DNA of 64,000 nt from an uncultured virus (IMG/VR IMGVR_UViG_3300033148_004385). Lineage: Duplodnaviria > Heunggongvirae > Uroviricota > Caudoviricetes. The stretch is taken from IMG/VR virus record IMGVR_UViG_3300033148_004385, positions 1-64,000 of that record, one strand, 5' to 3'. Positions 1-64,000 of this stretch are shown one piece after another. Within the stretch, counting starts at the first letter, position 1; the number at the start of each line of letters is the position of its first letter. Position numbers and translations under genes: made by a program. The notes beneath the pieces are model-generated. The model searched no databases and was not told the origin of the DNA. It saw only the letters and a program-made list of their open reading frames with translations.

Positions 1-54
1 AAATAAAAAAAAAATGTAATAATATTTCATGATATACTATAGTGAGGTAAATGA

Positions 55-1065
55 ATGACTAAAAAAAAGGATGGTAAAAAAATAAACATTAAGGAAGTGG
101 TTGATAAAATGAAAGCATCAAAAGATTGGGTGGATAGATACCATCCTGAAGATTTAAATGAATATGTTTTTCCAGAAAAATATAAACAATTAGTGAAGAA
201 TTGGATTAGTTTGGAAAAGAAAAGAAATGGTTCATATAAATTAGATATGCCAAATATAATGTTAATTGGATATCAAGGTTTAGGTAAAACAACACTTGCA
301 AAAATAATAACAAAAGAATTAAATATAAAACCATTATTCATTAATGCATCCACACAAAATGGTATAGATGTTGTTAGAAAACAATTACAAGAATTTGCTA
401 CTAGAAAATCAGTACTCGCATATACACAAAATGATATAGACAAAAAGATAATTGTATTGGACGAATTTGATAATTTTACAGTAGAAGCACAAAAATCATT
501 AAGGGGTTTTATAGAAGAATATAAAGACAGGGTTAGGTTTATTGCAACACTTAATTATCCAGAAAAAATAATACCACCAATTAGAAGTCGGTTTAAATCT
601 GGGGAATTATTTTTAGATAAAATATATAAAGAAAATCAGAGTGAAATAATCACACAATTATTACATAGAATATTTTCAATATTAAAAAAAGAAAGTATAG
701 AATATGAAGAAAGTGTTGTTGTTGATGCCATTAAAATGTTTTATCCTGATTTTAGAAGTATTCTTTCTATATTATACCAGGAATATATTAGAAACGGGGA
801 TTTAAAGAATAAAATACAAAATATTGATAGTAAATTATTAATAGATATTTTAAAAAAAGGTGACATAAGAGAGTTACACGAATATGCGAAAAATACATAT
901 GTTGAGAATCAAATTTTTGTTGAATTAAGAAAATATTTTGTAGAAAAAGGTGAACACCAGGCTATTGTTGAATTGGCACGTGCAAGCTGGGAAATTTCAT
1001 TTAGTGTGGATAAAGTAATTACTATTACAAATTTATTATTAATATTAAGTAAGTTGGTTAAATAA
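55..1065 (+). CDS. gp44: Clamp loader AAA+ ATPase subunit (T4 gp44 / RFC-like)
   Basis: Walker A GYQGLGKTT, INAS..NGIDVVR, Walker B IVLDEFD, AQKSLRGFIEE, IIPPIRSRF, YPDFR. Confidence 0.92.
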   Translation: MTKKKDGKKINIKEVVDKMKASKDWVDRYHPEDLNEYVFPEKYKQLVKNWISLEKKRNGSYKLDMPNIMLIGYQGLGKTTLAKIITKELNIKPLFINASTQNGIDVVRKQLQEFATRKSVLAYTQNDIDKKIIVLDEFDNFTVEAQKSLRGFIEEYKDRVRFIATLNYPEKIIPPIRSRFKSGELFLDKIYKENQSEIITQLLHRIFSILKKESIEYEESVVVDAIKMFYPDFRSILSILYQEYIRNGDLKNKIQNIDSKLLIDILKKGDIRELHEYAKNTYVENQIFVELRKYFVEKGEHQAIVELARASWEISFSVDKVITITNLLLILSKLVK

Positions 1066-1128
1066 AAAGTTTATTAAATAATGAAAAAATGTATTATATT
1101 AACAATCATATTATTACAAAGGAGTAAA

Positions 1129-2001
1129 ATGATATCATTAAAAGATTATGCAAAGAAATCTGAAACAGAAGCACAAAATAAATCAAACACAGGATTCCCC
1201 GGTTTGTATCGTTTTGAGACACCAAAGACAGGAAAAAAGCACGTATTTAAAGCACGTATTCTACCATCAATTTGTGATGGTAAGGCGATTGATAACGAAT
1301 TGTTTTTTATCGAAAGTATTACGCATAAGGCATACCAAAAAAAGGTTGATGGTAAATTCACTTCTGAATTATATTGTGTATGTCCTACACTGTTTGGAAA
1401 AGATTGTCCTATTTGTACAAAAGAAGAAGGTAAGACTAAGGCTTTAATTTCAGAAATATTTCAGTCTTATCCTGAAGATATGGAAAATAAGGATAAGGAA
1501 TTATATCAAGAATTAAAAAGTAAAAAATCACAGTATGCTTTTATTTATGTAACTGAAGATAGTAGCAACCCTGATAATGTTGGTAAAATATTTAGATGGT
1601 ATTTTTCAAAAACCGTAAAAGAAAAATTATGGGAATTATATGCTGATGAAGATGTGGGTACACCTTATTTTGCAGAAAAAGGTAAGATATTAAAAGTAGT
1701 TGTTACAGTACCAGACCAAAATAAATTGAATTGGAATATTGCTGTTCTACCCAAAGACCACCATCTTAGTGAATTAGATGTTGAATATACAGCTTTACCA
1801 TCCATCACTGAAGTTGTTACTAAGATGGAACAAAATTTAAAACCATATAATGATATTGTAACAGATGTTCAAAAAATTCTTGATGGACATAAGGAAGAAG
1901 TTAATATTAACCCAAAACAGGATGAAGTTAAAAATGAAAAAGCTAAAAGTGATATTGTGGTAAATAAGAATACGGTAAATGATTTAATTACAGACATTTA
2001 G
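1129..2001 (+). CDS. gp32: Single-stranded DNA-binding protein (T4 gp32-like)
   Basis: ARILP, Zn-site H...CPTLFGKDCPIC, YVTEDSSNPDNVGKIF, acidic tail; start chosen after AAGGAG RBS. Confidence 0.85.
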   Translation: MISLKDYAKKSETEAQNKSNTGFPGLYRFETPKTGKKHVFKARILPSICDGKAIDNELFFIESITHKAYQKKVDGKFTSELYCVCPTLFGKDCPICTKEEGKTKALISEIFQSYPEDMENKDKELYQELKSKKSQYAFIYVTEDSSNPDNVGKIFRWYFSKTVKEKLWELYADEDVGTPYFAEKGKILKVVVTVPDQNKLNWNIAVLPKDHHLSELDVEYTALPSITEVVTKMEQNLKPYNDIVTDVQKILDGHKEEVNINPKQDEVKNEKAKSDIVVNKNTVNDLITDI

Positions 2002-2012
2002 GATAGAAAAAA

Positions 2013-2297
2013 ATGAAAGATGTGTTAAAAGAATTGTATGAGTTATTAAATGATTATGGTGTAACTGATTATATAGCACTTGTTGGTGATATTAACCGAA
2101 AGCTAGTAATGCTGCAACCATTTTTAACTGATATGGTTCTTTTAAACACACTTTTTAATAGTGTTGAGGGTTTTGCAATGAATGTAACAATTAAAAGGCA
2201 ATCAGCAAGGGAAATTATTTTTAATATGGGTCGTTTATCAACCTTGACCGAAATGGTCATAATCAGTCTTGATGGAGATAAAAATGAAAACAATTAA
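2013..2297 (+). CDS. Hypothetical protein
   Basis: 94 aa ORF tightly packed in the replication operon. Confidence 0.6.
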   Translation: MKDVLKELYELLNDYGVTDYIALVGDINRKLVMLQPFLTDMVLLNTLFNSVEGFAMNVTIKRQSAREIIFNMGRLSTLTEMVIISLDGDKNENN

Positions 2298-2478
2298 AGA
2301 AATAAAAACAGGTCGTATTGTTAGAAAATCTGATGGTATTGCAGAAAACTTAGTTAGACTTGGTGGTTTTAAATATGTACCAAAACATACATATAAACAC
2401 CAGGTGAATATTGACAAAAAAACAAAGAATGCTGAAACTAAAAACAAGAAAAATAATAGGGGTGAAAATGTTAATTAA
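2284..2478 (+). CDS. Small basic hypothetical protein
   Basis: GGAG RBS before ATG 2284; overlaps both neighbours. Confidence 0.55.
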   Translation: MKTIKEIKTGRIVRKSDGIAENLVRLGGFKYVPKHTYKHQVNIDKKTKNAETKNKKNNRGENVN

Positions 2479-3184
2479 TTTAAGAAAATTAAGCAATTAC
2501 ACAGATTTATTAAAATTAGAACATAGTGTTGCAATTAGTGATGAACATGGTTCTATTTTTGTTAAAACAACATTAGATGGTTTTGGTGATTTTGAGGGTA
2601 AAGAGTTACATTCTATCAAAGATTTTTTAAATAAAATGGCTTTGTTTACTGTTGTAACACCAGATAAATTACCAACACTGGAATTTGAAACGGTTGTTAA
2701 TGAAGAAAGTCATCTAAAAATTAAAAATAATGAAAGAAGTATGGTATATACTTTTAGCACTGATGAAACAGATAATCATTTAACAAAGAATAAAAATGGT
2801 GATGACATAACCGTTATGAGCGCAGTGGATACTTTAGAAAAAAATGTGTTTTCAGGTGCTAAAAAAACAACAGTTTCACTATCTTCTGAAAGATTTAAAG
2901 AATTAAAAAAATTGAATGATATGTTTCATTCATATGAAGGTGAATATCAATTCACTATCAAAGATGGTAATGTATCTTTTATTAAAACAACTGGTACTGG
3001 AAATGAAATTAAGGAAAAGATTTCTGAATCTTCAGAAGCATTTGAAGAAAATACACACACATTAAATTGGTTTCCACATGTTGATTCTTGGGATATAACT
3101 TTTTATGAAAATATTAGATTAGTTAAATGGGAATCTACAGAAACAGATTTCATAATAATCATGAATACCGTATTGGATGAATAA
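2468..3184 (+). CDS. Possible sliding clamp (T4 gp45-like)
   Basis: ~238 aa acidic protein near gp44 and gp32; size and context fit, no decisive motif. Confidence 0.4.
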   Translation: MLINLRKLSNYTDLLKLEHSVAISDEHGSIFVKTTLDGFGDFEGKELHSIKDFLNKMALFTVVTPDKLPTLEFETVVNEESHLKIKNNERSMVYTFSTDETDNHLTKNKNGDDITVMSAVDTLEKNVFSGAKKTTVSLSSERFKELKKLNDMFHSYEGEYQFTIKDGNVSFIKTTGTGNEIKEKISESSEAFEENTHTLNWFPHVDSWDITFYENIRLVKWESTETDFIIIMNTVLDE

Positions 3185-4157
3185 AATGAAAGAATATGCA
3201 GTAAATGATAAAACCTTGATTATTCATGATAAAGGTGACTTGGATGGAAAAGGTAGTGGTGCATTAGTAAAGTTTTTACTATCCCACCAATACAATTTTA
3301 ACCCTGAATTAATCGAGTTTAAGCCACTTAGATATTATGAAAATTATGAAAATGTTATATTAGACATACAGGAGTTTAACCCAGTTCATATTTTTATGAC
3401 AGATTTATCTTTTCCACAAGAATATATGGATAAATTAAATAGTGGTGAATATTGTAAAAGTTTTACATGGATTGACCACCACGAAAAAACTTATTTAGAA
3501 ATGGAAGGTGTGTTTGAGGGTATAAGGGATACTAACTTTTCTGCAATAGAATTAGTTTGGAAATACTTCAGAGGTGACGAAAAAATACCACGTGTTATTA
3601 ATTTATTAGGTCGTTATGATGTATTTGATAAATCTGATATGAACAAATGGAAAAATAAAATATTACCGTTTCAATTTGGTATGAAAAAACAGAGTTTAAG
3701 TACTATTTTCAATTATGAAAATTGGGAAGATATATATAGTGCTGGTATTTATAACAGAAAACCTAATAAATGGTTTTTAGATATAGATAGAATTTTAAAT
3801 GAAGGGAAATCTTTATTGTATTACCAACAAGTAAAAGATAAAATAAACGTTCATTCTTATTCTTATACAAGAGAAGTTTATGCAGAACAATTGGATAAAA
3901 AACTTAAAGCTTTGGTTTTAAACACTAGTGATAGAACATCACTAACATATGATTCAAAATGGGACTCAGAGAAATGGGATTTGATGATTGGGTATATCTT
4001 TGATGGTGATAAATATAGGTGTTCCATTTGGTCGGATAAAGAAGGAATAGATGTATCTTATATAGCAGCTCAATTTGTGTATAATGGAAATAAAGGTGGT
4101 GGACACGCTGGGGCTGCTGGGTTTATTGTTAGTGATATCAATACCGTTTTTGTGTAG
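3177..4157 (+). CDS. DHH/DHHA1 family phosphoesterase
   Basis: H...DLDG, TDLS, WIDHH, C-terminal GGGHAGAAGF. Confidence 0.9.
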   Translation: MNKMKEYAVNDKTLIIHDKGDLDGKGSGALVKFLLSHQYNFNPELIEFKPLRYYENYENVILDIQEFNPVHIFMTDLSFPQEYMDKLNSGEYCKSFTWIDHHEKTYLEMEGVFEGIRDTNFSAIELVWKYFRGDEKIPRVINLLGRYDVFDKSDMNKWKNKILPFQFGMKKQSLSTIFNYENWEDIYSAGIYNRKPNKWFLDIDRILNEGKSLLYYQQVKDKINVHSYSYTREVYAEQLDKKLKALVLNTSDRTSLTYDSKWDSEKWDLMIGYIFDGDKYRCSIWSDKEGIDVSYIAAQFVYNGNKGGGHAGAAGFIVSDINTVFV

Positions 4158-4182
4158 GGCTTAAAGCATAGTTACCTAATTT

Positions 4183-4524
4183 TTAATTAACTAAAAATAA
4201 TTTAACTAATACAGGTGTATCAGTTGATTCATTTTCTATATTAATAGTAGTTAAACCGTCCGTGTTATCCAATATTAACTTTTTTCCTTTCGCCAACACA
4301 ATACTATCCGCATTATCATGTTTAATTGTTACAGCATTTTCAGCAAAAATAAACAATTTAGTAGAATTTTCAAATACAATATCCTTATTCGTTGCTGCTG
4401 CAATACTTAATTCTATTTTATTATAATAAGTATATCCACTAACAGTTTCAGGAAATAATTCTTTAATATCTGTAACACCTTCTACAATTTTTTTTAATGT
4501 TATTTCACTTTTAAAATCACTCAT
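4183..4524 (-). CDS. Hypothetical protein, possibly late/virion
   Basis: 113 aa ORF with AAGG RBS, downstream of a TATAAATA motif. Confidence 0.6.
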   Translation of the reverse strand: MSDFKSEITLKKIVEGVTDIKELFPETVSGYTYYNKIELSIAAATNKDIVFENSTKLFIFAENAVTIKHDNADSIVLAKGKKLILDNTDGLTTINIENESTDTPVLVKLFLVN

Positions 4525-4543
4525 ATTTTACCTTATTAAAATT

Positions 4544-4559
4544 TATAAATATATTTATA
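4544..4559. promoter_or_regulatory. Palindromic T4-like late promoter motif TATAAATATATTTATA
   Basis: Perfect 16-bp palindrome giving TATAAATA on both strands between divergent genes. Confidence 0.55.
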
Positions 4560-4581
4560 TTATTGATAAAGAGGTTATATA

Positions 4582-5097
4582 ATGGATTTAATTAAAGAAA
4601 TTGATGGATTACAAAAAATAGTAGCTGAAAAGCTACTAATAGAAAAAGAAAACATAGACATTATTACTATTAAAATGAATGAATATAAAGAATTATTAAA
4701 AAAAGATAATTTATCAGTTAATGTTTTAGAAGACATAAGAAATAATGTAGAGAAATTAAAGGAAGCCTATATATTGAACCCATTAACATATGATGAAGTT
4801 AAGCTTATATTATTATATTCAGATTTAGACGAAGAAGTTGAAGATATGATAGATTCCGTTGAGCCCGAATGGAATGGTTTTGGGTGGGTTAAATTTAAGG
4901 ATTTGGAATCAATTTGGTATAATAAAAAAAATAATACATACGCTTTTGTTGGTACTTTTGATACTGAATCATCAGGCCAAAAAACATACCACATTATGTT
5001 TAATATTTTAAAAGGTGATGAAATTAATTTAATTGATAAACTAGAAGATGAAAGAAGCCTTAAACGTCACGGATACAAGCCTTTATTAAATAAATAA
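4582..5097 (+). CDS. Hypothetical protein
   Basis: 171 aa ORF, GAGG RBS. Confidence 0.65.
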   Translation: MDLIKEIDGLQKIVAEKLLIEKENIDIITIKMNEYKELLKKDNLSVNVLEDIRNNVEKLKEAYILNPLTYDEVKLILLYSDLDEEVEDMIDSVEPEWNGFGWVKFKDLESIWYNKKNNTYAFVGTFDTESSGQKTYHIMFNILKGDEINLIDKLEDERSLKRHGYKPLLNK

Positions 5098-5136
5098 ATT
5101 ATACTATAATTTGTTTTTAAATGGGGTTTTTTTTAA

Positions 5137-5316
5137 ATGAATGAAGACAATATAGTTGAATTAAGAACAGAATATCGTAAAAGATTGGTTAATTTAATTG
5201 AAGATTTAAGTCTATTAGAAGAATATGATGAAGATAAAATTGATAAATCAGTCGACGCATATTTCGCAATCAGTTATTTTAATGAAAATATGGCAATTTT
5301 ACATGTAAATACTTGA
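5137..5316 (+). CDS. Small acidic hypothetical protein (59 aa, not in ORF track)
   Basis: MNEDNIVELRTEYRKRLV...HVNT*, fills the gap, GGGG upstream. Confidence 0.5.
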   Translation: MNEDNIVELRTEYRKRLVNLIEDLSLLEEYDEDKIDKSVDAYFAISYFNENMAILHVNT

Positions 5317-5341
5317 CATTACTTGCTTCCTATATTATAAT
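5313..5341 (+). promoter_or_regulatory. sigma70 consensus promoter
   Basis: TTGACA-17 nt-TATAAT exact consensus upstream of the 5371 gene and primase. Confidence 0.75.
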
Positions 5342-5370
5342 TCTTAGGGTATTTATAGGGGCCGGATAAA

Positions 5371-6273
5371 ATGGAAAACAAATTTAATTTACCAACAAAA
5401 AACAGAAAGACAGCAAACGAAAATTTAGTGATTATCAAATCACTTTTATATGCAAATAATATCACAAAAATCAACCAAAGAAATTATAAATTTTTTTGGC
5501 AGTTATTAGATATAACTTTTCCAAATGGTATATTTAATATCTATAAATATATCGAAGAATTTAAAAAAAGTAAAGGGGTTTTTGATTTCACCGCATTGAT
5601 GGAAAACCCTGAAATTGAGGTTGATGATGGTATTGGTTTTGTTATATACAATAAACCTTCTAATAAAAACATCAGTCTTTTTTTTGATAAACTATTTCCA
5701 GAATATTTACACAACAATAAGATACAAAGAATCCCAAGTGGAGATTTGAATAAATTAATACTAGATGTTTCGGGAAAATTGCTTGGTGAAAAGTATAGAA
5801 TATTTAGAAAATATGAAGTAAATAAAACTAGGTTAAAAAGGTATAAAGTAAAGGGATTTTATAACTTTAATAAATATCACCCAAGTGTAAAAAAACAATT
5901 AATGATGCAATTTGGTGAAGATGATTTTAAAGAACAATATAGTGTTTATAATAAATACGATTCCTTATATTTTAAATCTGAAGATGGAATAATTGATTAT
6001 AATAATATAATAATAAACCCAGTTGACAATAGAAAGATAACACCAAAACTATTTTTTAAATATAAAGAATTAATTGAACGTTCTAATTTTTATAAAACAC
6101 CTGGTAATACAGATGTGGAGATAGAAGTTTCAGGGGAAATTATGAATTATATGAATGCTGATAAATATGAAAATATTGATATTGATGGTTACAACCAAAA
6201 ATTGAATACTGAATTAGATAAAATTGAAATGGATTTTAAAATAAAATTAAAGAGATTAGAAAATGGTAAATGA
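5371..6273 (+). CDS. Hypothetical protein upstream of primase
   Basis: 300 aa ORF overlapping the primase start. Confidence 0.7.
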   Translation: MENKFNLPTKNRKTANENLVIIKSLLYANNITKINQRNYKFFWQLLDITFPNGIFNIYKYIEEFKKSKGVFDFTALMENPEIEVDDGIGFVIYNKPSNKNISLFFDKLFPEYLHNNKIQRIPSGDLNKLILDVSGKLLGEKYRIFRKYEVNKTRLKRYKVKGFYNFNKYHPSVKKQLMMQFGEDDFKEQYSVYNKYDSLYFKSEDGIIDYNNIIINPVDNRKITPKLFFKYKELIERSNFYKTPGNTDVEIEVSGEIMNYMNADKYENIDIDGYNQKLNTELDKIEMDFKIKLKRLENGK

Positions 6274-7243
6274 TAGAACATCAGTTTTTTGTACCTTTTG
6301 CGGTAATGGTTCAAGAGGGGATAACCCCAAAGATTATAGAGCATATGTTTTAGGCTTAGACAAACACCCAAAGGGGATTTGGTATAAGTGTTTTAGGTGT
6401 AAAACAAGCATACACGCAGAACAATATTATAAACGAATCGGGGAAGATTACCATACAGAAACAGACACCAATATAAACCTAGAATTATTAACATATGTTA
6501 AACCCAAAGAAGTTATAATTAAAAAAAAACGTGTTGAACATAATTTTAATGTATTTACTAAAGAAGAAATGATTTATTATAATAATGCCACTAATGATAA
6601 TAGTAATTTATTAAACATATTCTTAAAAAAAAGAATGATACCCAAAAATAAACACCACTTTTTTACATATTCAGAAAACTTTATGCAGCTATATTATAAT
6701 ATTAATAAAATAAATAAAAAGTTTTATTTCCCTGATAAAAGGATTTTAATTAAATACTTAGACTACAAGGGGGATATATATGCTTTAAAAGGCCGTTCAT
6801 TATTACAAAAACCTAAACTTAAATATCTAACAATCAAAAAGGAATTACCACCAGAATTAACATTTTTTAATATGGATGGTATAGATATTAATCAACCAAT
6901 TTTTATATTGGAAGGTGAGATTGATTCAATTTTTTTTGATAATAATATTGCATTAGGTAGCATAAGTAAAACAGATTTATTTCTTGAATATTGTATAAAT
7001 AATGAGATTCCAAAAAAGAATTTATATTTTATTTTGGATAATGATGAAGCTGGTTACGAAACATCAAATGAATTAATTCTAAATGGATATCATGTATTTA
7101 GTTGGAAGTTATTTGCTAAAAGTAATTTTAATATTATTTTAATTAAAGATGTAAATGAATTAATCCAAAACAATATTGATTTCAATTCTGAAATTGTGTT
7201 GAGAAACTCAATAAATACACCAACGGAAAGTTTTTTATTGTAA
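6263..7243 (+). CDS. gp61: DNA primase (T4 gp61-like)
   Basis: Zn finger CTFC...CFRC, KGRSL, TOPRIM EGEIDS, LDNDEAG, KDVNE. Confidence 0.9.
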   Translation: MVNDRTSVFCTFCGNGSRGDNPKDYRAYVLGLDKHPKGIWYKCFRCKTSIHAEQYYKRIGEDYHTETDTNINLELLTYVKPKEVIIKKKRVEHNFNVFTKEEMIYYNNATNDNSNLLNIFLKKRMIPKNKHHFFTYSENFMQLYYNINKINKKFYFPDKRILIKYLDYKGDIYALKGRSLLQKPKLKYLTIKKELPPELTFFNMDGIDINQPIFILEGEIDSIFFDNNIALGSISKTDLFLEYCINNEIPKKNLYFILDNDEAGYETSNELILNGYHVFSWKLFAKSNFNIILIKDVNELIQNNIDFNSEIVLRNSINTPTESFLL

Positions 7244-7259
7244 TTACAACTTGGGTCTT

Positions 7260-7287
7260 AGCCCTACCAAAAGGCAGGGCTTCTTTT
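7260..7287 (+). terminator. Rho-independent terminator
   Basis: AGCCCTACC-AAAA-GGCAGGGCT stem followed by TCTTTT after primase. Confidence 0.6.
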
Positions 7288-7381
7288 AACCAATTAAGTT
7301 ACTATCAAATATGTGCCTTATTATAAGATTTTTTCTATATTTAATAAATAGTTTTAGATTAAATTTTAAAAAAGGTTGAAT

Positions 7382-9184
7382 ATGGATATAAATTACTTAC
7401 ATGATACACCTGAAAATGTTTCAATTTTAATTAAAAAGTATTTTTTAGAAAAAGCTGCTGAAAATAATTCACAACTAAAAGATGTAAATTTTGATGGTTC
7501 TAACATATCAACACTGATTTCAGCACTTACATATGTTTTTACTACTTTATCTATAAAGACTGATTTGATGATAAACGAAGTCACACCAAACGCAAAAATA
7601 GAAAGTAGTATCATGAGTTTAATCAAAAAATATGGGTATGAACCAAGACGGATGATTTCCAGCAGAATTACACTAGAATTAAGACTTTCTGATACTAATT
7701 TAGATGCTAGTGTAACAAGTAAAACATTAGATAAGGGTGATGTAATTATTGTAAAGGCTGATGACACTGAATTTTACCATATTTTAGAAAATGATACTGT
7801 GTTTGATGAAACATATTCTAAGTATGAATTCAAACAAGGTAAATTAGTAGAAAAAACTTATTTTATATCTACAAACGATAATGAAATAATTATAGATACA
7901 CATAAATGGAATATTGATAATGATAGTTTAGTTGTAACACACAATCCAACTGATTCTGAAATAGAGTTTCTAGCAAACAATAAAACTATTGAAGACACTA
8001 GTGATATTTTAGTTGATGGAATGTTTTATTATTTAGATTACACTGAAGATGATAAATTATTAATCAAACTTTCTAATGATGAATTGGGTAAAAATGTATA
8101 TGGTAGCGTTTCGGTATCTTTTTATGAAACTTTAGGTAATGAGGGTAATAATATATCTGAAAGTAATTTGATAATTGAGAACACTGATGCTGACATATAT
8201 TCAACCGAATTAATACATGTTAGTGCGGGTGGTGCGGGTGCTGAAGGATTCGAGGTAATTAAAGAATTAATGGGCCGATTCTACCAAACACAAGATAGGA
8301 TTGTAACAAAATCGGATTTAAATACTTTTATTGAATATTTATTTCCAAATTGGCAATATAATGTATTAGATTCTAATGATTTACCCATTGCAAACGCTAA
8401 TGCAGGGATGGTTTATGTATCTTTGTATAAAGTATCTGATTCGGGTGTAGTAGAACGAATGAATTATGATAATTATGTAAATGAAATTGATATAATTAAT
8501 AAAAAAGCAAGATTTGGTATTAACATAGTTTTTAATGATATACAATATAATAATTTATTAATTAAATATAGCTCTTACCTGAATAAAAATGTTGTTGGTA
8601 ATTACCCTACACCATTAAAAAATAACATCAATAATATTTTACTAAGCAACATAAATAATAATAATATTTCGTATATTAATAAAAGTATTTTACAAATGTA
8701 TATTGTGCAAGAAAACATAAATGGAATGGTTGATTTCAAAATTGATTCTGTTGGTTTTGGTTTAACAATAGATAGTGATTATGATGACACAAAAAGTTTT
8801 GTTAACTATATTGGTAGTGATGCATTAAATTTATTAGATAATTATGATGTAAATATTACATACAATGGTATAACAACAACCATTAATAATAGCAATTTAG
8901 AAGTAACGACTTTTGGTTCATCTTTTTATATTAGAAATACTGTTATAATAGATGGGTTAATCCCACAATACACCAATTTAATAACTTTTACTGAAGTTGT
9001 TGGTAGTACATATGGTAAAACAACATATCACATAAACTTTAATGATATCAGTGTAGTTACAAGAGATAGTTTTAATATATCTATAGATGTAACTGATAGT
9101 AATCCAACTTTCCAAGGTTTTGAACCAAAACCCATATTGAATGTAAATAATATCGATTCTAACATCACTTTAATTGAAATTTGA
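7382..9184 (+). CDS. gp6: Baseplate wedge subunit (T4 gp6-like)
   Basis: DVNFDGSNISTLISAL, KKYGYEPR, ETLGNEGN, AGGAGAE, QTQDRIVTKSD. Confidence 0.85.
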   Translation: MDINYLHDTPENVSILIKKYFLEKAAENNSQLKDVNFDGSNISTLISALTYVFTTLSIKTDLMINEVTPNAKIESSIMSLIKKYGYEPRRMISSRITLELRLSDTNLDASVTSKTLDKGDVIIVKADDTEFYHILENDTVFDETYSKYEFKQGKLVEKTYFISTNDNEIIIDTHKWNIDNDSLVVTHNPTDSEIEFLANNKTIEDTSDILVDGMFYYLDYTEDDKLLIKLSNDELGKNVYGSVSVSFYETLGNEGNNISESNLIIENTDADIYSTELIHVSAGGAGAEGFEVIKELMGRFYQTQDRIVTKSDLNTFIEYLFPNWQYNVLDSNDLPIANANAGMVYVSLYKVSDSGVVERMNYDNYVNEIDIINKKARFGINIVFNDIQYNNLLIKYSSYLNKNVVGNYPTPLKNNINNILLSNINNNNISYINKSILQMYIVQENINGMVDFKIDSVGFGLTIDSDYDDTKSFVNYIGSDALNLLDNYDVNITYNGITTTINNSNLEVTTFGSSFYIRNTVIIDGLIPQYTNLITFTEVVGSTYGKTTYHINFNDISVVTRDSFNISIDVTDSNPTFQGFEPKPILNVNNIDSNITLIEI

Positions 9185-9230
9185 TAAATATCTTATATGT
9201 GTTATGATAATGGATAATTAAAGGAAGTGT

Positions 9231-10223
9231 ATGTTATATGATAGTGGTGAAAACAAGAAGTGGGTATCCACTCAGATAGAAAATTTCTTTAATAATAATA
9301 TAAATAATAATGGAAAAAACTTATTAGATTTTTTTACATTTTATCTTGATAGTATGCAGGATGAAAATTATCTGAATGATAAAATAAACCCAATTTATTT
9401 CATAGAAAACATTAAAAAATTTATAGATATTGATAAAAATCCAGATAAAAACTTATATGAAAATTTAATACCTGTTGAACTAAAAAGTATAGTAGATAAA
9501 AATATGACTTGGCAGAAATTTGTACTGTTTAGTAAAAGAATTTTCAACACAAAAGGGAGTACATATGGAATTAATTTTTGGACAACTCTTGTAAGTAATA
9601 TAAACATTAAAGAATTGTATTATGATAACATCGAAGATGTCGCCTTATTAACTACTTTGGGTTTTGAGTCGAGTGTTTATTCACAAGATGGTTTTTTAGT
9701 CTATGACAAGGCTATTTACAATAAAATACCTAATATCTTTCTAATAGAAAACCTAGATATTAATAGTGATTACACATTAAAAGATTTAATTAGTTTATTA
9801 AATTATTTGAAACCATTAGGTGTAATTTTTTTAATGTTAAAATTCATATTAATTGATAGTCTTTCTATTAACATAACACCACAAAGTGTGATACATACAC
9901 AACTGGATAGTAATCTACAAATATACCCAGATTATGAAAATGTAACACTAGAAGAGAATCATTATACATTAATGGATTATTATTTGGATGAATTAAAACA
10001 TGTTCAATTAAGTAAGATTGAAGATGAAGATTTATATATCGCATATTTAGAATATGGGTATGATGGGGTATTACAATATATTGCATCACCACCATCAACA
10101 CCATTTGCGTTTAATGATAATATGGTTATTTTCGATTTTAATGTTATCGAATACGAATCTGAATCTAACCAAATTGATGATAATATTGATGGTGGTGAGA
10201 ATATTGATTTTAATGATTTTTAA
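9231..10223 (+). CDS. Putative baseplate wedge protein (gp7-like)
   Basis: Follows gp6; FNTKGST and LKPLG motifs resemble baseplate wedge proteins. Confidence 0.5.
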   Translation: MLYDSGENKKWVSTQIENFFNNNINNNGKNLLDFFTFYLDSMQDENYLNDKINPIYFIENIKKFIDIDKNPDKNLYENLIPVELKSIVDKNMTWQKFVLFSKRIFNTKGSTYGINFWTTLVSNINIKELYYDNIEDVALLTTLGFESSVYSQDGFLVYDKAIYNKIPNIFLIENLDINSDYTLKDLISLLNYLKPLGVIFLMLKFILIDSLSINITPQSVIHTQLDSNLQIYPDYENVTLEENHYTLMDYYLDELKHVQLSKIEDEDLYIAYLEYGYDGVLQYIASPPSTPFAFNDNMVIFDFNVIEYESESNQIDDNIDGGENIDFNDF

Positions 10224-10232
10224 GGGGTTAAA

Positions 10233-10475
10233 ATGAAAAAACTATATAAGATTTTAAGTGTTGTTAGTCTATTATTCATTTTGGAATTTATTTTGAAATT
10301 ATTTGTAAAACAAAGTACTATAAAAAAAGGTGATATACTTAAAACAAAATTAAAAAAGACAAAAACTATTATTAGAAAAACGAAAACATATAAAACAGTG
10401 TTAACAACTAAAGAAGAAAATGATATTAATAATGCAAGTTTTTTTGAATTAGTTGATAGATTAAAAAACAAATAG
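10233..10475 (+). CDS. Small membrane-anchored basic protein
   Basis: N-terminal hydrophobic helix, AGGGG RBS. Confidence 0.55.
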   Translation: MKKLYKILSVVSLLFILEFILKLFVKQSTIKKGDILKTKLKKTKTIIRKTKTYKTVLTTKEENDINNASFFELVDRLKNK

Positions 10476-10486
10476 GGGTAATAAAA

Positions 10487-12793
10487 ATGAGTTTAATTTT
10501 AAAAAAAGGAACTGATGTAGTGAGACAGACACTATTATTAGAAGATGGTCGTCCATTCTGGACAACAGACACCAAGAGGCTTTTTATTGGGGATGGAATT
10601 ACATTAGGTGGAAACCCAACTTCTTTGGTCTCAGGGGTTTCAGGGGTAACACAAGAAACATTAACTAACTTAACAATTCAACCAAATCAAGCTATTGAAT
10701 TCCCTCATGTTCTTGGTGTAAAACCAAAACAAGTTAGTGCATATAAAACCAGTGCATTGAGTGAAATATCTTTAGATGCATCAAATATGTCACTCTCAAA
10801 TTCCACATATGCAAATAAAAAACTCACATCAGAAAAAACTGAAAGTAATGCAATAAAGAATTTAACATATGACTTGTGTAATACTGTAAATGTCAAACCA
10901 GTTTTTATGGCTACACCCAATTCAAGTAGCACAACTTATTTTAGTAACCCTGTTTTGAGTGAAAGTGATTCGACTAAAGTCACAAACCCACTAAATACTT
11001 ATAATATGCCGGCCGATGCACAATATCGTGGAGCTTATGAATTACCCGAAAAACAAATAATGATGATATCGAGTTTTGCGATAGTATCAGGACAAAATAT
11101 CACAAATGCTTTCCCTGAATTAATGTTATTCGACATAACAAATAGGAGTGTATTATATCAATATAATTTGGGTGAAATATTTGGGGATAGAGGTGTTATT
11201 TGCTACTATATACAAGGTGCAACCAGCGCAAGTGTTAGGGGTCGACTAACCATTATCGGTGACTATGACGAAGACACCGGAATTGGTCTAATTGCTAGAA
11301 ATGATTCGCTTGGAACAGTATTTGCTGAATTTAATTTTTATACTGGGAAATTAATTGAATATATCAATAATCCCCTTGTGAGTAATCGAATAATTACAAG
11401 CATAAACTATATAAATGATAGAATATTTATAACATTAAAGGACGCCGACTATTCTATTTATGAATATAAACCAAATAAAGAATTGGTATTCATTACCGGT
11501 TTTATGGGGGCTGGTACTTATAATATGTTAACTAGGATTTACGGATTTGATGATGGTTCATATTTAATAAGTATAGACCAAAATATAAGATATATGGATG
11601 TTGCCGGTGATGTGCATTTAGTTTCAAGTGGAGTTGGAACAATGGGCGCAAAAGCTATTGCAATTGATTGGAATGGTCGGAAGTATATGAGTATAACCTT
11701 CCAGGATGGTTGGTATTATTTATACCATATTGTTAATGATAGCACATATAATTTATTACACTCTGAACAATTACAAGTTCGGCAACATTATATATCAGTT
11801 TTACAAACATGGGGTGAAAATACAGGTGAATTATATATTGAATTATTTTATTTTGGTGGCACAAATGGTGCAACAGTGGATAAGACACAGAGAGTAGTTA
11901 TTGATGCAACTGGAATAAGTGCAAGTGGTGTTGGCGTAAAGAATATTTTCACAGCCGATTCAGGTACTGCTTTAGAAGTAGATATTCCCTGTATTATAGC
12001 AAGTTTGTCACCAACATTTTCTACATCTGCTGGTACTGGAACAAAAAACATATTAGTAAAAGTTGATTCTTGGGATGAAATCACTGATGTACAAACGGTC
12101 GCAAGTGATTCAGGTGAAACATTGGATATTAAATTTTTAGCAAATGATGGGGCTTCTGATTTACCATCCCCGTATGACGGTATATTAGCTTGTGATTCAA
12201 CTTTATATGATAATATAAAAGGAATTGATGCTGTTGGAAAGTATGAATTAACAGGTGGTTCAGGTACATGGAATTTAGAAATTGATGGCGATTCAATTAT
12301 GAGTGGTGATATAACATTTGATACAGATTTAAATCTAACAGCCCAAAAAATAGTTGCCAATATTAATGCAAATTCTAAAACATCAGACTATAACAATCAA
12401 GTCTATGCTGAAATAACAAACGGGGTTTCAGAAATAACAATAACAGTACCAAATTATGCGGGGATAGCAGCTGATTTAAATACTACAAACATCGTTAATG
12501 GTGGAACTGGTACCGGAACACAGACACCATTTTCAGGAGCAAAAGAATCTTTGTTAAATGTGGTTAAATCACAAGCAGGTATTAAAGGATTTAGTTATCA
12601 AATCCAATTACAAACATCTGATGTCGATATAACACCAGTATTCAAAGAACTAAAATTAATAGTTAGTGAAATTGCTTATGATAAATTAATAGATAAAAAT
12701 GATAATATTGATATATATGTTAATGACACAAACGTTAAGATAAAAAACAATTCTAGTAAAAACATTACAATGAACTTGGAATTAATTACTTAA
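10487..12793 (+). CDS. Tail fibre / receptor-binding-like protein with Mtd-N-like N-terminus
   Basis: LKKGT...WTTDTKRLFIGDGITLGG N-terminal motif; G/T/S-rich beta-type body. Confidence 0.65.
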   Translation: MSLILKKGTDVVRQTLLLEDGRPFWTTDTKRLFIGDGITLGGNPTSLVSGVSGVTQETLTNLTIQPNQAIEFPHVLGVKPKQVSAYKTSALSEISLDASNMSLSNSTYANKKLTSEKTESNAIKNLTYDLCNTVNVKPVFMATPNSSSTTYFSNPVLSESDSTKVTNPLNTYNMPADAQYRGAYELPEKQIMMISSFAIVSGQNITNAFPELMLFDITNRSVLYQYNLGEIFGDRGVICYYIQGATSASVRGRLTIIGDYDEDTGIGLIARNDSLGTVFAEFNFYTGKLIEYINNPLVSNRIITSINYINDRIFITLKDADYSIYEYKPNKELVFITGFMGAGTYNMLTRIYGFDDGSYLISIDQNIRYMDVAGDVHLVSSGVGTMGAKAIAIDWNGRKYMSITFQDGWYYLYHIVNDSTYNLLHSEQLQVRQHYISVLQTWGENTGELYIELFYFGGTNGATVDKTQRVVIDATGISASGVGVKNIFTADSGTALEVDIPCIIASLSPTFSTSAGTGTKNILVKVDSWDEITDVQTVASDSGETLDIKFLANDGASDLPSPYDGILACDSTLYDNIKGIDAVGKYELTGGSGTWNLEIDGDSIMSGDITFDTDLNLTAQKIVANINANSKTSDYNNQVYAEITNGVSEITITVPNYAGIAADLNTTNIVNGGTGTGTQTPFSGAKESLLNVVKSQAGIKGFSYQIQLQTSDVDITPVFKELKLIVSEIAYDKLIDKNDNIDIYVNDTNVKIKNNSSKNITMNLELIT

Positions 12794-12843
12794 TCCCCAT
12801 AAAAACATATCAAAATAATATTAAAAAAAAAACAATGAAACAC

Positions 12844-12910
12844 TTGACAAATCCAGAAAAATAAGTATACTCTAAATAGATGGTAATTAAGCCATAGTCT
12901 GGGAGGATAA
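12844..12910 (+). promoter_or_regulatory. Repeated promoter-hairpin-RBS cassette, copy A
   Basis: TTGACAAATCCAGAAAA...TATACT then AGATGGTAATTAAGCCATAGTCTGGGAGGATAA. Confidence 0.75.
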
Positions 12911-12911
12911 G

Positions 12912-13214
12912 ATGAGTAAACCACTATTAAAAAAAGATATAATTGAAAGGTTGAATGAAAGATTAGACACTAAATCGAGTGTCTTTGTTTATAAACCTTT
13001 GCCGCTTCCAAGTGGTAAAGATTGCTTTTTACAAATAACAGAAGGCAGTGTTAGGATTCTTACTTTTTCTGGAAAAGAGATATACGGAATTGAAGGAATT
13101 GATAATGAAAAATTTTATAATGCTGTACGTATTATTGTAGAAAAATCACTAGATAAATACCCAACAGATGGGGAGGAGGTGAAACTTTTCATGAAAACCT
13201 TGCTAAAAAAATAA
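12912..13214 (+). CDS. Hypothetical early protein
   Basis: Strong GGGAGG RBS behind the promoter cassette. Confidence 0.7.
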   Translation: MSKPLLKKDIIERLNERLDTKSSVFVYKPLPLPSGKDCFLQITEGSVRILTFSGKEIYGIEGIDNEKFYNAVRIIVEKSLDKYPTDGEEVKLFMKTLLKK

Positions 13215-13216
13215 AA

Positions 13217-13612
13217 TCAATCACCACAATCATCACCACCATCACCACCACAAAGACAAAGCCTTTTACCTATCTCATGTAACTTAAGAACCAATAAGTA
13301 AGTTAGAATCATAATCAAAAGTGGAAAGTAATACCCATTAAAAAATAGAACACCAAACATGTAAATATTTACACTAATAAACACAATATTTATAATCAAT
13401 TTCTTATATAATGGTAATTGAGTTCTTTTCTTAACATCACGGTAAATACTTTTATAATCCTTATCAGTTCCAAATAACATTGCAGCTAGTATTGTAATAA
13501 ATAAAAAAATAAAATAACCTGTGAATACTATTTCAAATAATACACTACCAGCCACAAACCCAATATAAAAGACTAAAAGCATTGTTAAATTATATAATAC
13601 ATTATATGTCAT
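13217..13612 (-). CDS. Multi-pass membrane protein
   Basis: About four hydrophobic segments; similar layout to the adjacent 13609 ORF. Confidence 0.6.
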   Translation of the reverse strand: MTYNVLYNLTMLLVFYIGFVAGSVLFEIVFTGYFIFLFITILAAMLFGTDKDYKSIYRDVKKRTQLPLYKKLIINIVFISVNIYMFGVLFFNGYYFPLLIMILTYLLVLKLHEIGKRLCLCGGDGGDDCGD

Positions 13613-13989
13613 TTTTCACTCCTTATTTTTGATAATATTTTATGTTTAAGTAATATAGAACCAAAATCACTAACAATATATAATGCAAGAACTAGGTATT
13701 GTTGTTGTGTTATTAAAACATAAATCACCAATAATCGTGATAATGTTTCTGAAATATTAATAATGTATTGTTGATATTTTGGCAACTTAAGATAATGACT
13801 AATATCATCTTCAAGATTCTTGTAACCCTCACCTTTCAATATTTTCAATAAAATAAATGAGATTGCACCAATTAAATAAAACCCGACAAAAACTGTTTGG
13901 AATAATAAAACACCTTTTATAAAACCAAAGTAAAGAATAACCTGCATTATTATTATTATAAATGTATTGTTTTGTAAATTATATTTCAT
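13609..13989 (-). CDS. Multi-pass membrane protein
   Basis: Hydrophobic segments, AGGAG RBS; possible paralog of the 13217 ORF (VLFQTVFVGFY vs VLFEIVFTGYF). Confidence 0.6.
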   Translation of the reverse strand: MKYNLQNNTFIIIIMQVILYFGFIKGVLLFQTVFVGFYLIGAISFILLKILKGEGYKNLEDDISHYLKLPKYQQYIINISETLSRLLVIYVLITQQQYLVLALYIVSDFGSILLKHKILSKIRSEK

Positions 13990-13998
13990 TATTTACTC

Positions 13999-14388
13999 CT
14001 ATTCCCATGTAAAACATCTAAGTTTTTTTGATTTAAAATTATTGATTTTTTCACTACCAATCTTAGTAATAAAGTCTTCATTCAAATTCTTTTTGCCACT
14101 ATAACAATTTTTGGTGTATTTTAAATAAGCATCCTTTATGTCTACCACCTTATATTGACAAGTTTTTTTCTTAAATGGGTCACCACCAATCAAAGGTGTA
14201 TCAATATAGTAACCATTTTTATGTATTATACTATCACTTGTGAGTTTTAATGTACTTTTACATTTTTTATACTCAACCATCACCACATTCTTTGAAAGAA
14301 GATTGATGCTATTATGCAAGCTTATACTAAAAGCCACAACAAGAGAAGTGATTAGTATGATTATCATACTTTTTTTAATTTTTTTCAT
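13999..14388 (-). CDS. Membrane-anchored or secreted hypothetical protein
   Basis: MKKIKK plus hydrophobic stretch; GGAG RBS. Confidence 0.55.
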   Translation of the reverse strand: MKKIKKSMIIILITSLVVAFSISLHNSINLLSKNVVMVEYKKCKSTLKLTSDSIIHKNGYYIDTPLIGGDPFKKKTCQYKVVDIKDAYLKYTKNCYSGKKNLNEDFITKIGSEKINNFKSKKLRCFTWE

Positions 14389-15019
14389 GTTTAACTCCAT
14401 AAACCTCGTTAAAACCATAAAGTTCATTTATTTTTTTATGATTCTTTAATAAATTCTTATAATCTTCTAGCAATTGTTCCATCAGCTCAAAACTTAAATC
14501 CCTAATGTTTTTATGTGCTGATTTATCCAATCTTAATATTAAAAAATTAACTAAACTCCTAAGGTTAAAAGTAAGTTGCATTTTATAAATATAAGAAGCT
14601 GGTAACATCATAGATATGTCATCCATTGTATTTTTTTTATCTTCTAATAATTCAAGTATTTTATTAATATAATTACTCATTGTTTCATCAATTTCATGGA
14701 CACCAGTCTTTTCAAACTCAATTAAATCTTTTCTAAGTGTATACCTACTTGATTGAACCGTCATTGAAACACCTATTCTATGCCTTGACAGCTCTAATAA
14801 ACATTTTGCGGAACATTCTACATCAAATGTCAATAAAGAGTGTTCAAGAACACTACTATGGTTTCTACCAAAAGCAACTTTTCTAATTAATTCTAAGTCT
14901 TTTTTTCCGATATAGGTTTTATTTTTTGTGTCACTTCTGGAATGTGTTTTTCTTGAATACCTTATAGCATTGGCTATCAATAAAAGCGGTGTGTATTCTA
15001 ATAATTCTACTTTCATCAT
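14375..15019 (-). CDS. thyX: FAD-dependent thymidylate synthase
   Basis: HSSVLEH, ELSRHR, QSSRY, NLRSLVNFLILR...AH. Confidence 0.95.
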   Translation of the reverse strand: MMKVELLEYTPLLLIANAIRYSRKTHSRSDTKNKTYIGKKDLELIRKVAFGRNHSSVLEHSLLTFDVECSAKCLLELSRHRIGVSMTVQSSRYTLRKDLIEFEKTGVHEIDETMSNYINKILELLEDKKNTMDDISMMLPASYIYKMQLTFNLRSLVNFLILRLDKSAHKNIRDLSFELMEQLLEDYKNLLKNHKKINELYGFNEVYGVKHEKN

Positions 15020-15301
15020 AATCCTTTTTTAAATTACGCAACAACATTATTACGTGATTAATTATATATATATATTTTTATTTTGTAAAGGGTTTATTTT
15101 TTTAGATGTTATCCGAAAACAACTATATAGATTATTAAAAATTTTAATATGAACATCGTACCAACAAACATTAAAGATTTTAATATATCCATGTAGCCCC
15201 CTAAAAAAAATAACCAAGTTATATATATAATGATAAAATAAATTGAATTTGTCAAGGATAATAGTAAAAAAACATAAATATATTAAAATTAGGGATATAA
15301 A

Positions 15302-15742
15302 ATGGGAAGATTTAAACAAGGTAGGTATGAGGTACAAAATCCTAAAAAATATAAAGGAAATCCTCATAAAGTTGTGTATCGTTCAGGATGGGAAAGGGAT
15401 GTTTTTATATTTTTAGATAATAGTGATTCTGTTGTTGAATGGAATTCTGAATGTGTTATTTTGCCATATTTTGATAGTACTAAAGTAAAGAATCGTAAAT
15501 ATTTGGTTGATGTTTATGTGGAATTTACAAATGGTAAAAAATATCTATGGGAAATAAAACCAGCAAATAAACTAATAAAACCACCAAATAATAAAACAAA
15601 CCAATTAATTGAACATATTAATATAATGGAAAAAAAGGTTGCAGCAATGAATTATTGTAAAGCTTTAAGGATTCAAGGGATAGATATTAGTTATAAGTTT
15701 GTTTCAATAATTAAAGGTAAATTCAGAATAATAAGCCCTTAA
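15302..15742 (+). CDS. gp4: Head completion nuclease (T4 gp4-like)
   Basis: NPKKYKG...VYRSGWE, WNSE..ILPY, YLVD, EIKP. Confidence 0.88.
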   Translation: MGRFKQGRYEVQNPKKYKGNPHKVVYRSGWERDVFIFLDNSDSVVEWNSECVILPYFDSTKVKNRKYLVDVYVEFTNGKKYLWEIKPANKLIKPPNNKTNQLIEHINIMEKKVAAMNYCKALRIQGIDISYKFVSIIKGKFRIISP

Positions 15743-15811
15743 TTTTTCATACTATTCCTTGAATCCTGTTTAAGGTATCTGTAATTTCACTCATAAACCC
15801 TCAAAAATAAA

Positions 15812-15826
15812 TATAAATATATTTAT
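15812..15826. promoter_or_regulatory. T4-like late promoter motif (near-palindrome)
   Basis: TATAAATATATTTAT just upstream of baseplate hub genes. Confidence 0.5.
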
Positions 15827-15841
15827 TACATAAAGGAAATT

Positions 15842-16528
15842 ATGAATAACTTAAAAAAAATAAAACTACCAATTACAAATATTGAAATAACACTTAAATA
15901 TATTACTTTAGAAAACCATAAAAAATTAAGAAAAATGTATGATGTTAAAAAAAATGAAATTGAACAAAGTGAAATAATAAATGATTTTTTAAAAAAACAT
16001 GTAATAAATATTCCTGAAGAATTTGACTGGAATTTTATTGATAGGAATTACTTATTATTTCACTTATATAAATTCAGTAATGATGGTGTTAATTTATTTG
16101 GTTTTGAAAGATGTCCACATTGTGGTGATAAGGTTTATTCTACACATTTTTTAACTAATTATGATATACCATCAGAGCTTAAGAAAAATAGTTTTTATAC
16201 ATTTGTTGTTGGTGATGACATTATTAAAATAAGAACCCCTGAAGGTGATAAAATTGGTAATATATATAATTGGATTTCAAGCATCGAAAATTTAAATACT
16301 AATACTAAAATTGAAGAATTAGAAACCATTAAAGAATATATTAATACAGGAATTAAATTAAGTAATGGAAATCAGATTGTAAACATTCTTAGAGATAAAT
16401 TAAAAAAATGTATGGATATAGGTGGTTTTAATTTTAGTAAAAATAAATCTTGTATGAATTGTAAAAAAGAAATAAAAAACACAAAAGTTAGTTATCGTTT
16501 AATTTTTAATTGTTATTTGGAGATATGA
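15842..16528 (+). CDS. Baseplate hub assembly protein (gp26/gp51-like)
   Basis: IKLP...IDRNYLL, CPHC and CMNC Zn motifs. Confidence 0.55.
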   Translation: MNNLKKIKLPITNIEITLKYITLENHKKLRKMYDVKKNEIEQSEIINDFLKKHVINIPEEFDWNFIDRNYLLFHLYKFSNDGVNLFGFERCPHCGDKVYSTHFLTNYDIPSELKKNSFYTFVVGDDIIKIRTPEGDKIGNIYNWISSIENLNTNTKIEELETIKEYINTGIKLSNGNQIVNILRDKLKKCMDIGGFNFSKNKSCMNCKKEIKNTKVSYRLIFNCYLEI

Positions 16529-17241
16529 TTTACACTAAAAGAATTAAATTACCATTATCACAAAAGGATATCACCTTTAAAAGGCTTAATTTTAAGGATT
16601 TCAAGGCTTTCTTGTATATACCTGACACAAACAACACCTTTAATGATTTTCAGGTTGTAGCGAACAATTTTTGTGATGTAGACTTATTAAATAATGCAAT
16701 AAATGATATTGATAAATTATATTATATGTATAGTTTGATTTTTTATGCAATGGAAAATTATATTGAGTTTAATTTAGAGTGTCACAACCAAAGATGTAAG
16801 ACTATTAATAATTTTGATTTGGATGTAGATGTAACAGAAATAAATACAGATATTGGTTTTGATGATTATAAGATAAAAAATATAAATGGTGATATTCAAG
16901 GGTTGGTGTTAAGCAATATGCGTTTAGGGGATGCTAAAAAAATACAAAATAAAATAGACAATAAAATAAATGAAATCAAAAACCATGTGTTTGTGAAATT
17001 TGATAAAAAAATAAATTGTAATTATTGCAAAAAAGAAATAAAACTAGATTTAGAATTAATGACATTTAAGGATTTGTATCTGTTAATAAATCACTACTTT
17101 TCCTTAAAATGGTACTATCAAAACATACAGATTCTAAAGAAATTTAATTATTCTATGTTAGAAATAAATGATATGTATTTGTTTGAAGTTGATATAATTA
17201 AAACAAGTGAAATCTTAAATATGGAGAGACAAGCAAAATGA
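16525..17241 (+). CDS. Baseplate hub assembly protein (gp26/gp51-like paralog)
   Basis: IKLPLSQK, IDKLY, C..RC and CNYC motifs; GGAG RBS. Confidence 0.55.
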   Translation: MIYTKRIKLPLSQKDITFKRLNFKDFKAFLYIPDTNNTFNDFQVVANNFCDVDLLNNAINDIDKLYYMYSLIFYAMENYIEFNLECHNQRCKTINNFDLDVDVTEINTDIGFDDYKIKNINGDIQGLVLSNMRLGDAKKIQNKIDNKINEIKNHVFVKFDKKINCNYCKKEIKLDLELMTFKDLYLLINHYFSLKWYYQNIQILKKFNYSMLEINDMYLFEVDIIKTSEILNMERQAK

Positions 17242-17603
17242 ATATAAAATGTGTGCAAGAAGCAATAAATGATAAAAGAATTGAAGCTGGAAACCTATCT
17301 GATGGGTATCATACTTTTAATGAACTATATGAATTTAGAAAAGTATATAATGCAGCATTGTTTAATGAATGGGGAAAATTAGGAAAATATGATGTTCACA
17401 AAAGTAAAAAACACTTTGATGGAAATGATTGTTTTGATGGTGGGTGGTTTATTGTTGTTGCTATATTACCAAGTGGACAAATTACCAATCATTACGAATT
17501 AAAAGATTGGGATTTATTTAATATACCTGTTTTTGAAACTGCTAAATATCCGTTCGATGGTCATACACCACAAGATGTTATCACACGTTTAAAAAACATA
17601 TAA
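17238..17603 (+). CDS. Conserved phage protein (SDGYHTF...DGHT, WDGH-like family)
   Basis: LSDGYHTFNELY, GQITNHY, FDGHT motifs. Confidence 0.65.
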   Translation: MNIKCVQEAINDKRIEAGNLSDGYHTFNELYEFRKVYNAALFNEWGKLGKYDVHKSKKHFDGNDCFDGGWFIVVAILPSGQITNHYELKDWDLFNIPVFETAKYPFDGHTPQDVITRLKNI

Positions 17604-17666
17604 TTATTTATTGTTGGCATATCTCTAAAAGTATGTTATTATTGGGTAATCGTTGAAGGATTGATT

Positions 17667-18596
17667 ATGAAAGTGAAATGTGAAATAATGAATGGGGATG
17701 CACTACAAAAACTGAAGGAATTGAAAACAAACTCGGTTGACATTTGTGTTACTTCACCACCATATTGGGGATTAAGAGATTATGGTGTTAATGGACAAAT
17801 AGGTCAAGAATCTGATTTTAGAGATTACCTAAAGAATTTGATTATAATATTTGATGAAACAAAAAGAGTTTTAAAATCTGAAGGTTCTTTGTATGTTAAT
17901 TTGGGTGATACATATGCTGGAACTGGGAATAAAAAAAACCATAAAGACCCTAAAAACAAGAAGGGGCGGACCGGTCAAGAAATTGCTAAAAACAACAAAG
18001 TAAAGGGTGTTCAAAGAAAGTCTCTTATTGGGATACCTGAACGTTTTATGATAGCAATGATTGATTCTGGCTGGATTTGTAGAAATACTATTATATGGGA
18101 AAAACCGAACGCCATGCCTTCCCCTGTGAAAGATAGATACACAAGTAGTTTTGAGAAGATATTCTTTTTTACAAAACAACAAAAATATTTTTTCAAACAA
18201 CAACTTGAACAATATACCGCACCATTAAATAGGTGGGGTGGTAATGATATGGATGGCGTTGAATCTAAATGGGATGATGGTGTTGGACAATCACTTGGTA
18301 GAAAAAGAAATCTTAGACCAAACCCTAAAGGTAGAAATAAAAGAGATGTATGGAAAATAAACACTAAAGGATATAAAGATGCTCATTTTGCTGTTTATCC
18401 ATTAGAGTTAATTAACCCTATAATACAAGCTAGTTGTCCACCAAATGGTGTAGTTCTTGACCCATTCGCTGGAAGTGGTACAACTGGTGTTGCTGCATTA
18501 CAACAAAATAAAAATGCCATATTAATTGAATTAAATTCAGAATATGTAGAACTAATAAAAAAAAGAACAAAAAACACTCTTAAGCCATTATTTTAA
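17667..18596 (+). CDS. Site-specific DNA methyltransferase, beta class, probably N4-cytosine
   Basis: TSPPYW catalytic motif N-terminal, HFAVYP, DPFAGSGTT SAM motif C-terminal. Confidence 0.92.
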   Translation: MKVKCEIMNGDALQKLKELKTNSVDICVTSPPYWGLRDYGVNGQIGQESDFRDYLKNLIIIFDETKRVLKSEGSLYVNLGDTYAGTGNKKNHKDPKNKKGRTGQEIAKNNKVKGVQRKSLIGIPERFMIAMIDSGWICRNTIIWEKPNAMPSPVKDRYTSSFEKIFFFTKQQKYFFKQQLEQYTAPLNRWGGNDMDGVESKWDDGVGQSLGRKRNLRPNPKGRNKRDVWKINTKGYKDAHFAVYPLELINPIIQASCPPNGVVLDPFAGSGTTGVAALQQNKNAILIELNSEYVELIKKRTKNTLKPLF

Positions 18597-18644
18597 TAAA
18601 AAACCTCAAATAAATATATTATAGAACTTTAGGATTTTAAAAAT

Positions 18645-20225
18645 ATGAATGAAGATAATATTTTATTTGAAATACAAAAACAATTAAATAACATGGTACT
18701 AGAATACACACAGGGTGGTTTAAAAATTGGTGCAAAATTAGATGTGATAACAGAAATGAAATCACAGCTAGAAAAAGATTCTGATGCAATAGGTTTTTTT
18801 AAAAAATATGCAACAAAAAAAGGTAGGGAAACAAGCAAGGGAATTGATAACCGTTTAACTATGTTGGACAAAGAATTTGAAGAATTAAAAAAAGGTAAAC
18901 TATTACAGGAACAATTGATTGAAAGAGCTAAATTACAAAGTGATACATCAGATTTCAGGCAGCTTGATATTGAAACACAAGAAAAACTAATTGCACAACA
19001 AGAAACAACTAATGATAAGTTTGAAGATTTCACTCGTTTCATGAAAGATGATTTTACTGATATGATAGCAAAACAGGGAAGTTTTAATCCTGAAGAGTTT
19101 ATTGATAATTTAAATGCACGGATGGACGAAAGTAAACCTGAAAAAACTGAAAAAAAAGATGTTGATGATTCTGGTTTTTTTGATGCTTTGGTTGGAATGA
19201 CATTGATGTTTTTACCACAAATTAAAGAAGGTATTAAGTATTTAAAAATGTTTACAACAGGTCTTTCAGAATCGATAAAAAATATGTTAGGTTTAACACA
19301 ACAAAAAGAAATTTATGATAATGCAAGTAAAGTTATTAACCAAAACTATGATAATTTTATTGATACACAAGATAGATATGCTAAAAAGTTTTTAACAATG
19401 GAAAGTGAACTTGATGATTCACAACAAAAAGAATTATTAGAAAAAGCTAAGAAATCACAATTTGAATTAGAAGCTTCTGGTGTTGCTGGAAAACTTGGAA
19501 TAAGTAAGAGATTTACTGATGAAAATATGATAAAACAAGACATCCAACTTGGTAGTGTTTTCCAAAAAGAATTTAAAAATATAGCACAAAACTTTGAACA
19601 GTTTAAAGATAATGATTATGCATATCAAGAATTTATAGATAAAGCATATAAAAGAGCTGAAAAGATATATGATATTGATGATAGAAAAAAGACTGAACAA
19701 CTTTTTAATGAATATCTGAACGAATTAAAAGAAATAAAAACAGAACAAAAACAACAAACAAAAGAAGAAACAATGAGGCGTGCATTTTATTCAAAAGGTT
19801 TTGAGAAAAAATTATCAGAACAAGAAGAAGAAAAGTTAAAAGAATTAACTAAAATAACACAAGAACAATCGAAAGAAAGAAAGGGTATAAGAGAGTTAGA
19901 AGAAGAAGGTTACACAAGAGAAGAAGCTATAGATGTATATAGAGATAGAACACAAGTTGATGAACAAATATCAGTTCGTGGGAAAACAGATTTTGGTGAT
20001 GTATTTAAAACTAAAACACAAGAAAATTCATTAATGAATAAAATGAATAATAATAAGAAAGTAATTGAAAAACAAAATGATACATCAAAGGGAACAAAAA
20101 AAGTTGAAGAAATACAGCAAAATAATGTAGTATCAAGTAACCAAACTGTTGTTAATAAATCAAACCCAACTTTTATTGTTGCATCACAAGATAATATAAC
20201 TGGTTCAAAGGGTGAATCATTTTAA
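18645..20225 (+). CDS. Coiled-coil protein, possible tape measure / gp29-like baseplate hub
   Basis: Long helical K/E-rich body, NNVVSSNQTVVN-type tail, lies before gp25. Confidence 0.45.
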   Translation: MNEDNILFEIQKQLNNMVLEYTQGGLKIGAKLDVITEMKSQLEKDSDAIGFFKKYATKKGRETSKGIDNRLTMLDKEFEELKKGKLLQEQLIERAKLQSDTSDFRQLDIETQEKLIAQQETTNDKFEDFTRFMKDDFTDMIAKQGSFNPEEFIDNLNARMDESKPEKTEKKDVDDSGFFDALVGMTLMFLPQIKEGIKYLKMFTTGLSESIKNMLGLTQQKEIYDNASKVINQNYDNFIDTQDRYAKKFLTMESELDDSQQKELLEKAKKSQFELEASGVAGKLGISKRFTDENMIKQDIQLGSVFQKEFKNIAQNFEQFKDNDYAYQEFIDKAYKRAEKIYDIDDRKKTEQLFNEYLNELKEIKTEQKQQTKEETMRRAFYSKGFEKKLSEQEEEKLKELTKITQEQSKERKGIRELEEEGYTREEAIDVYRDRTQVDEQISVRGKTDFGDVFKTKTQENSLMNKMNNNKKVIEKQNDTSKGTKKVEEIQQNNVVSSNQTVVNKSNPTFIVASQDNITGSKGESF

Positions 20226-20255
20226 TAAATAGTTTATAGATACTAGGGGTTTTAA

Positions 20256-20642
20256 ATGACAACAGTAAATGAAGCAGTTAACAATTTATATGTGGATTTT
20301 GATATTGATTTTACTATCAACGATAAAAAAGATATTTCATTAATAACTGGTATAGATTCAATAAATAATTCCCTTAATAATATTATATTTTCAAACTGGG
20401 ATGAAACACCATTTAACCCAAATTTTGGTAGTGATTTAGGTAACCTAATTGGTGATAATCACAGTAAAGGGATGGTAAAATTTTTAAAAGATAATATAAT
20501 AGAACAAATTAAAAATAATGAAAATAGAGTTGAAGTAATAAATGTAAAAGTAGAATATCATAAATCAGATTATTTATATTTTATAACAGTGTTTTATAAG
20601 TATAAAAACTTAGAATATGATTATTCAGTTTATTTCAAATAA
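20256..20642 (+). CDS. gp25: Baseplate wedge subunit (gp25/GPW family)
   Basis: SINNSLNNII...ETPFNPNFGSDL, ENRV. Confidence 0.88.
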   Translation: MTTVNEAVNNLYVDFDIDFTINDKKDISLITGIDSINNSLNNIIFSNWDETPFNPNFGSDLGNLIGDNHSKGMVKFLKDNIIEQIKNNENRVEVINVKVEYHKSDYLYFITVFYKYKNLEYDYSVYFK

Positions 20643-20662
20643 TTTTTAAATGAGGTAATAAT

Positions 20663-21277
20663 ATGGCTAATGATGTAGCACCATTTTTAATAAAAAAAAT
20701 AAAATATCTTTTCATTCATTGTACTGCTGAAAGTATGAATCCAAATGCAAGTAATTTTGATGCTGATGTATCACATTGGGATAAATTACATAGAAGTGAA
20801 GACTTTAAATTTAGACCCGTTTGTGTAGATGGTAAAAAGATGTATTTTGGATATCATTATTTAATTCATAAAGATGGTACAATCGAAAAAGGTCGACCTG
20901 ATACGGATGCTGGTCAACAAACATCTGGATTTAATCAATATTCATTGGGTATTGCTATTTCTGGAAATGGCAAAGGGAAATTAAAAAATAACCGTAAAGA
21001 TTTTTGGGATGCACCAAATGGTGTACATGATGTTGCAACTACACAACAAGTTACAGCATTAAAACAGTTAATTAAAAAGTTAATAGCAGAACACGGGTTA
21101 TCAATAAATGATGTAAGAGCGCACCATGATTCTTATAAAATGTTGGGTAAAGAAAAGATGAAAAAAACGTGTCCTACTTTCTCTGTTAGAAAATTTATGA
21201 CAGGTGAATTTTTAACCGGAAACCCTGCTGATGGTGAATATTATGAATATGAATATAATAGTGTTGGAACTAAATAA
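20663..21277 (+). CDS. N-acetylmuramoyl-L-alanine amidase (Amidase_2, T7 lysozyme-like)
   Basis: IHCTA, GYHYLIHKDGTIEKGRP, N..SLGI, AHHD, KTCP. Confidence 0.88.
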   Translation: MANDVAPFLIKKIKYLFIHCTAESMNPNASNFDADVSHWDKLHRSEDFKFRPVCVDGKKMYFGYHYLIHKDGTIEKGRPDTDAGQQTSGFNQYSLGIAISGNGKGKLKNNRKDFWDAPNGVHDVATTQQVTALKQLIKKLIAEHGLSINDVRAHHDSYKMLGKEKMKKTCPTFSVRKFMTGEFLTGNPADGEYYEYEYNSVGTK

Positions 21278-21873
21278 TGAAGATACCTTATAGCTCTGAT
21301 TTTGAAATAGCAATGCATGTTGTGAAATCTATTTTGAAAAATTTAGTTGAATATGAAACAGATGGTATTTATAAAAATGTTGAAGTTGTTTTAGATAATC
21401 AAAGTAAAACAGTTAATGATATTTTATATAACCTTAATAGAACTAAAAAAGGTAACTTTGAATTATCCAGCATATTACCTATTTGTAGTTTGAAATTAAC
21501 TGAAATATCACCAATACCAGAGTTTAAATTCCAAAAAAACTTGAAAGTTAATAGACAATATACACCTATTATAACAAAATTAAGGTTTAATGGAACTTAT
21601 TGGTCGGAAAGCTTTAGAACTATATTGAATATATATCAGCAATTAATTACAACTTTCGATATTGATTATAATGTTAATGTTAATTATGAAAATGAAACAG
21701 TACAAACACATATAGGAATGCCAACAAAAACTTTGCAACTTAAGGAAGAAATGAGTGAAGATGATATTGTATATCACAAAATTGAATTTGAATTAACTAT
21801 ATCACCAATCTTTGTATATAAACACAAAGCAGATTATAAACAAATCGATATCACAGTTAGATATTTAAATTAG
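21277..21873 (+). CDS. Possible tail sheath stabiliser/terminator (gp15-like)
   Basis: Size, ILP.CSL and QQL..TF segments, tail context. Confidence 0.4.
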   Translation: MKIPYSSDFEIAMHVVKSILKNLVEYETDGIYKNVEVVLDNQSKTVNDILYNLNRTKKGNFELSSILPICSLKLTEISPIPEFKFQKNLKVNRQYTPIITKLRFNGTYWSESFRTILNIYQQLITTFDIDYNVNVNYENETVQTHIGMPTKTLQLKEEMSEDDIVYHKIEFELTISPIFVYKHKADYKQIDITVRYLN

Positions 21874-22409
21874 TAATATTCATTCACATCTGTAAATTTA
21901 AAAGTAACATCAAAAGAACCTATTTCACCTTCTTCAGTACCAAGAACCAAATCACCAATACTACTAGGATATATTCCTATAAATTCAGTCTCAAATAAAA
22001 CATCCCTATCTTCATTATTTGCCTTTAAATAATTAATAATGACACCCTGATATGTGCTTGGTAGATTTAGTAGACCAACAACAGTTTTTGAGGGTTTAAC
22101 AGCATATCTTAACTTGTGCCAATCTTTAAACATTTTAAATATTAATAACTCACTATCACACAAAACATTGATTGTAAAGTTATCAACATCCATTCCAGAT
22201 TTAACAATATATTGTGCATCACCTGTATATGTAAAATCCACAAATTCTGAAGAAACAGAAGGCAATGATGTATTTTTAAAATATATACTGTTGTCATTTA
22301 ATTGTGGTAAAATATTAGAATATTTATCTGTTATAAAAGATGGTGCTTCAAGGTAGAATTCCCAGTTAAAATTTATATAAAAATCATTTACTGTGTAGCT
22401 ATGTTTCAT
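21870..22409 (-). CDS. Tail tube / tube-initiator family protein (gp19/gp54-like)
   Basis: TSLPS, FKDW, GIYPSSIGDL, FDVTFKF. Confidence 0.75.
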   Translation of the reverse strand: MKHSYTVNDFYINFNWEFYLEAPSFITDKYSNILPQLNDNSIYFKNTSLPSVSSEFVDFTYTGDAQYIVKSGMDVDNFTINVLCDSELLIFKMFKDWHKLRYAVKPSKTVVGLLNLPSTYQGVIINYLKANNEDRDVLFETEFIGIYPSSIGDLVLGTEEGEIGSFDVTFKFTDVNEYY

Positions 22410-22426
22410 TTCAATACCAAAATAAT

Positions 22427-22441
22427 TATAAATATATTTAT
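22427..22441. promoter_or_regulatory. T4-like late promoter motif between divergent tail genes
   Basis: TATAAATATATTTAT. Confidence 0.55.
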
Positions 22442-22459
22442 TAATAAATAAGGTTTTTA

Positions 22460-23470
22460 ATGAAAACTAAAAAGATAACAACAATATATTACGATAAGTT
22501 TAACTTAACACCTTATCTAATTTCAGGAAACTTTCATGAATCTTTAAGTTCTTACTTGTTAAGTGGTAATTTAATTATATCAAAACAGAAAGAATTCCAC
22601 AAAATGCAACTTGATATAAGAGATATTTTAACAATAAATTTTAAGGCTGATGATGATACAATTGTTGTAAGAAATTTTGTTGTTACTAAAACAGAGATAA
22701 GAGAAGCAACACAGCAAAATGATATATATCGACAAGTATATATTATACATTTAATTGATGCTGATGTATTTAGTTTAACTTATCGTTCCAAGTGTGTTTT
22801 TTTGCCATCAAATTACACTCATAATCACATAACTAATTTATTAATAGAAAATAGGATTAAGAAGTTCACAACAGGAAATATTAAAAATAAAGTAACACCA
22901 TATGAATTTTTAACACCATTAAAACCACATTCTTTAACCATCAATTTTTTAATTAATAAAGAAGTTTCACTATTAGTATATCAAACACTTTCAGGAAATA
23001 AAATTCTTATTGATGATTTATCAAATTTATTCACAAAAAAAGAAATTGAAATTATAAATATACAGAAAGATAAATATAATGTTGTTAATATTGCCAATTA
23101 TGATTTTTATGAATTATATCAAAATGGAACTTTTGGTTATATTACTACAAACTATAATATTAAAAATTCTGAAACTACATATGATTTAATTGAAACAATT
23201 GATGAAATTGAAGTAAAAACACCGCCTTTATATAAACAAAAAATACAAAGATTTGCTTTTTTAAATACTAATGCAATTAAAATAAATTTACCAGCAAATG
23301 TAGATTATAAAGTTGGGGAAATAGTTAAAGTAGTAAATAATAATGAATCCCTGTATGATGGTAAATATCTAATATTTAAAATTGAGCATTTATTAGATAA
23401 TAAAGGTAATTGGATGCAAACAATTATATTAAGTAATCTTGACAATATAACAAAAGATTTAAGGGGATAA
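22460..23470 (+). CDS. Putative baseplate hub protein (gp27-like)
   Basis: FHESL..YLLSG N-terminus, VGEIV...YDGKYLIFKIEH C-terminus. Confidence 0.6.
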   Translation: MKTKKITTIYYDKFNLTPYLISGNFHESLSSYLLSGNLIISKQKEFHKMQLDIRDILTINFKADDDTIVVRNFVVTKTEIREATQQNDIYRQVYIIHLIDADVFSLTYRSKCVFLPSNYTHNHITNLLIENRIKKFTTGNIKNKVTPYEFLTPLKPHSLTINFLINKEVSLLVYQTLSGNKILIDDLSNLFTKKEIEIINIQKDKYNVVNIANYDFYELYQNGTFGYITTNYNIKNSETTYDLIETIDEIEVKTPPLYKQKIQRFAFLNTNAIKINLPANVDYKVGEIVKVVNNNESLYDGKYLIFKIEHLLDNKGNWMQTIILSNLDNITKDLRG

Positions 23471-23471
23471 A

Positions 23472-24212
23472 ATGAGTTTAAATTATTATGATTTTTTAGA
23501 TGTTGTTACTATAGATGGTTATAATCTACCTGATGTTTTTAAAAACAAAAGACTATATATAGAAAATAACCAAATAATTGAGAAATTTATAAATATTAAT
23601 TCAAGGGAAAGGATAGACAATATATCCAGCCAAAATTTTGATGATGAATTATTATACTGGTTAGTTTTATTGTTGAATAATGATACTATAGATAACCCTT
23701 TAATTTTAAATCTTTCCAACTCTGATAAATATAAATCTTTAGTTAAAACTCTTATATATAATCCTGTTAGATTTATTAGAGATTTTGTAGTTAAAAAAAA
23801 TAGATTATTACTTAATTACTTATATCAGTTACAAAATGATTCTGAAGTATCTTTTACAGATGCTTATACAGAGGATTATATTAAAACAGCTTTTACAGCA
23901 GTGGAACATTTAAATGATTTTTTAATATCTAATTTACCATATAAGTCTGAAGTTGATATAGATACTGATATTGAAGATGGTGTAAATGGATTAGATAATT
24001 ATAGAAAGTTAATTTATTATATATTAAACACATATAATATACCACAAAACCTTGTATTATTCGATTCAGGCACACTTAACCACGAAAGTAATGCAAACAT
24101 ACAGGTAACACCCAGTTTCAGCCTACAATCAGACATTAACCTTGAAAATGATGTTGATTATATTAAGTTTTATATGATGTTTTTAGTTTATTGGTCTATT
24201 ATAAATACTTAG
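23472..24212 (+). CDS. gp53: Baseplate wedge subunit (gp53-like)
   Basis: ERIDNIS...LYWLVLLLN..IDNP LysM-like motif. Confidence 0.65.
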   Translation: MSLNYYDFLDVVTIDGYNLPDVFKNKRLYIENNQIIEKFININSRERIDNISSQNFDDELLYWLVLLLNNDTIDNPLILNLSNSDKYKSLVKTLIYNPVRFIRDFVVKKNRLLLNYLYQLQNDSEVSFTDAYTEDYIKTAFTAVEHLNDFLISNLPYKSEVDIDTDIEDGVNGLDNYRKLIYYILNTYNIPQNLVLFDSGTLNHESNANIQVTPSFSLQSDINLENDVDYIKFYMMFLVYWSIINT

Positions 24213-24251
24213 CTTACCTGTAAGTATTCATATGATTACTACAATATTAAC

Positions 24252-24279
24252 TTGACAAATCCTGAAAACATATTATAAT
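24252..24279 (+). promoter_or_regulatory. sigma70-type promoter of the tnpA/tnpB unit
   Basis: TTGACA-16 nt-TATAAT followed by GGAGG RBS. Confidence 0.65.
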
Positions 24280-24297
24280 TATAATATTGGAGGTTTT

Positions 24298-24425
24298 ATG
24301 CAGCAAATAAGAATATCAAAATTAGCTAAAGACTTAGGAATAACTAAGCAAACTCTTTGGGTTTGGAAGAGAGAAGGAAAAATCGAAAAACAGAAGAATT
24401 AATTAAGGTGTTATCCGAAAAATGA
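24298..24425 (+). pseudogene. tnpA: IS607-type TnpA (serine recombinase) remnant
   Basis: MerR-like HTH MQQIRISKLAKDLGITKQTLWVWKREGKI joined out of frame to RKTEELIKVLSEK*, whose TGA overlaps the tnpB ATG. Confidence 0.7.
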
Positions 24426-26041
24426 TTAAAAATAAACAGGTATTATCTAAATTTTTATATATTGATAATCTAAATGATAAAAAATATCAAGAGATTTATC
24501 AAAAAGCAAAAGATATAAACTTGTTTAAAAATAAAATTTCTAAATTAATTCAAGAAGATATTATTATACATAGTAATATGAGTAAATTCGATTTTATTAA
24601 AAAATACACAAAAGGAAAAATCAATAATCTTACAGGAAAAGACAAAGAGTGGGCAGTTACTGAAGTTATGACAACTTATCAAAATAGTTTTAAAAGCGTA
24701 AAAACTAACTTAAGCTTTAAAATACAAAAGTCAATAAATATTAAATATTATAAAAAAAATACTTCATTTCATAAGAAAAATGATTTAAAATCTTTTGAAC
24801 TGAAATATAAAACAACAAGATTAACAAAAACCTTGTCTTTTCTATCTAAATATGGATATGAAGAGATAGAAAGATATTTAAATAATAAAATAAAAGAAGA
24901 TGATTTCAAGAATGAAAGTATAAAAATATTTTACATTCAAGTACTTGATACTATTAATAAGTTTAGCTTAAATAGATTATTAAAACTAGCTTTATCTAAA
25001 AGAAATAGATTATTGAAAACAATAATAGTACACAATTTCAAATCATTATCTTTTAAATCTCAAAGTAGGATAAAAATAAATATTATCAATGATAATAAAA
25101 ATAATAAATCTAAAGTAAATGGATTTATATCTGTTGGTGGATATGATAATTATAAAAAAGGTTTACATGTTCCAGTAAAAATATCTAATAAATATCATGG
25201 AAATAAAAAAGAATTTTCTAAAATTTATACTATTCATTTTAATGGTAAAAAAATAGAAAGAATTATCCTTTCAAAGAAAGGAATTGAAGAAATTCCTACT
25301 AATAATTTTAATTTTCTAGGAATAGATGTTAATATTAAACATAATTTATTTTCTACATCAGGTGGTTTCACAATAGATTATGATAGAGACTTGATGAGTA
25401 GATATACTGAATTCTTAAAAAAAATAGATAATAGAAAATCTAAGGCATTGTCAGTAAAACGAAGAAAGAAATATGATAGATGGTTACTTGTTATTCAAAA
25501 TATGATTATTGAAAAATCAGTAGAATTAATCAAAAAAGCTAAGTCCAAAGGCTTTAATCATTTAGTTCTTGAAGATTTAGATTTAATATCAAAATTAAGA
25601 AGTAATAATAAAGAATTTAATATTAATAATGGCAGACTGATAAGATTACTAAATTTAAGTTCTTTAAAAACAAAAATAAGAAAAATAGCTCACAAACATA
25701 ATGTAAATGTTTCTTATATTCATCCGGAATATACATCTCAGGGATGTAATTCTTGTGGAAATATAGATTCTAATAATAGAAAAGAGCAAGAAGTTTTCAA
25801 ATGTACAAAATGTAATAAAACTTTAAATGCTGATTATAATTCATCCATTAATATTAAAGAAAGAATAACTTTAGATGTTCTAAATAAAAAACTTCTTGAA
25901 TTTAATGGATATGAATGGAATTGTAAAAAGAATTTAAAACATTCTGCAGTAAAGAAAATTATAACAGATTTTTTTGAAAGTGGAAAAGAGGGTCATATAA
26001 TAAGGAAGACTTGGGAACCTTCCAGGTTCTTACAAGTTTAG
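24422..26041 (+). CDS. tnpB: RNA-guided endonuclease TnpB
   Basis: RuvC-I GIDVN, RuvC-II VLEDL, YTSQGCNSCG...CTKC Zn finger, RuvC-III NADYNSSINI. Confidence 0.92.
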   Translation: MIKNKQVLSKFLYIDNLNDKKYQEIYQKAKDINLFKNKISKLIQEDIIIHSNMSKFDFIKKYTKGKINNLTGKDKEWAVTEVMTTYQNSFKSVKTNLSFKIQKSINIKYYKKNTSFHKKNDLKSFELKYKTTRLTKTLSFLSKYGYEEIERYLNNKIKEDDFKNESIKIFYIQVLDTINKFSLNRLLKLALSKRNRLLKTIIVHNFKSLSFKSQSRIKINIINDNKNNKSKVNGFISVGGYDNYKKGLHVPVKISNKYHGNKKEFSKIYTIHFNGKKIERIILSKKGIEEIPTNNFNFLGIDVNIKHNLFSTSGGFTIDYDRDLMSRYTEFLKKIDNRKSKALSVKRRKKYDRWLLVIQNMIIEKSVELIKKAKSKGFNHLVLEDLDLISKLRSNNKEFNINNGRLIRLLNLSSLKTKIRKIAHKHNVNVSYIHPEYTSQGCNSCGNIDSNNRKEQEVFKCTKCNKTLNADYNSSINIKERITLDVLNKKLLEFNGYEWNCKKNLKHSAVKKIITDFFESGKEGHIIRKTWEPSRFLQV

Positions 26042-26080
26042 TATGACTCTGAAGTTTAACCTAAAAGTATTTTAACATTT
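25989..26080 (+). ncRNA. Candidate TnpB omega/reRNA 3' scaffold plus flank-derived guide
   Basis: Nested stems AGGGTCATA/TATGACTCT, GACTTG/CAAGTT, GGAACC/GGTTCT at the tnpB 3' end; true 5' extent unknown. Confidence 0.5.
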
Positions 26081-26175
26081 TCTTTGTTTCCACACCCACA
26101 TTCATAAACAGTTTTGTTTTCGTTTAAAAACATTGTTTTACCACATTTATTACATTTACTTTTTTTCTCATTCAT
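26056..26175 (-). CDS. Small Zn-ribbon protein (39 aa, not in ORF track)
   Basis: GGAG RBS; MNEKKSKCNKCGKTMFLNENKTVYECGCGNKENVKILLG*. Confidence 0.6.
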   Translation of the reverse strand: MNEKKSKCNKCGKTMFLNENKTVYECGCGNKENVKILLG

Positions 26176-26288
26176 TTTATCACTCCAATTAAAAAATATA
26201 TATAATAATATTTATATAATTTAATTATATAAATATTACCCCCAAATGTGAAATAATTGTGAAAAGTGGATATTTTTTAAAATAAGTC

Positions 26289-26317
26289 TTGACAAATCAA
26301 GAAAAGTAATGTATATT
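26289..26317 (+). promoter_or_regulatory. sigma70-type early promoter
   Basis: TTGACAAATCAAGAAAA spacer (17 nt) then TATATT. Confidence 0.7.
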
Positions 26318-26388
26318 AAAACATAGCAAGCACGGGATACCCTGACCGCTGCCAGCTTTCACTTAAGGGTATATGACTGGGAGGTCTT

Positions 26389-26910
26389 ATGAGTACTACA
26401 TTAACAATCACACAAGAAAAGAAAGAAATCACCATTACTGTAAAAGGTTACTTTAATGGTGACACATCAAATAATGCTGTTATGGCTTTACACCTAACAG
26501 GCTTTAAAACAGTTGGTTTTAATTACAAAGGTGATGAAATAGTAACAGATGGGATTAAAAATTATAAAATTGAAAATCAGTGGAGCAACCATTATCAATA
26601 TGAAATGGAAATAACATTGGTTGAAACAAAGAATCAAATCAAAAAGTACTATGAAAGTGACAAAATGGACTTAGAACATGAAAACATGAAAGAAATTGTA
26701 GAAATGGCAAAAATAGGGTTGAAGATTGAATCAGTTCTTACAAAAAAACAACATGAAAACTTAGGTTTTTATACAAATACAACTCTTTGTGTATGGGATA
26801 ATGAGAAAAAATTGTATATTGATACTAAAAAAACTGATTTAAAATCACACTACTCAAAATTATTAAATATGAAAAAACATGGTTTACTAAAAACTGTTAT
26901 TAATTACTAA
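26389..26910 (+). CDS. Hypothetical early protein
   Basis: GGGAGG RBS, own promoter and terminator. Confidence 0.75.
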   Translation: MSTTLTITQEKKEITITVKGYFNGDTSNNAVMALHLTGFKTVGFNYKGDEIVTDGIKNYKIENQWSNHYQYEMEITLVETKNQIKKYYESDKMDLEHENMKEIVEMAKIGLKIESVLTKKQHENLGFYTNTTLCVWDNEKKLYIDTKKTDLKSHYSKLLNMKKHGLLKTVINY

Positions 26911-26919
26911 ATCAAATTC

Positions 26920-26943
26920 AAGCCCCTTAAATGGGGCTTTTCT
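26920..26943 (+). terminator. Rho-independent terminator
   Basis: AAGCCCC-TTAAAT-GGGGCTT then TTCT. Confidence 0.7.
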
Positions 26944-26955
26944 AAAAAAAAATAA

Positions 26956-27330
26956 ATGGAGGGTAAAATGAAGATTAAAGAATTATTTGCAATAAAAGAT
27001 AATTGCAAGAAAATAACATTTTCACACATGGCCTTAAATGGTTCTATATATAGAACCATTGTGCTTAATGATGGGAAATATTACATGGAGGAATCATATA
27101 TTGGTGGACCTGCTAATTTTCAAGATTATAGAGGTAGTGCTGTTGAGGTGGAAATAACTTCTAATGTAGCAGAAGTTATTTTAAAATCACTAGAAAATGA
27201 TGATGATGAATATGATTTTGACTGGTCTTTTTGTTTTGGGGAAGAGTATTGGACGGAAAAAATAAATAAAAAACAAAAGGAAACCATTAATAGTGAAATT
27301 CTTAAAAAATTAAATACTAACGCATATTAA
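26956..27330 (+). CDS. Hypothetical protein
   Basis: 124 aa ORF; the second ATG has a GGAGGG RBS. Confidence 0.65.
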   Translation: MEGKMKIKELFAIKDNCKKITFSHMALNGSIYRTIVLNDGKYYMEESYIGGPANFQDYRGSAVEVEITSNVAEVILKSLENDDDEYDFDWSFCFGEEYWTEKINKKQKETINSEILKKLNTNAY

Positions 27331-27347
27331 TAATAGAGGGAAATAAA

Positions 27348-28202
27348 ATGGAATTATTTATTGCAACAAAAAATAAAGGAAAAATACGTGAATTTGAAAG
27401 AATGCTTAAACCTTTTGGTATTAAAATAAAAACGCTATATGATACAAATCTTGATGACATAGAAGAAACTGGTGTAACTATTTATGAAAATGCATTAATA
27501 AAGGCAAAGGCTGGTTTTGAAACTACCTCTTTATTAACATTGGCTGATGATTCTGGTTTAGAAGTTGATTTCTTAAATGGTGAACCTGGTGTTTATTCTG
27601 CAAGATATGGGGGAACTGGGAAATCAGATAAAGACAGGATTGATTTTTTATTGAAGAATATGGAAGATGCCACAAATGCAAATCAAAGAACCGCTCGTTT
27701 TAAAACATGCCTTGTGTTATATGGGAAAGATGGATTTTTATGTGATTTTAATGGTGAATGGAATGGAGAAATTTTAAAAAGTGCAATTGGCGGAAATGGC
27801 TTTGGTTATGACTCAATATTTTTTGATGTTGAATTACAGAAATCAGCAGCACAATTAACAAATGAAGAAAAATCGTTAGTATCGCATAGGGGTAAAGCTA
27901 TTGGTTTATTTCTTAATAATTTACCTGGAATTATTGAAAAATATGGGGTATTAAGTAATGATATAAAAAAAGAATTATTAAGATTAAGTCGTACTATAAA
28001 TCTTTCAGCACCATTATCACACCCATTGGATTATAACAAAGCAGTGGATGTTTTAAAGGAATTAAAAAATAAAGAATTTTATTTAAACACTAATTTAATT
28101 AAAACATTTTTAATAGAAAATAGGTGGTCAATGAAATCTGCTAAAAGACTTACTGAAATAGCTGAAAAGATACAATGTGGTGAAACACTTAAAAGAACAT
28201 GA
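27348..28202 (+). CDS. rdgB: RdgB/HAM1 non-canonical purine NTP pyrophosphatase with C-terminal extra (DUF1889-like) domain
   Basis: ATKNKGKIRE, ENALIKA, ADDSGL, PGVYSARY, GFGYD, SHRGKA; extra ~85 aa helical tail. Confidence 0.92.
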   Translation: MELFIATKNKGKIREFERMLKPFGIKIKTLYDTNLDDIEETGVTIYENALIKAKAGFETTSLLTLADDSGLEVDFLNGEPGVYSARYGGTGKSDKDRIDFLLKNMEDATNANQRTARFKTCLVLYGKDGFLCDFNGEWNGEILKSAIGGNGFGYDSIFFDVELQKSAAQLTNEEKSLVSHRGKAIGLFLNNLPGIIEKYGVLSNDIKKELLRLSRTINLSAPLSHPLDYNKAVDVLKELKNKEFYLNTNLIKTFLIENRWSMKSAKRLTEIAEKIQCGETLKRT

Positions 28203-28244
28203 AATACAATTATACTTATCTTAATTTACCCAAGGGGGGTTAAA

Positions 28245-28562
28245 ATGTCAAAATTCAAAAAAAATGATAAAATATCATACAAAAATAAACTTGCTATTTT
28301 CATAGAGAATAGGGGAACCAGAACATTAATAAAAATTGTTAATGGGAAATATAAAAATGTCAAAAATAAAGACATAAAAAAAATTGATAAAGATACTGAA
28401 TTGGTTAAATCAGAGATTTATTTCAAAGATGTTATTAATTTCATTTTTGAAAGAAGTGGAAATGAAAATATTCCGTCAGGGTATTCACTACACCGTGGTG
28501 GGTATTCACCTCATGTAGATATGTCGGGGTTATTCCCCAAAACATATTATAAATTAAGATAA
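28245..28562 (+). CDS. Hypothetical protein
   Basis: 105 aa ORF, GGGGGG RBS. Confidence 0.6.
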   Translation: MSKFKKNDKISYKNKLAIFIENRGTRTLIKIVNGKYKNVKNKDIKKIDKDTELVKSEIYFKDVINFIFERSGNENIPSGYSLHRGGYSPHVDMSGLFPKTYYKLR

Positions 28563-28566
28563 GTCA

Positions 28567-28809
28567 TCACACATGTAAAGTTTCACTTCCAATTTTTTCA
28601 AGAATAGTATACCTAATATTATATAAAGTTTCATCCCTAAATGTTTTTGTTTTAATAACATTCCAATTATTAATAATTAAAAAATTCTTTTGTGATGCAA
28701 GATTATTAATATATACAATATCAGATTCTTTTTTATTTTCAGTATTATTTAATATCTCAATTTCTCTTTTTATTATTTTTTTTGCAACTCTTTTTTTCAT
28801 ATTATTCAA
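28567..28809 (-). CDS. Hypothetical protein
   Basis: 80 aa ORF overlapping the upstream stop. Confidence 0.5.
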   Translation of the reverse strand: MNNMKKRVAKKIIKREIEILNNTENKKESDIVYINNLASQKNFLIINNWNVIKTKTFRDETLYNIRYTILEKIGSETLHV

Positions 28810-29278
28810 TCCCTTTTTTTGATAATTTTGCTTGCATTTTAGCTATTTTATCATCAATATCATCATCACTTTTTACAACGGCTTTTTTCCAAGCATCATT
28901 TATTTCTTCCTTTGTGAAATTTGTTTTTAAATCAACGTTGGCTTTTTTTAAAAGCTCGCTTAAATCATCAGTGTTATAGCTGTAAGGTTCTTTTGACTCA
29001 AAAACTTTATCAAAAGCAGCATCTAAACTCTCATCTATAATAGCACTTATTTCGTCACTCATTTTAGATTTTGAATTAAAATTTACATCTGAATAACTTC
29101 TTTTATTCTCATTTCCCACATTTTTTAGCGAAACACTTTTGTTACCTATTAAAATATTATTTTCTAATTTCATTTTAATAATATTTTGATTTCTTAATAT
29201 TTTTATTAAAACAATCCCTAAAACAACTAATGCAATAGCTATTAAAAATAGTGGGTAAAATTGTGTTATGATAAACAT
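28802..29278 (-). CDS. Single-pass membrane protein
   Basis: N-terminal TM helix, AGGAGG RBS. Confidence 0.65.
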   Translation of the reverse strand: MFIITQFYPLFLIAIALVVLGIVLIKILRNQNIIKMKLENNILIGNKSVSLKNVGNENKRSYSDVNFNSKSKMSDEISAIIDESLDAAFDKVFESKEPYSYNTDDLSELLKKANVDLKTNFTKEEINDAWKKAVVKSDDDIDDKIAKMQAKLSKKGIE

Positions 29279-29296
29279 AAACCTCCTATGTTTTTT

Positions 29297-30091
29297 TTAT
29301 AAAAAACTGCTGATATTATTACTTCTTACTTTATTTACTTTAATTAATGTTTTACTGGCTTCACTCATTCTTTTTACACCTATATCAAAATATTCTTTAT
29401 CTATTTCAATACCTATAAATTTTCTTTCAATATTAACAGCAGCTACACCAGTAGAAAAACTTCCAGCGGTAAAGTCTAATATTATTTCGCCTTTATTTGT
29501 ATATGTTTTAATTAAATATTCCATCAACTTAACCGGTTTTTGTGTTGGGTGATATCTTTCTTTATCATATTTAAACTTAATAATATTTAATGGAAATCTT
29601 TCACCATTTTTAGATTGTGTTGAATGGGGTTTATAATCACCATATAAAGATGTTGAATTTTTTGATGTTGTTTTATATGCTTTAAAACCAGTTCGCATTT
29701 GAGGATTATAGATTGATTGACTACCATAAAACACACTAATCAATTCAAAACTTCTTAATGGTTGTTTATTAGCATTTAAAAAACCTGTTGCTCGACCTTT
29801 TTGCCATATCCAATCATATTTATAATTTTTTATATTACTCATTCTTAAATAACTACTAAAAGGTTCAATACCAAATAAAATTATTGCACCATTTTTTTTA
29901 ATTAATTTATTTAAGCGAACCCATAATTTATTAAATGGTAATACTTTATCCCAATGAGCAGCAGTTGCTCCATACGGAGGGTCTGTTATTATTGCATCAA
30001 CTTTAACACCTTCTTCTATCAAATAATCCATAACATTTAACGCTTCACCATTAAATACATTTATATTGTCTTTGGTACAATATTTATCCAT
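29297..30091 (-). CDS. DNA adenine-type methyltransferase, beta class
   Basis: ITDPPYG, HPTQKPV, LDFTAGSFSTG, FIGIE. Confidence 0.92.
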   Translation of the reverse strand: MDKYCTKDNINVFNGEALNVMDYLIEEGVKVDAIITDPPYGATAAHWDKVLPFNKLWVRLNKLIKKNGAIILFGIEPFSSYLRMSNIKNYKYDWIWQKGRATGFLNANKQPLRSFELISVFYGSQSIYNPQMRTGFKAYKTTSKNSTSLYGDYKPHSTQSKNGERFPLNIIKFKYDKERYHPTQKPVKLMEYLIKTYTNKGEIILDFTAGSFSTGVAAVNIERKFIGIEIDKEYFDIGVKRMSEASKTLIKVNKVRSNNISSFL

Positions 30092-30095
30092 ATTA

Positions 30096-30392
30096 TTAAT
30101 AAACCTCCACTTCATTTTTATCTCTAATGTCAATCAAAAATTCCATATCTTCTTCTGTTAAAATTTTACCATTCATTTTTATACAACGAACCTCAATCAT
30201 TTCTTCAGCATGTGTATATCCCCTTTTAATTTCAAGAAAATCAATGATAGACATAAAATTATCGTCATCTTCTTTTTCAGCATCAATTATACCATTAACA
30301 CTATCAATACCTTGTACACCTTCAAGTGATGCTTTAATAGCATCCATAATACCATTATTTTTATTTCGTATTTTCTTGTTTTGATTCTTCAT
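30096..30392 (-). CDS. Hypothetical protein
   Basis: 98 aa ORF in the operon with the methyltransferase. Confidence 0.55.
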   Translation of the reverse strand: MKNQNKKIRNKNNGIMDAIKASLEGVQGIDSVNGIIDAEKEDDDNFMSIIDFLEIKRGYTHAEEMIEVRCIKMNGKILTEEDMEFLIDIRDKNEVEVY

Positions 30393-30558
30393 TTTTAACC
30401 TTAATGCTATTTTGTATCTTTTTATTTCTTGCTAATGCTAATACATATTTTTTAATCTTTTTATCAAGTATTTTTTTGTCTCTTGCTTTTTTAAACCCAG
30501 CATACAATTTTAAGTTTTTTTGTGACTTCTTTTTTGTTCTACTTTTACTTTCTCTCAT
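30361..30558 (-). CDS. Small lysine-rich hypothetical protein
   Basis: GAGG RBS, 65 aa. Confidence 0.5.
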   Translation of the reverse strand: MRESKSRTKKKSQKNLKLYAGFKKARDKKILDKKIKKYVLALARNKKIQNSIKVKNEESKQENTK

Positions 30559-30611
30559 GTTAACCTCTATTAAAAAATAAAGTGTAACATGAAATTGATA
30601 TTTAAGGAATA

Positions 30612-31310
30612 TTAAGAATGTTTTTTTGTGAATTCGATTACTTTATTGATTAGTTCTATAAATTCACTCTCTCTAAGCTGAACATCAAATGTACTTTTAA
30701 TAATTTCATTTTGTTGTAACTGCAATTTCTTTTCTTCATGTAAAGATAGTATTCCACACTTACTATATAAGCTCTCATTTATGCTTGTCATCATTGCTTC
30801 AACAACACTTGGGTCGGATACTACGTCTATAGCTCTTAAAACATATTCATCAACCATATAAGCGTTACTGGATTCAGTTACAGAGCCTTCACCTCGACTT
30901 GAAACACCCATGTTAACATCTTTCAGTAAAGATTTTAATAATAAACCTTGTTTTGATTCTAAAACCAAAGCTTTTCCAAAATAAAAATTTGAACCTGGAG
31001 ATTCTTTTCGTAATTCAACTATTTTGATAGCAGCATTTTTTAAGTCCAAGGATAAATAATCTGGGTGCATAATTTCACCTGTAGCCCTATCATCTTTTAT
31101 TAGTTTTTGATAAGTTTGAACGGCTGGTTCTAAAACAGTGTCAGGATATATTCGATGGTTTCCGTTGATTAGATTTTGCTTCAACATAACACCTTCAATG
31201 TATAACCTTTTTTCTGTTTGTTCCGTTATTTTATTTTTAGTGTTTTCATACAATGGTTTCATTTTTATGTCGTCTGTTACATCCATTATTAAACTATGAT
31301 TCATTCTCAC
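30612..31310 (-). CDS. gp21: Prohead core protease (T4 gp21)
   Basis: LYIEG, NGNHRIYP, GEIMHP, GVSSRGEGS, DVVSDPS; true start may be ATG 31304. Confidence 0.92.
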   Translation of the reverse strand: MRMNHSLIMDVTDDIKMKPLYENTKNKITEQTEKRLYIEGVMLKQNLINGNHRIYPDTVLEPAVQTYQKLIKDDRATGEIMHPDYLSLDLKNAAIKIVELRKESPGSNFYFGKALVLESKQGLLLKSLLKDVNMGVSSRGEGSVTESSNAYMVDEYVLRAIDVVSDPSVVEAMMTSINESLYSKCGILSLHEEKKLQLQQNEIIKSTFDVQLRESEFIELINKVIEFTKKHS

Positions 31311-31326
31311 CTCTTTTAAAAAATAA

Positions 31327-31342
31327 TATAAATATATTTATA
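31327..31342. promoter_or_regulatory. Palindromic T4-like late promoter motif TATAAATATATTTATA
   Basis: Perfect palindrome between divergent gp21 and fibre genes. Confidence 0.6.
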
Positions 31343-31357
31343 AACTCTGGGGTGAAT

Positions 31358-31615
31358 ATGAGTAAAACAAGTATAAATACAAGATTAAACACTTTTTTGA
31401 CGGACTTGGGTACATTAAAGGCGACAAGTAAAATTAAATATGTGCGTGTTGTAGAAAAAACAAGTGAATATATTAATATCATAAAAGCTGAAGAAGAAAA
31501 TTATAAAACTGGTAGTGATTTAGATGTAAAATATTCTACATATTTAGATTATTGTGAAAGCATTTTAACAACTTTTACAGGTCTTACAATAAACCATTTG
31601 GAATACTGGAAATAG
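31358..31615 (+). CDS. Small protein paralogous to the N-terminus of the next gene
   Basis: MSKTSINTRLN...GSDLDV..YLD matches MSKASVTTRFN...GSDYDV..YLD; GGGGTG RBS. Confidence 0.7.
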   Translation: MSKTSINTRLNTFLTDLGTLKATSKIKYVRVVEKTSEYINIIKAEEENYKTGSDLDVKYSTYLDYCESILTTFTGLTINHLEYWK

Positions 31616-31627
31616 GAGTTAAAAAAC

Positions 31628-34033
31628 ATGAGTAAAGCAAGCGTAACAACACGGTTTAACATATTTAAAGCAACTTTAGACGCAGAAGCAAATATACATG
31701 TTAAATTAAGAACTTTAGAAAAAGTTAGTTATCATATTGGTAAAATAAGCAATAAACTTGATGAATATCCTAATTTTTATGATGGTTCTGATTATGATGT
31801 AGAATTAATTTATTATTTAGATTTAATAGAAGAAATATATGCTTATTTTTCAGGTGGTTTAGATTTACCAGGCGGTAGTACTACTTTTGTTGATTTAATA
31901 GATACACCAGCAAATATGTCAAATATGTCCGGAAAGCTACTAAAGGTTAATAGTGCTGAAAATGCGATTGAATTTTCAAACATTCTTGAAACAACACAAA
32001 TGAAAAGTGTGGTTAGAAATTCAACAGTGGGTACATTAAACCAATACAAAATTGTTAAAACCGATACTATATATAATACCGAAATACCTAATATTGTTTA
32101 TTTGGAAAACATTGCAAATGATAAACCGATTGGTATATTAGCAACAGATGTTTTAACGGATACAACATCTAAAATTGTAACATATGGGCTTTTACAGGTA
32201 AATGGTTTTAATACAGCTAGTGCCAATATTGGTGATAAAGTGTATGTTGACGATAATGGTGATTTAACTTTATCTTCAGGAAATCTTTCTATTGGTCGTG
32301 TTGCTAGTTTAAGCGCTAATGGGGTTATATTTTTTGATTTCAGTACTAATGATTCAACCGAGTTTGAAAATATGACTGAAACATCAAGTAAAACATTTTA
32401 TATTTCACCAACTGGAAATGATAGTACTGGGGATGGTAGTATTGGTAACCCATATCTTACAATAAATCCAGCTAAAAATAGTTTAAAACCTATAATTAAA
32501 ACTGATATTAATTTTATATATGTAGCTGGCAACCATACCATTGGCAAGGATGATTTTGATTTTAGTAGATTCACAATTGACACCACTTTCACCCAATATT
32601 TTTGGATTGCTGGTAGTTTAAACCAAATCGAAACGACTAGTTTAACAAACACTACAAACTGGTATAAAACAGATGCAACAAAAACTTGGACTGATGATGA
32701 ACATAAAGGTCGTTTTTTATCCACATCTGATGATGCATCTTCATTTCCTACTTTAAAACCTATTTTTGGGAATAACGCAACCGTACTAAAATCTGGTTAC
32801 GGTGCGGTTGGTGGTGCATATACACCAAACCAAATAGTTGAATTAACTACTATTTTAACATTACCAGATGGCAATAAATTAGAGTTTCAAGCACCAAATT
32901 CAAGCGATTTATTTAAAACATCAATATATTTTAACTACATGAATTTGGATAGTGGTAATGACACGTTATTACTTCAATCAAATGATGATTTAGGTAAAAT
33001 TTCAATTTCAAATAATTATATTCTTAATGCAGATGATACCCAATCAATAACAATAAATGGTAGGATAGATTTAACTAACAATTATCTTGAACTAAGAGGT
33101 AGGATATACAACGCAAATGAATTTGTTAGGAATATATTTATAGATGGTAATGCATTTCACATGTTAATGCCAAGGAATTTAGGAGAAAATATTCCGATAT
33201 GGTTTGATGGTTCATTTTTTGATGTTAGGAATGAAATGACGTTTGGGTACCAAAATTCATTCCAATATTTCCAAAGTGTTCTAGCTGCCGGTTACTTTGA
33301 TAATCTTGAAAATCTGTTTGAAGTAAATAGACATTTTCATGTTGAAAATTGTGGGTGTGTTATCGAAACAAGAGGTCAATGCTCTATTGAATTTAAAGGT
33401 GCAACTGATATGATATTAGTTAATACACCTTATTTTATTTGGCATAAATATGGAACATCAAATATGCATATAAAAGCAGATTTAATTAACCTAAATGGCA
33501 CATTACCAACAAAAGAATGGGTAACACCAGATGGTAGTGCAACATGGGATTTTGATTATGATGCTGGGGATGGGAATGTTAGTCATAATATACCAATGCC
33601 GAAAATAAGTGGTATAAATTCAAAATACACTAGCTTACCAAGACATATATCATTTATCGTTCCAAATGTTTACCCAGAAAATTCACCTGAAGAAATTTTA
33701 TCTATTACAAATGGTAATAATTCAGATGTTGTCATTGGTAATTTGGACAATAGAAGTATATTTATTAGGTTAAACGCTGAAAACACTGGAAATACTGAAG
33801 CATGTGTGTGTGATTTTATTATTATAAACATTGATGATACAACGATATCACTTCAAAATAACACTGATTTAACAACCGTTGAAACTGATTCAAATTTAAC
33901 ACCTCAATTATCCGGTTCTGGTGGTATAATATTTACAACATCTGTTAGTGGGAACAACTTGATATTAAACATTAATAATGATACTGGATTAGATATTGAT
34001 ATTAAATATATAATTAACAGAACCTTCAAATAG
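31628..34033 (+). CDS. Virion fibre/decoration protein with beta-helix-like region
   Basis: TFVDLIDTP..GKLLKVN fibre motif, YISPTGNDSTGDGSIGNPYLTI motif. Confidence 0.7.
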   Translation: MSKASVTTRFNIFKATLDAEANIHVKLRTLEKVSYHIGKISNKLDEYPNFYDGSDYDVELIYYLDLIEEIYAYFSGGLDLPGGSTTFVDLIDTPANMSNMSGKLLKVNSAENAIEFSNILETTQMKSVVRNSTVGTLNQYKIVKTDTIYNTEIPNIVYLENIANDKPIGILATDVLTDTTSKIVTYGLLQVNGFNTASANIGDKVYVDDNGDLTLSSGNLSIGRVASLSANGVIFFDFSTNDSTEFENMTETSSKTFYISPTGNDSTGDGSIGNPYLTINPAKNSLKPIIKTDINFIYVAGNHTIGKDDFDFSRFTIDTTFTQYFWIAGSLNQIETTSLTNTTNWYKTDATKTWTDDEHKGRFLSTSDDASSFPTLKPIFGNNATVLKSGYGAVGGAYTPNQIVELTTILTLPDGNKLEFQAPNSSDLFKTSIYFNYMNLDSGNDTLLLQSNDDLGKISISNNYILNADDTQSITINGRIDLTNNYLELRGRIYNANEFVRNIFIDGNAFHMLMPRNLGENIPIWFDGSFFDVRNEMTFGYQNSFQYFQSVLAAGYFDNLENLFEVNRHFHVENCGCVIETRGQCSIEFKGATDMILVNTPYFIWHKYGTSNMHIKADLINLNGTLPTKEWVTPDGSATWDFDYDAGDGNVSHNIPMPKISGINSKYTSLPRHISFIVPNVYPENSPEEILSITNGNNSDVVIGNLDNRSIFIRLNAENTGNTEACVCDFIIINIDDTTISLQNNTDLTTVETDSNLTPQLSGSGGIIFTTSVSGNNLILNINNDTGLDIDIKYIINRTFK

Positions 34034-34043
34034 GAGATAAAAA

Positions 34044-36488
34044 ATGAAAAAAACATTCCATAAACCCATTTTTATAGGGCATGATTATATTGCACCAACT
34101 TCTGATAATGAGGTGATAGTTAAAAAATATGCTGATGATAATTTTTGGAAAAAAAATGTTGTTGCGGTAATAAATAACACAGGTGACACCCTGTTAAAAG
34201 GGAAAATAGTCCACCCAATTGGTGGTGTTGGTGGTCTGGCTGAAATAGAATACGCGGATGCAACATCTTATATAAAGTCCAGATTTATTGGTATGATTAA
34301 TAGTACTATCCTAAATGGTGAAACAGGGGATGCTATTTTATTTGGTCCAGTAACTGGCATAGATACATCAACATTGGCTGTTGGACCTGCTTATCTGGAT
34401 ACTGATGGTGATTTAACATCAGTCAGACCAATTGGTGATAAATTTAACATTGTATGTGGTTTCGTAGATGTTGTTGATGATACAAATGGTGTTATAATTA
34501 TGGATAAAACAATATCCGAATTAACAGCAGAAATAACAGATACAAACGGGTTTCCAGCAAACCAAGTAGTAGCAACAACAATAGCGTTTGTGAATGCAAC
34601 AAGGACGTTTGCAATAGCACCAACAGGTGCTATATTTCATTTTTATCAAAATGGGATTAAATATATAAAAACAACTCAACAAGATATTATTCTGCCTGAT
34701 GTTGAAGGTTTATATTCAATTTACTTTCACGAAGGTGTACTTACATCTGAATTTATTACAACTGGTGAACAAATCAGAATTATAATTCTAAGTAAATGTT
34801 TGGTTACTAATATATATTGGGATGCCACTAATAAAAAGAAAATATATTTCCCTGACGAACGGCATGGTATCAGCATGTCACCAGTAATTCATTCGTATTT
34901 ACATACTACCAGGGGGGCGCAATTTCTATATGGATTAGGATTAGATAATTTCGTCATTGATGCATCCGGCGATGTAGATTCACATGCACAATTTAGTATT
35001 AGTGCTGGTGCAATTATAGATGAAGATTTGGTAACAACTGTAAATTCAATCGGTTCAACAACGGGTATACCAATTTATTACCTTGAAGGCGCTGAACTAA
35101 AAAGATATCAATTTAACGGTGGGTTTCCAGTTTTAAACGCCGGTACTGGAAGATTAGCATTCAATGAAAATGTTGGTGGTAATTGGCAACTAACAGAAGT
35201 TATTAATAATTATTTCGTATTGTACCATATTTTTGCCGTTAATTCAGCAGAAGACAATTTTAAAATAGTTGCTGCAATGGGTCAAACTCAGTACAATACG
35301 TTAAGTAGTGCAAGGGATGGGGCTGGTACTGAAATATCGAATTTGTTAAATGTATTAATTACGGCCGAAGTTGTACCAGTTGGTACTGTGATATACCAAA
35401 CAAGCGATAGTTATACAAATACCGTTAAAGCAAAAACAAGGACAAATTCAGCAGGTGAAGATTATACTGATTGGCGAACCTCAGAGATAGCGCAAGGAGC
35501 GAATCCTAGTTCACATTTGAATTTGTCCAATTTACAATTAGCTGGTCCTGGTATAACTTGGGGTCATATTAATGACCAAACGCAAACAATTGAAGGTGAA
35601 AAAACATTTGATAAACCAATTGCAATAAAAGATTCAATACCAGGTGATGTTACTGCACCAGCGGGTGAATCTAAAATGGGTATAGATGATAATTTGGTAC
35701 CTTGGGTTAAAAATTCTGGTGGTGCGATTAAACACATGTTATCCAGTCGATATAACACCATTGGTATTACCGCAAATCACATTCTTGATTTTGAAAATGA
35801 TAATGTTATAATGTGTAATAATACAATAGATATAACAATAACAATACCAAACACTGATACAATTACTAATGATGGTATTTTTAGAGAATTTTTTATTTTT
35901 AACTTATCAAGTAATGATAGTAAAGTTAATATGACAACATCTGATGGTCAATCATTTATTCAAAATGGTTTAAGTTCAATAAGGTTGAATAAAAATGAAT
36001 TATTCAATTTTGGTGCTGCATACCCAAATGTTGGTGATGGTTTAGCAACAACAGCAACAAGAGCCGTAATTGCACAATTAAGATATAATGGTGCTTGGTC
36101 TTCTGCTTCGTTCACTAGTGCTACACCCGTACCATTTAATACAACCGATAAAGAATGGGACCCAAACGTAATTGAACATAATGATACAACTATATCTAGG
36201 TTAGATTTCAAAGCTGGTGGGTTAGTTGCATTATCGTATTGGTTAGGTATTAATAGTACTGGTGGCAGTACCTATAATGTCACTGGATATTTAAGAAAAA
36301 ATGGAACTACTATTATATCAGGTACCGAGCTACCACCTGGTAATTATGGTGGTGAAGACCAAAGCCTTAGTATTGGAGTGATTTATGAAACTGTTAATGC
36401 AGGTGATTATATCGAATTAATGCTGGTGAATACTAGTTTAACAGGTGATGCAAATAATATTGTATTAACCGCTAAAATGGAAATATAA
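34044..36488 (+). CDS. Virion fibre/decoration protein with C1q/BclA-like C-terminal domain
   Basis: KKYAD, QTIEGEKTF fibre motifs; C-terminal VPFNT...AG...GDYIEL. Confidence 0.7.
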   Translation: MKKTFHKPIFIGHDYIAPTSDNEVIVKKYADDNFWKKNVVAVINNTGDTLLKGKIVHPIGGVGGLAEIEYADATSYIKSRFIGMINSTILNGETGDAILFGPVTGIDTSTLAVGPAYLDTDGDLTSVRPIGDKFNIVCGFVDVVDDTNGVIIMDKTISELTAEITDTNGFPANQVVATTIAFVNATRTFAIAPTGAIFHFYQNGIKYIKTTQQDIILPDVEGLYSIYFHEGVLTSEFITTGEQIRIIILSKCLVTNIYWDATNKKKIYFPDERHGISMSPVIHSYLHTTRGAQFLYGLGLDNFVIDASGDVDSHAQFSISAGAIIDEDLVTTVNSIGSTTGIPIYYLEGAELKRYQFNGGFPVLNAGTGRLAFNENVGGNWQLTEVINNYFVLYHIFAVNSAEDNFKIVAAMGQTQYNTLSSARDGAGTEISNLLNVLITAEVVPVGTVIYQTSDSYTNTVKAKTRTNSAGEDYTDWRTSEIAQGANPSSHLNLSNLQLAGPGITWGHINDQTQTIEGEKTFDKPIAIKDSIPGDVTAPAGESKMGIDDNLVPWVKNSGGAIKHMLSSRYNTIGITANHILDFENDNVIMCNNTIDITITIPNTDTITNDGIFREFFIFNLSSNDSKVNMTTSDGQSFIQNGLSSIRLNKNELFNFGAAYPNVGDGLATTATRAVIAQLRYNGAWSSASFTSATPVPFNTTDKEWDPNVIEHNDTTISRLDFKAGGLVALSYWLGINSTGGSTYNVTGYLRKNGTTIISGTELPPGNYGGEDQSLSIGVIYETVNAGDYIELMLVNTSLTGDANNIVLTAKMEI

Positions 36489-36562
36489 TCCAAAAAGCAC
36501 TGATAGGGGGTGAACTGGTACTACAATAACAGTGCCAAATATACAATATCGAATTAAGTAAT

Positions 36563-37138
36563 TTATACAGGGTATACTTCACGAGGTATAGTTGTATTAA
36601 GTTTAATCCTCATTATTACTGTTTTATCCCCATAATAATAATTATTACGATTACGTTCAGCTTTTAACACACCATCAACCATTTTGCTTTGTTTGTCTTC
36701 TTCAGTTGGTGATATATTTAAGAATTCCATTAACTTTATCCATCCACCAAAATAACCTTCATATGCACTAGAAGTAAAAACAAATATATCTTCGTTTGGT
36801 CTTAATTTTTCATCAATTTTAACACCAACTTGTTCAAGCCACAAAGAATATGTGAGGTGTTTGATTTCTTTACCTTTTTTTAATTGATTTAACTCTTTAG
36901 TGGTAAATCCTTCAACTGGGTTAAAAATATTACTTTTAGGGAAACGATTATTCCCTTTTTTATTTGCACCATTATAATCTAAAAAGTATTTAATTTCTTT
37001 ATGTGAATCAAATACATTTCTATAAATCTCTTTTCCACCTTCTCTTACATGTAAAACACAAACTTGTTATGTTTTACCTACACCCTCATTTAATATTTTA
37101 ATAATATTATTTAAGTGTTCTGTAATGCCATTAAACAT
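36563..37138 (-). pseudogene. Hypothetical gene interrupted by an in-frame TAA
   Basis: GGAGG RBS and ATG 37138, TAA at 37067-37069, then the same frame stays open to 36563. Confidence 0.65.
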
Positions 37139-37168
37139 CTTTACCTCCAAAAAAAAATATAAAAGTAT

Positions 37169-37639
37169 TTACAAATATTTACTCACTTTATTATAATAAA
37201 TAATTCCCCATTTCAATCTAACTTGTTTTTTTGCATTTAATCCAGTGTTATAACTAATTATTGCATTCTTCCAATTACCTTTATGTTGTTTTCTTAACCA
37301 TAATATATATTTTTTTACTAAAAACTTGTTAATATTTGGATTAAGCAATAATTTTTCTATCCCAAAAAAGTTATAATAAGCCTGTAAAAAAAATCTTTGA
37401 TATTTAGATTGTACTATTCTTTTATTAAAAATAACCCACTCACCTGTTTTAAGTCTTATCTGACCAAGCCCAACAGAATAATTATCTTTACTAAAACTGT
37501 CACCTATAGCACTAGAAAGCCCACCTGACTCTACTTTTATTATAGCATCGACGACTTTGTCGGCTTTTTTATTTTCGGCTCTTAGAAACGACGTCACTGA
37601 CATCAGTAATAGAATTAATGTTATTATTTTTGTTTGCAT
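37169..37639 (-). CDS. Lytic transglycosylase (SLT domain) with signal peptide
   Basis: AIIKVESGG, SVGLGQI, AIISYNTG; hydrophobic N-terminus. Confidence 0.85.
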   Translation of the reverse strand: MQTKIITLILLLMSVTSFLRAENKKADKVVDAIIKVESGGLSSAIGDSFSKDNYSVGLGQIRLKTGEWVIFNKRIVQSKYQRFFLQAYYNFFGIEKLLLNPNINKFLVKKYILWLRKQHKGNWKNAIISYNTGLNAKKQVRLKWGIIYYNKVSKYL

Positions 37640-37735
37640 ATTTACTTCCTATTTAAAAATTTAAAATATATATGTTATATTTATATTTTAATTAATAAAG
37701 AAAAAAATGTATAATATATTTTTGAGGTTATTAAA

Positions 37736-38503
37736 ATGACAAGTAGAAAATTCAATGTAAAAAAACTTAAAAAAGAAGTAACTCTTTTTAACATAGATAA
37801 GAATGGTTTAACCATCTATGAATTATTTGATAAGTATAAAGATAATAATAATTTTGTACTTCCAAAGAAACCTAAATATAAAGCATATGCCAGCAACCTA
37901 TATATTGATAAAAAAGTTAATAATGAAATCATATTGTCACATGCACCAGAAATAGGTTTTACATGGGAAGAAATATTAAAGAAATATCCAAAAATAAAAA
38001 TGAATGATTGGGATGTCTCAAATCTTCATAATATGAGTTGGATGTTTTATAATGCAAAATCCTTTAATCAAGATATAAGTAACTGGAACGTTTCAAATGT
38101 TACTAATATGAGTAGTATGTTTAGTGATGCTACTTCTTTTAATGCTGATATAAGCAACTGGGATATATCAAGTGTTACTGATATGAAATATATGTTTTAT
38201 AATGCTAATTCATTCAAGCAGGATTTAACTAAGTGGAATATAAACAGAGTTGAAGAAATATATGGAATCTTTGATTTATGTGAACATAAATATGAAATTA
38301 ATAAATTTAGTAAATATAAAATAAAAATATATTTAAATCACATCAACCCCAAAATAATACACATCGGTGGTTTTGCCGGTACACAAGAAGAAAGTATTAA
38401 ATTCATTAAAAAATATTATAAAACAAAAGTTGAAATAGATGGAAATATAAAAATGATGAATGAATTATTTGATATGGTTAAAAATGAAAATATTATTAAT
38501 TGA
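37736..38503 (+). CDS. DUF285 / BspA-like repeat protein
   Basis: Repeats such as FNQDISNWNVSNVTNMSSMF. Confidence 0.88.
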   Translation: MTSRKFNVKKLKKEVTLFNIDKNGLTIYELFDKYKDNNNFVLPKKPKYKAYASNLYIDKKVNNEIILSHAPEIGFTWEEILKKYPKIKMNDWDVSNLHNMSWMFYNAKSFNQDISNWNVSNVTNMSSMFSDATSFNADISNWDISSVTDMKYMFYNANSFKQDLTKWNINRVEEIYGIFDLCEHKYEINKFSKYKIKIYLNHINPKIIHIGGFAGTQEESIKFIKKYYKTKVEIDGNIKMMNELFDMVKNENIIN

Positions 38504-39458
38504 TGTGGATAGTAAAACCCCAAATATCGCAATAATGAAACTATCGACATATTACAAGAAAAATGGTGATGACGTAGATTTCTTACAATTGAAATTAAAC
38601 GGCTACCCATCAAATAAACGTGTTATAAAAATAGATGCTAAAAATTATAATGCCGTTTATGTTTCTAATATTTTCACAATCAATCAAAAAGGTAGTATTA
38701 ACCAATTAAACCAACTTCCTGAAGAAATTGATTCTTGTGATTTAGATTATAGTTTATATCCACAAAATAAAACAGGATATGGATTTATAACAAAAGGTTG
38801 TATCAGAAAATGTTCTTTTTGTTTTGTTCCAAAAACAGAAGGTAAATTACATTTTTATCAGGAAATTGATGACATCACAAAATATGGTTTTAAAAAAATA
38901 TCATTTATGGATAATAATATATTATCATACCCAGAACACCTAAAAATATTACAGGAAATAATAGATAAAAAAATAAAATGTGATTTCAATCAAGGACTGG
39001 ATATAAGACTAATAAACAATAAAAACATGAAACTCTTAAATAATATTCGCTATAATGGGAAATTAACTTTTGCGTTTGATAATTGGAGTTTTAAAAAAAT
39101 AATTGATTCAAAATTGGTGATTATACAAAAACATGTAAAAACTAATTGGATGTTGAAGTTTTTTGTTTATTATAACCCTATTAATATGGATATCAAGAAA
39201 CTTTTTTTAAGGATAGAATATCTTAAGAATAAAAAAATATTACCCTATTTTATGAGAGATAAAGTTTGTTGGGATGTTGAATTAAAATATTTTTTTATTG
39301 ATTTTGCAGCATGGATTAATCAACCAAGTTTTTTTTGTAATGTAGATTTTTTTACATTCTTAAAAAAGAGATATAAAAATAAAGAATTAAAATATATATT
39401 AAAAAAACGTAATTATACAAATGTCATAATAAATCTAATAACAGAGTTTGATTTTTGA
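38484..39458 (+). CDS. Radical SAM protein
   Basis: PNIAIMKLS N-terminus, TKGCIRKCSFC, MDNN, DFNQGLD. Confidence 0.88.
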   Translation: MKILLIDVDSKTPNIAIMKLSTYYKKNGDDVDFLQLKLNGYPSNKRVIKIDAKNYNAVYVSNIFTINQKGSINQLNQLPEEIDSCDLDYSLYPQNKTGYGFITKGCIRKCSFCFVPKTEGKLHFYQEIDDITKYGFKKISFMDNNILSYPEHLKILQEIIDKKIKCDFNQGLDIRLINNKNMKLLNNIRYNGKLTFAFDNWSFKKIIDSKLVIIQKHVKTNWMLKFFVYYNPINMDIKKLFLRIEYLKNKKILPYFMRDKVCWDVELKYFFIDFAAWINQPSFFCNVDFFTFLKKRYKNKELKYILKKRNYTNVIINLITEFDF

Positions 39459-39472
39459 TATGATTTACATTA

Positions 39473-39503
39473 AGGAGTGAATAATTCGACCTGTTTCACT
39501 CCT
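39473..39503. other. Intergenic inverted repeat
   Basis: AGGAGTGAA-13 nt-TTCACTCCT; no clear U-tract. Confidence 0.45.
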
Positions 39504-39647
39504 GAATAATAAACCAAAATTTACATTTATTATGTTGTAACAAATATATCACATTCATATCATTTAATAAAATATTTTAATAAATTTATTAAATTCATAA
39601 AAAAATATATTATATTAAATAGATGTGATGTTTTAATAGGAGTTAAA

Positions 39648-40022
39648 ATGTTTAAATTAATAAGAACAATTAAAAGATTTAAATATACTGTAACACATAT
39701 ATTTACGACTGGAACAATGCCTGAAGAAATGTGGGATTTAAGAACATATATGGCTAAATTCCTTTATACAAGAATAAAACAATTTAGAAAAAGAACCCAT
39801 TCATACCCTTTTAATTTAACACCTAAAGGTTGGAATAGGAAATTAAGAAAAATGGAGCGTGGTTTCTATAAATTAGCTCATTGGGATGATATAATTAGTG
39901 ATTTACATGATAAATATTACAATGATACAAAAAAAGAAAATAAAGCAATTGAACAAGTGGATAAAGACATTAAAGAAGCTTTTAGATTATTACAAGTTTA
40001 TTTTCATGATATGTGGGTTTAA
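39648..40022 (+). CDS. Hypothetical conserved-type phage protein
   Basis: AGGAG RBS; WDL...YP...W...KM...F.D.W pattern. Confidence 0.7.
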   Translation: MFKLIRTIKRFKYTVTHIFTTGTMPEEMWDLRTYMAKFLYTRIKQFRKRTHSYPFNLTPKGWNRKLRKMERGFYKLAHWDDIISDLHDKYYNDTKKENKAIEQVDKDIKEAFRLLQVYFHDMWV

Positions 40023-40035
40023 AAAAAGGGGATAT

Positions 40036-40407
40036 ATGAAAAGATACGATATAGATTTATGTGGTTATAATGATGTATTAGAAGTGCAAATAACAGACAC
40101 GAAAAAGAATAATTATTTAACGCTAATTTACTTAAAAGAATCGGCACAATTTAGCTTTACAATTGATGTAATACCTAAGGGATTTAGTATTGAAATGTAT
40201 ACATATAAGACAGGTTTTATTTTAGAAAAACATAGTTTATTAAAACATTTATTTAAACATAGAGATATTAAGACTCTTATAGATATTAGAATCCCAATAA
40301 AAAATAAATATGATAAAAATTATTTCATTTTTAAATTAAAAGATAAAGGTTTCTTTTTTACAAGTGAAGTTCTCAAAAAACAATTAAAAAAATTATTTAA
40401 GAGGTAG
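40036..40407 (+). CDS. Hypothetical protein
   Basis: GGGG RBS before ATG 40036. Confidence 0.6.
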   Translation: MKRYDIDLCGYNDVLEVQITDTKKNNYLTLIYLKESAQFSFTIDVIPKGFSIEMYTYKTGFILEKHSLLKHLFKHRDIKTLIDIRIPIKNKYDKNYFIFKLKDKGFFFTSEVLKKQLKKLFKR

Positions 40408-40411
40408 GAAG

Positions 40412-41008
40412 ATGGAAATAGTTAATGTTTTATTTTTAATGGCAAGGAAAAAAGAAAACCCATTTTTAAAAAATGATATTGTATTAAGACAAATAACAGG
40501 ACACAATTATATAACATACGAAGATAATAATAACATGGATGTTAGTATATTAAAATCAAAAGCTTTACATATCAGTTATAAATATCTAAATGAAAAAATT
40601 AAATGGAGGTTATACATATCTGTTGATGCAAGAGATGTTAAAAAAGCTAAAATAACTTTGGTTAAAAAAATGATTGATGAAATACATGAAGACAATGAAA
40701 AATTTAATATTAGTGCTATTTGGAAATCTATTTTAATGCAACAAGGGAATAGATTAACTAGGAATTTTTTATTAGATGTAGACACAACAGATAAAAATAA
40801 AATTCAATTCCTTTGGGATAAAATCAAGGAACATGATATTAATATATTACACTTTAAATCAACACCAAACGGCAAACACATAATAACACAAGGTTTCAAC
40901 CCTAATTTAATTAAAGATTTTGATTTTGTTGAGATTAAAAAGAATGCTTTATTTTTCTTAAATTATGTTGATGTGGATGCTAAAGTAAACATGAAACTAT
41001 TCAGTTAA
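40412..41008 (+). CDS. Hypothetical protein with AEP/primpol-like motifs
   Basis: FLLDVD and STPNGKH motifs. Confidence 0.4.
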   Translation: MEIVNVLFLMARKKENPFLKNDIVLRQITGHNYITYEDNNNMDVSILKSKALHISYKYLNEKIKWRLYISVDARDVKKAKITLVKKMIDEIHEDNEKFNISAIWKSILMQQGNRLTRNFLLDVDTTDKNKIQFLWDKIKEHDINILHFKSTPNGKHIITQGFNPNLIKDFDFVEIKKNALFFLNYVDVDAKVNMKLFS

Positions 41009-42622
41009 CATCAAAATTTCATCATTTTCAGTCATCAGATTAAGTGATGTATTGTTAAAAAGCTTTTTAGCTTGTTTTTCAGATACATCAAATTCACTCA
41101 TAATATCGGTTGGTTTTTTTAACCATCCATTCAGTTTACCAACTTCAATATTCAATATTTTTAAAAATCTTTGGTTTAATTTGAAATGAACATTTTTATT
41201 TTTATGTATTTTATATTCAAATAAAACCTTGCCGTCAACATCATAACAATTATGTTTGCCGTAATCAATTGAATCAATTCCGTTATTCAGAAAACCCAAA
41301 GATTCCGCTACTATAGTTAAATCCATTATAGTGTTATTGTCAATTTTACTTTCATCAATTTTTTCATTCCATAAATCAAGGATTTGATGTCCTAAGTTTT
41401 GTATAATTCTATAATCTAAACTGTATTTAGTTGGGACTGGTTTTGTATATCTCCAATTAGCATCTAACCATTTTTCGTTAGATTTATATGCTTTAACATT
41501 TTCTAGGTTTGTTAAATCTTTGAATACTTGAACCATCTGTTCTTTTCTCATTTTATTAAAGTTTTCAACAACCCATATTATAATAGTATAAATGTTGTTT
41601 GCATTGAAATCTAACTTTTGAAACCAAGTTATTTCTTCCAATATTTCTTTTCTTTTTTTGAATGTTAAACGCCTATTTATTGCCTTTAATGTATTAAACG
41701 TTTTTTTCCAATACTTATTCTTTAATTCTTTTATATCTTTCTTGATAGTTTTAATTACACTTTTTTTATTCATACCTAAGTGTTCCAAAAGTTTCATATC
41801 TATTTTAGCTAAAGAAGTATATGTATTCATTAGTTCACTCATTTCTTCTTTATAATTTTCTAATAATATTTTAATATTATCATCACTATTTCTACTTTCT
41901 AATTTGTTTTCTTTCTCTTTTTCTCCATCATTTAAAAATTCAGGTTCTTCATTTACTTCAAAAGAACCAATATTATCTTCAATCCATTCATTAAAAGTAT
42001 CAGATTCACTATTATTTCGTGTTATTTTAATAACATCAACTTTTGCCCTTGCTGGTCTATCACCACCAGAAAAATTAAATGTTCCTAAAATTTCAACATC
42101 ACCCTTTTCATCAATCATTGTTTTTAAAATATTATCATTTTTCCACCTGATTGGTATCACTAGATATATAATGTATGAATTTATTTCTTGTAAAATCTTT
42201 TTAGTCCATTCCTTATAAACACTGTAAGGTGGGTTTGAAAAAGTAATATCAAACTTATGTTCTATTAAAGTTGTTTCAAAATAATCACGACCTAATAGTT
42301 TAACACCATCTTTAATTAAATTATTGCCATGAATAGTTGATAATTCAATACCAAATTTCTCATCTATTTTTATTTTTCTTCCTACATTTGGAAGTTCAAA
42401 CATCCTTCCATCACCAGCGCCAATATCAAGAAAACTACCAATATTTATTTCGTAATACCTTCTATCAATCGTGATATCGGTTTTATGTAAGTAATTGTCT
42501 ATATATAAAGTACCAATGTCTTCACTTATAACATCAATTATTTCCTGTGTGGTTGGATACCACTCGAAATCTTGACCAGCATTTTTTAGATTATTGATGA
42601 AACTATTTGTTGAATTACTCAT
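40997..42622 (-). CDS. SAM-dependent DNA methyltransferase (DUF4942-type, gamma motif order)
   Basis: QDFEWYPT, FLDIGAGDG, FSNPPY, DRPARAKV, KIHKNKNVHFK. Confidence 0.85.
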   Translation of the reverse strand: MSNSTNSFINNLKNAGQDFEWYPTTQEIIDVISEDIGTLYIDNYLHKTDITIDRRYYEINIGSFLDIGAGDGRMFELPNVGRKIKIDEKFGIELSTIHGNNLIKDGVKLLGRDYFETTLIEHKFDITFSNPPYSVYKEWTKKILQEINSYIIYLVIPIRWKNDNILKTMIDEKGDVEILGTFNFSGGDRPARAKVDVIKITRNNSESDTFNEWIEDNIGSFEVNEEPEFLNDGEKEKENKLESRNSDDNIKILLENYKEEMSELMNTYTSLAKIDMKLLEHLGMNKKSVIKTIKKDIKELKNKYWKKTFNTLKAINRRLTFKKRKEILEEITWFQKLDFNANNIYTIIIWVVENFNKMRKEQMVQVFKDLTNLENVKAYKSNEKWLDANWRYTKPVPTKYSLDYRIIQNLGHQILDLWNEKIDESKIDNNTIMDLTIVAESLGFLNNGIDSIDYGKHNCYDVDGKVLFEYKIHKNKNVHFKLNQRFLKILNIEVGKLNGWLKKPTDIMSEFDVSEKQAKKLFNNTSLNLMTENDEILMLTE

Positions 42623-42694
42623 ATGATTCTCCTACGAAATCAAGGCTTAATTGCCATCTGCTTATAATATACGGTTTTTTTTGGATTCGTCAAG
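42623..42694 (-). promoter_or_regulatory. Repeated promoter-hairpin-RBS cassette, copy D
   Basis: Reverse strand TTGACG...CCGTATATTATAAGCAGATGGCAATTAAGCC...AGGAG. Confidence 0.75.
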
Positions 42695-42711
42695 GATTAT
42701 TTTAGTTTTTT

Positions 42712-43101
42712 TTAGAATTTCAGTGTCTTTCTCATTTTAGTCCAAAATGAACTGAAATTATTCCTGTCTTTTATTTCGCCTCTTTTATTAATGAAATATT
42801 GTGCACTGTCATTTTGGATAACATCATTTAGGTCAGTCAATAAATAAACCATGATGTCATCTTTTGTTTTTTGGGTAATCACTCTTCCGTAATCCCCTTG
42901 TGCGTTAATTGTAGTGAAAATTTTTTCACTCTTTTTTAAAAAACCACTAGTAAAACTTGACCGTATATCGTCAGCCCACTTTATTTGTTTTAAAGTCCCC
43001 ACTAATTCAGGTAATTGCGGGATATTGATTTTACCCCATGTAGCAGTTTTTCCTTTTTTAAGTTCGCTAAGTTCTTTCATAACATTTTCATAATCACTCA
43101 T
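42712..43101 (-). CDS. Conserved hypothetical protein
   Basis: LPELVGTLKQIKWADDIR motif common in phage and mobile-element proteins. Confidence 0.7.
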   Translation of the reverse strand: MSDYENVMKELSELKKGKTATWGKINIPQLPELVGTLKQIKWADDIRSSFTSGFLKKSEKIFTTINAQGDYGRVITQKTKDDIMVYLLTDLNDVIQNDSAQYFINKRGEIKDRNNFSSFWTKMRKTLKF

Positions 43102-43154
43102 TTTACCACCTATATAAATATAATATATTTACATCACAAAATAATTTTGGAGAT

Positions 43155-43406
43155 TTAATTTAAATTCTTTTTTTGATACATCTTTTTAACGTCTGCCTTT
43201 ATATCAACAAACATTTTTTCAATACTAAATTTTATGAAAAAACCTAACAGTAAAATTATAATAATTGCAATAACATGCATCTTTATTACCATATCAGGTT
43301 GTGTGTTATATAGCTTAATAGAGCTATAAACATCTAATATTAAAAATGGTGATGTAAATAATATATATTCACCAAGTTCTTTAAGTTTTCTCAATACAGT
43401 ATTCAT
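43155..43406 (-). CDS. Small membrane protein
   Basis: Two hydrophobic segments, GGGAGG RBS. Confidence 0.65.
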   Translation of the reverse strand: MNTVLRKLKELGEYILFTSPFLILDVYSSIKLYNTQPDMVIKMHVIAIIIILLLGFFIKFSIEKMFVDIKADVKKMYQKKNLN

Positions 43407-43480
43407 ATTATCCTCCCAGATTATGGTTTAATTTCCATCTGCTTATAATATACGGATTTTTTTCGAGTTTGTCAAGTGTT
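43407..43480 (-). promoter_or_regulatory. Repeated promoter-hairpin-RBS cassette, copy B
   Basis: Reverse strand TTGACA-17-TATATT, ATAAGCAGATGGAAATTAAACCATAATCTGGGAGGATAAT. Confidence 0.8.
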
Positions 43481-43543
43481 TTATGGTTTTTTTTAAATAT
43501 TTTTAAAATGTTATAATATTTTTTTGGGTTCACTTGGAGGGAT

Positions 43544-44002
43544 ATGGAAAAACATAATATAATATTTTTAGATTTGGATGGTGTTGTTAACAGTCAATTA
43601 TTTTATAAAAAGAGACACGAATTAAATCAAAGAGAACTTGAATTTGATAAAGATGCTTTTGAACTAATAAATGAATTTATAGACGAATATAATTGTAAAG
43701 TTGTAATATCTTCAACTCACCGAGCTGATGGTATTGATAAATTACAAAAAAAATTAAATTCATATGGTTTTAAACATGATATATTTGGTATAACAGGTGG
43801 TTCTAAATGTAGAATTAGGGGATATGAAATTAAAAACTGGATTAGTGAAAACATAGATATAATTAAAAACTATGTGATTTTTGATGATGATTCTGATATG
43901 CTATTATATCAAGCAAAACATTTTTTTCGGTGTGATACATACACAGGAATCACACCTAATATTTTATATCGAGCTGGTAGGTTTTTAGATGGGAAACTAT
44001 AA
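43544..44002 (+). CDS. HAD-superfamily phosphatase (Swiss-Army-Knife RNA-repair-like HAD)
   Basis: FLDLDGV, VVISST.R, RGYEI..W, YVIFDDD. Confidence 0.85.
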   Translation: MEKHNIIFLDLDGVVNSQLFYKKRHELNQRELEFDKDAFELINEFIDEYNCKVVISSTHRADGIDKLQKKLNSYGFKHDIFGITGGSKCRIRGYEIKNWISENIDIIKNYVIFDDDSDMLLYQAKHFFRCDTYTGITPNILYRAGRFLDGKL

Positions 44003-44031
44003 AATGAAATTCTTAAAAAAGAGGTAAAATA

Positions 44032-44667
44032 ATGAATGAAATTGAATTTGAAGAAATTTTAAAACTTGAACCTAAAGATATTAAGAACCAAAGCGTTTTT
44101 ATATCATTTATTAGAAAACATAAAGATAGTTTTCTAATAAATACCCCAATGAATAATAACGAAACAATATTTAACCAAAAATACAACACATTATTTGTAA
44201 TAGACGCTGATTGGTGGGTAATTATTAAAATCATTAAGAATGAATTAATGATAATGGAATATATCACAAATTTCAATAAAAAATATCAGAATAAAATAAC
44301 CAAAAACAATCAGATTATAAAAATTCCTAAAACTGCTATTGATGGATATAAGGCAGTAAGATTTATTAAAATGTATATTGATAGATTGGTTATAGAATAC
44401 CCAACCAGTCGAATAATATTGAACCAGAACTCAGACTTCCATGAATTGGAATTTACTGTTGTTATTGATTCTGATGAACATTATACTGAAATCAGAGAGT
44501 ATTTAGTTGAAAACCTATATTTCATCACTGATTTCCATCAAAAATACCCATTTAATTCTATTCTGATAACATCACACACCGAAACAATTTATTTTGGTGA
44601 AGAACAAATGCATGAAGAAATTGGAAAAGAATATATAAATAAAGAAAATAAAACAATGGAGGTTTAA
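44032..44667 (+). CDS. Hypothetical protein
   Basis: 211 aa ORF, GAGG RBS. Confidence 0.65.
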   Translation: MNEIEFEEILKLEPKDIKNQSVFISFIRKHKDSFLINTPMNNNETIFNQKYNTLFVIDADWWVIIKIIKNELMIMEYITNFNKKYQNKITKNNQIIKIPKTAIDGYKAVRFIKMYIDRLVIEYPTSRIILNQNSDFHELEFTVVIDSDEHYTEIREYLVENLYFITDFHQKYPFNSILITSHTETIYFGEEQMHEEIGKEYINKENKTMEV

Positions 44668-44669
44668 TT

Positions 44670-45032
44670 ATGAAAATGTATAGAATGAAAATACAAACAA
44701 ACACAGAAATAGATGCAAGTATGATTGACGAAAGCGAACCTATAATAATCACTCAATTCAAAAAAGATGGTGATATTAATTATATATATGGAATAGCTTA
44801 TGATAAAAAGAAATTTAAAAAAATAATCAGACCAATATTAGTAAAAAATGAATGCACATTCAAATATGAAAGCATTAAAACAATAGTAAAAGATGTTGGT
44901 GGTTTTAATCAGGGTATTGCTTTAATTATGATATCAACCACTGATAGGGGTTATGGAACTAACAATAATGTCATTATTCCTGATAATTTTAAGTGGGATG
45001 GTTTTTTTGTAACGGATAAAGAAGAGGTATAA
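44670..45032 (+). CDS. Hypothetical protein
   Basis: 120 aa ORF, GGAGG RBS. Confidence 0.65.
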   Translation: MKMYRMKIQTNTEIDASMIDESEPIIITQFKKDGDINYIYGIAYDKKKFKKIIRPILVKNECTFKYESIKTIVKDVGGFNQGIALIMISTTDRGYGTNNNVIIPDNFKWDGFFVTDKEEV

Positions 45033-45085
45033 AAAACATGAAATATAAAAACACATAAATATATTCTTTTAAGTGAGGTAAAAGG

Positions 45086-45424
45086 ATGGGTGAAAAAACA
45101 TTAGGAAACACAGATGCAAATGGAACTAAAAAAAATGTAAAAGATGTAGTATTTTGGGGTGATGGAGATTTAATGGAATTAATATCAAAAGCTTCTTCAA
45201 AAAATGAAAAGTGGATGAAATCAACCAAAGCTATGGAAATAAAGGGATTAGGTGTTTTAGTACAAGCAACAACACAACAAGATAAAAACGTTGCTGAAGC
45301 AATTCATTTTATTAAAGGTGCTGAAATTCTTAGAGTTGTAAAAGATGGTAAAGTAATTAAAAGAGTTATTGTTAAAAGTAAAAAAAGTTTACTGAAAAGG
45401 TTGCTAGAATTATTAGGGTTATAA
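45086..45424 (+). CDS. Conserved hypothetical phage protein
   Basis: LISKASS..EKWMKSTKAMEI motif. Confidence 0.7.
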   Translation: MGEKTLGNTDANGTKKNVKDVVFWGDGDLMELISKASSKNEKWMKSTKAMEIKGLGVLVQATTQQDKNVAEAIHFIKGAEILRVVKDGKVIKRVIVKSKKSLLKRLLELLGL

Positions 45425-45991
45425 AATCATCCTAATTAAATGCCATTTAACTTTATTGACACATTTTTCAACATCATCATTCAAAAATGAAACATAAGAA
45501 CCCAATGCTTTAAGCCCCCAATCAAAATCTTTTTTATCGGCTAAAAAACGTCTGCAAACTTCACTATAATTACCCTCTTCACCTTTTAATTTTTCACGTT
45601 TAATAGCACGTTCAATTAAATCATCTTCAGGTACATCTATATATATTGGTATAATTTGTGTATCAATCTCTTTTTCAAAAAAAGTTTTTAAATCCAAGAC
45701 ACCACGAATAGAAGTTATTAATATATAATCGTCTTCTTTATTTTTTAATATTTCGTCATATGGGATTATATAATAGTTATCGTTATAATATAGCTTTGTT
45801 ATGCTTGTAAGACTATCTACATCCTTTTTTGATATAAAACGATAATTCACACCTTCAATTTCACTTGGTCGCTTAGCCCGTGTTGTGTACTCTAACAAAT
45901 GTGTCAATTTAATTCTTTTATCACTAAGAATTTCTTTTAATATACTATCTTTTCCTGATGCTGATTTACCTATTATACAAAATATTTTCAT
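45419..45991 (-). CDS. gmk: Guanylate kinase
   Basis: P-loop GKSASGKDS, YTTRAKRPSEIEGVNYRF. Confidence 0.88.
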   Translation of the reverse strand: MKIFCIIGKSASGKDSILKEILSDKRIKLTHLLEYTTRAKRPSEIEGVNYRFISKKDVDSLTSITKLYYNDNYYIIPYDEILKNKEDDYILITSIRGVLDLKTFFEKEIDTQIIPIYIDVPEDDLIERAIKREKLKGEEGNYSEVCRRFLADKKDFDWGLKALGSYVSFLNDDVEKCVNKVKWHLIRMIL

Positions 45992-45993
45992 CG

Positions 45994-46605
45994 TTACCTA
46001 TTTTTATTAAACTCAATTAATTTATTAAATAAAAAACCACTATAAGAATATGTTTCATTAGCTGAATTTAATTCTTCTTTTTTGATGTTGTCTATATTAA
46101 ACACCAATTCAATTTTATTAAGTTCCTCATATTTATATTTATAAAGTGGTAAAAATATAACTGGAATGTCATTTTTTAAAGCAATATTAAAACTCTCTTG
46201 TGTACCTGGTGTTAAACCATTAATACCATCATTTCTATAATCAATTATTATTAAAACATTTATTTTAGATGTGAATTCTTTTTTAACATCAATTTCCTTA
46301 GCAATAATTAAATTAGAACCCTCATTATAATATTTTTTATTAAGATGGTTGTTATATTCTAATTCAGACATAATAAGTGTTAATGGTTGTACGTTATTTG
46401 TTTTAAATCGTTGTGATTGTTTTATTAACATAGGTGTTAAATATGGGTGTGAATCATGTGTTATTCTTGCACCATATTTAAAGACTAATCCACTAAATAC
46501 CTGTAAAAACTCTAAAATTTCGTAACCTAAGTTATTATTAGAATTTATTTCAGGAATATTATCAGATATCCCAATATTTAAACCACTTAATAACATTTTA
46601 CTCAT
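45994..46605 (-). CDS. SLOG-like domain protein, degenerate
   Basis: IGISD, GARITHDSHPYLTP (cf. G..L..GGHP..TP), PGTQE...AL...IPVIFL. Confidence 0.5.
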   Translation of the reverse strand: MSKMLLSGLNIGISDNIPEINSNNNLGYEILEFLQVFSGLVFKYGARITHDSHPYLTPMLIKQSQRFKTNNVQPLTLIMSELEYNNHLNKKYYNEGSNLIIAKEIDVKKEFTSKINVLIIIDYRNDGINGLTPGTQESFNIALKNDIPVIFLPLYKYKYEELNKIELVFNIDNIKKEELNSANETYSYSGFLFNKLIEFNKNR

Positions 46606-46621
46606 ATCAACTCCTTATTTA

Positions 46622-47956
46622 TTATTCATTCCCTTCGGATTCTTTAGTAACCACCGGAAATGGTGGGAATATTAAACAACCGTCTGTTTCATTGTCATAA
46701 TCTATTTCATAAATTAGTGAACCCTCTTCATCCCAATGAAAACCCATTCCATGTAACAGGCCATTTTTATAATTTAATTCCGTTTTTTTATTACCATTTT
46801 CATGCCATTCAATGTGTTTACCGTGTCTTTTACCATCTTTATAACTCACTTCACTTCTCTTATTGCCATCTTCATACCAAGTGGTTAACACACCATGTTC
46901 TTTACCATCATTATAATTTATTTGTGAAGACTTCTTACCATTTTCATGATACTTTAATTGTCTACCATCTAATTTCCCATCCTTAAATTCATATTCAGAC
47001 ATTTTAGTGCCATCAGCAATATCATCTTCAATGCTATAATAATAGTGAATAGATTTACCATTTAACACATCATTCATATAATTTTCTTCTGTTTCTTTAC
47101 TTCCATCTTTATACCAAAGAAGTCTTTTACCATATTTTTTTCCAACAATATATTCAACGAAACTTCTTTTGTTGCCAGTGTTCCACCATGTACGAACAAC
47201 ACCATGTAATATATCATTTTCATAATTCTTTTCTGATATTAAAAGACCTTTTTCATATATTCTAGCTATTGTTTTAATATAATGCCATGTAGTAGATTCA
47301 CCATCTTGTTTTCCTTCCTTCCATGTAGTTTCAAATACCTTTTTACCTTCTTCATTCCAAATTACTTCATCACCATCTTTAACACCATTTACAATATAAT
47401 ATGTCTTTTTTTTAGTTCCATCACTCCAAAAATAATCAACCTGTCCATTAACTTCAATGTTATTTTCAAATTTCCTACAAAACCCTAATAAACCATTTTT
47501 ATACCAGAATTTGAATTCACCATCTACTAAACCTTTCTTGTAGTCTATTTCAGTATGTTTTGAACCATCTGAATAATATAAAATTTCTTTACCATGGAAA
47601 AAACCATCTTTGTAATCAATATCCATTTGTTTTACACCATGTTCATTAAATACTAGTTTTTTACCATCTAAAATATCATTTTTGTATGTAGCACGTTCAG
47701 ATACTCCACCACCCTGATGGTATTTAATTCTTTCACCTTCCAGTAACCCATTTTTAAACCTTGTGGTCATTTTTTTATTTCCATCTTCATACCATTCTTT
47801 ACAAACACCATGTGGTGAACCATCTTTAATAACATCTTTAAAAAAAACACCACTCTCATCATCACTTTCAATTATACCAGTGAATGGATTTTGTCTTACT
47901 TCATATATCAGACCATCTTTTTTTGTAACAACATCCTTAAAACCAACTCTTTTCAT
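46622..47956 (-). CDS. MORN-variant repeat protein (YwqK-like) 1
   Basis: 444 aa of MORN_2 repeats after a GLIYE...PFTG leader. Confidence 0.9.
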   Translation of the reverse strand: MKRVGFKDVVTKKDGLIYEVRQNPFTGIIESDDESGVFFKDVIKDGSPHGVCKEWYEDGNKKMTTRFKNGLLEGERIKYHQGGGVSERATYKNDILDGKKLVFNEHGVKQMDIDYKDGFFHGKEILYYSDGSKHTEIDYKKGLVDGEFKFWYKNGLLGFCRKFENNIEVNGQVDYFWSDGTKKKTYYIVNGVKDGDEVIWNEEGKKVFETTWKEGKQDGESTTWHYIKTIARIYEKGLLISEKNYENDILHGVVRTWWNTGNKRSFVEYIVGKKYGKRLLWYKDGSKETEENYMNDVLNGKSIHYYYSIEDDIADGTKMSEYEFKDGKLDGRQLKYHENGKKSSQINYNDGKEHGVLTTWYEDGNKRSEVSYKDGKRHGKHIEWHENGNKKTELNYKNGLLHGMGFHWDEEGSLIYEIDYDNETDGCLIFPPFPVVTKESEGNE

Positions 47957-47992
47957 TTTACCCCTTAAATAAAATTATTATATATGTTATTC
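47956..47992. repeat. 37-bp direct repeat, copy 1
   Basis: TTTTACCCCTTAAATAAAATTATTATATATGTTATTC, identical at 48610-48646. Confidence 0.9.
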
Positions 47993-48607
47993 GCCCTTAG
48001 TACCATCTTTGACTTCCGTGTAATAAACCATCTTAACACCATCTTTGTAAATCATTTCACTTTCTTTATTGCCATCTTCACCCCAAATAATATATTTTCC
48101 ATTGAGTTCACCATTTTGATATGTTTCCAAAAAATGTTTACTATCATTTTCGTACCAATGGCTCTGAATTCCATCCTTTTTTCCATCAATATAATTTTCT
48201 TCACACATTTTATCACCATTTTCCCAACATAAAATATGTTTACCATGTTTTTTTCCATTTACATAGTTTTCTTCCATATTCAAAACACCTTTTTTATTCC
48301 ACTCTAAACTACACCCATGTTCTTTTCCATCTTTATAATTATATTCAAGTCTTTTAGTTCCATCTTCATCCCATATATATTTTTTACCATTCAATTCACC
48401 ATTTTCGTAATTACATTCAGATAGTATAACACCATCTTCATACCTAGTAATTTCTTTGCCATGCCTCTTTCCATCCACATAAATTGTTTCACGTGTTCGT
48501 CCATTTTGAGCCGTATAAATACCCTTCCCAGTAAACACAAGTGGTGTCAACTCATATACCACACCATTTTCAACCACAAGATTCTTATCATCTACTACTA
48601 TTTCCAT
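47987..48607 (-). CDS. MORN-variant repeat protein 2
   Basis: MORN_2 repeats. Confidence 0.9.
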   Translation of the reverse strand: MEIVVDDKNLVVENGVVYELTPLVFTGKGIYTAQNGRTRETIYVDGKRHGKEITRYEDGVILSECNYENGELNGKKYIWDEDGTKRLEYNYKDGKEHGCSLEWNKKGVLNMEENYVNGKKHGKHILCWENGDKMCEENYIDGKKDGIQSHWYENDSKHFLETYQNGELNGKYIIWGEDGNKESEMIYKDGVKMVYYTEVKDGTKGE

Positions 48608-48609
48608 TT

Positions 48610-48646
48610 TTTTACCCCTTAAATAAAATTATTATATATGTTATTC
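48610..48646. repeat. 37-bp direct repeat, copy 2
   Basis: Identical to 47956-47992. Confidence 0.9.
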
Positions 48647-49318
48647 ACCATCTGAAGCATCAATTAATTCACCTTGACTATACAGATAAGTTTTGATTAA
48701 TTTCCCATCAGTATCATAATTACTTTGTAGACCATCTTCAAGACCATTTTTATAAAACAATTTAATATGAAGTTCACCATTTTCATGATACCTTCTTGTT
48801 TCACCTTCCTGTACACCATTTTCATAGTTTACAATTAGATTCACATTCCCATTTTCATACCATTGTTTATATTGCCCGATTGATTTACCATTTTCATATT
48901 CTTCTTCGATGTGTCTTTTATTATTCTCAAAATTATTAAAACATTTCCCATGTTTTTTTCCATCATCATTAAATAATATTTTTCGTTCAATATTACCATC
49001 TTCATAATAATCAGTGAACTCATTAATTGGTTTGCCATCTTTATAATTATATATATATTCGACAAGACCTTCCCCATACATTCGATGTTGTCGACCATGT
49101 TTTAACCCATTTCTGTAATTTTTCTCTGATAATAAAACCCCGCCATCATTCCACTGTGAATATTTTCCATCCTTCAAACCATCTTTATAGTATTCTTCAG
49201 ATTTAATGTTGCCATCAGCGAATCTAGTTCTTAAAACACCTGTGTATGGCTTTTGGTTTATTTCATGTAATAAGCCGTCACTCATTTCTGTTAAATATTT
49301 TGGATTTCCTTCTTTCAT
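48641..49318 (-). CDS. MORN-variant repeat protein 3
   Basis: MORN_2 repeats. Confidence 0.9.
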   Translation of the reverse strand: MKEGNPKYLTEMSDGLLHEINQKPYTGVLRTRFADGNIKSEEYYKDGLKDGKYSQWNDGGVLLSEKNYRNGLKHGRQHRMYGEGLVEYIYNYKDGKPINEFTDYYEDGNIERKILFNDDGKKHGKCFNNFENNKRHIEEEYENGKSIGQYKQWYENGNVNLIVNYENGVQEGETRRYHENGELHIKLFYKNGLEDGLQSNYDTDGKLIKTYLYSQGELIDASDGE

Positions 49319-49363
49319 TTTATTCCTTATAAGTAAAATCTAATTATATTATATTTTTTATAT

Positions 49364-50314
49364 TTACCAAAATTTTCTTAAACCAAAAGAAAACCATTTT
49401 TTCCTGCGTTTTTTTTCTACATCAAATTCATAATAATCTTCATATTCTTTATTACCATTTTCATAATACACCATTGTTTTACCATGTTGTAAATTATCTT
49501 TATAATTAATTTCAAGCCAAGGGTTACCATTTCGATAGTAACTTAAATAAAGACCATCCAATTTACCATATTTATAGTTTTCTTTGCTAGATATTATTCC
49601 ATTTTCATACCAACAAAAACATTCGCCATGTCTTTCCCCATCCAAGTAATTTGAAAGAATGTGTTTATTGCCATCACGGTACCATTGTTTATATTGACCA
49701 TGATTTTCACCATTTTTATAGTCTATATCAAATTCTTTATTACCATTCCAATACCATCCTAATTCTTTACCATCTTTTTTACCATTTTTATAGTCTATTA
49801 ATCTCAATACACTTCCAAATTCATCACAAACAATATATTTCCCATGTTTCAAGCCATCTTTATAATCAACCTCAATTTCTTTATTCATCTTTCTATAATA
49901 CCATATTTCTTTACCATGTTTTTTTCCATTCTTATAATTAATTTCAACTTCTTTTTTACCACCAACACGATATGTAATACATGTTCCATCTTCATACCAC
50001 CAAAATTCCTTACCTTCTTGTAACCCATCCACAAAAAAGAGTTCATATTTTTTATTTCCATTTCTATATCTATCGATAAATTTACCATGTTTTTTATTAT
50101 ACTTGTAATTCCTTTCGGATATTATTTCACCAGTGTCATAATACCAAATTTCTTTACCATGTTCTTTCCCATCTTTGTAACTTGTCTCAACACGTTTTTC
50201 ACCACTAACAGAATTATACACAATTACACCTGTATATGGTTTTGTCGTTAATATATGTAATAAGCCATCTTTAATAACCACATTTTTACCATTATTTACA
50301 ATCTTTTCAGTCAT
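49364..50314 (-). CDS. MORN-variant repeat protein 4
   Basis: MORN_2 repeats; basic amphipathic C-terminal tail. Confidence 0.9.
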   Translation of the reverse strand: MTEKIVNNGKNVVIKDGLLHILTTKPYTGVIVYNSVSGEKRVETSYKDGKEHGKEIWYYDTGEIISERNYKYNKKHGKFIDRYRNGNKKYELFFVDGLQEGKEFWWYEDGTCITYRVGGKKEVEINYKNGKKHGKEIWYYRKMNKEIEVDYKDGLKHGKYIVCDEFGSVLRLIDYKNGKKDGKELGWYWNGNKEFDIDYKNGENHGQYKQWYRDGNKHILSNYLDGERHGECFCWYENGIISSKENYKYGKLDGLYLSYYRNGNPWLEINYKDNLQHGKTMVYYENGNKEYEDYYEFDVEKKRRKKWFSFGLRKFW

Positions 50315-50322
50315 TATATCCC

Positions 50323-50781
50323 CTATACATTATCTTGTTTAACACCATTAACAAAATTAATAAAATATTCAATTTCACCATCTTCAAGCCAACTAGTAAA
50401 CCTACCTTCTTTTTCACCATCGATATAATTACCTTCATATTCTATTTTACCATTATAGAACCACCAAGTAGCCTTACCATGTTTTTTACCATCTTTATAA
50501 TTTACTTCTGATTCCTTATTGCCATTGTAATACCAAGAAGTTTCTAATCCATGCCTTTTACCATCCTTAAAAAATTTAACAACATCTTTTTCTCCAAACC
50601 AAACCCATTCACAAAATTTACCATCCAATAAACCATTTTTATAATTTATTAAATTCTTCATATTTCCATTACTATACAATATTATTTCTGTACCATCTTT
50701 TAAACCATCTTTATATTCAATCTTATATTCACCACTTTTTTCAACCACACCTGTGAAGTTTTCACCATTTATTTTAAACAT
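50323..50781 (-). CDS. MORN-variant repeat protein 5
   Basis: MORN_2 repeats. Confidence 0.9.
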   Translation of the reverse strand: MFKINGENFTGVVEKSGEYKIEYKDGLKDGTEIILYSNGNMKNLINYKNGLLDGKFCEWVWFGEKDVVKFFKDGKRHGLETSWYYNGNKESEVNYKDGKKHGKATWWFYNGKIEYEGNYIDGEKEGRFTSWLEDGEIEYFINFVNGVKQDNV

Positions 50782-50804
50782 GTTTTACACCTTATCATAT
50801 TTTA

Positions 50805-51572
50805 TTATTTAATATATCCATCAACATAAACACACATATTTTTTTTTCTTCCATCTTTATAATATTCAATGCTATCACCATGGAAATAACCATCTTTATG
50901 ATTACGTTCATATCGTATATTACCATTCTCAAAAAATTCTAATTCTTTACCGTGTTTATCCCCATCTTTATAATTACATTCATATCTTTTCTTACCATTT
51001 TCATACCATTCACTATCGTTACCATGAAATTTATCATCCTTATAATTTGCAACACATTTTATATTCCCGTAATAATACCATTTTATTTCTTTACCGTGTC
51101 GTTTACCCTCATTATAATTTCGTTCTAATTCCTTGTTTCCATTCTCATGCCATCTTGTTTGAAGCCCATGCGACAAACAACCCTTATAATTAAATTTGCA
51201 GTGGCTACCACCATTTTTATAAAACCAAAGTTCTACACCATCCAATTTACCATTAACATATGATGAATCAATTTTTATATTTCCATTTTCCCACCATACA
51301 ATATGTTTACCATTTACTACACCATTATCAAAATTAGTTTCAGATTCTTTATTTCCATTATCATACCATTTCGTATATTTACCATCAAATTCGCCATCTT
51401 TAAATATAACCTCATATTTCACTTTACCATTCTCATAAAAACTTTTAAATTTTCCATTTCTCAAACCATTTTTATAACTACCATCTTCACCCACAACATT
51501 AATTGCTTGACCTGTATATGTAATTTCTTTTAGTTCATAAAATTTACCGTTATATTCTGCAACTATTTTCAT
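50805..51572 (-). CDS. MORN-variant repeat protein 6
   Basis: MORN_2 repeats. Confidence 0.9.
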   Translation of the reverse strand: MKIVAEYNGKFYELKEITYTGQAINVVGEDGSYKNGLRNGKFKSFYENGKVKYEVIFKDGEFDGKYTKWYDNGNKESETNFDNGVVNGKHIVWWENGNIKIDSSYVNGKLDGVELWFYKNGGSHCKFNYKGCLSHGLQTRWHENGNKELERNYNEGKRHGKEIKWYYYGNIKCVANYKDDKFHGNDSEWYENGKKRYECNYKDGDKHGKELEFFENGNIRYERNHKDGYFHGDSIEYYKDGRKKNMCVYVDGYIK

Positions 51573-52396
51573 TATAACACCTCACCATTTTTATATTCAT
51601 ATTCACATTCTTTCTTACCATTTCTATACCACCAAGTTTGTATACCATGTTTTTTTCCATTTACATAGTTTTCTTCTACATCTATTTTACCATTTCTATA
51701 CCACCATGTTTCTTTACCATGTTTTAAACCATTTTTATAATTTGTTTCTATGTATTTGCAGCCATTATTATACCACTGAATTTGAAGACCATGTTTTTCA
51801 TCATTTACATAATTTGTTTCACATTCTTTCTCACCATTTCTATACCATTCTGTGTGTCTGAAATCCCCATTACCATCAGTATAGTATAAGTCTTTTTTAT
51901 TACCATCCATATAAAAGACTATTTTTTCACCGATATGTTTATCATTCACATAACATGATACCATCTTGATTTCACCGTTTTCATGCCACCAAATTTCTTT
52001 ACCCTCTTGTATGCCAGATTTATAATTTCGTTCTATATATTTATTCCCATTTTCATACCAAGTTTCATGTGTTCCATTTTTATCATCATCTAAATATGGG
52101 ATTTTTTCATGAATTGCACCACTTTTGTGATATGTATTAATATAACCATCCCTTTTACCATTTACATAATCACATTCATAACTTCTGTTGCCATTTTCAT
52201 GCCACCAAATTTCTTTACCGTGTCTTTTACCATTTTCATATTTTATATTAAATTTCATCCCACCAGAAGGGAATTTTTCAATAATACTTCCTGTAAATAT
52301 TTCACGTTTTTTTAATGTATATAAAATACCACCTAATTTAAATACATCTTTTTTATATAAAATATTATCTGTTTTAAGATTGTTTTTGACACTCAA
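51572..52396 (-). CDS. MORN-variant repeat protein 7
   Basis: MORN_2 repeats; TTG start after GGGGG. Confidence 0.88.
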   Translation of the reverse strand: MSVKNNLKTDNILYKKDVFKLGGILYTLKKREIFTGSIIEKFPSGGMKFNIKYENGKRHGKEIWWHENGNRSYECDYVNGKRDGYINTYHKSGAIHEKIPYLDDDKNGTHETWYENGNKYIERNYKSGIQEGKEIWWHENGEIKMVSCYVNDKHIGEKIVFYMDGNKKDLYYTDGNGDFRHTEWYRNGEKECETNYVNDEKHGLQIQWYNNGCKYIETNYKNGLKHGKETWWYRNGKIDVEENYVNGKKHGIQTWWYRNGKKECEYEYKNGEVL

Positions 52397-52522
52397 AGTG
52401 ATACCCCCAAAAGGAATATTATAATGTGTTTTGATTATTTAATGAAATGTGTATTGTTTTTAATTATTTTGATTCTTTAGTCGTACCAGAAACCAGTTGC
52501 ACCATCTTCCCTTGTTGAATCA

Positions 52523-52969
52523 TTATCGTATAACCACCAACAAACCATTTTCATATTTTTCTTTAGTTACTTCATTACCTTTGTTATCCCATTCGGTATA
52601 TATTCCATGTTTTACACCATCTTTATAATTAGATTCATTTTTTTTATTTCCATTATTATAATATACGTTAACAACACCCTCTATTTTATCATTTTTAAAA
52701 AAACATTTTATGAATACATTACCATTTCCATGCCATTCTGTGTGTTCACCATTTCGTTTACCATTTTTATAATTTAATTCAGTTTTTTTATTACCATTTT
52801 CATACCAATAAATTTCTTTACCATCTTTTAAACCATTGTTATAGTTTGTCTCACTACATTTTGCACCATTACCCCATTATTCAGTAACAACACCAGTATA
52901 TTCATTATCAACAATTTGATATAATACACCATCAATTACCATACAATCATTAATATCAATTTTATTCAT
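52523..52969 (-). pseudogene. MORN-variant repeat gene 8 with premature TAA
   Basis: AGGAG RBS; MNKIDINDCMVIDGVLYQIVDNEYTGVVTE*WGNGAKCSETNYNNGLKDGKEIYWYENGNKK...; TAA at 52877-52879. Confidence 0.85.
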
Positions 52970-52978
52970 TTTAATCTC

Positions 52979-53767
52979 CTATAAACTATAATTTTTCTTG
53001 CCATTTTCATAATAAAAAAGACTTTTTGTTTTCCCATCTTCATACCAAGACATATAATCACCATTTAATACACCCTTTTTGTAATTCATTTCTTTTTTCC
53101 TATTCCCATTTTCATGATATAAATTAACCTTCCCAATTGGCATATCATTTCTATAATTAGTTTCACTTTTTTTGTTACCATTACTAAACCAAATAATTTC
53201 TTTACCATTTAATCTATCATTTCTATAATTCGCCTTACTTTTTTTCTTACCATCTTTATACCATTCTTTTTGAACACCATGCAATAAACCATTTTCATGG
53301 TTATTTTCACTTTTGATGTTTCCATCTTCATACCAACGAATTTCTTTACCATATTTATTATTGTTTTTTAAGTTACACTCACATTTTTTATTACCATTTT
53401 CATACCAATGTGTGTGTTTATTATTATAATTTATTTCACGTCTTTTATTTCCATTTTCATCCCACTCAATAAGTATGCCATCTAATTTACCATCAGCATA
53501 AAACATTTGCGTTTGTTTCCCACCATTATCAAACCATTTAGTGTATTCACCATGTTGTTTTCCATTCTTATAATTAATTTCATATTCTTTTTTACCATTT
53601 TCATCATAATGAATGTTTTTACCATGTATTAAACCATTTTTATAAACCCCTTCACTAATTATTTTATCATCATATTGTCTAATGACAACCCCAGTGTAAC
53701 CACTGTTTTTTATTTCGTATAATACACCGTTTTTTATCACACAATTGTCGAAATCAGTTTTATTCAT
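52979..53767 (-). CDS. MORN-variant repeat protein 9
   Basis: MORN_2 repeats; AGGGG RBS before ATG 53767. Confidence 0.9.
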   Translation of the reverse strand: MNKTDFDNCVIKNGVLYEIKNSGYTGVVIRQYDDKIISEGVYKNGLIHGKNIHYDENGKKEYEINYKNGKQHGEYTKWFDNGGKQTQMFYADGKLDGILIEWDENGNKRREINYNNKHTHWYENGNKKCECNLKNNNKYGKEIRWYEDGNIKSENNHENGLLHGVQKEWYKDGKKKSKANYRNDRLNGKEIIWFSNGNKKSETNYRNDMPIGKVNLYHENGNRKKEMNYKKGVLNGDYMSWYEDGKTKSLFYYENGKKNYSL

Positions 53768-53854
53768 AATATCCCCTATAAATAGTGACTTGATTATCAC
53801 TTATTGATATTATACAGATTTTTTTGGGATTGTTAAGTTTTTTTTTAGATTTAT

Positions 53855-54418
53855 TTAAGATTCTTTAATTTTAACACCATTTTCGTATAGTGTTTCTGAT
53901 TCTTTATTGCCATCTTCATCCCACCAAATTTCTTTACCATGCTTTTTTCCATTTACATACGTTGTTTCACAAGCTTTAGTGCCATCTTCATAAAACATTT
54001 GACTTAAACCATGAGGTAAATCGTTTTTATGTGTAAGAATATGTTTTTTTCCTTTATCCCCATCTTTATAATATTTAACCATAATACCATCTGATTTTCC
54101 ATTCTTAAAATTATATTCTCTTATTAAGCTTCCGTCCCATTCCCATTCAGTATATTTACCATGATATTCACCATCTTTATAATTAGTTTCTTCTGAAACC
54201 ACACCTTTTTCATAACAATGGTATTTTATGCATTTACCATCTTTCAACCCATTCTTGAAGTTATATATACTTCTAATTTCACCATCATCAGCAGCATCTT
54301 CATCATCCCAACGCCTTATTATTGACCCTGTATAACCTTTTTGTTGTCTTTCGTATATAACACCACCTTTTACAACAAAGTCGCTAAATTCGCTTGATTT
54401 ACTGTTTTCATTACTCAT
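53855..54418 (-). CDS. MORN-variant repeat protein 10
   Basis: MORN_2 repeats; directly behind promoter cassette copy C. Confidence 0.9.
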   Translation of the reverse strand: MSNENSKSSEFSDFVVKGGVIYERQQKGYTGSIIRRWDDEDAADDGEIRSIYNFKNGLKDGKCIKYHCYEKGVVSEETNYKDGEYHGKYTEWEWDGSLIREYNFKNGKSDGIMVKYYKDGDKGKKHILTHKNDLPHGLSQMFYEDGTKACETTYVNGKKHGKEIWWDEDGNKESETLYENGVKIKES

Positions 54419-54490
54419 ATTATCCTCCCTTGGATTATGGCTTAATTACCATCTGCTTATAATATACGGATTTTTTTCGGATTTATCAAG
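54419..54490 (-). promoter_or_regulatory. Repeated promoter-hairpin-RBS cassette, copy C
   Basis: Reverse strand TTGATA...TCCGTATATTATAAGCAGATGGTAATTAAGCCATAATCCAAGGGAGGATAAT. Confidence 0.8.
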
Positions 54491-54497
54491 GGTTATT

Positions 54498-54980
54498 TTA
54501 CTTTTTATTATTATCTTTTAATATTTCATCATTTTCCCAAAATTCTTTAAATTCGATACTACCATCTTCATGGTATCTAATATATTCACCATCTTTTAAA
54601 CCATCTTTGTAATTACATTCTGTTTCTTTATTCCCATTTTCATGCCATCTTATATACTTACCATTTATACCATCATTTACAAGAGTACACTCAACTTTTT
54701 TATTACCATTTTCATAAAAAGATTTTAATTGACCATTTAATAAATCGTCTTTGTAATAAGCGATTCTTTTTATTGCACCATTTAGGTGATATTCAATATA
54801 TTTCCCTTCTAATTTTCCATCCTTGTACTGCTGTATTGAAAACAAAAGATTGTTATTTAACCATGTGGTATATTTGCCATCCAACTTCCAGTTAAGAAGT
54901 GTGTAATCAGTTTTTTTATTCTCATGTTCTTCATCAAAAAAAGTAGTGATGTGAACTTTGTTAAGATTATCTTTACGCAT
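54498..54980 (-). CDS. MORN-variant repeat protein 11
   Basis: MORN_2 repeats. Confidence 0.88.
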   Translation of the reverse strand: MRKDNLNKVHITTFFDEEHENKKTDYTLLNWKLDGKYTTWLNNNLLFSIQQYKDGKLEGKYIEYHLNGAIKRIAYYKDDLLNGQLKSFYENGNKKVECTLVNDGINGKYIRWHENGNKETECNYKDGLKDGEYIRYHEDGSIEFKEFWENDEILKDNNKK

Positions 54981-55557
54981 AATTAAGCCCCAAATTAAAT
55001 GATATAATTTCTTTACCATCTTTGTAGTATTTTTCTAATTTTTTATTACCATCTTCATCCCACCAAATTTGTAAACCATCTTCTTCACCATCTTTATAAT
55101 TTATTTCCAGTTTTTTATTACCATTCTCATACCACCATGTTTTCTTACCATGTTCTTTCCCATCTTTGTAATTTGTTTCTATATATTTATTTCCATTTTT
55201 GTACCAATCAATTTGTAAACCATCTTGTTTCCCATCTTTATAATTTTCTTCAGATTTGTTATTACCATTTTTAAACCATTCAGCTTGTTTACCTACCAAA
55301 ACATCATTTAAATAATCCCTTTCCAGTTTCTTTACCCCATTACTAAACCAAACAATTTCTTTCCCATGTTTAAGACCATCTTTATAATTTTCTTCACTTT
55401 CTTTTTGGGTTTCCATTGAAAAATAATATTCAATCCATAAGCCATGTTTTAAACCATTTTTAATGTAACCAGTTGTATATTTCTCATTAACTTCACCTGT
55501 AAATGGTTTTTCTTTTAATTCATAAAATTTTCCATCATCAACTGCTATTCTACACAT
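54973..55557 (-). CDS. MORN-variant repeat protein 12
   Basis: MORN_2 repeats; AGGAGG RBS. Confidence 0.9.
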   Translation of the reverse strand: MCRIAVDDGKFYELKEKPFTGEVNEKYTTGYIKNGLKHGLWIEYYFSMETQKESEENYKDGLKHGKEIVWFSNGVKKLERDYLNDVLVGKQAEWFKNGNNKSEENYKDGKQDGLQIDWYKNGNKYIETNYKDGKEHGKKTWWYENGNKKLEINYKDGEEDGLQIWWDEDGNKKLEKYYKDGKEIISFNLGLNYA

Positions 55558-55561
55558 AATA

Positions 55562-55629
55562 TCCTCCTGTGAATGGTGGTATAATACCACCTATATAATA
55601 CATTGTATATTTAAAAATTAATTTGTCAA
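55562..55629 (-). promoter_or_regulatory. sigma70-type promoter with leader hairpin
   Basis: TTGACA-16-TACAAT, then GGTGGTA-TTA-TACCACC hairpin and AGGAGG. Confidence 0.6.
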
Positions 55630-55633
55630 GGAA

Positions 55634-56383
55634 TTATACTATGATATCATCTAAATATTCATATTCATATTGTTTACTTCCATCTTTGTAGAACCAAACA
55701 CATGCACCATGTTTTTTATCATCTTTATAATTTAATTCGTATTGTTTGTTACCATTATCATACCACCCTAATATAACACCCTCTTGTTTGTCGTCATTTA
55801 AAAAACCTTTGTATTCCAACTCACCATTTTTATGCCATCTTAAAGTGATACCATATACTATACCATTTTTTGTGTTTACTTCGTGTTTTTTATTCCCATT
55901 TTTATAAAACATTTTTTGAATACCATCAGCTAAACCCCTTTTATAAAACTCTATAAATTCAGTGTTACCATTTTCATACCATGTTATTAACTCAAAATCA
56001 CTCTTATTGTTTTTATTTTTATAGAAAACTTCAGATTTCCTTTTACCACTTCTATACCAACTTTTTAAATCTAAAAGAGCACATGAAATACCAATTCTTT
56101 TTTTGTTACCATTATCCCACCATTCACAAAACTCACCACGTTTTTTACCATTCACAAAATTATAAACACTTCTTTTATTACCCTTTTTATACCAATAGGT
56201 TCGTTTACCATTTAATTTACCATATTGATAATATTCTTCATAATACAAAACATTGTTGTATTTCCATTTTGTATATTTGCCTTCACGTTTATAATTAACA
56301 AGTGTGCATTCCGATTTCTTGTTAAAATCATCATAATAATTTATAATTTCACGTGTATTTGTGTTGTCTATCTTTCTATCCAT
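55634..56383 (-). CDS. MORN-variant repeat protein 13
   Basis: MORN_2 repeats. Confidence 0.9.
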   Translation of the reverse strand: MDRKIDNTNTREIINYYDDFNKKSECTLVNYKREGKYTKWKYNNVLYYEEYYQYGKLNGKRTYWYKKGNKRSVYNFVNGKKRGEFCEWWDNGNKKRIGISCALLDLKSWYRSGKRKSEVFYKNKNNKSDFELITWYENGNTEFIEFYKRGLADGIQKMFYKNGNKKHEVNTKNGIVYGITLRWHKNGELEYKGFLNDDKQEGVILGWYDNGNKQYELNYKDDKKHGACVWFYKDGSKQYEYEYLDDIIV

Positions 56384-56837
56384 TTTCACACCCCTTTTTA
56401 AGTAAACCACCATCTTTATAATAATATTTTACTACTTCCTTACCACTTTTATCCCAATGTATTTCTTCCCCATCTTTTAAACCAAATACATAATTTCGTT
56501 CTATATGTTTACCACCATTTTCATACCAAATAAATTCATAACCATTTTTAAAATAATTAAGATAATTTCTTTTTATATGAATATCCCCATTTTTATGCCA
56601 ATAAGTTTGTTCACCATTTCGTTTACCATTTTCGTAATTACATTCTTTATATCTTTTACCATTTTCATACCAATGAATTTCTTTACCATGTTTTTTACCA
56701 TCTACATAATCTATCTCACAAAATTTATTACCATCATCATATAAATCGACAAACTTACCAGTAAATGGGTTTTCTTTTAATTCATACATTAAACCACCCT
56801 TCAACCCAGTGTTCTCATAATTGACAACATTTTCCAT
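56376..56837 (-). CDS. MORN-variant repeat protein 14
   Basis: MORN_2 repeats. Confidence 0.9.
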   Translation of the reverse strand: MENVVNYENTGLKGGLMYELKENPFTGKFVDLYDDGNKFCEIDYVDGKKHGKEIHWYENGKRYKECNYENGKRNGEQTYWHKNGDIHIKRNYLNYFKNGYEFIWYENGGKHIERNYVFGLKDGEEIHWDKSGKEVVKYYYKDGGLLKKGCENG

Positions 56838-56847
56838 TTTTTTTACC

Positions 56848-57387
56848 TCATAATATATTACCTAACATTTTTTTTACCCTAATGTGTTTCTTTACATCCC
56901 AGTTACTTAAATCTTGTTTAAAGGATTTTGCATTTAAAAACATCCATTCCATATAAATTACATTGCTAACATTCCAACCACCAATATCACTATTAAAAGA
57001 ATCAGTATCCTTAAACATAGCAGTCATATCATAAACATTACTCACATCCCATTTACTTAAATCACCATTAAAAGAAGTAGCACCATAAAACATACTATTC
57101 ATATTGGTAGCACCACTTACATCCCAATTACTTATATCACAATCAAAAGTATTTGCATCCATAAACATATGACTCATGTTGTGAAGTTTTGATACATCCC
57201 AATCACTGATGTTTATGTTAGGGTATTTCTTGAAAATATTATTAATACCCAATGTGTCACCTTTGTTTTGATATCGTTGTACTTTTTTTGTTAAAAAACC
57301 TGTACGATAATCGGTAACAAATAAAGATTTAAGAAAATCACGAATTATTAATTTTCCGTTACTAAATTCTACTTGATATTTCATCAT
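56848..57387 (-). CDS. DUF285 / BspA-like repeat protein
   Basis: FNGDLSKWDVSNVYDMTAMF-type repeats. Confidence 0.88.
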   Translation of the reverse strand: MMKYQVEFSNGKLIIRDFLKSLFVTDYRTGFLTKKVQRYQNKGDTLGINNIFKKYPNINISDWDVSKLHNMSHMFMDANTFDCDISNWDVSGATNMNSMFYGATSFNGDLSKWDVSNVYDMTAMFKDTDSFNSDIGGWNVSNVIYMEWMFLNAKSFKQDLSNWDVKKHIRVKKMLGNIL

Positions 57388-58031
57388 AAAGTTATATCAT
57401 CAATCAAAAATCTATTTAATAATATAGATATATCATCATATATAGAAAGAATGTCATTAGAATCTTTTTTAACATCTACTGCTACAAGATTTAATGTTCT
57501 ATTATTAAATAATCTCTTTATGTCATCACCAAAAGCCTGGTAGCTAATAACTACATTTTTATCATTATTTAAATCTAAATAAGAGAATTCTTTAAACTCT
57601 AAACCAAAAGAATTTTCTAATTTCACCTCTATTTCTTTCTTTTCTTTTTGTGATTTACTGCTTCCATGTTTATCAATTAATTCACTAATTACATCAAATT
57701 TATAATAAAATGTTCTGTGTATTGATATAGGAAATACACCTTTCATAAAAAAGAATAAATATACAATCCTTTGTTGTCCATTAATAATATTATATCTATA
57801 ATCATTTATATTATAATACATATAAATGCTTGGGATTGGTATATTTTTTAGTAATGATACAACCAAATAGATTACAATTTTCTCTTCCCATACATATTTT
57901 TTTTGATGTTTTGGTATAAAATATGTACCTGAAGACATTCTGTCTATGATTGTATCAATTGGTGTCTTTGAGTCACTATATCCAATATCAGCATTCATTA
58001 AATCACCTATATTAACACTTTTATTTTTCAT
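57384..58031 (-). CDS. Solo DUF262 (ParB-like, GmrS-type) domain protein, degenerate
   Basis: IPKHQKKYVW, SLLKNIPIPSIY, IINGQQRI. Confidence 0.8.
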   Translation of the reverse strand: MKNKSVNIGDLMNADIGYSDSKTPIDTIIDRMSSGTYFIPKHQKKYVWEEKIVIYLVVSLLKNIPIPSIYMYYNINDYRYNIINGQQRIVYLFFFMKGVFPISIHRTFYYKFDVISELIDKHGSSKSQKEKKEIEVKLENSFGLEFKEFSYLDLNNDKNVVISYQAFGDDIKRLFNNRTLNLVAVDVKKDSNDILSIYDDISILLNRFLIDDITL

Positions 58032-58101
58032 TTTTTTTACCTCATGACATTGAAATCAACTATTTTAATTCATTGGGTTTTTGTGTTTATTTTACCGTTA
58101 T

Positions 58102-58467
58102 CTAACCACCACATTTAAAACCATTTTTATAATCTATTTCACTTTTTTTATTGCCATTTTTATACCATTTAGTTTCCTTACCATTTAATTCACCATTTAA
58201 ATAAAATCTCTCAAATACTTTACACCCATTATCATAATACAATATTTCTTTCCCATGTTTTTCACCATTTTTATAATCCACACTTTTTTGTTTATTCCCA
58301 GTATAACCCCATAATATACAAATACCATGTTTTATGCCACTTTCGTATTCTATTTCATGATGTTTATTACCCTTATCATATAAATCAATGAATTTACCAG
58401 TAAAAGGTTCTTGTTTTAATTCATATGCTAAACCGTTGTGTTCGCCTATTTTATCAGTTGTTGTCAT
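58102..58467 (-). CDS. MORN-variant repeat protein 15
   Basis: MORN_2 repeats; AGGAG RBS. Confidence 0.9.
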   Translation of the reverse strand: MTTTDKIGEHNGLAYELKQEPFTGKFIDLYDKGNKHHEIEYESGIKHGICILWGYTGNKQKSVDYKNGEKHGKEILYYDNGCKVFERFYLNGELNGKETKWYKNGNKKSEIDYKNGFKCGG

Positions 58468-58506
58468 AATATGCTCCTATAAAAACAACAAAATCATTGT
58501 TATAAT

Positions 58507-58535
58507 ACTATATCATTTGTTTATTATTTTGTCAA
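58507..58535 (-). promoter_or_regulatory. sigma70-type promoter
   Basis: TTGACA-17-TATAGT with TG extension. Confidence 0.6.
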
Positions 58536-58572
58536 TTTGAAAGATTATTTTACTGAAGATGTCTTTTTATAT

Positions 58573-58944
58573 TCATTTTTTACACAAAACATTTTTTAAT
58601 GTTTTAATGACAGACTCTTTAACTATATCAATGTTATCAACCATAGTTTTTGTCTTTGGGTTTTCAGAAATAAGACCAATGCTACCATCATTATAATATT
58701 CTAAATAAACAATTTTATATGTATTGCGAAAGACTAAACAAACCCCTTCATCAGCAGAAGTAGTAACACGAAACGGTATTAATTTATTAGAAACAAATTC
58801 AGGTATCATTTTTCTTAAACCATCTAAAATTTCTTTAGATGGTTTTTCACCCATTTCTTCATGTGGGTAATTACCACCAGATAACCAATTTTCTAAATCA
58901 TCAATTTTTTTTAATAATATTTCATTAAAATCAATCATCACCAA
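58573..58944 (-). CDS. Hypothetical protein
   Basis: 123 aa non-MORN ORF inside the array. Confidence 0.65.
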   Translation of the reverse strand: MVMIDFNEILLKKIDDLENWLSGGNYPHEEMGEKPSKEILDGLRKMIPEFVSNKLIPFRVTTSADEGVCLVFRNTYKIVYLEYYNDGSIGLISENPKTKTMVDNIDIVKESVIKTLKNVLCKK

Positions 58945-60058
58945 TTATTTCCCCATTTTTATATTCTTTTTTATATTCTACTTCCCCATATCTCCAAGTA
59001 CTTTGAATACCATCTTTTCTATCATTCACATAATCTACTTCGGATTCTTTTTTACCATCTTCATACCAAGTTTCAAATTTACCATGTTTATCACCATTTT
59101 TATAATTTAATTCACATTCTTTATTACCATTTTCATACCATTCTGTATATTTACCATCCAAACAACCTTTCACATAGTTTCGTTCATATTTTTTATTACC
59201 ATTTCTATGCCACACAGTATATTTACCTTCGTATCCATCGTGACCACGAAAACCCTTACACTCAATTTTACCATTTAAATAATACCAACTTAAAGAACCA
59301 AATCTTTTACCAAAATTATAATTTACTTCAGATTCTTTTTCACCATTATCATACCACTTTGTTTGTTTACCATCCTTATCACCATCTTTATAATTATATT
59401 CTAACTCTTTTTTACCATTACTATACCAAATTATTGTTGTACCATGTTCTTTTCCATTCACATAATTCCCATCACGTCTTTTATTTCCATTTCCCCACCA
59501 TTCAATATATTTCCCATTTTCTTTACCATTTTTATAATGTATTTCATATTCTTTACGACCACTATCATACCATTTTATTTCTAAGCCATGTATTAAACCA
59601 TCTTTATGGTAAAGTTCATTTTTTATGTGTCCACTCTCATACCACCATGTTTCTTTACCATTTAATTCACCATCAATATAATTTTTTTCTACGTTTTTTT
59701 TACCATTTTCATACCAATAAATTTCTTTACCGTGTTTCATTCCATTCTTAAAATTAAGTTCAACCATTTTTTGACCACGACCATAATATTGTGTATATTT
59801 ACCATGTTTCAAACCATCCTTGTAATATACCTCCATTTTTATTACATCACCAGGATATTCATGATATTCAATAAGTACACCAGTAAATGGTTTGGGTTCT
59901 AAACTATACATTATATCATCAATTTGAATTGGTTTTTTTTTAGTTTTATATTCGTTAATGTGTATAATATTATTGCATCCATTTTTTTTATATTCATTTG
60001 TTGGTGTTATTGCATGTGTTAAACCATTAATTTCTATAATTTTATTTGTAATTTTCAT
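58931..60058 (-). CDS. MORN-variant repeat protein 16
   Basis: 375 aa of MORN_2 repeats. Confidence 0.9.
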   Translation of the reverse strand: MKITNKIIEINGLTHAITPTNEYKKNGCNNIIHINEYKTKKKPIQIDDIMYSLEPKPFTGVLIEYHEYPGDVIKMEVYYKDGLKHGKYTQYYGRGQKMVELNFKNGMKHGKEIYWYENGKKNVEKNYIDGELNGKETWWYESGHIKNELYHKDGLIHGLEIKWYDSGRKEYEIHYKNGKENGKYIEWWGNGNKRRDGNYVNGKEHGTTIIWYSNGKKELEYNYKDGDKDGKQTKWYDNGEKESEVNYNFGKRFGSLSWYYLNGKIECKGFRGHDGYEGKYTVWHRNGNKKYERNYVKGCLDGKYTEWYENGNKECELNYKNGDKHGKFETWYEDGKKESEVDYVNDRKDGIQSTWRYGEVEYKKEYKNGEIIGDD

Positions 60059-60068
60059 AGTCTCTACC

Positions 60069-60974
60069 CTATTTTATATAGCCATATTCATATGTTCCTT
60101 TCTCACAAATAGAACCATCTTGATTATAAATTGTATATTCTCCGTTTTCTAAACCTTTTTCATAATACCGTTCATTTTTTTTATCACCATTTTCATACCA
60201 TTTTGTTTGTTTACCATGTTTATTTCCATCTACATAATCTACTTCACTTTTTTTATTTCCGTTTTCATCCCAAATACTCTCTAAACCATTTGATTTGCCA
60301 TCAACAAAATTTCTTTCCCAATGTTTTACACCATTTTCATGCCACCTCTTTTCTTTACCGTTTAATTTACCATTTTCGTAAACCTCTTCACTCATTTTCT
60401 TTTTAAGCGAATACGAAAACCAAACAATCTTTTTCCCGTGTCTCTGACCATTTTTATAATTAGTTGTTATATGTTGTGTACCATCAGGTGAAACATCAAT
60501 CATAATACCATGTATTTGACCATTTTCATAGTTTATTACAGTACTTTCGCCACCACTTGGGTAATAAGAAATGCTCTTACCATGTTCTTTCCCATCTACA
60601 TAATCTATATCATGGCTTTTACTTCCATTTTTCCACCATAAAATATGTTTACCATTTAATACACCATTATCAAAATCACTTTCAGATTGTTTATTACCAT
60701 TTTCATACCATTTAGTTTGTTTACCATTTTCTTTACCATTTGTATAATTTAATTCAATTTTCTTTTGTCCATTTTTATGCCATTCTGTGTGTTTGCCATT
60801 TAAAACACCATCTTTATAATTAGTATTATATTTCATAGAACCATCTTTACGGTATTCAATTTCAACCCCATCTAACACACCATCTTTATAATTACTTCGT
60901 TTTTTTACATTACCATTTTTTTTATATGTTTCTATTAATTCACCATTTACTGGAACACCATTTAATTTAATCAT
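60069..60974 (-). CDS. MORN-variant repeat protein 17
   Basis: MORN_2 repeats. Confidence 0.9.
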   Translation of the reverse strand: MIKLNGVPVNGELIETYKKNGNVKKRSNYKDGVLDGVEIEYRKDGSMKYNTNYKDGVLNGKHTEWHKNGQKKIELNYTNGKENGKQTKWYENGNKQSESDFDNGVLNGKHILWWKNGSKSHDIDYVDGKEHGKSISYYPSGGESTVINYENGQIHGIMIDVSPDGTQHITTNYKNGQRHGKKIVWFSYSLKKKMSEEVYENGKLNGKEKRWHENGVKHWERNFVDGKSNGLESIWDENGNKKSEVDYVDGNKHGKQTKWYENGDKKNERYYEKGLENGEYTIYNQDGSICEKGTYEYGYIK

Positions 60975-61843
60975 TATTTTACCCACCACTTTATATCGCC
61001 ATCTCTTTTACCATCTTTATAATTTTCTTCACAAGCTTTTTTTCCACTATCATGCCACCAAATTTCTTTACCATTTTTTTTACCATCTTTATGATTTGTA
61101 TTTGATTCGATTTTACCATTAGGATGCCAAGTAAAACCGAAACCCTGCATATCACCATCTTCATATTCTGATTCTAATTGCTTATTACCATTAGGATAAA
61201 ACCTAGTAAATGTACCATGTAATTGACCGTTTTTATACATCTTATAGCTTTTTTTCTCACCACCCTGATACCAAGACATAGAAACACCATCTTGTACACC
61301 ATCCTTAACATTTATTTCCATTGATTTAATACCATTTTCATACCAGATAGTTTCTTTACCATTTATTTTATTATCTATATAAGTTAATTCCCTTTCTTTA
61401 TTTCCATTTTCATGATATTTAATTTGTTTTCCATGCAGAATGTGACATTTTTTATAATTATATTCACTTTGGATATTGCCATTTTCATACCAGATTGTTT
61501 CTAATCCATCCATAACATCATTTAGATAATTTGTTTCCTTTCTTTTTTTACCATTACTATACCATATTGTATATAACCCATTTTTTTTACCATTCTCATA
61601 ACTTACTTCTATCCATTTCTTTCCATTTTCATTCCACCATGTTTCTTTACCATGTTCTTTCCCATCTTTGTAATCAACTACATTGTATATCTCACCTTCA
61701 TCATTATAATTGGTAATTTTCCCATGTAGCTTTCCATCCTTAATAAAACCTTTAATTTTATTATTTTTAATTTCACCTGTATAGGGTTTAATCATAACTT
61801 GACGATAAACCCCACCAACAAAACACACTTTCATTTCATCCAT
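60974..61843 (-). CDS. MORN-variant repeat protein 18
   Basis: MORN_2 repeats. Confidence 0.9.
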   Translation of the reverse strand: MDEMKVCFVGGVYRQVMIKPYTGEIKNNKIKGFIKDGKLHGKITNYNDEGEIYNVVDYKDGKEHGKETWWNENGKKWIEVSYENGKKNGLYTIWYSNGKKRKETNYLNDVMDGLETIWYENGNIQSEYNYKKCHILHGKQIKYHENGNKERELTYIDNKINGKETIWYENGIKSMEINVKDGVQDGVSMSWYQGGEKKSYKMYKNGQLHGTFTRFYPNGNKQLESEYEDGDMQGFGFTWHPNGKIESNTNHKDGKKNGKEIWWHDSGKKACEENYKDGKRDGDIKWWVK

Positions 61844-61846
61844 ATT

Positions 61847-62299
61847 TTACCCCTGTTTTAATATTAATATAAAAAAATTATTTTCTTTTAGGAATTCAGA
61901 ATATTCACTCAAATTATAAATACCATTTCTATAACGCATTTCATTAAGTAATTCTTTATTAGCTAAATAATTGTTATATGCATCATTCAAATACGTTTTA
62001 AAATCATCCAAAATCCCTACCTCATTGTGACCAAAAACTACTAAATCATAACCATCAATCTCACCAAACAATTCACCAGTTTCATACCCTGATATTTTAA
62101 GTTCTAATTTATTTTTTAATTTTATATTAGAAATTGAGTCTATATATAATATTGTTTCTTGTGGTTTGGCAAGACAACCCCTAGAATTTAAATTCGCTTC
62201 CATTGCTAAAATTAATTTATGAATAGAATAAAAAACAACTGCTAATGGTAATGATAATAAACCCCAAACCACAAGGCTTTCCAATTGAGATTGAGTCAT
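61847..62299 (-). CDS. Single-pass membrane hypothetical protein
   Basis: N-terminal TM helix; start overlaps the upstream TGA. Confidence 0.65.
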   Translation of the reverse strand: MTQSQLESLVVWGLLSLPLAVVFYSIHKLILAMEANLNSRGCLAKPQETILYIDSISNIKLKNKLELKISGYETGELFGEIDGYDLVVFGHNEVGILDDFKTYLNDAYNNYLANKELLNEMRYRNGIYNLSEYSEFLKENNFFILILKQG

Positions 62300-63073
62300 A
62301 TTTTTTCACCCTTAATATATTCACTAATATTTTTTATTTCACCATTTTCATGCCATTCTGTATATTTACCATGAAGTATACACTTCTTAAAATTCCGTTC
62401 AAATCTTTTATTTCCATTCTCATACCAAGCAATTTGAATACCATCTTCTACATCATTCACATAATTTGTTTCAGATTGTTTATTTCCATTCTTATACCAA
62501 TAAGTATGAACACCATACCTATTACCATTTTCATACTGCAATTCACATTTTATCTTGCCATCATAATACCATCTTATTTCTTTACCATTTTTTTTACCAG
62601 CTTCATAGTTTATTTCATTTTCTTTATTTCCATTCTCATACCAAAGAAAAGATTTCCCAATCGGCTTGGCGTTTTCGTAAATTGATTCAAAACTTTTCTT
62701 ACCATTTTCATGCCATTCAGAGTGTTTACCATGTCTTTTACCATGCTTATAAAATATTTCAGTTTGTTTATTGCCATTATGATACCACCAAGTTTGTATA
62801 CCATGGCTTTCCCCATTCTCGTTATTTAATTCATATAGTTTACTACCATATTCGTTCCATTCAATTTCAACCCCATGTAGTAACCCATCTTTATAAGTTT
62901 CTTCTGATGCTTTATCACCATTTTTATGCCAAAAAAACTCTTTACCATCTTTTTTTCCATCTTTATAGTTTATTTCCCATTCTTTTCTCCCATTCTTATT
63001 GTAATAAACCTCTTTACCATTTTTTTTTTTCGGCTAAATAACCACCTTCTGGTATTAAATTGTTTTTACACAT
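62296..63073 (-). pseudogene. MORN-variant repeat gene 19, frameshifted in an A11 tract
   Basis: AAGGAG RBS, ATG 63073; T11 run at 63020-63030; removing one base gives an uninterrupted 258-aa MORN ORF. Confidence 0.85.
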
Positions 63074-63121
63074 AGATTTCTCCTTTGAAAATAAATAATT
63101 GCATAATTACAACCACAATTT

Positions 63122-63150
63122 ATTATATATTTTATTTCATATTTTGTCAA
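63122..63150 (-). promoter_or_regulatory. sigma70 consensus promoter
   Basis: TTGACA-17 nt-TATAAT on the minus strand. Confidence 0.7.
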
Positions 63151-63188
63151 TTACTTTTATGATTTCATTTATTAAGAGAAAAGAAATA

Positions 63189-63983
63189 TTAAATATCCAT
63201 TTCCATAGCAATTTCAGCACTTCCCACATTAACTTTTTTTAAATGTTTATTTATTATAACCTTACGCTCATGTGTATATTTTGCAATTTGAAGACCATGT
63301 TTTTTTCCATTTTTGTAATTACAGGTGGTTTTCAATTTTTCAAATAATGACATACCATCATCGGGTATAAAATCGTAAATTTCTACCTTAAATCTGTGAA
63401 CACCAGTAACCCATTTGGTATAGAGACCCTCTATTAATCCATTATTATAAAAACATTCAATATCAAGTTCCTTATATCTATCATGCTTTTTGTATTCACC
63501 ATGTAATAGCCCCTGTTTATATGTTGTCTTAACATCTATTCTTCCGTTTTCATGCCAAGATTTATATTCACCATGTCTTTTCCCATTTTCATATCTGACA
63601 TCTGATTTCTTTTGTCCACTCACATACCAAAAGAAAGATTTTCCATGTGGTTTATTATTTTTAAATTCCTGAATGGATTTTAACTTATCATTTTCATAAC
63701 GTAATATTGACACCCCATCTTTTTTATTGTTTTTATATTCAATATTTGAAATCATTACATTATTGTCATCCCATTCAATTTGTTTACCATGTAATTTCCC
63801 ATATTTGAACATTTTCTCTGTTTTTAATAGCCCATTTTTACAATATTTCTCTTGCCGTCCATGTAATTTATTATTTTTAAAATTTTGAATTAAATTTCTT
63901 TCACCATTTTTGAAATTCCTAATAATCCTTATACCACCATCTTCATGATATAATTCATCGAAAAAAATGTTTTCTTCAATCAT
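63189..63983 (-). CDS. MORN-variant repeat protein 20
   Basis: MORN_2 repeats. Confidence 0.9.
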   Translation of the reverse strand: MIEENIFFDELYHEDGGIRIIRNFKNGERNLIQNFKNNKLHGRQEKYCKNGLLKTEKMFKYGKLHGKQIEWDDNNVMISNIEYKNNKKDGVSILRYENDKLKSIQEFKNNKPHGKSFFWYVSGQKKSDVRYENGKRHGEYKSWHENGRIDVKTTYKQGLLHGEYKKHDRYKELDIECFYNNGLIEGLYTKWVTGVHRFKVEIYDFIPDDGMSLFEKLKTTCNYKNGKKHGLQIAKYTHERKVIINKHLKKVNVGSAEIAMEMDI

Positions 63984-64000
63984 GTTTGCCCCACTAATTT

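Follow-up and report, generated by a model that had tools for sequence, protein, structure and literature searches.

Bacterial MORN_2 proteins (PF07661), grouped in COG2849 as the "YwqK family antitoxin", are built on a G/W/Y/NG scaffold that recurs every 22-24 residues. Their genes are mostly solitary, with one frame in 54 of 63 loci, and the products are often exported. In Fusobacterium "active invaders" and in Helicobacter bilis, a massive expansion into MORN2 clusters has been reported (McGuire et al. 2014, PMC4222103); the account given there is one of local tandem duplication and highly diverged copies of unknown function, with signal peptides on most fusobacterial proteins (87%) and clustering with the adhesins FadA and RadD. 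Among giant viruses, which infect eukaryotes, Marseilleviridae, Orpheovirus, Pithovirus, Klosneuvirus-like viruses and Pandoravirus have many diverged MORN paralogs, some in tandem and some belonging to F-box-fused families; they are described as multigene families in PMC5753266 and PMC7192143. A 1.47-Mb giant-virus contig in IMG/VR also holds runs of 7 and 9 MORN frames. Expansion of such a gene family is already known from giant viruses and Fusobacterium. In tailed phages, an earlier note on the DNA studied here knew of no such system, and no comparable array was found in the phage and virus collections and the literature searched. MORN_2 matches occur in just 3 of 50,697 INPHARED records; three MORN_2 genes lie side by side in a Helicobacter equorum prophage (BK070118.1), and IMG/VR contigs have 1-4 frames each, an order of magnitude below the copy number reported below.

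The window analysed is a stretch of 64,000 nucleotides from an uncultured phage (positions 1 to 64,000 of IMG/VR record IMGVR_UViG_3300033148_004385). Its MORN genes share with the bacterial family the scaffold, the variability profile and, in 13 of 74 bacterial frames, the N-terminal cap G-x-x-Y...[FY]-T-G, and the ESM Atlas neighbours of the phage proteins belong to that family. In contrast to the bacterial genes, there are about 26 copies in the one phage, apparently cytoplasmic and without an adjacent toxin gene. Tandem duplication and strong divergence recall Fusobacterium, whereas the phage copies lack signal peptides and sit among putative phage early genes; no link between the phage and Fusobacterium was demonstrable. 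BFVD matches were dominated by giant-virus MORN families, including about 20 Orpheovirus proteins, with some entries named "YwqK family antitoxin", but here the carrier is a tailed phage.

Results

An array of MORN_2 genes in a divergent T4-like phage

The phage is a deep-branching, very divergent T4-like myovirus, whose capsid protein has about 25% identity to known capsid proteins; usable relatives were looked for and none was found. Its T4-like character, already proposed in the earlier note, was borne out by core genes of T4 type. Among them are genes for the clamp loader, SSB, primase, baseplate wedge and prohead protease, for RNR and a split DNA polymerase, and for the portal, a gp23-type capsid, the sheath and the tube. 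The complete genome is 153.5 kb long, with the structural module at about 96-128 kb of the near-identical record G001, apart from the MORN array.

Between positions 46622 and 63983, 20 minus-strand MORN_2 frames were found, as the earlier note had counted them. Eighteen are intact, measuring 121-444 aa (about 120-444 aa had been claimed). Another is interrupted by an in-frame stop, and the last is put out of frame by a poly-A run, a shift that the near-identical assembly does not show. The Pfam gathering score for PF07661 was passed by 18 of the 19 ORFs scanned, M15 scoring 23.1 against a cut-off of 29.6 bits; M08 (52523-52969) was outside that scan, and its MORN_2 matches come from another search. 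Four non-MORN genes interrupt the array. Unless other evidence is given, the assignments below come from the Pfam scan and, where a cap is named, from the N-terminus.

46622..47956 (-) M01, MORN_2 paralog, 444 aa, capped; 78.5 bits, 17 units
47987..48607 (-) M02, MORN_2 paralog, 206 aa, capped
48641..49318 (-) M03, MORN_2 paralog, 225 aa, capped
49364..50314 (-) M04, MORN_2 paralog, 316 aa, capped
50323..50781 (-) M05, MORN_2 paralog, 152 aa, shortened cap
50805..51572 (-) M06, MORN_2 paralog, 255 aa, capped; structure modelled (Pfam scan, pLDDT 95.3)
51572..52396 (-) M07, MORN_2 paralog, 274 aa from a TTG start, loose cap
52523..52969 (-) M08, MORN_2 paralog interrupted by a TAA in frame at 52877-52879, same in both assemblies
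52979..53767 (-) M09, MORN_2 paralog, about 262 aa from ATG, capped
53855..54418 (-) M10, MORN_2 paralog, 187 aa, capped
54498..54980 (-) M11, capless MORN_2 paralog, 160 aa; its ATG overlaps the M12 stop (ATGCGTAA)
54973..55557 (-) M12, MORN_2 paralog, 194 aa, capped; upstream partner of M11
55634..56383 (-) M13, capless MORN_2 paralog, 249 aa; its ATG overlaps the M14 stop (ATGGATAG)
56376..56837 (-) M14, MORN_2 paralog, 153 aa, capped; upstream partner of M13
56848..57387 (-) DUF285/PARCEL repeat protein, 179 aa, non-MORN; 170 bits
57384..58031 (-) GmrSD_N (DUF262) domain protein, 215 aa, non-MORN; NsnA and PD-T4-2_A models
58102..58467 (-) M15, MORN_2-like paralog, 121 aa, capped; under the Pfam cut-off
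58573..58944 (-) non-MORN gene of unknown family, 123 aa; no family in domain and defence-model scans
58931..60058 (-) M16, MORN_2 paralog, 375 aa, long N-terminus, loose cap
60069..60974 (-) M17, MORN_2 paralog, 301 aa from ATG, capless
60974..61843 (-) M18, MORN_2 paralog, 289 aa, loose cap
61847..62299 (-) non-MORN gene of unknown family, 150 aa, hydrophobic N-terminal stretch; no family in the scans
62296..63072 (-) M19, MORN_2 paralog, with a frameshift in this assembly at A11 (63020-63030); assembly comparison
63189..63983 (-) M20, divergent MORN_2 paralog, 264 aa, capless; 45.7 bits

The array had been said to reach the window edge, and it goes on beyond it with three more genes, which brings it to 23:

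contig 64993-65853 (-) MORN gene
contig 68077-68556 (+) MORN gene
contig 69493-69735 (-) MORN gene

The whole genome has about 26-28 MORN-bearing frames; the count of 28 comes with 218 units and about an eighth of the DNA (~12%). Misassembly, which the earlier note had named as a danger, was rejected: the two assemblies are 99.98-100% identical, phage core genes flank the array on both sides, and its GC content (0.26-0.29) is within the range of the window (0.22-0.33).

A fixed scaffold with the variability of the family

The repeat unit is strictly 24 aa (72 nt). Over the 126 full units of the 23 paralogs, with consensus KHGKEIxWYENGNKKSExNYKNGK, the scaffold residues are conserved; entropy is low at G3, W8, G12, Y20 and G23, and positions 1, 5, 7, 15, 16 and 18 have high values, in agreement with the fixed scaffold first described. 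A strict cap, G-x-x-[YFH]-x(5-6)-[FY]-[TS]-G, is present in 13 of the 23 paralogs and in 11 of the 20 within the window, where four more have looser forms, read from their N-termini; it is thus fair to say that most paralogs are capped.

The idea of a special variable binder repertoire was not supported by comparison. Per-position variability of the phage units tracks the profile obtained from outside homologs (278 units; r = 0.96), and a reverse transcriptase is absent from the complete genome. The pattern is generic for the MORN_2 family, without phage-specific hypervariation, and there is therefore no sign of directed diversification. On our reading of the strand register in the M06 model, the variable positions would lie on both faces of the sheet. 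Leave-one-out scoring classed 22 of the 23 paralogs, with 100 of the 126 units, as phage-type; among the outside proteins this held for just 6 of 64, with 40 of the 278 units. This common signature (H2, K4, I6, N13) could partly reflect an AT-rich genome rather than shared descent.

The AlphaFold2 model of M06, the one paralog modelled (50-row alignment), has hairpins throughout (pLDDT 95.3, pTM 0.83), and its best Foldseek matches are MORN1 (6t69, 6t6q, 6t4r, 6t4d), junctophilins and radial-spoke MORN proteins. Together with the Pfam matches, this supports the MORN-type beta-sheet protein first proposed: as modelled, the paralogs are shown as an elongated single sheet of MORN-type beta-hairpins plus a short N-terminal cap. 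The same single-layer sheet is seen in eukaryotic MORN1 (6t69/6t4r/6t4d) and junctophilin (7rw4/7rxe), at E values of 6e-10 to 2e-6 and TM 0.47-0.51 for the predicted M06, yet identity is only 16-26%, the 24-aa phage repeat has its own consensus, and no PDB chain was detectable by sequence. By a crude hydrophobicity count, none of the 23 N-termini resembles a signal peptide, as claimed, whereas 42 of 65 outside homologs reach at least 9 hydrophobic residues of 12. Isoelectric points range from 5.1 to 9.35.

Birth and death of copies

The paralogs are 28-54% identical to each other, with roughly 50% in the best pair. The array contains no near-identical units or DNA repeats and no recent duplicates, and the copies appear to be old. 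Units are no more alike inside proteins (identity 0.37) than between them (0.36), and the repeat shuffling that had been suggested was not upheld. Gene birth is supported: M14-M13 and M12-M11 are homologous two-gene modules with overlapping stop and start codons, the N-terminus of M13 being homologous to that of M11, and collinear full-length paralog pairs are present. The duplicated module points to growth by tandem duplication. M16 is the top within-phage match of ten other paralogs. Since just 12 of the 23 paralogs find a better BLAST match inside the phage than among 65 outside homologs, some may come from repeated acquisition.

Gene death, also claimed before, is seen in M08, whose TAA sits directly after the cap and before the repeats, and in the frameshift polymorphism of M19, which in G001 has A10 instead of A11 and an intact ORF of 258 aa; one or both of the assemblies give an intact frame for 21 of the 23 genes in the array. 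Six of the 8 point differences between assemblies fall within MORN frames, which are 22% of the length (binomial P = 0.002; 8 sites only, and the poly-A run may have been misassembled). They comprise 4 nonsynonymous changes, 1 synonymous change and 1 frameshift. Judged by these differences, MORN frames change faster than the rest, which we counted in favour of the explanation preferred below.

Predicted promoters and a plausible early-gene setting

Near-consensus sigma-70-like promoters were found in 5 of the 8 coding-strand intergenic gaps of at least 70 nt, scoring 10-12/12 and lying 39-49 nt ahead of the start codon. These calls come from a consensus scan in DNA of 27% GC, in which the region gave 189 matches versus 150 +/- 14.5 in shuffles.

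63122..63150 (-) 12/12 (TTGACA-17-TATAAT), upstream of M19
58507..58535 (-) 11/12 with TG extension, upstream of M15
55602..55629 (-) 11/12, upstream of M12
53809..53836 (-) 11/12, upstream of M09
54461..54489 (-) 10/12, upstream of M10
49343..49370 (-) 10/12, upstream of M03

T4 gp30.3-like and RNase H-like genes adjoin the array. With these T4-type early neighbours and the predicted promoters, the early expression proposed before is plausible.

Discussion

Could the array be a strict YwqK-type immunity repertoire? Each paralog would then bind and neutralise one toxin domain, from host abortive-infection or defence effectors or from effectors injected by neighbouring cells, and the array would be a phage-borne orphan-immunity island keeping the infected cell alive until lysis. 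Orphan immunity gene arrays do occur on mobile elements, and the phage proteins are many, diverse in charge and apparently cytoplasmic. Homologs are named "YwqK antitoxin" by JGI and NCBI; the sole characterised member, B. subtilis YwqK, is reported to co-purify with the deaminase toxin YwqJ and to be its cognate immunity protein (bioRxiv 10.64898/2026.09.29.755374), and in C. jejuni the host operon with the strongest induction by a T4-like phage is reported to include the YwqK-like gene cj0424 (PMC6024767). However, a toxin gene is absent in and beside the array, and none of 43 upstream neighbours of bacterial MORN_2 genes is an evident toxin: two are small MafB19/dCMP-type deaminases (154-187 aa) resembling housekeeping TadA, and the others are housekeeping or further MORN genes. 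PADLOC gave no match for the four paralogs scanned. Most outside homologs look exported (42/65 here; 87% reported for Fusobacterium in PMC4222103), so the MORN_2 family is not generally a cytoplasmic antitoxin. We consider this explanation unlikely, and the earlier claim of host toxins as targets, purely an annotation transfer from YwqK, was not sustained.

The nonsense codon, the frameshift polymorphism and the clustering of inter-assembly differences in the array, with 4 of 5 substitutions nonsynonymous, would also suit a neutral or near-neutral gene accordion, driven by unequal recombination among repeats and kept as tolerated filler, a case already made for giant-virus repeat-domain genes whose number scales with genome size; in amoebal viruses, repeat-domain gene number is reported to track genome size (PMC5753266). 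Recent duplicates are lacking, though, and at 28-54% identity the retention of long open frames in 21 of 23 genes and of all scaffold residues requires long purifying selection. Since packaged phage genomes are limited in size, 19 kb of filler would presumably be costly, and we find an accordion quite improbable. Very improbable are virion-associated or lysis-released adhesin-like proteins binding cell surfaces or matrix, an idea that takes the exported Fusobacterium MORN2 proteins as its model. Four paralogs partly match NCBIfam LIC20035, an adhesin model (38-77 bits, where the cut-off is 250), a DUF285/PARCEL surface-repeat gene lies inside the array, and fusobacterial MORN2 proteins are predicted as surface proteins in PMC4222103; yet export signals are absent by the crude measure, no paralog is fused to structural domains, the structural module is separate, and the promoters are host-type in a setting that is not late-type. 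Slightly less probable still is a lattice, in which paralogs would bind each other into an intracellular scaffold, for example at a replication or assembly site. Two conserved, translationally coupled capped/capless gene pairs would fit it, and the eukaryotic MORN1 proteins solved in the 6t69/6t6q work reportedly dimerise, but such pairing is found in just 2 of about 11 transcription units.

What we describe is a real, unusual multigene family in a tailed phage. The explanation that we prefer, with about even confidence, is a lineage-specific MORN_2 family, anciently tandem-duplicated and early-expressed, acting as a panel of intracellular host-protein binders. The family would have grown long ago, as single genes and one translationally coupled two-gene module were duplicated in tandem, and would still shed members. 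Host RNA polymerase would transcribe the array early from the sigma-70-like promoters, in several short operons. Every paralog would present a differently decorated and differently charged sheet surface, which makes intracellular binding of host proteins their most likely role. Inside the infected cell, such proteins may serve as a panel of protein-binding adaptors or as inhibitors of host proteins, helping the phage to take over the host or to counter its defences; in this they would resemble the multigene families of repeat-domain proteins in giant viruses.

Results

The MORN_2 array and its extent

The window covers the leading 64 kb of an IMG/VR virus contig of 74,258 bp. Between 46622 and 63983, its minus strand holds 20 frames made of MORN_2 repeats (M01 to M20). 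Nineteen were scanned as ORFs against the Pfam MORN_2 model PF07661, a 22-residue repeat with a gathering score of 29.6 bits. Eighteen passed, with several tandem repeat matches and scores of 37.9 to 98.6 bits, and M15 (121 aa) fell below the cut-off at 23.1 bits. The twentieth frame, M08, starts normally and is capped, then runs into an in-frame TAA, with five repeats behind it. The start of M19 is lost in the window assembly via an A11 run; G001, a near-identical and complete 153.5-kb assembly of the same phage that bears terminal repeats, has A10 there and an intact ORF of 258 aa. Frame finding and the HMM scan thus confirm the 20-gene array described in the earlier note. It had been seen to run to the window edge, and it goes further: three more MORN genes (M21 to M23), one of them on the opposite strand, lie past the window, up to 69.7 kb on the contig, which has 88 matches to the MORN_2 repeat model.

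In the complete genome, our own repeat HMM detected 28 MORN frames with 218 units, 23 of them in the array and 5 dispersed (one or two near 87.4 kb and three near 137.3-139.3 kb of G001). Three of the dispersed frames were scanned against Pfam and gave one pass, one score just under the cut-off and one lack of match. Summed frame lengths from the repeat HMM come to about 19 kb for the family, some 12% of the genome. With many diverged, largely tandem paralogs in a large dsDNA virus, the array is a repeat-protein multigene family (accordion type) of the large-DNA-virus kind, here in a tailed phage. It is interrupted by four unrelated genes, encoding a DUF285/PARCEL protein, a GmrSD_N (DUF262) protein and two small proteins of no known family. 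Its base composition resembles that of the rest of the genome, except for a strongly G-rich coding strand. Because of this strand, GC skew is strongly negative over the array (-0.39 to -0.60 in window 46000-64000), and many antisense promoter-like matches of the type TTTACC-17-TATAAT arise.

The phage carrying the array

PHROG matches in the genome identified a clamp loader, gp32-like SSB, primase, baseplate wedge and prohead protease, and in addition a DNA polymerase in two parts, ribonucleotide reductase, portal, gp23-type capsid (also matched by PF07068), sheath, tube, RNA ligase and QueC-like protein. Since core replication and structural genes are present, the phage is, on its gene content, a T4-like myovirus, as had been proposed, and very distant from known ones: identity to the best phage record is about 25% for the capsid and about 31% for the clamp loader (roughly 2,000-2,600 matching records). 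Other genes of this genome are listed below.

Genes of the phage outside the MORN_2 family (coordinates, strand where assigned, description)
Window 17661-18596, plus: DNA-modification-type gene
Window 24422-26041, plus: TnpB/Cas12f-like gene, 539 aa (Pfam Cas12f1-like TNB; PADLOC Cas12u3/Cas12f models)
Window 29297-30133, minus: DNA-modification-type gene
Window 37736-38503, plus: DUF285/PARCEL repeat protein, outside the array
Window 38460-39458, plus: DNA-modification-type gene
Window 40997-42622, minus: DNA-modification-type gene
Window 45994-46605, minus: 203-aa gene flanking the array, no Pfam match itself
Window 56848-57387, minus: DUF285/PARCEL repeat protein, inside the array
Window 57384-58031, minus: GmrSD_N (DUF262)-only short protein (also PADLOC NsnA, PD-T4-2_A)
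Contig 70439-71035 (locus L002, 1231-1821), minus: second GmrSD_N-only short protein
G001 75059-76147: DNA polymerase, exonuclease-part ORF, 362 aa
G001 80371-82275: DNA polymerase, polymerase-part ORF, 634 aa
G001 105650-106387: DNA-modification-type gene

The two polymerase parts are separated by about 4 kb of other ORFs. The TnpB/Cas12f-like ('transposase') gene has distant plasmid homologs only (26-31%), mostly haloarchaeal. GmrSD_N is a domain of type IV restriction enzymes, and the two DUF285/PARCEL proteins make up a second repeat family of the phage. Two members of the DNA-modification set are clear DNA methyltransferases, and a third, with DUF4942, is weakly methyltransferase-like; a radical SAM gene and the QueC-like gene complete the set, which as a whole suggests heavy DNA modification. 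The endolysin is a T7-lysozyme-type amidase, with best matches in phages of Ralstonia, Vibrio, Klebsiella and Helicobacter, and a Rha-like N-terminus matches genes of Bacteroides phages at 51% identity across 98 aa. No tRNA gene was found in the window.

Relatives were scarce. Exact-peptide scans of IMG/VR with the flanking 203-aa gene, M12, the clamp loader and the capsid returned this phage or identical fragments only, and a metagenome scan with the flanking gene found none. Among 5.8 billion proteins, the flanking gene has a single homolog (47% identity, precomputed PF18163); for the capsid there are two relatives (43% identity), one on a 1.7-kb and one on an 11.7-kb contig. When genome contigs were searched with the repeat pattern WYENGNK, the matches listed were mostly in Bacteroidota and Marinimicrobia MAGs, at 27-46% identity.

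Repeat unit, cap and fold

The repeat unit is exactly 24 residues (72 nt), with the consensus KHGKEIxWYENGNKKSExNYKNGK over 126 full units. Positions G3 and G12 are almost invariant, W8, Y20, G23, N11 and K14 are well conserved, and positions 1, 5, 7, 15, 16 and 18 vary most. The contrast between a fixed scaffold and variable positions, on which the earlier note had built, is therefore real. It is not specific to the array, however: position by position, variability in the phage units tracks that in 278 units taken from 65 outside homologs (r = 0.96), so the pattern is a signature of the MORN_2 family. Overall, phage units are slightly more variable than outside ones (2.25 versus 2.02 bits).

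An AlphaFold2 model from a single sequence was unusable (pLDDT 36.4), and a model of the 255-aa paralog M06 based on a 50-row alignment was used instead (pLDDT 95.3, pTM 0.83). It has 22 strands with a 24-residue period, one hairpin per unit, the strands covering unit positions 3-8 and 14-21. A PDB search by sequence gave no match. By structure, Foldseek returned first MORN1 of Toxoplasma, Trypanosoma and Plasmodium, and then junctophilins and radial-spoke MORN proteins, so that model and matches agree on the MORN-type beta-hairpin repeat fold. Read from the strand register of this model, rather than from coordinates, the variable positions would lie on both faces of the sheet, with 5, 7 and 15 on one face and 16 and 18 on the other.

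Most paralogs are capped, as had been noticed: the strict N-terminal pattern (G-x-x-[YFH]-x(5-6)-[FY]-[TS]-G) is present in 13 of the 23 array members, and looser forms in several more. The cap also occurs in 13/74 bacterial MORN frames, usually 30-56 residues into the open frame, after an apparent export signal. It is a feature of the family.

Expression setting and location of the proteins

On the coding strand, the four highest-scoring promoter-like sites (12, 11, 11 and 11 of 12 positions) are intergenic and lie 5' of M19, M15, M12 and M09. Among the eight gaps of at least 70 nt, five hold a site of at least 10/12, ending 39-49 nt before the start codon. Spacings of 0-45 nt, or overlaps, between the remaining array genes imply short operons. 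A TATATAATAA-like motif recurs upstream of some array genes. The neighbours of the array are DUF285, GmrSD_N, radical SAM-like, T4 gp30.3-like, RNase H-like exonuclease, guanylate kinase and second GmrSD_N genes, and the structural genes are located elsewhere. Predicted promoters, early-type neighbours and the distance from structural genes would fit early transcription by the host polymerase. The early expression proposed before is thus plausible in its setting, as a deduction from sequence.

A hydrophobic N-terminal stretch (at least 9 hydrophobic residues in 12, within the first 35, a crude count) was found in 0/23 paralogs versus 42/65 outside homologs, in line with the absence of signal peptides reported earlier. 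In Fusobacterium, a passage of PMC4222103 gives 87% of 697 MORN2 genes with a signal peptide. By this crude measure, the phage copies thus appear to be the cytoplasmic version of a family mostly exported in bacteria. Paralog pI ranges from 5.1 to 9.35, and a DNA-mimic role was rejected on that ground.

Age, origin and growth of the array

Identity reaches 45-54% in the closest paralog pairs and is 30-40% in most; DNA repeats within the array are 60-86% identical, over short stretches only. Units are as alike within a protein (0.37 identity) as between proteins (0.36). Recent duplications are thus absent, and nothing points to repeat shuffling in recent times, which had been put forward together with gene birth and death.

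Gene birth, in turn, is borne out. The pairs M22-M12, M15-M14, M08-M14 and M21-M06 are collinear over their full length, including the cap. Moreover, M14-M13 and M12-M11 are homologous two-gene modules, in which a short capped gene precedes a capless gene, and the two capless proteins share a specific N-terminal segment. In both, the stop of the capped gene is overlapped by the ATG of the capless gene (ATGGATAG and ATGCGTAA), which suggests translational coupling. To judge from the alignment of these modules, the array grew by tandem duplication of segments.

In a search of 5.8 billion proteins, homologs of M16 reached 44% identity at most. Only 12/23 paralogs have a better match inside the phage than among these 65 outside homologs, indicating that pairwise similarity is saturated. 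Even so, by a leave-one-protein-out position-specific score 22/23 paralogs (100/126 units) are phage-type versus 6/64 outside proteins, the signature residues being H2, K4, I6 and N13. Such a signature speaks for one origin within the lineage; AT-rich codon bias could, however, yield part of it.

A diversity-generating retroelement is excluded, because the complete genome has no reverse transcriptase (no match to RVT_1). Nor is there a near-identical template/variable repeat pair: no DNA repeats exceed about 86% identity over 36-45 nt.

The contig and G001 are 99.98-100% identical, differing at 8 points in 74 kb and by one indel of 45 bp, at window 38689/38690, with the extra bases in G001. 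Six of the eight point differences fall inside MORN frames, whose share of the sequence is 22% (binomial P = 0.002). These six comprise four nonsynonymous changes, one synonymous change and the poly-A frameshift in M19. With the small number of eight sites, this suggests faster change in the MORN family.

Comparison with known systems

Only 3 of 50,697 phage records matched M06 or M16. The best is a Helicobacter equorum prophage record (BK070118.1, 27258-29971) with three adjacent MORN_2 genes, whose annotation reads hypothetical or 'EngA'. A first, degenerate motif pattern gave 19 stretches in IMG/VR, eight of which are overlapping windows of this phage, with 1-3 matches per contig for the others. 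A broader pattern gave 46 stretches, 13 of them (26 matches) from this phage, and no other tailed-phage-sized contig with more than two. Other IMG/VR contigs carry 1-4 MORN frames each. On a 6.8-kb contig (L189), seven general MORN_2 motif matches fall within 760 nt, probably in one long repeat gene of a short viral contig.

In the collections searched, arrays of comparable length were found only in giant-virus records. The closest IMG/VR analogues are runs of 7 and 9 neighbouring MORN_2-type frames on a 1.47-Mb giant-virus contig (L023, L024), and BFVD holds many MORN proteins of Orpheovirus, Marseillevirus, Pithovirus and Klosneuvirus-like viruses. MORN multigene families of giant viruses are described in passages of PMC5753266 and PMC7192143. 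In the literature searched, no tailed phage was described with an array of MORN or MORN_2 genes; phage records, IMG/VR patterns and literature thus agree with the earlier note, which knew of no such system in tailed phages. Such arrays may be under-assembled, since PMC9238414 reports poor recovery of repeat-rich regions of this kind by short-read assembly, and gives a 37-fold enrichment of MORN repeats in long-read marine viral data versus assemblies.

Discussion

What the MORN proteins may do

Homologs of the phage proteins are linked to YwqK by their source annotations. The antitoxin label stems from B. subtilis YwqK, described as the immunity protein of the deaminase toxin YwqJ (10.64898/2026.09.29.755374); toxin binding and neutralisation are documented for this family member only. 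The main rival explanation, a strict immunity repertoire in the YwqK sense, extends this role to the array. Yet among 43 upstream neighbours of bacterial MORN_2 genes, none is an evident toxin: two are small, TadA-like deaminases, five are further MORN genes, and most others are housekeeping genes. In the phage, the searches brought up no toxin domain inside the array or beside it, the paralogs do not lie directly downstream of a cognate LXG, Rhs, deaminase or similar toxin gene, and no PADLOC model matched the four that were scanned. With 0/43 upstream toxins and no PADLOC match, the antitoxin label is a weak guide; the anti-toxin reading of the earlier note, borrowed from YwqK, loses ground, and a strict immunity repertoire seems improbable.

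Rather, we favour a panel of binders that would act on host proteins inside the infected cell, a reading about evenly poised between right and wrong. It is favoured because a stable, elongated, repeat-built sheet has been multiplied, varied in charge and surface, and kept cytoplasmic and probably early. In eukaryotic proteins with solved complexes, the elongated MORN sheet is a protein-binding module. Of the variable binder repertoire proposed at the outset, the diverged cytoplasmic paralogs stand, whereas the variability is generic to MORN_2. The phage version of the scaffold is stripped down and cytoplasmic, in a genome strongly constrained in size, which argues that the proteins do something useful inside the bacterial cell. 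A neutral gene accordion is unlikely. An extracellular, adhesin-like role, as for the surface MORN2 proteins of Fusobacterium, is less likely again; most of those have N-terminal signal peptides (0/23 in the phage by the crude count) and cluster with FadA/RadD adhesin genes, and the neighbours of the phage array differ. Self-assembly of the paralogs into a scaffold is the least likely of these readings.

Taken further, the binder panel leads to a joint proposal that we regard as rather doubtful: large T4-like phages of uncultured hosts would carry early, cytoplasmic MORN-binder libraries, as a broad counter-defence or immunity island in which each paralog would neutralise a different effector, host-made or delivered by a neighbour. 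Its counterpart in giant viruses and poxviruses would be their host-range families of repeat proteins. These libraries may have been largely missed, with short-read assemblies breaking on the repeats.

Significance

The earlier observation is confirmed and extended, and its interpretation partly supported. The question of MORN_2 function dates from the 2014 description of the Fusobacterium expansion, and about 26 small, soluble phage proteins now offer a tractable route for testing it. Should they prove to bind host or defence proteins, they would form a new class of factors for phage takeover of the host or for anti-defence, and their beta-sheets a natural library of binding scaffolds. The scale of the family within a size-constrained genome makes the array notable, and giant-virus-type gene-family 'accordions' occur in tailed phages too.
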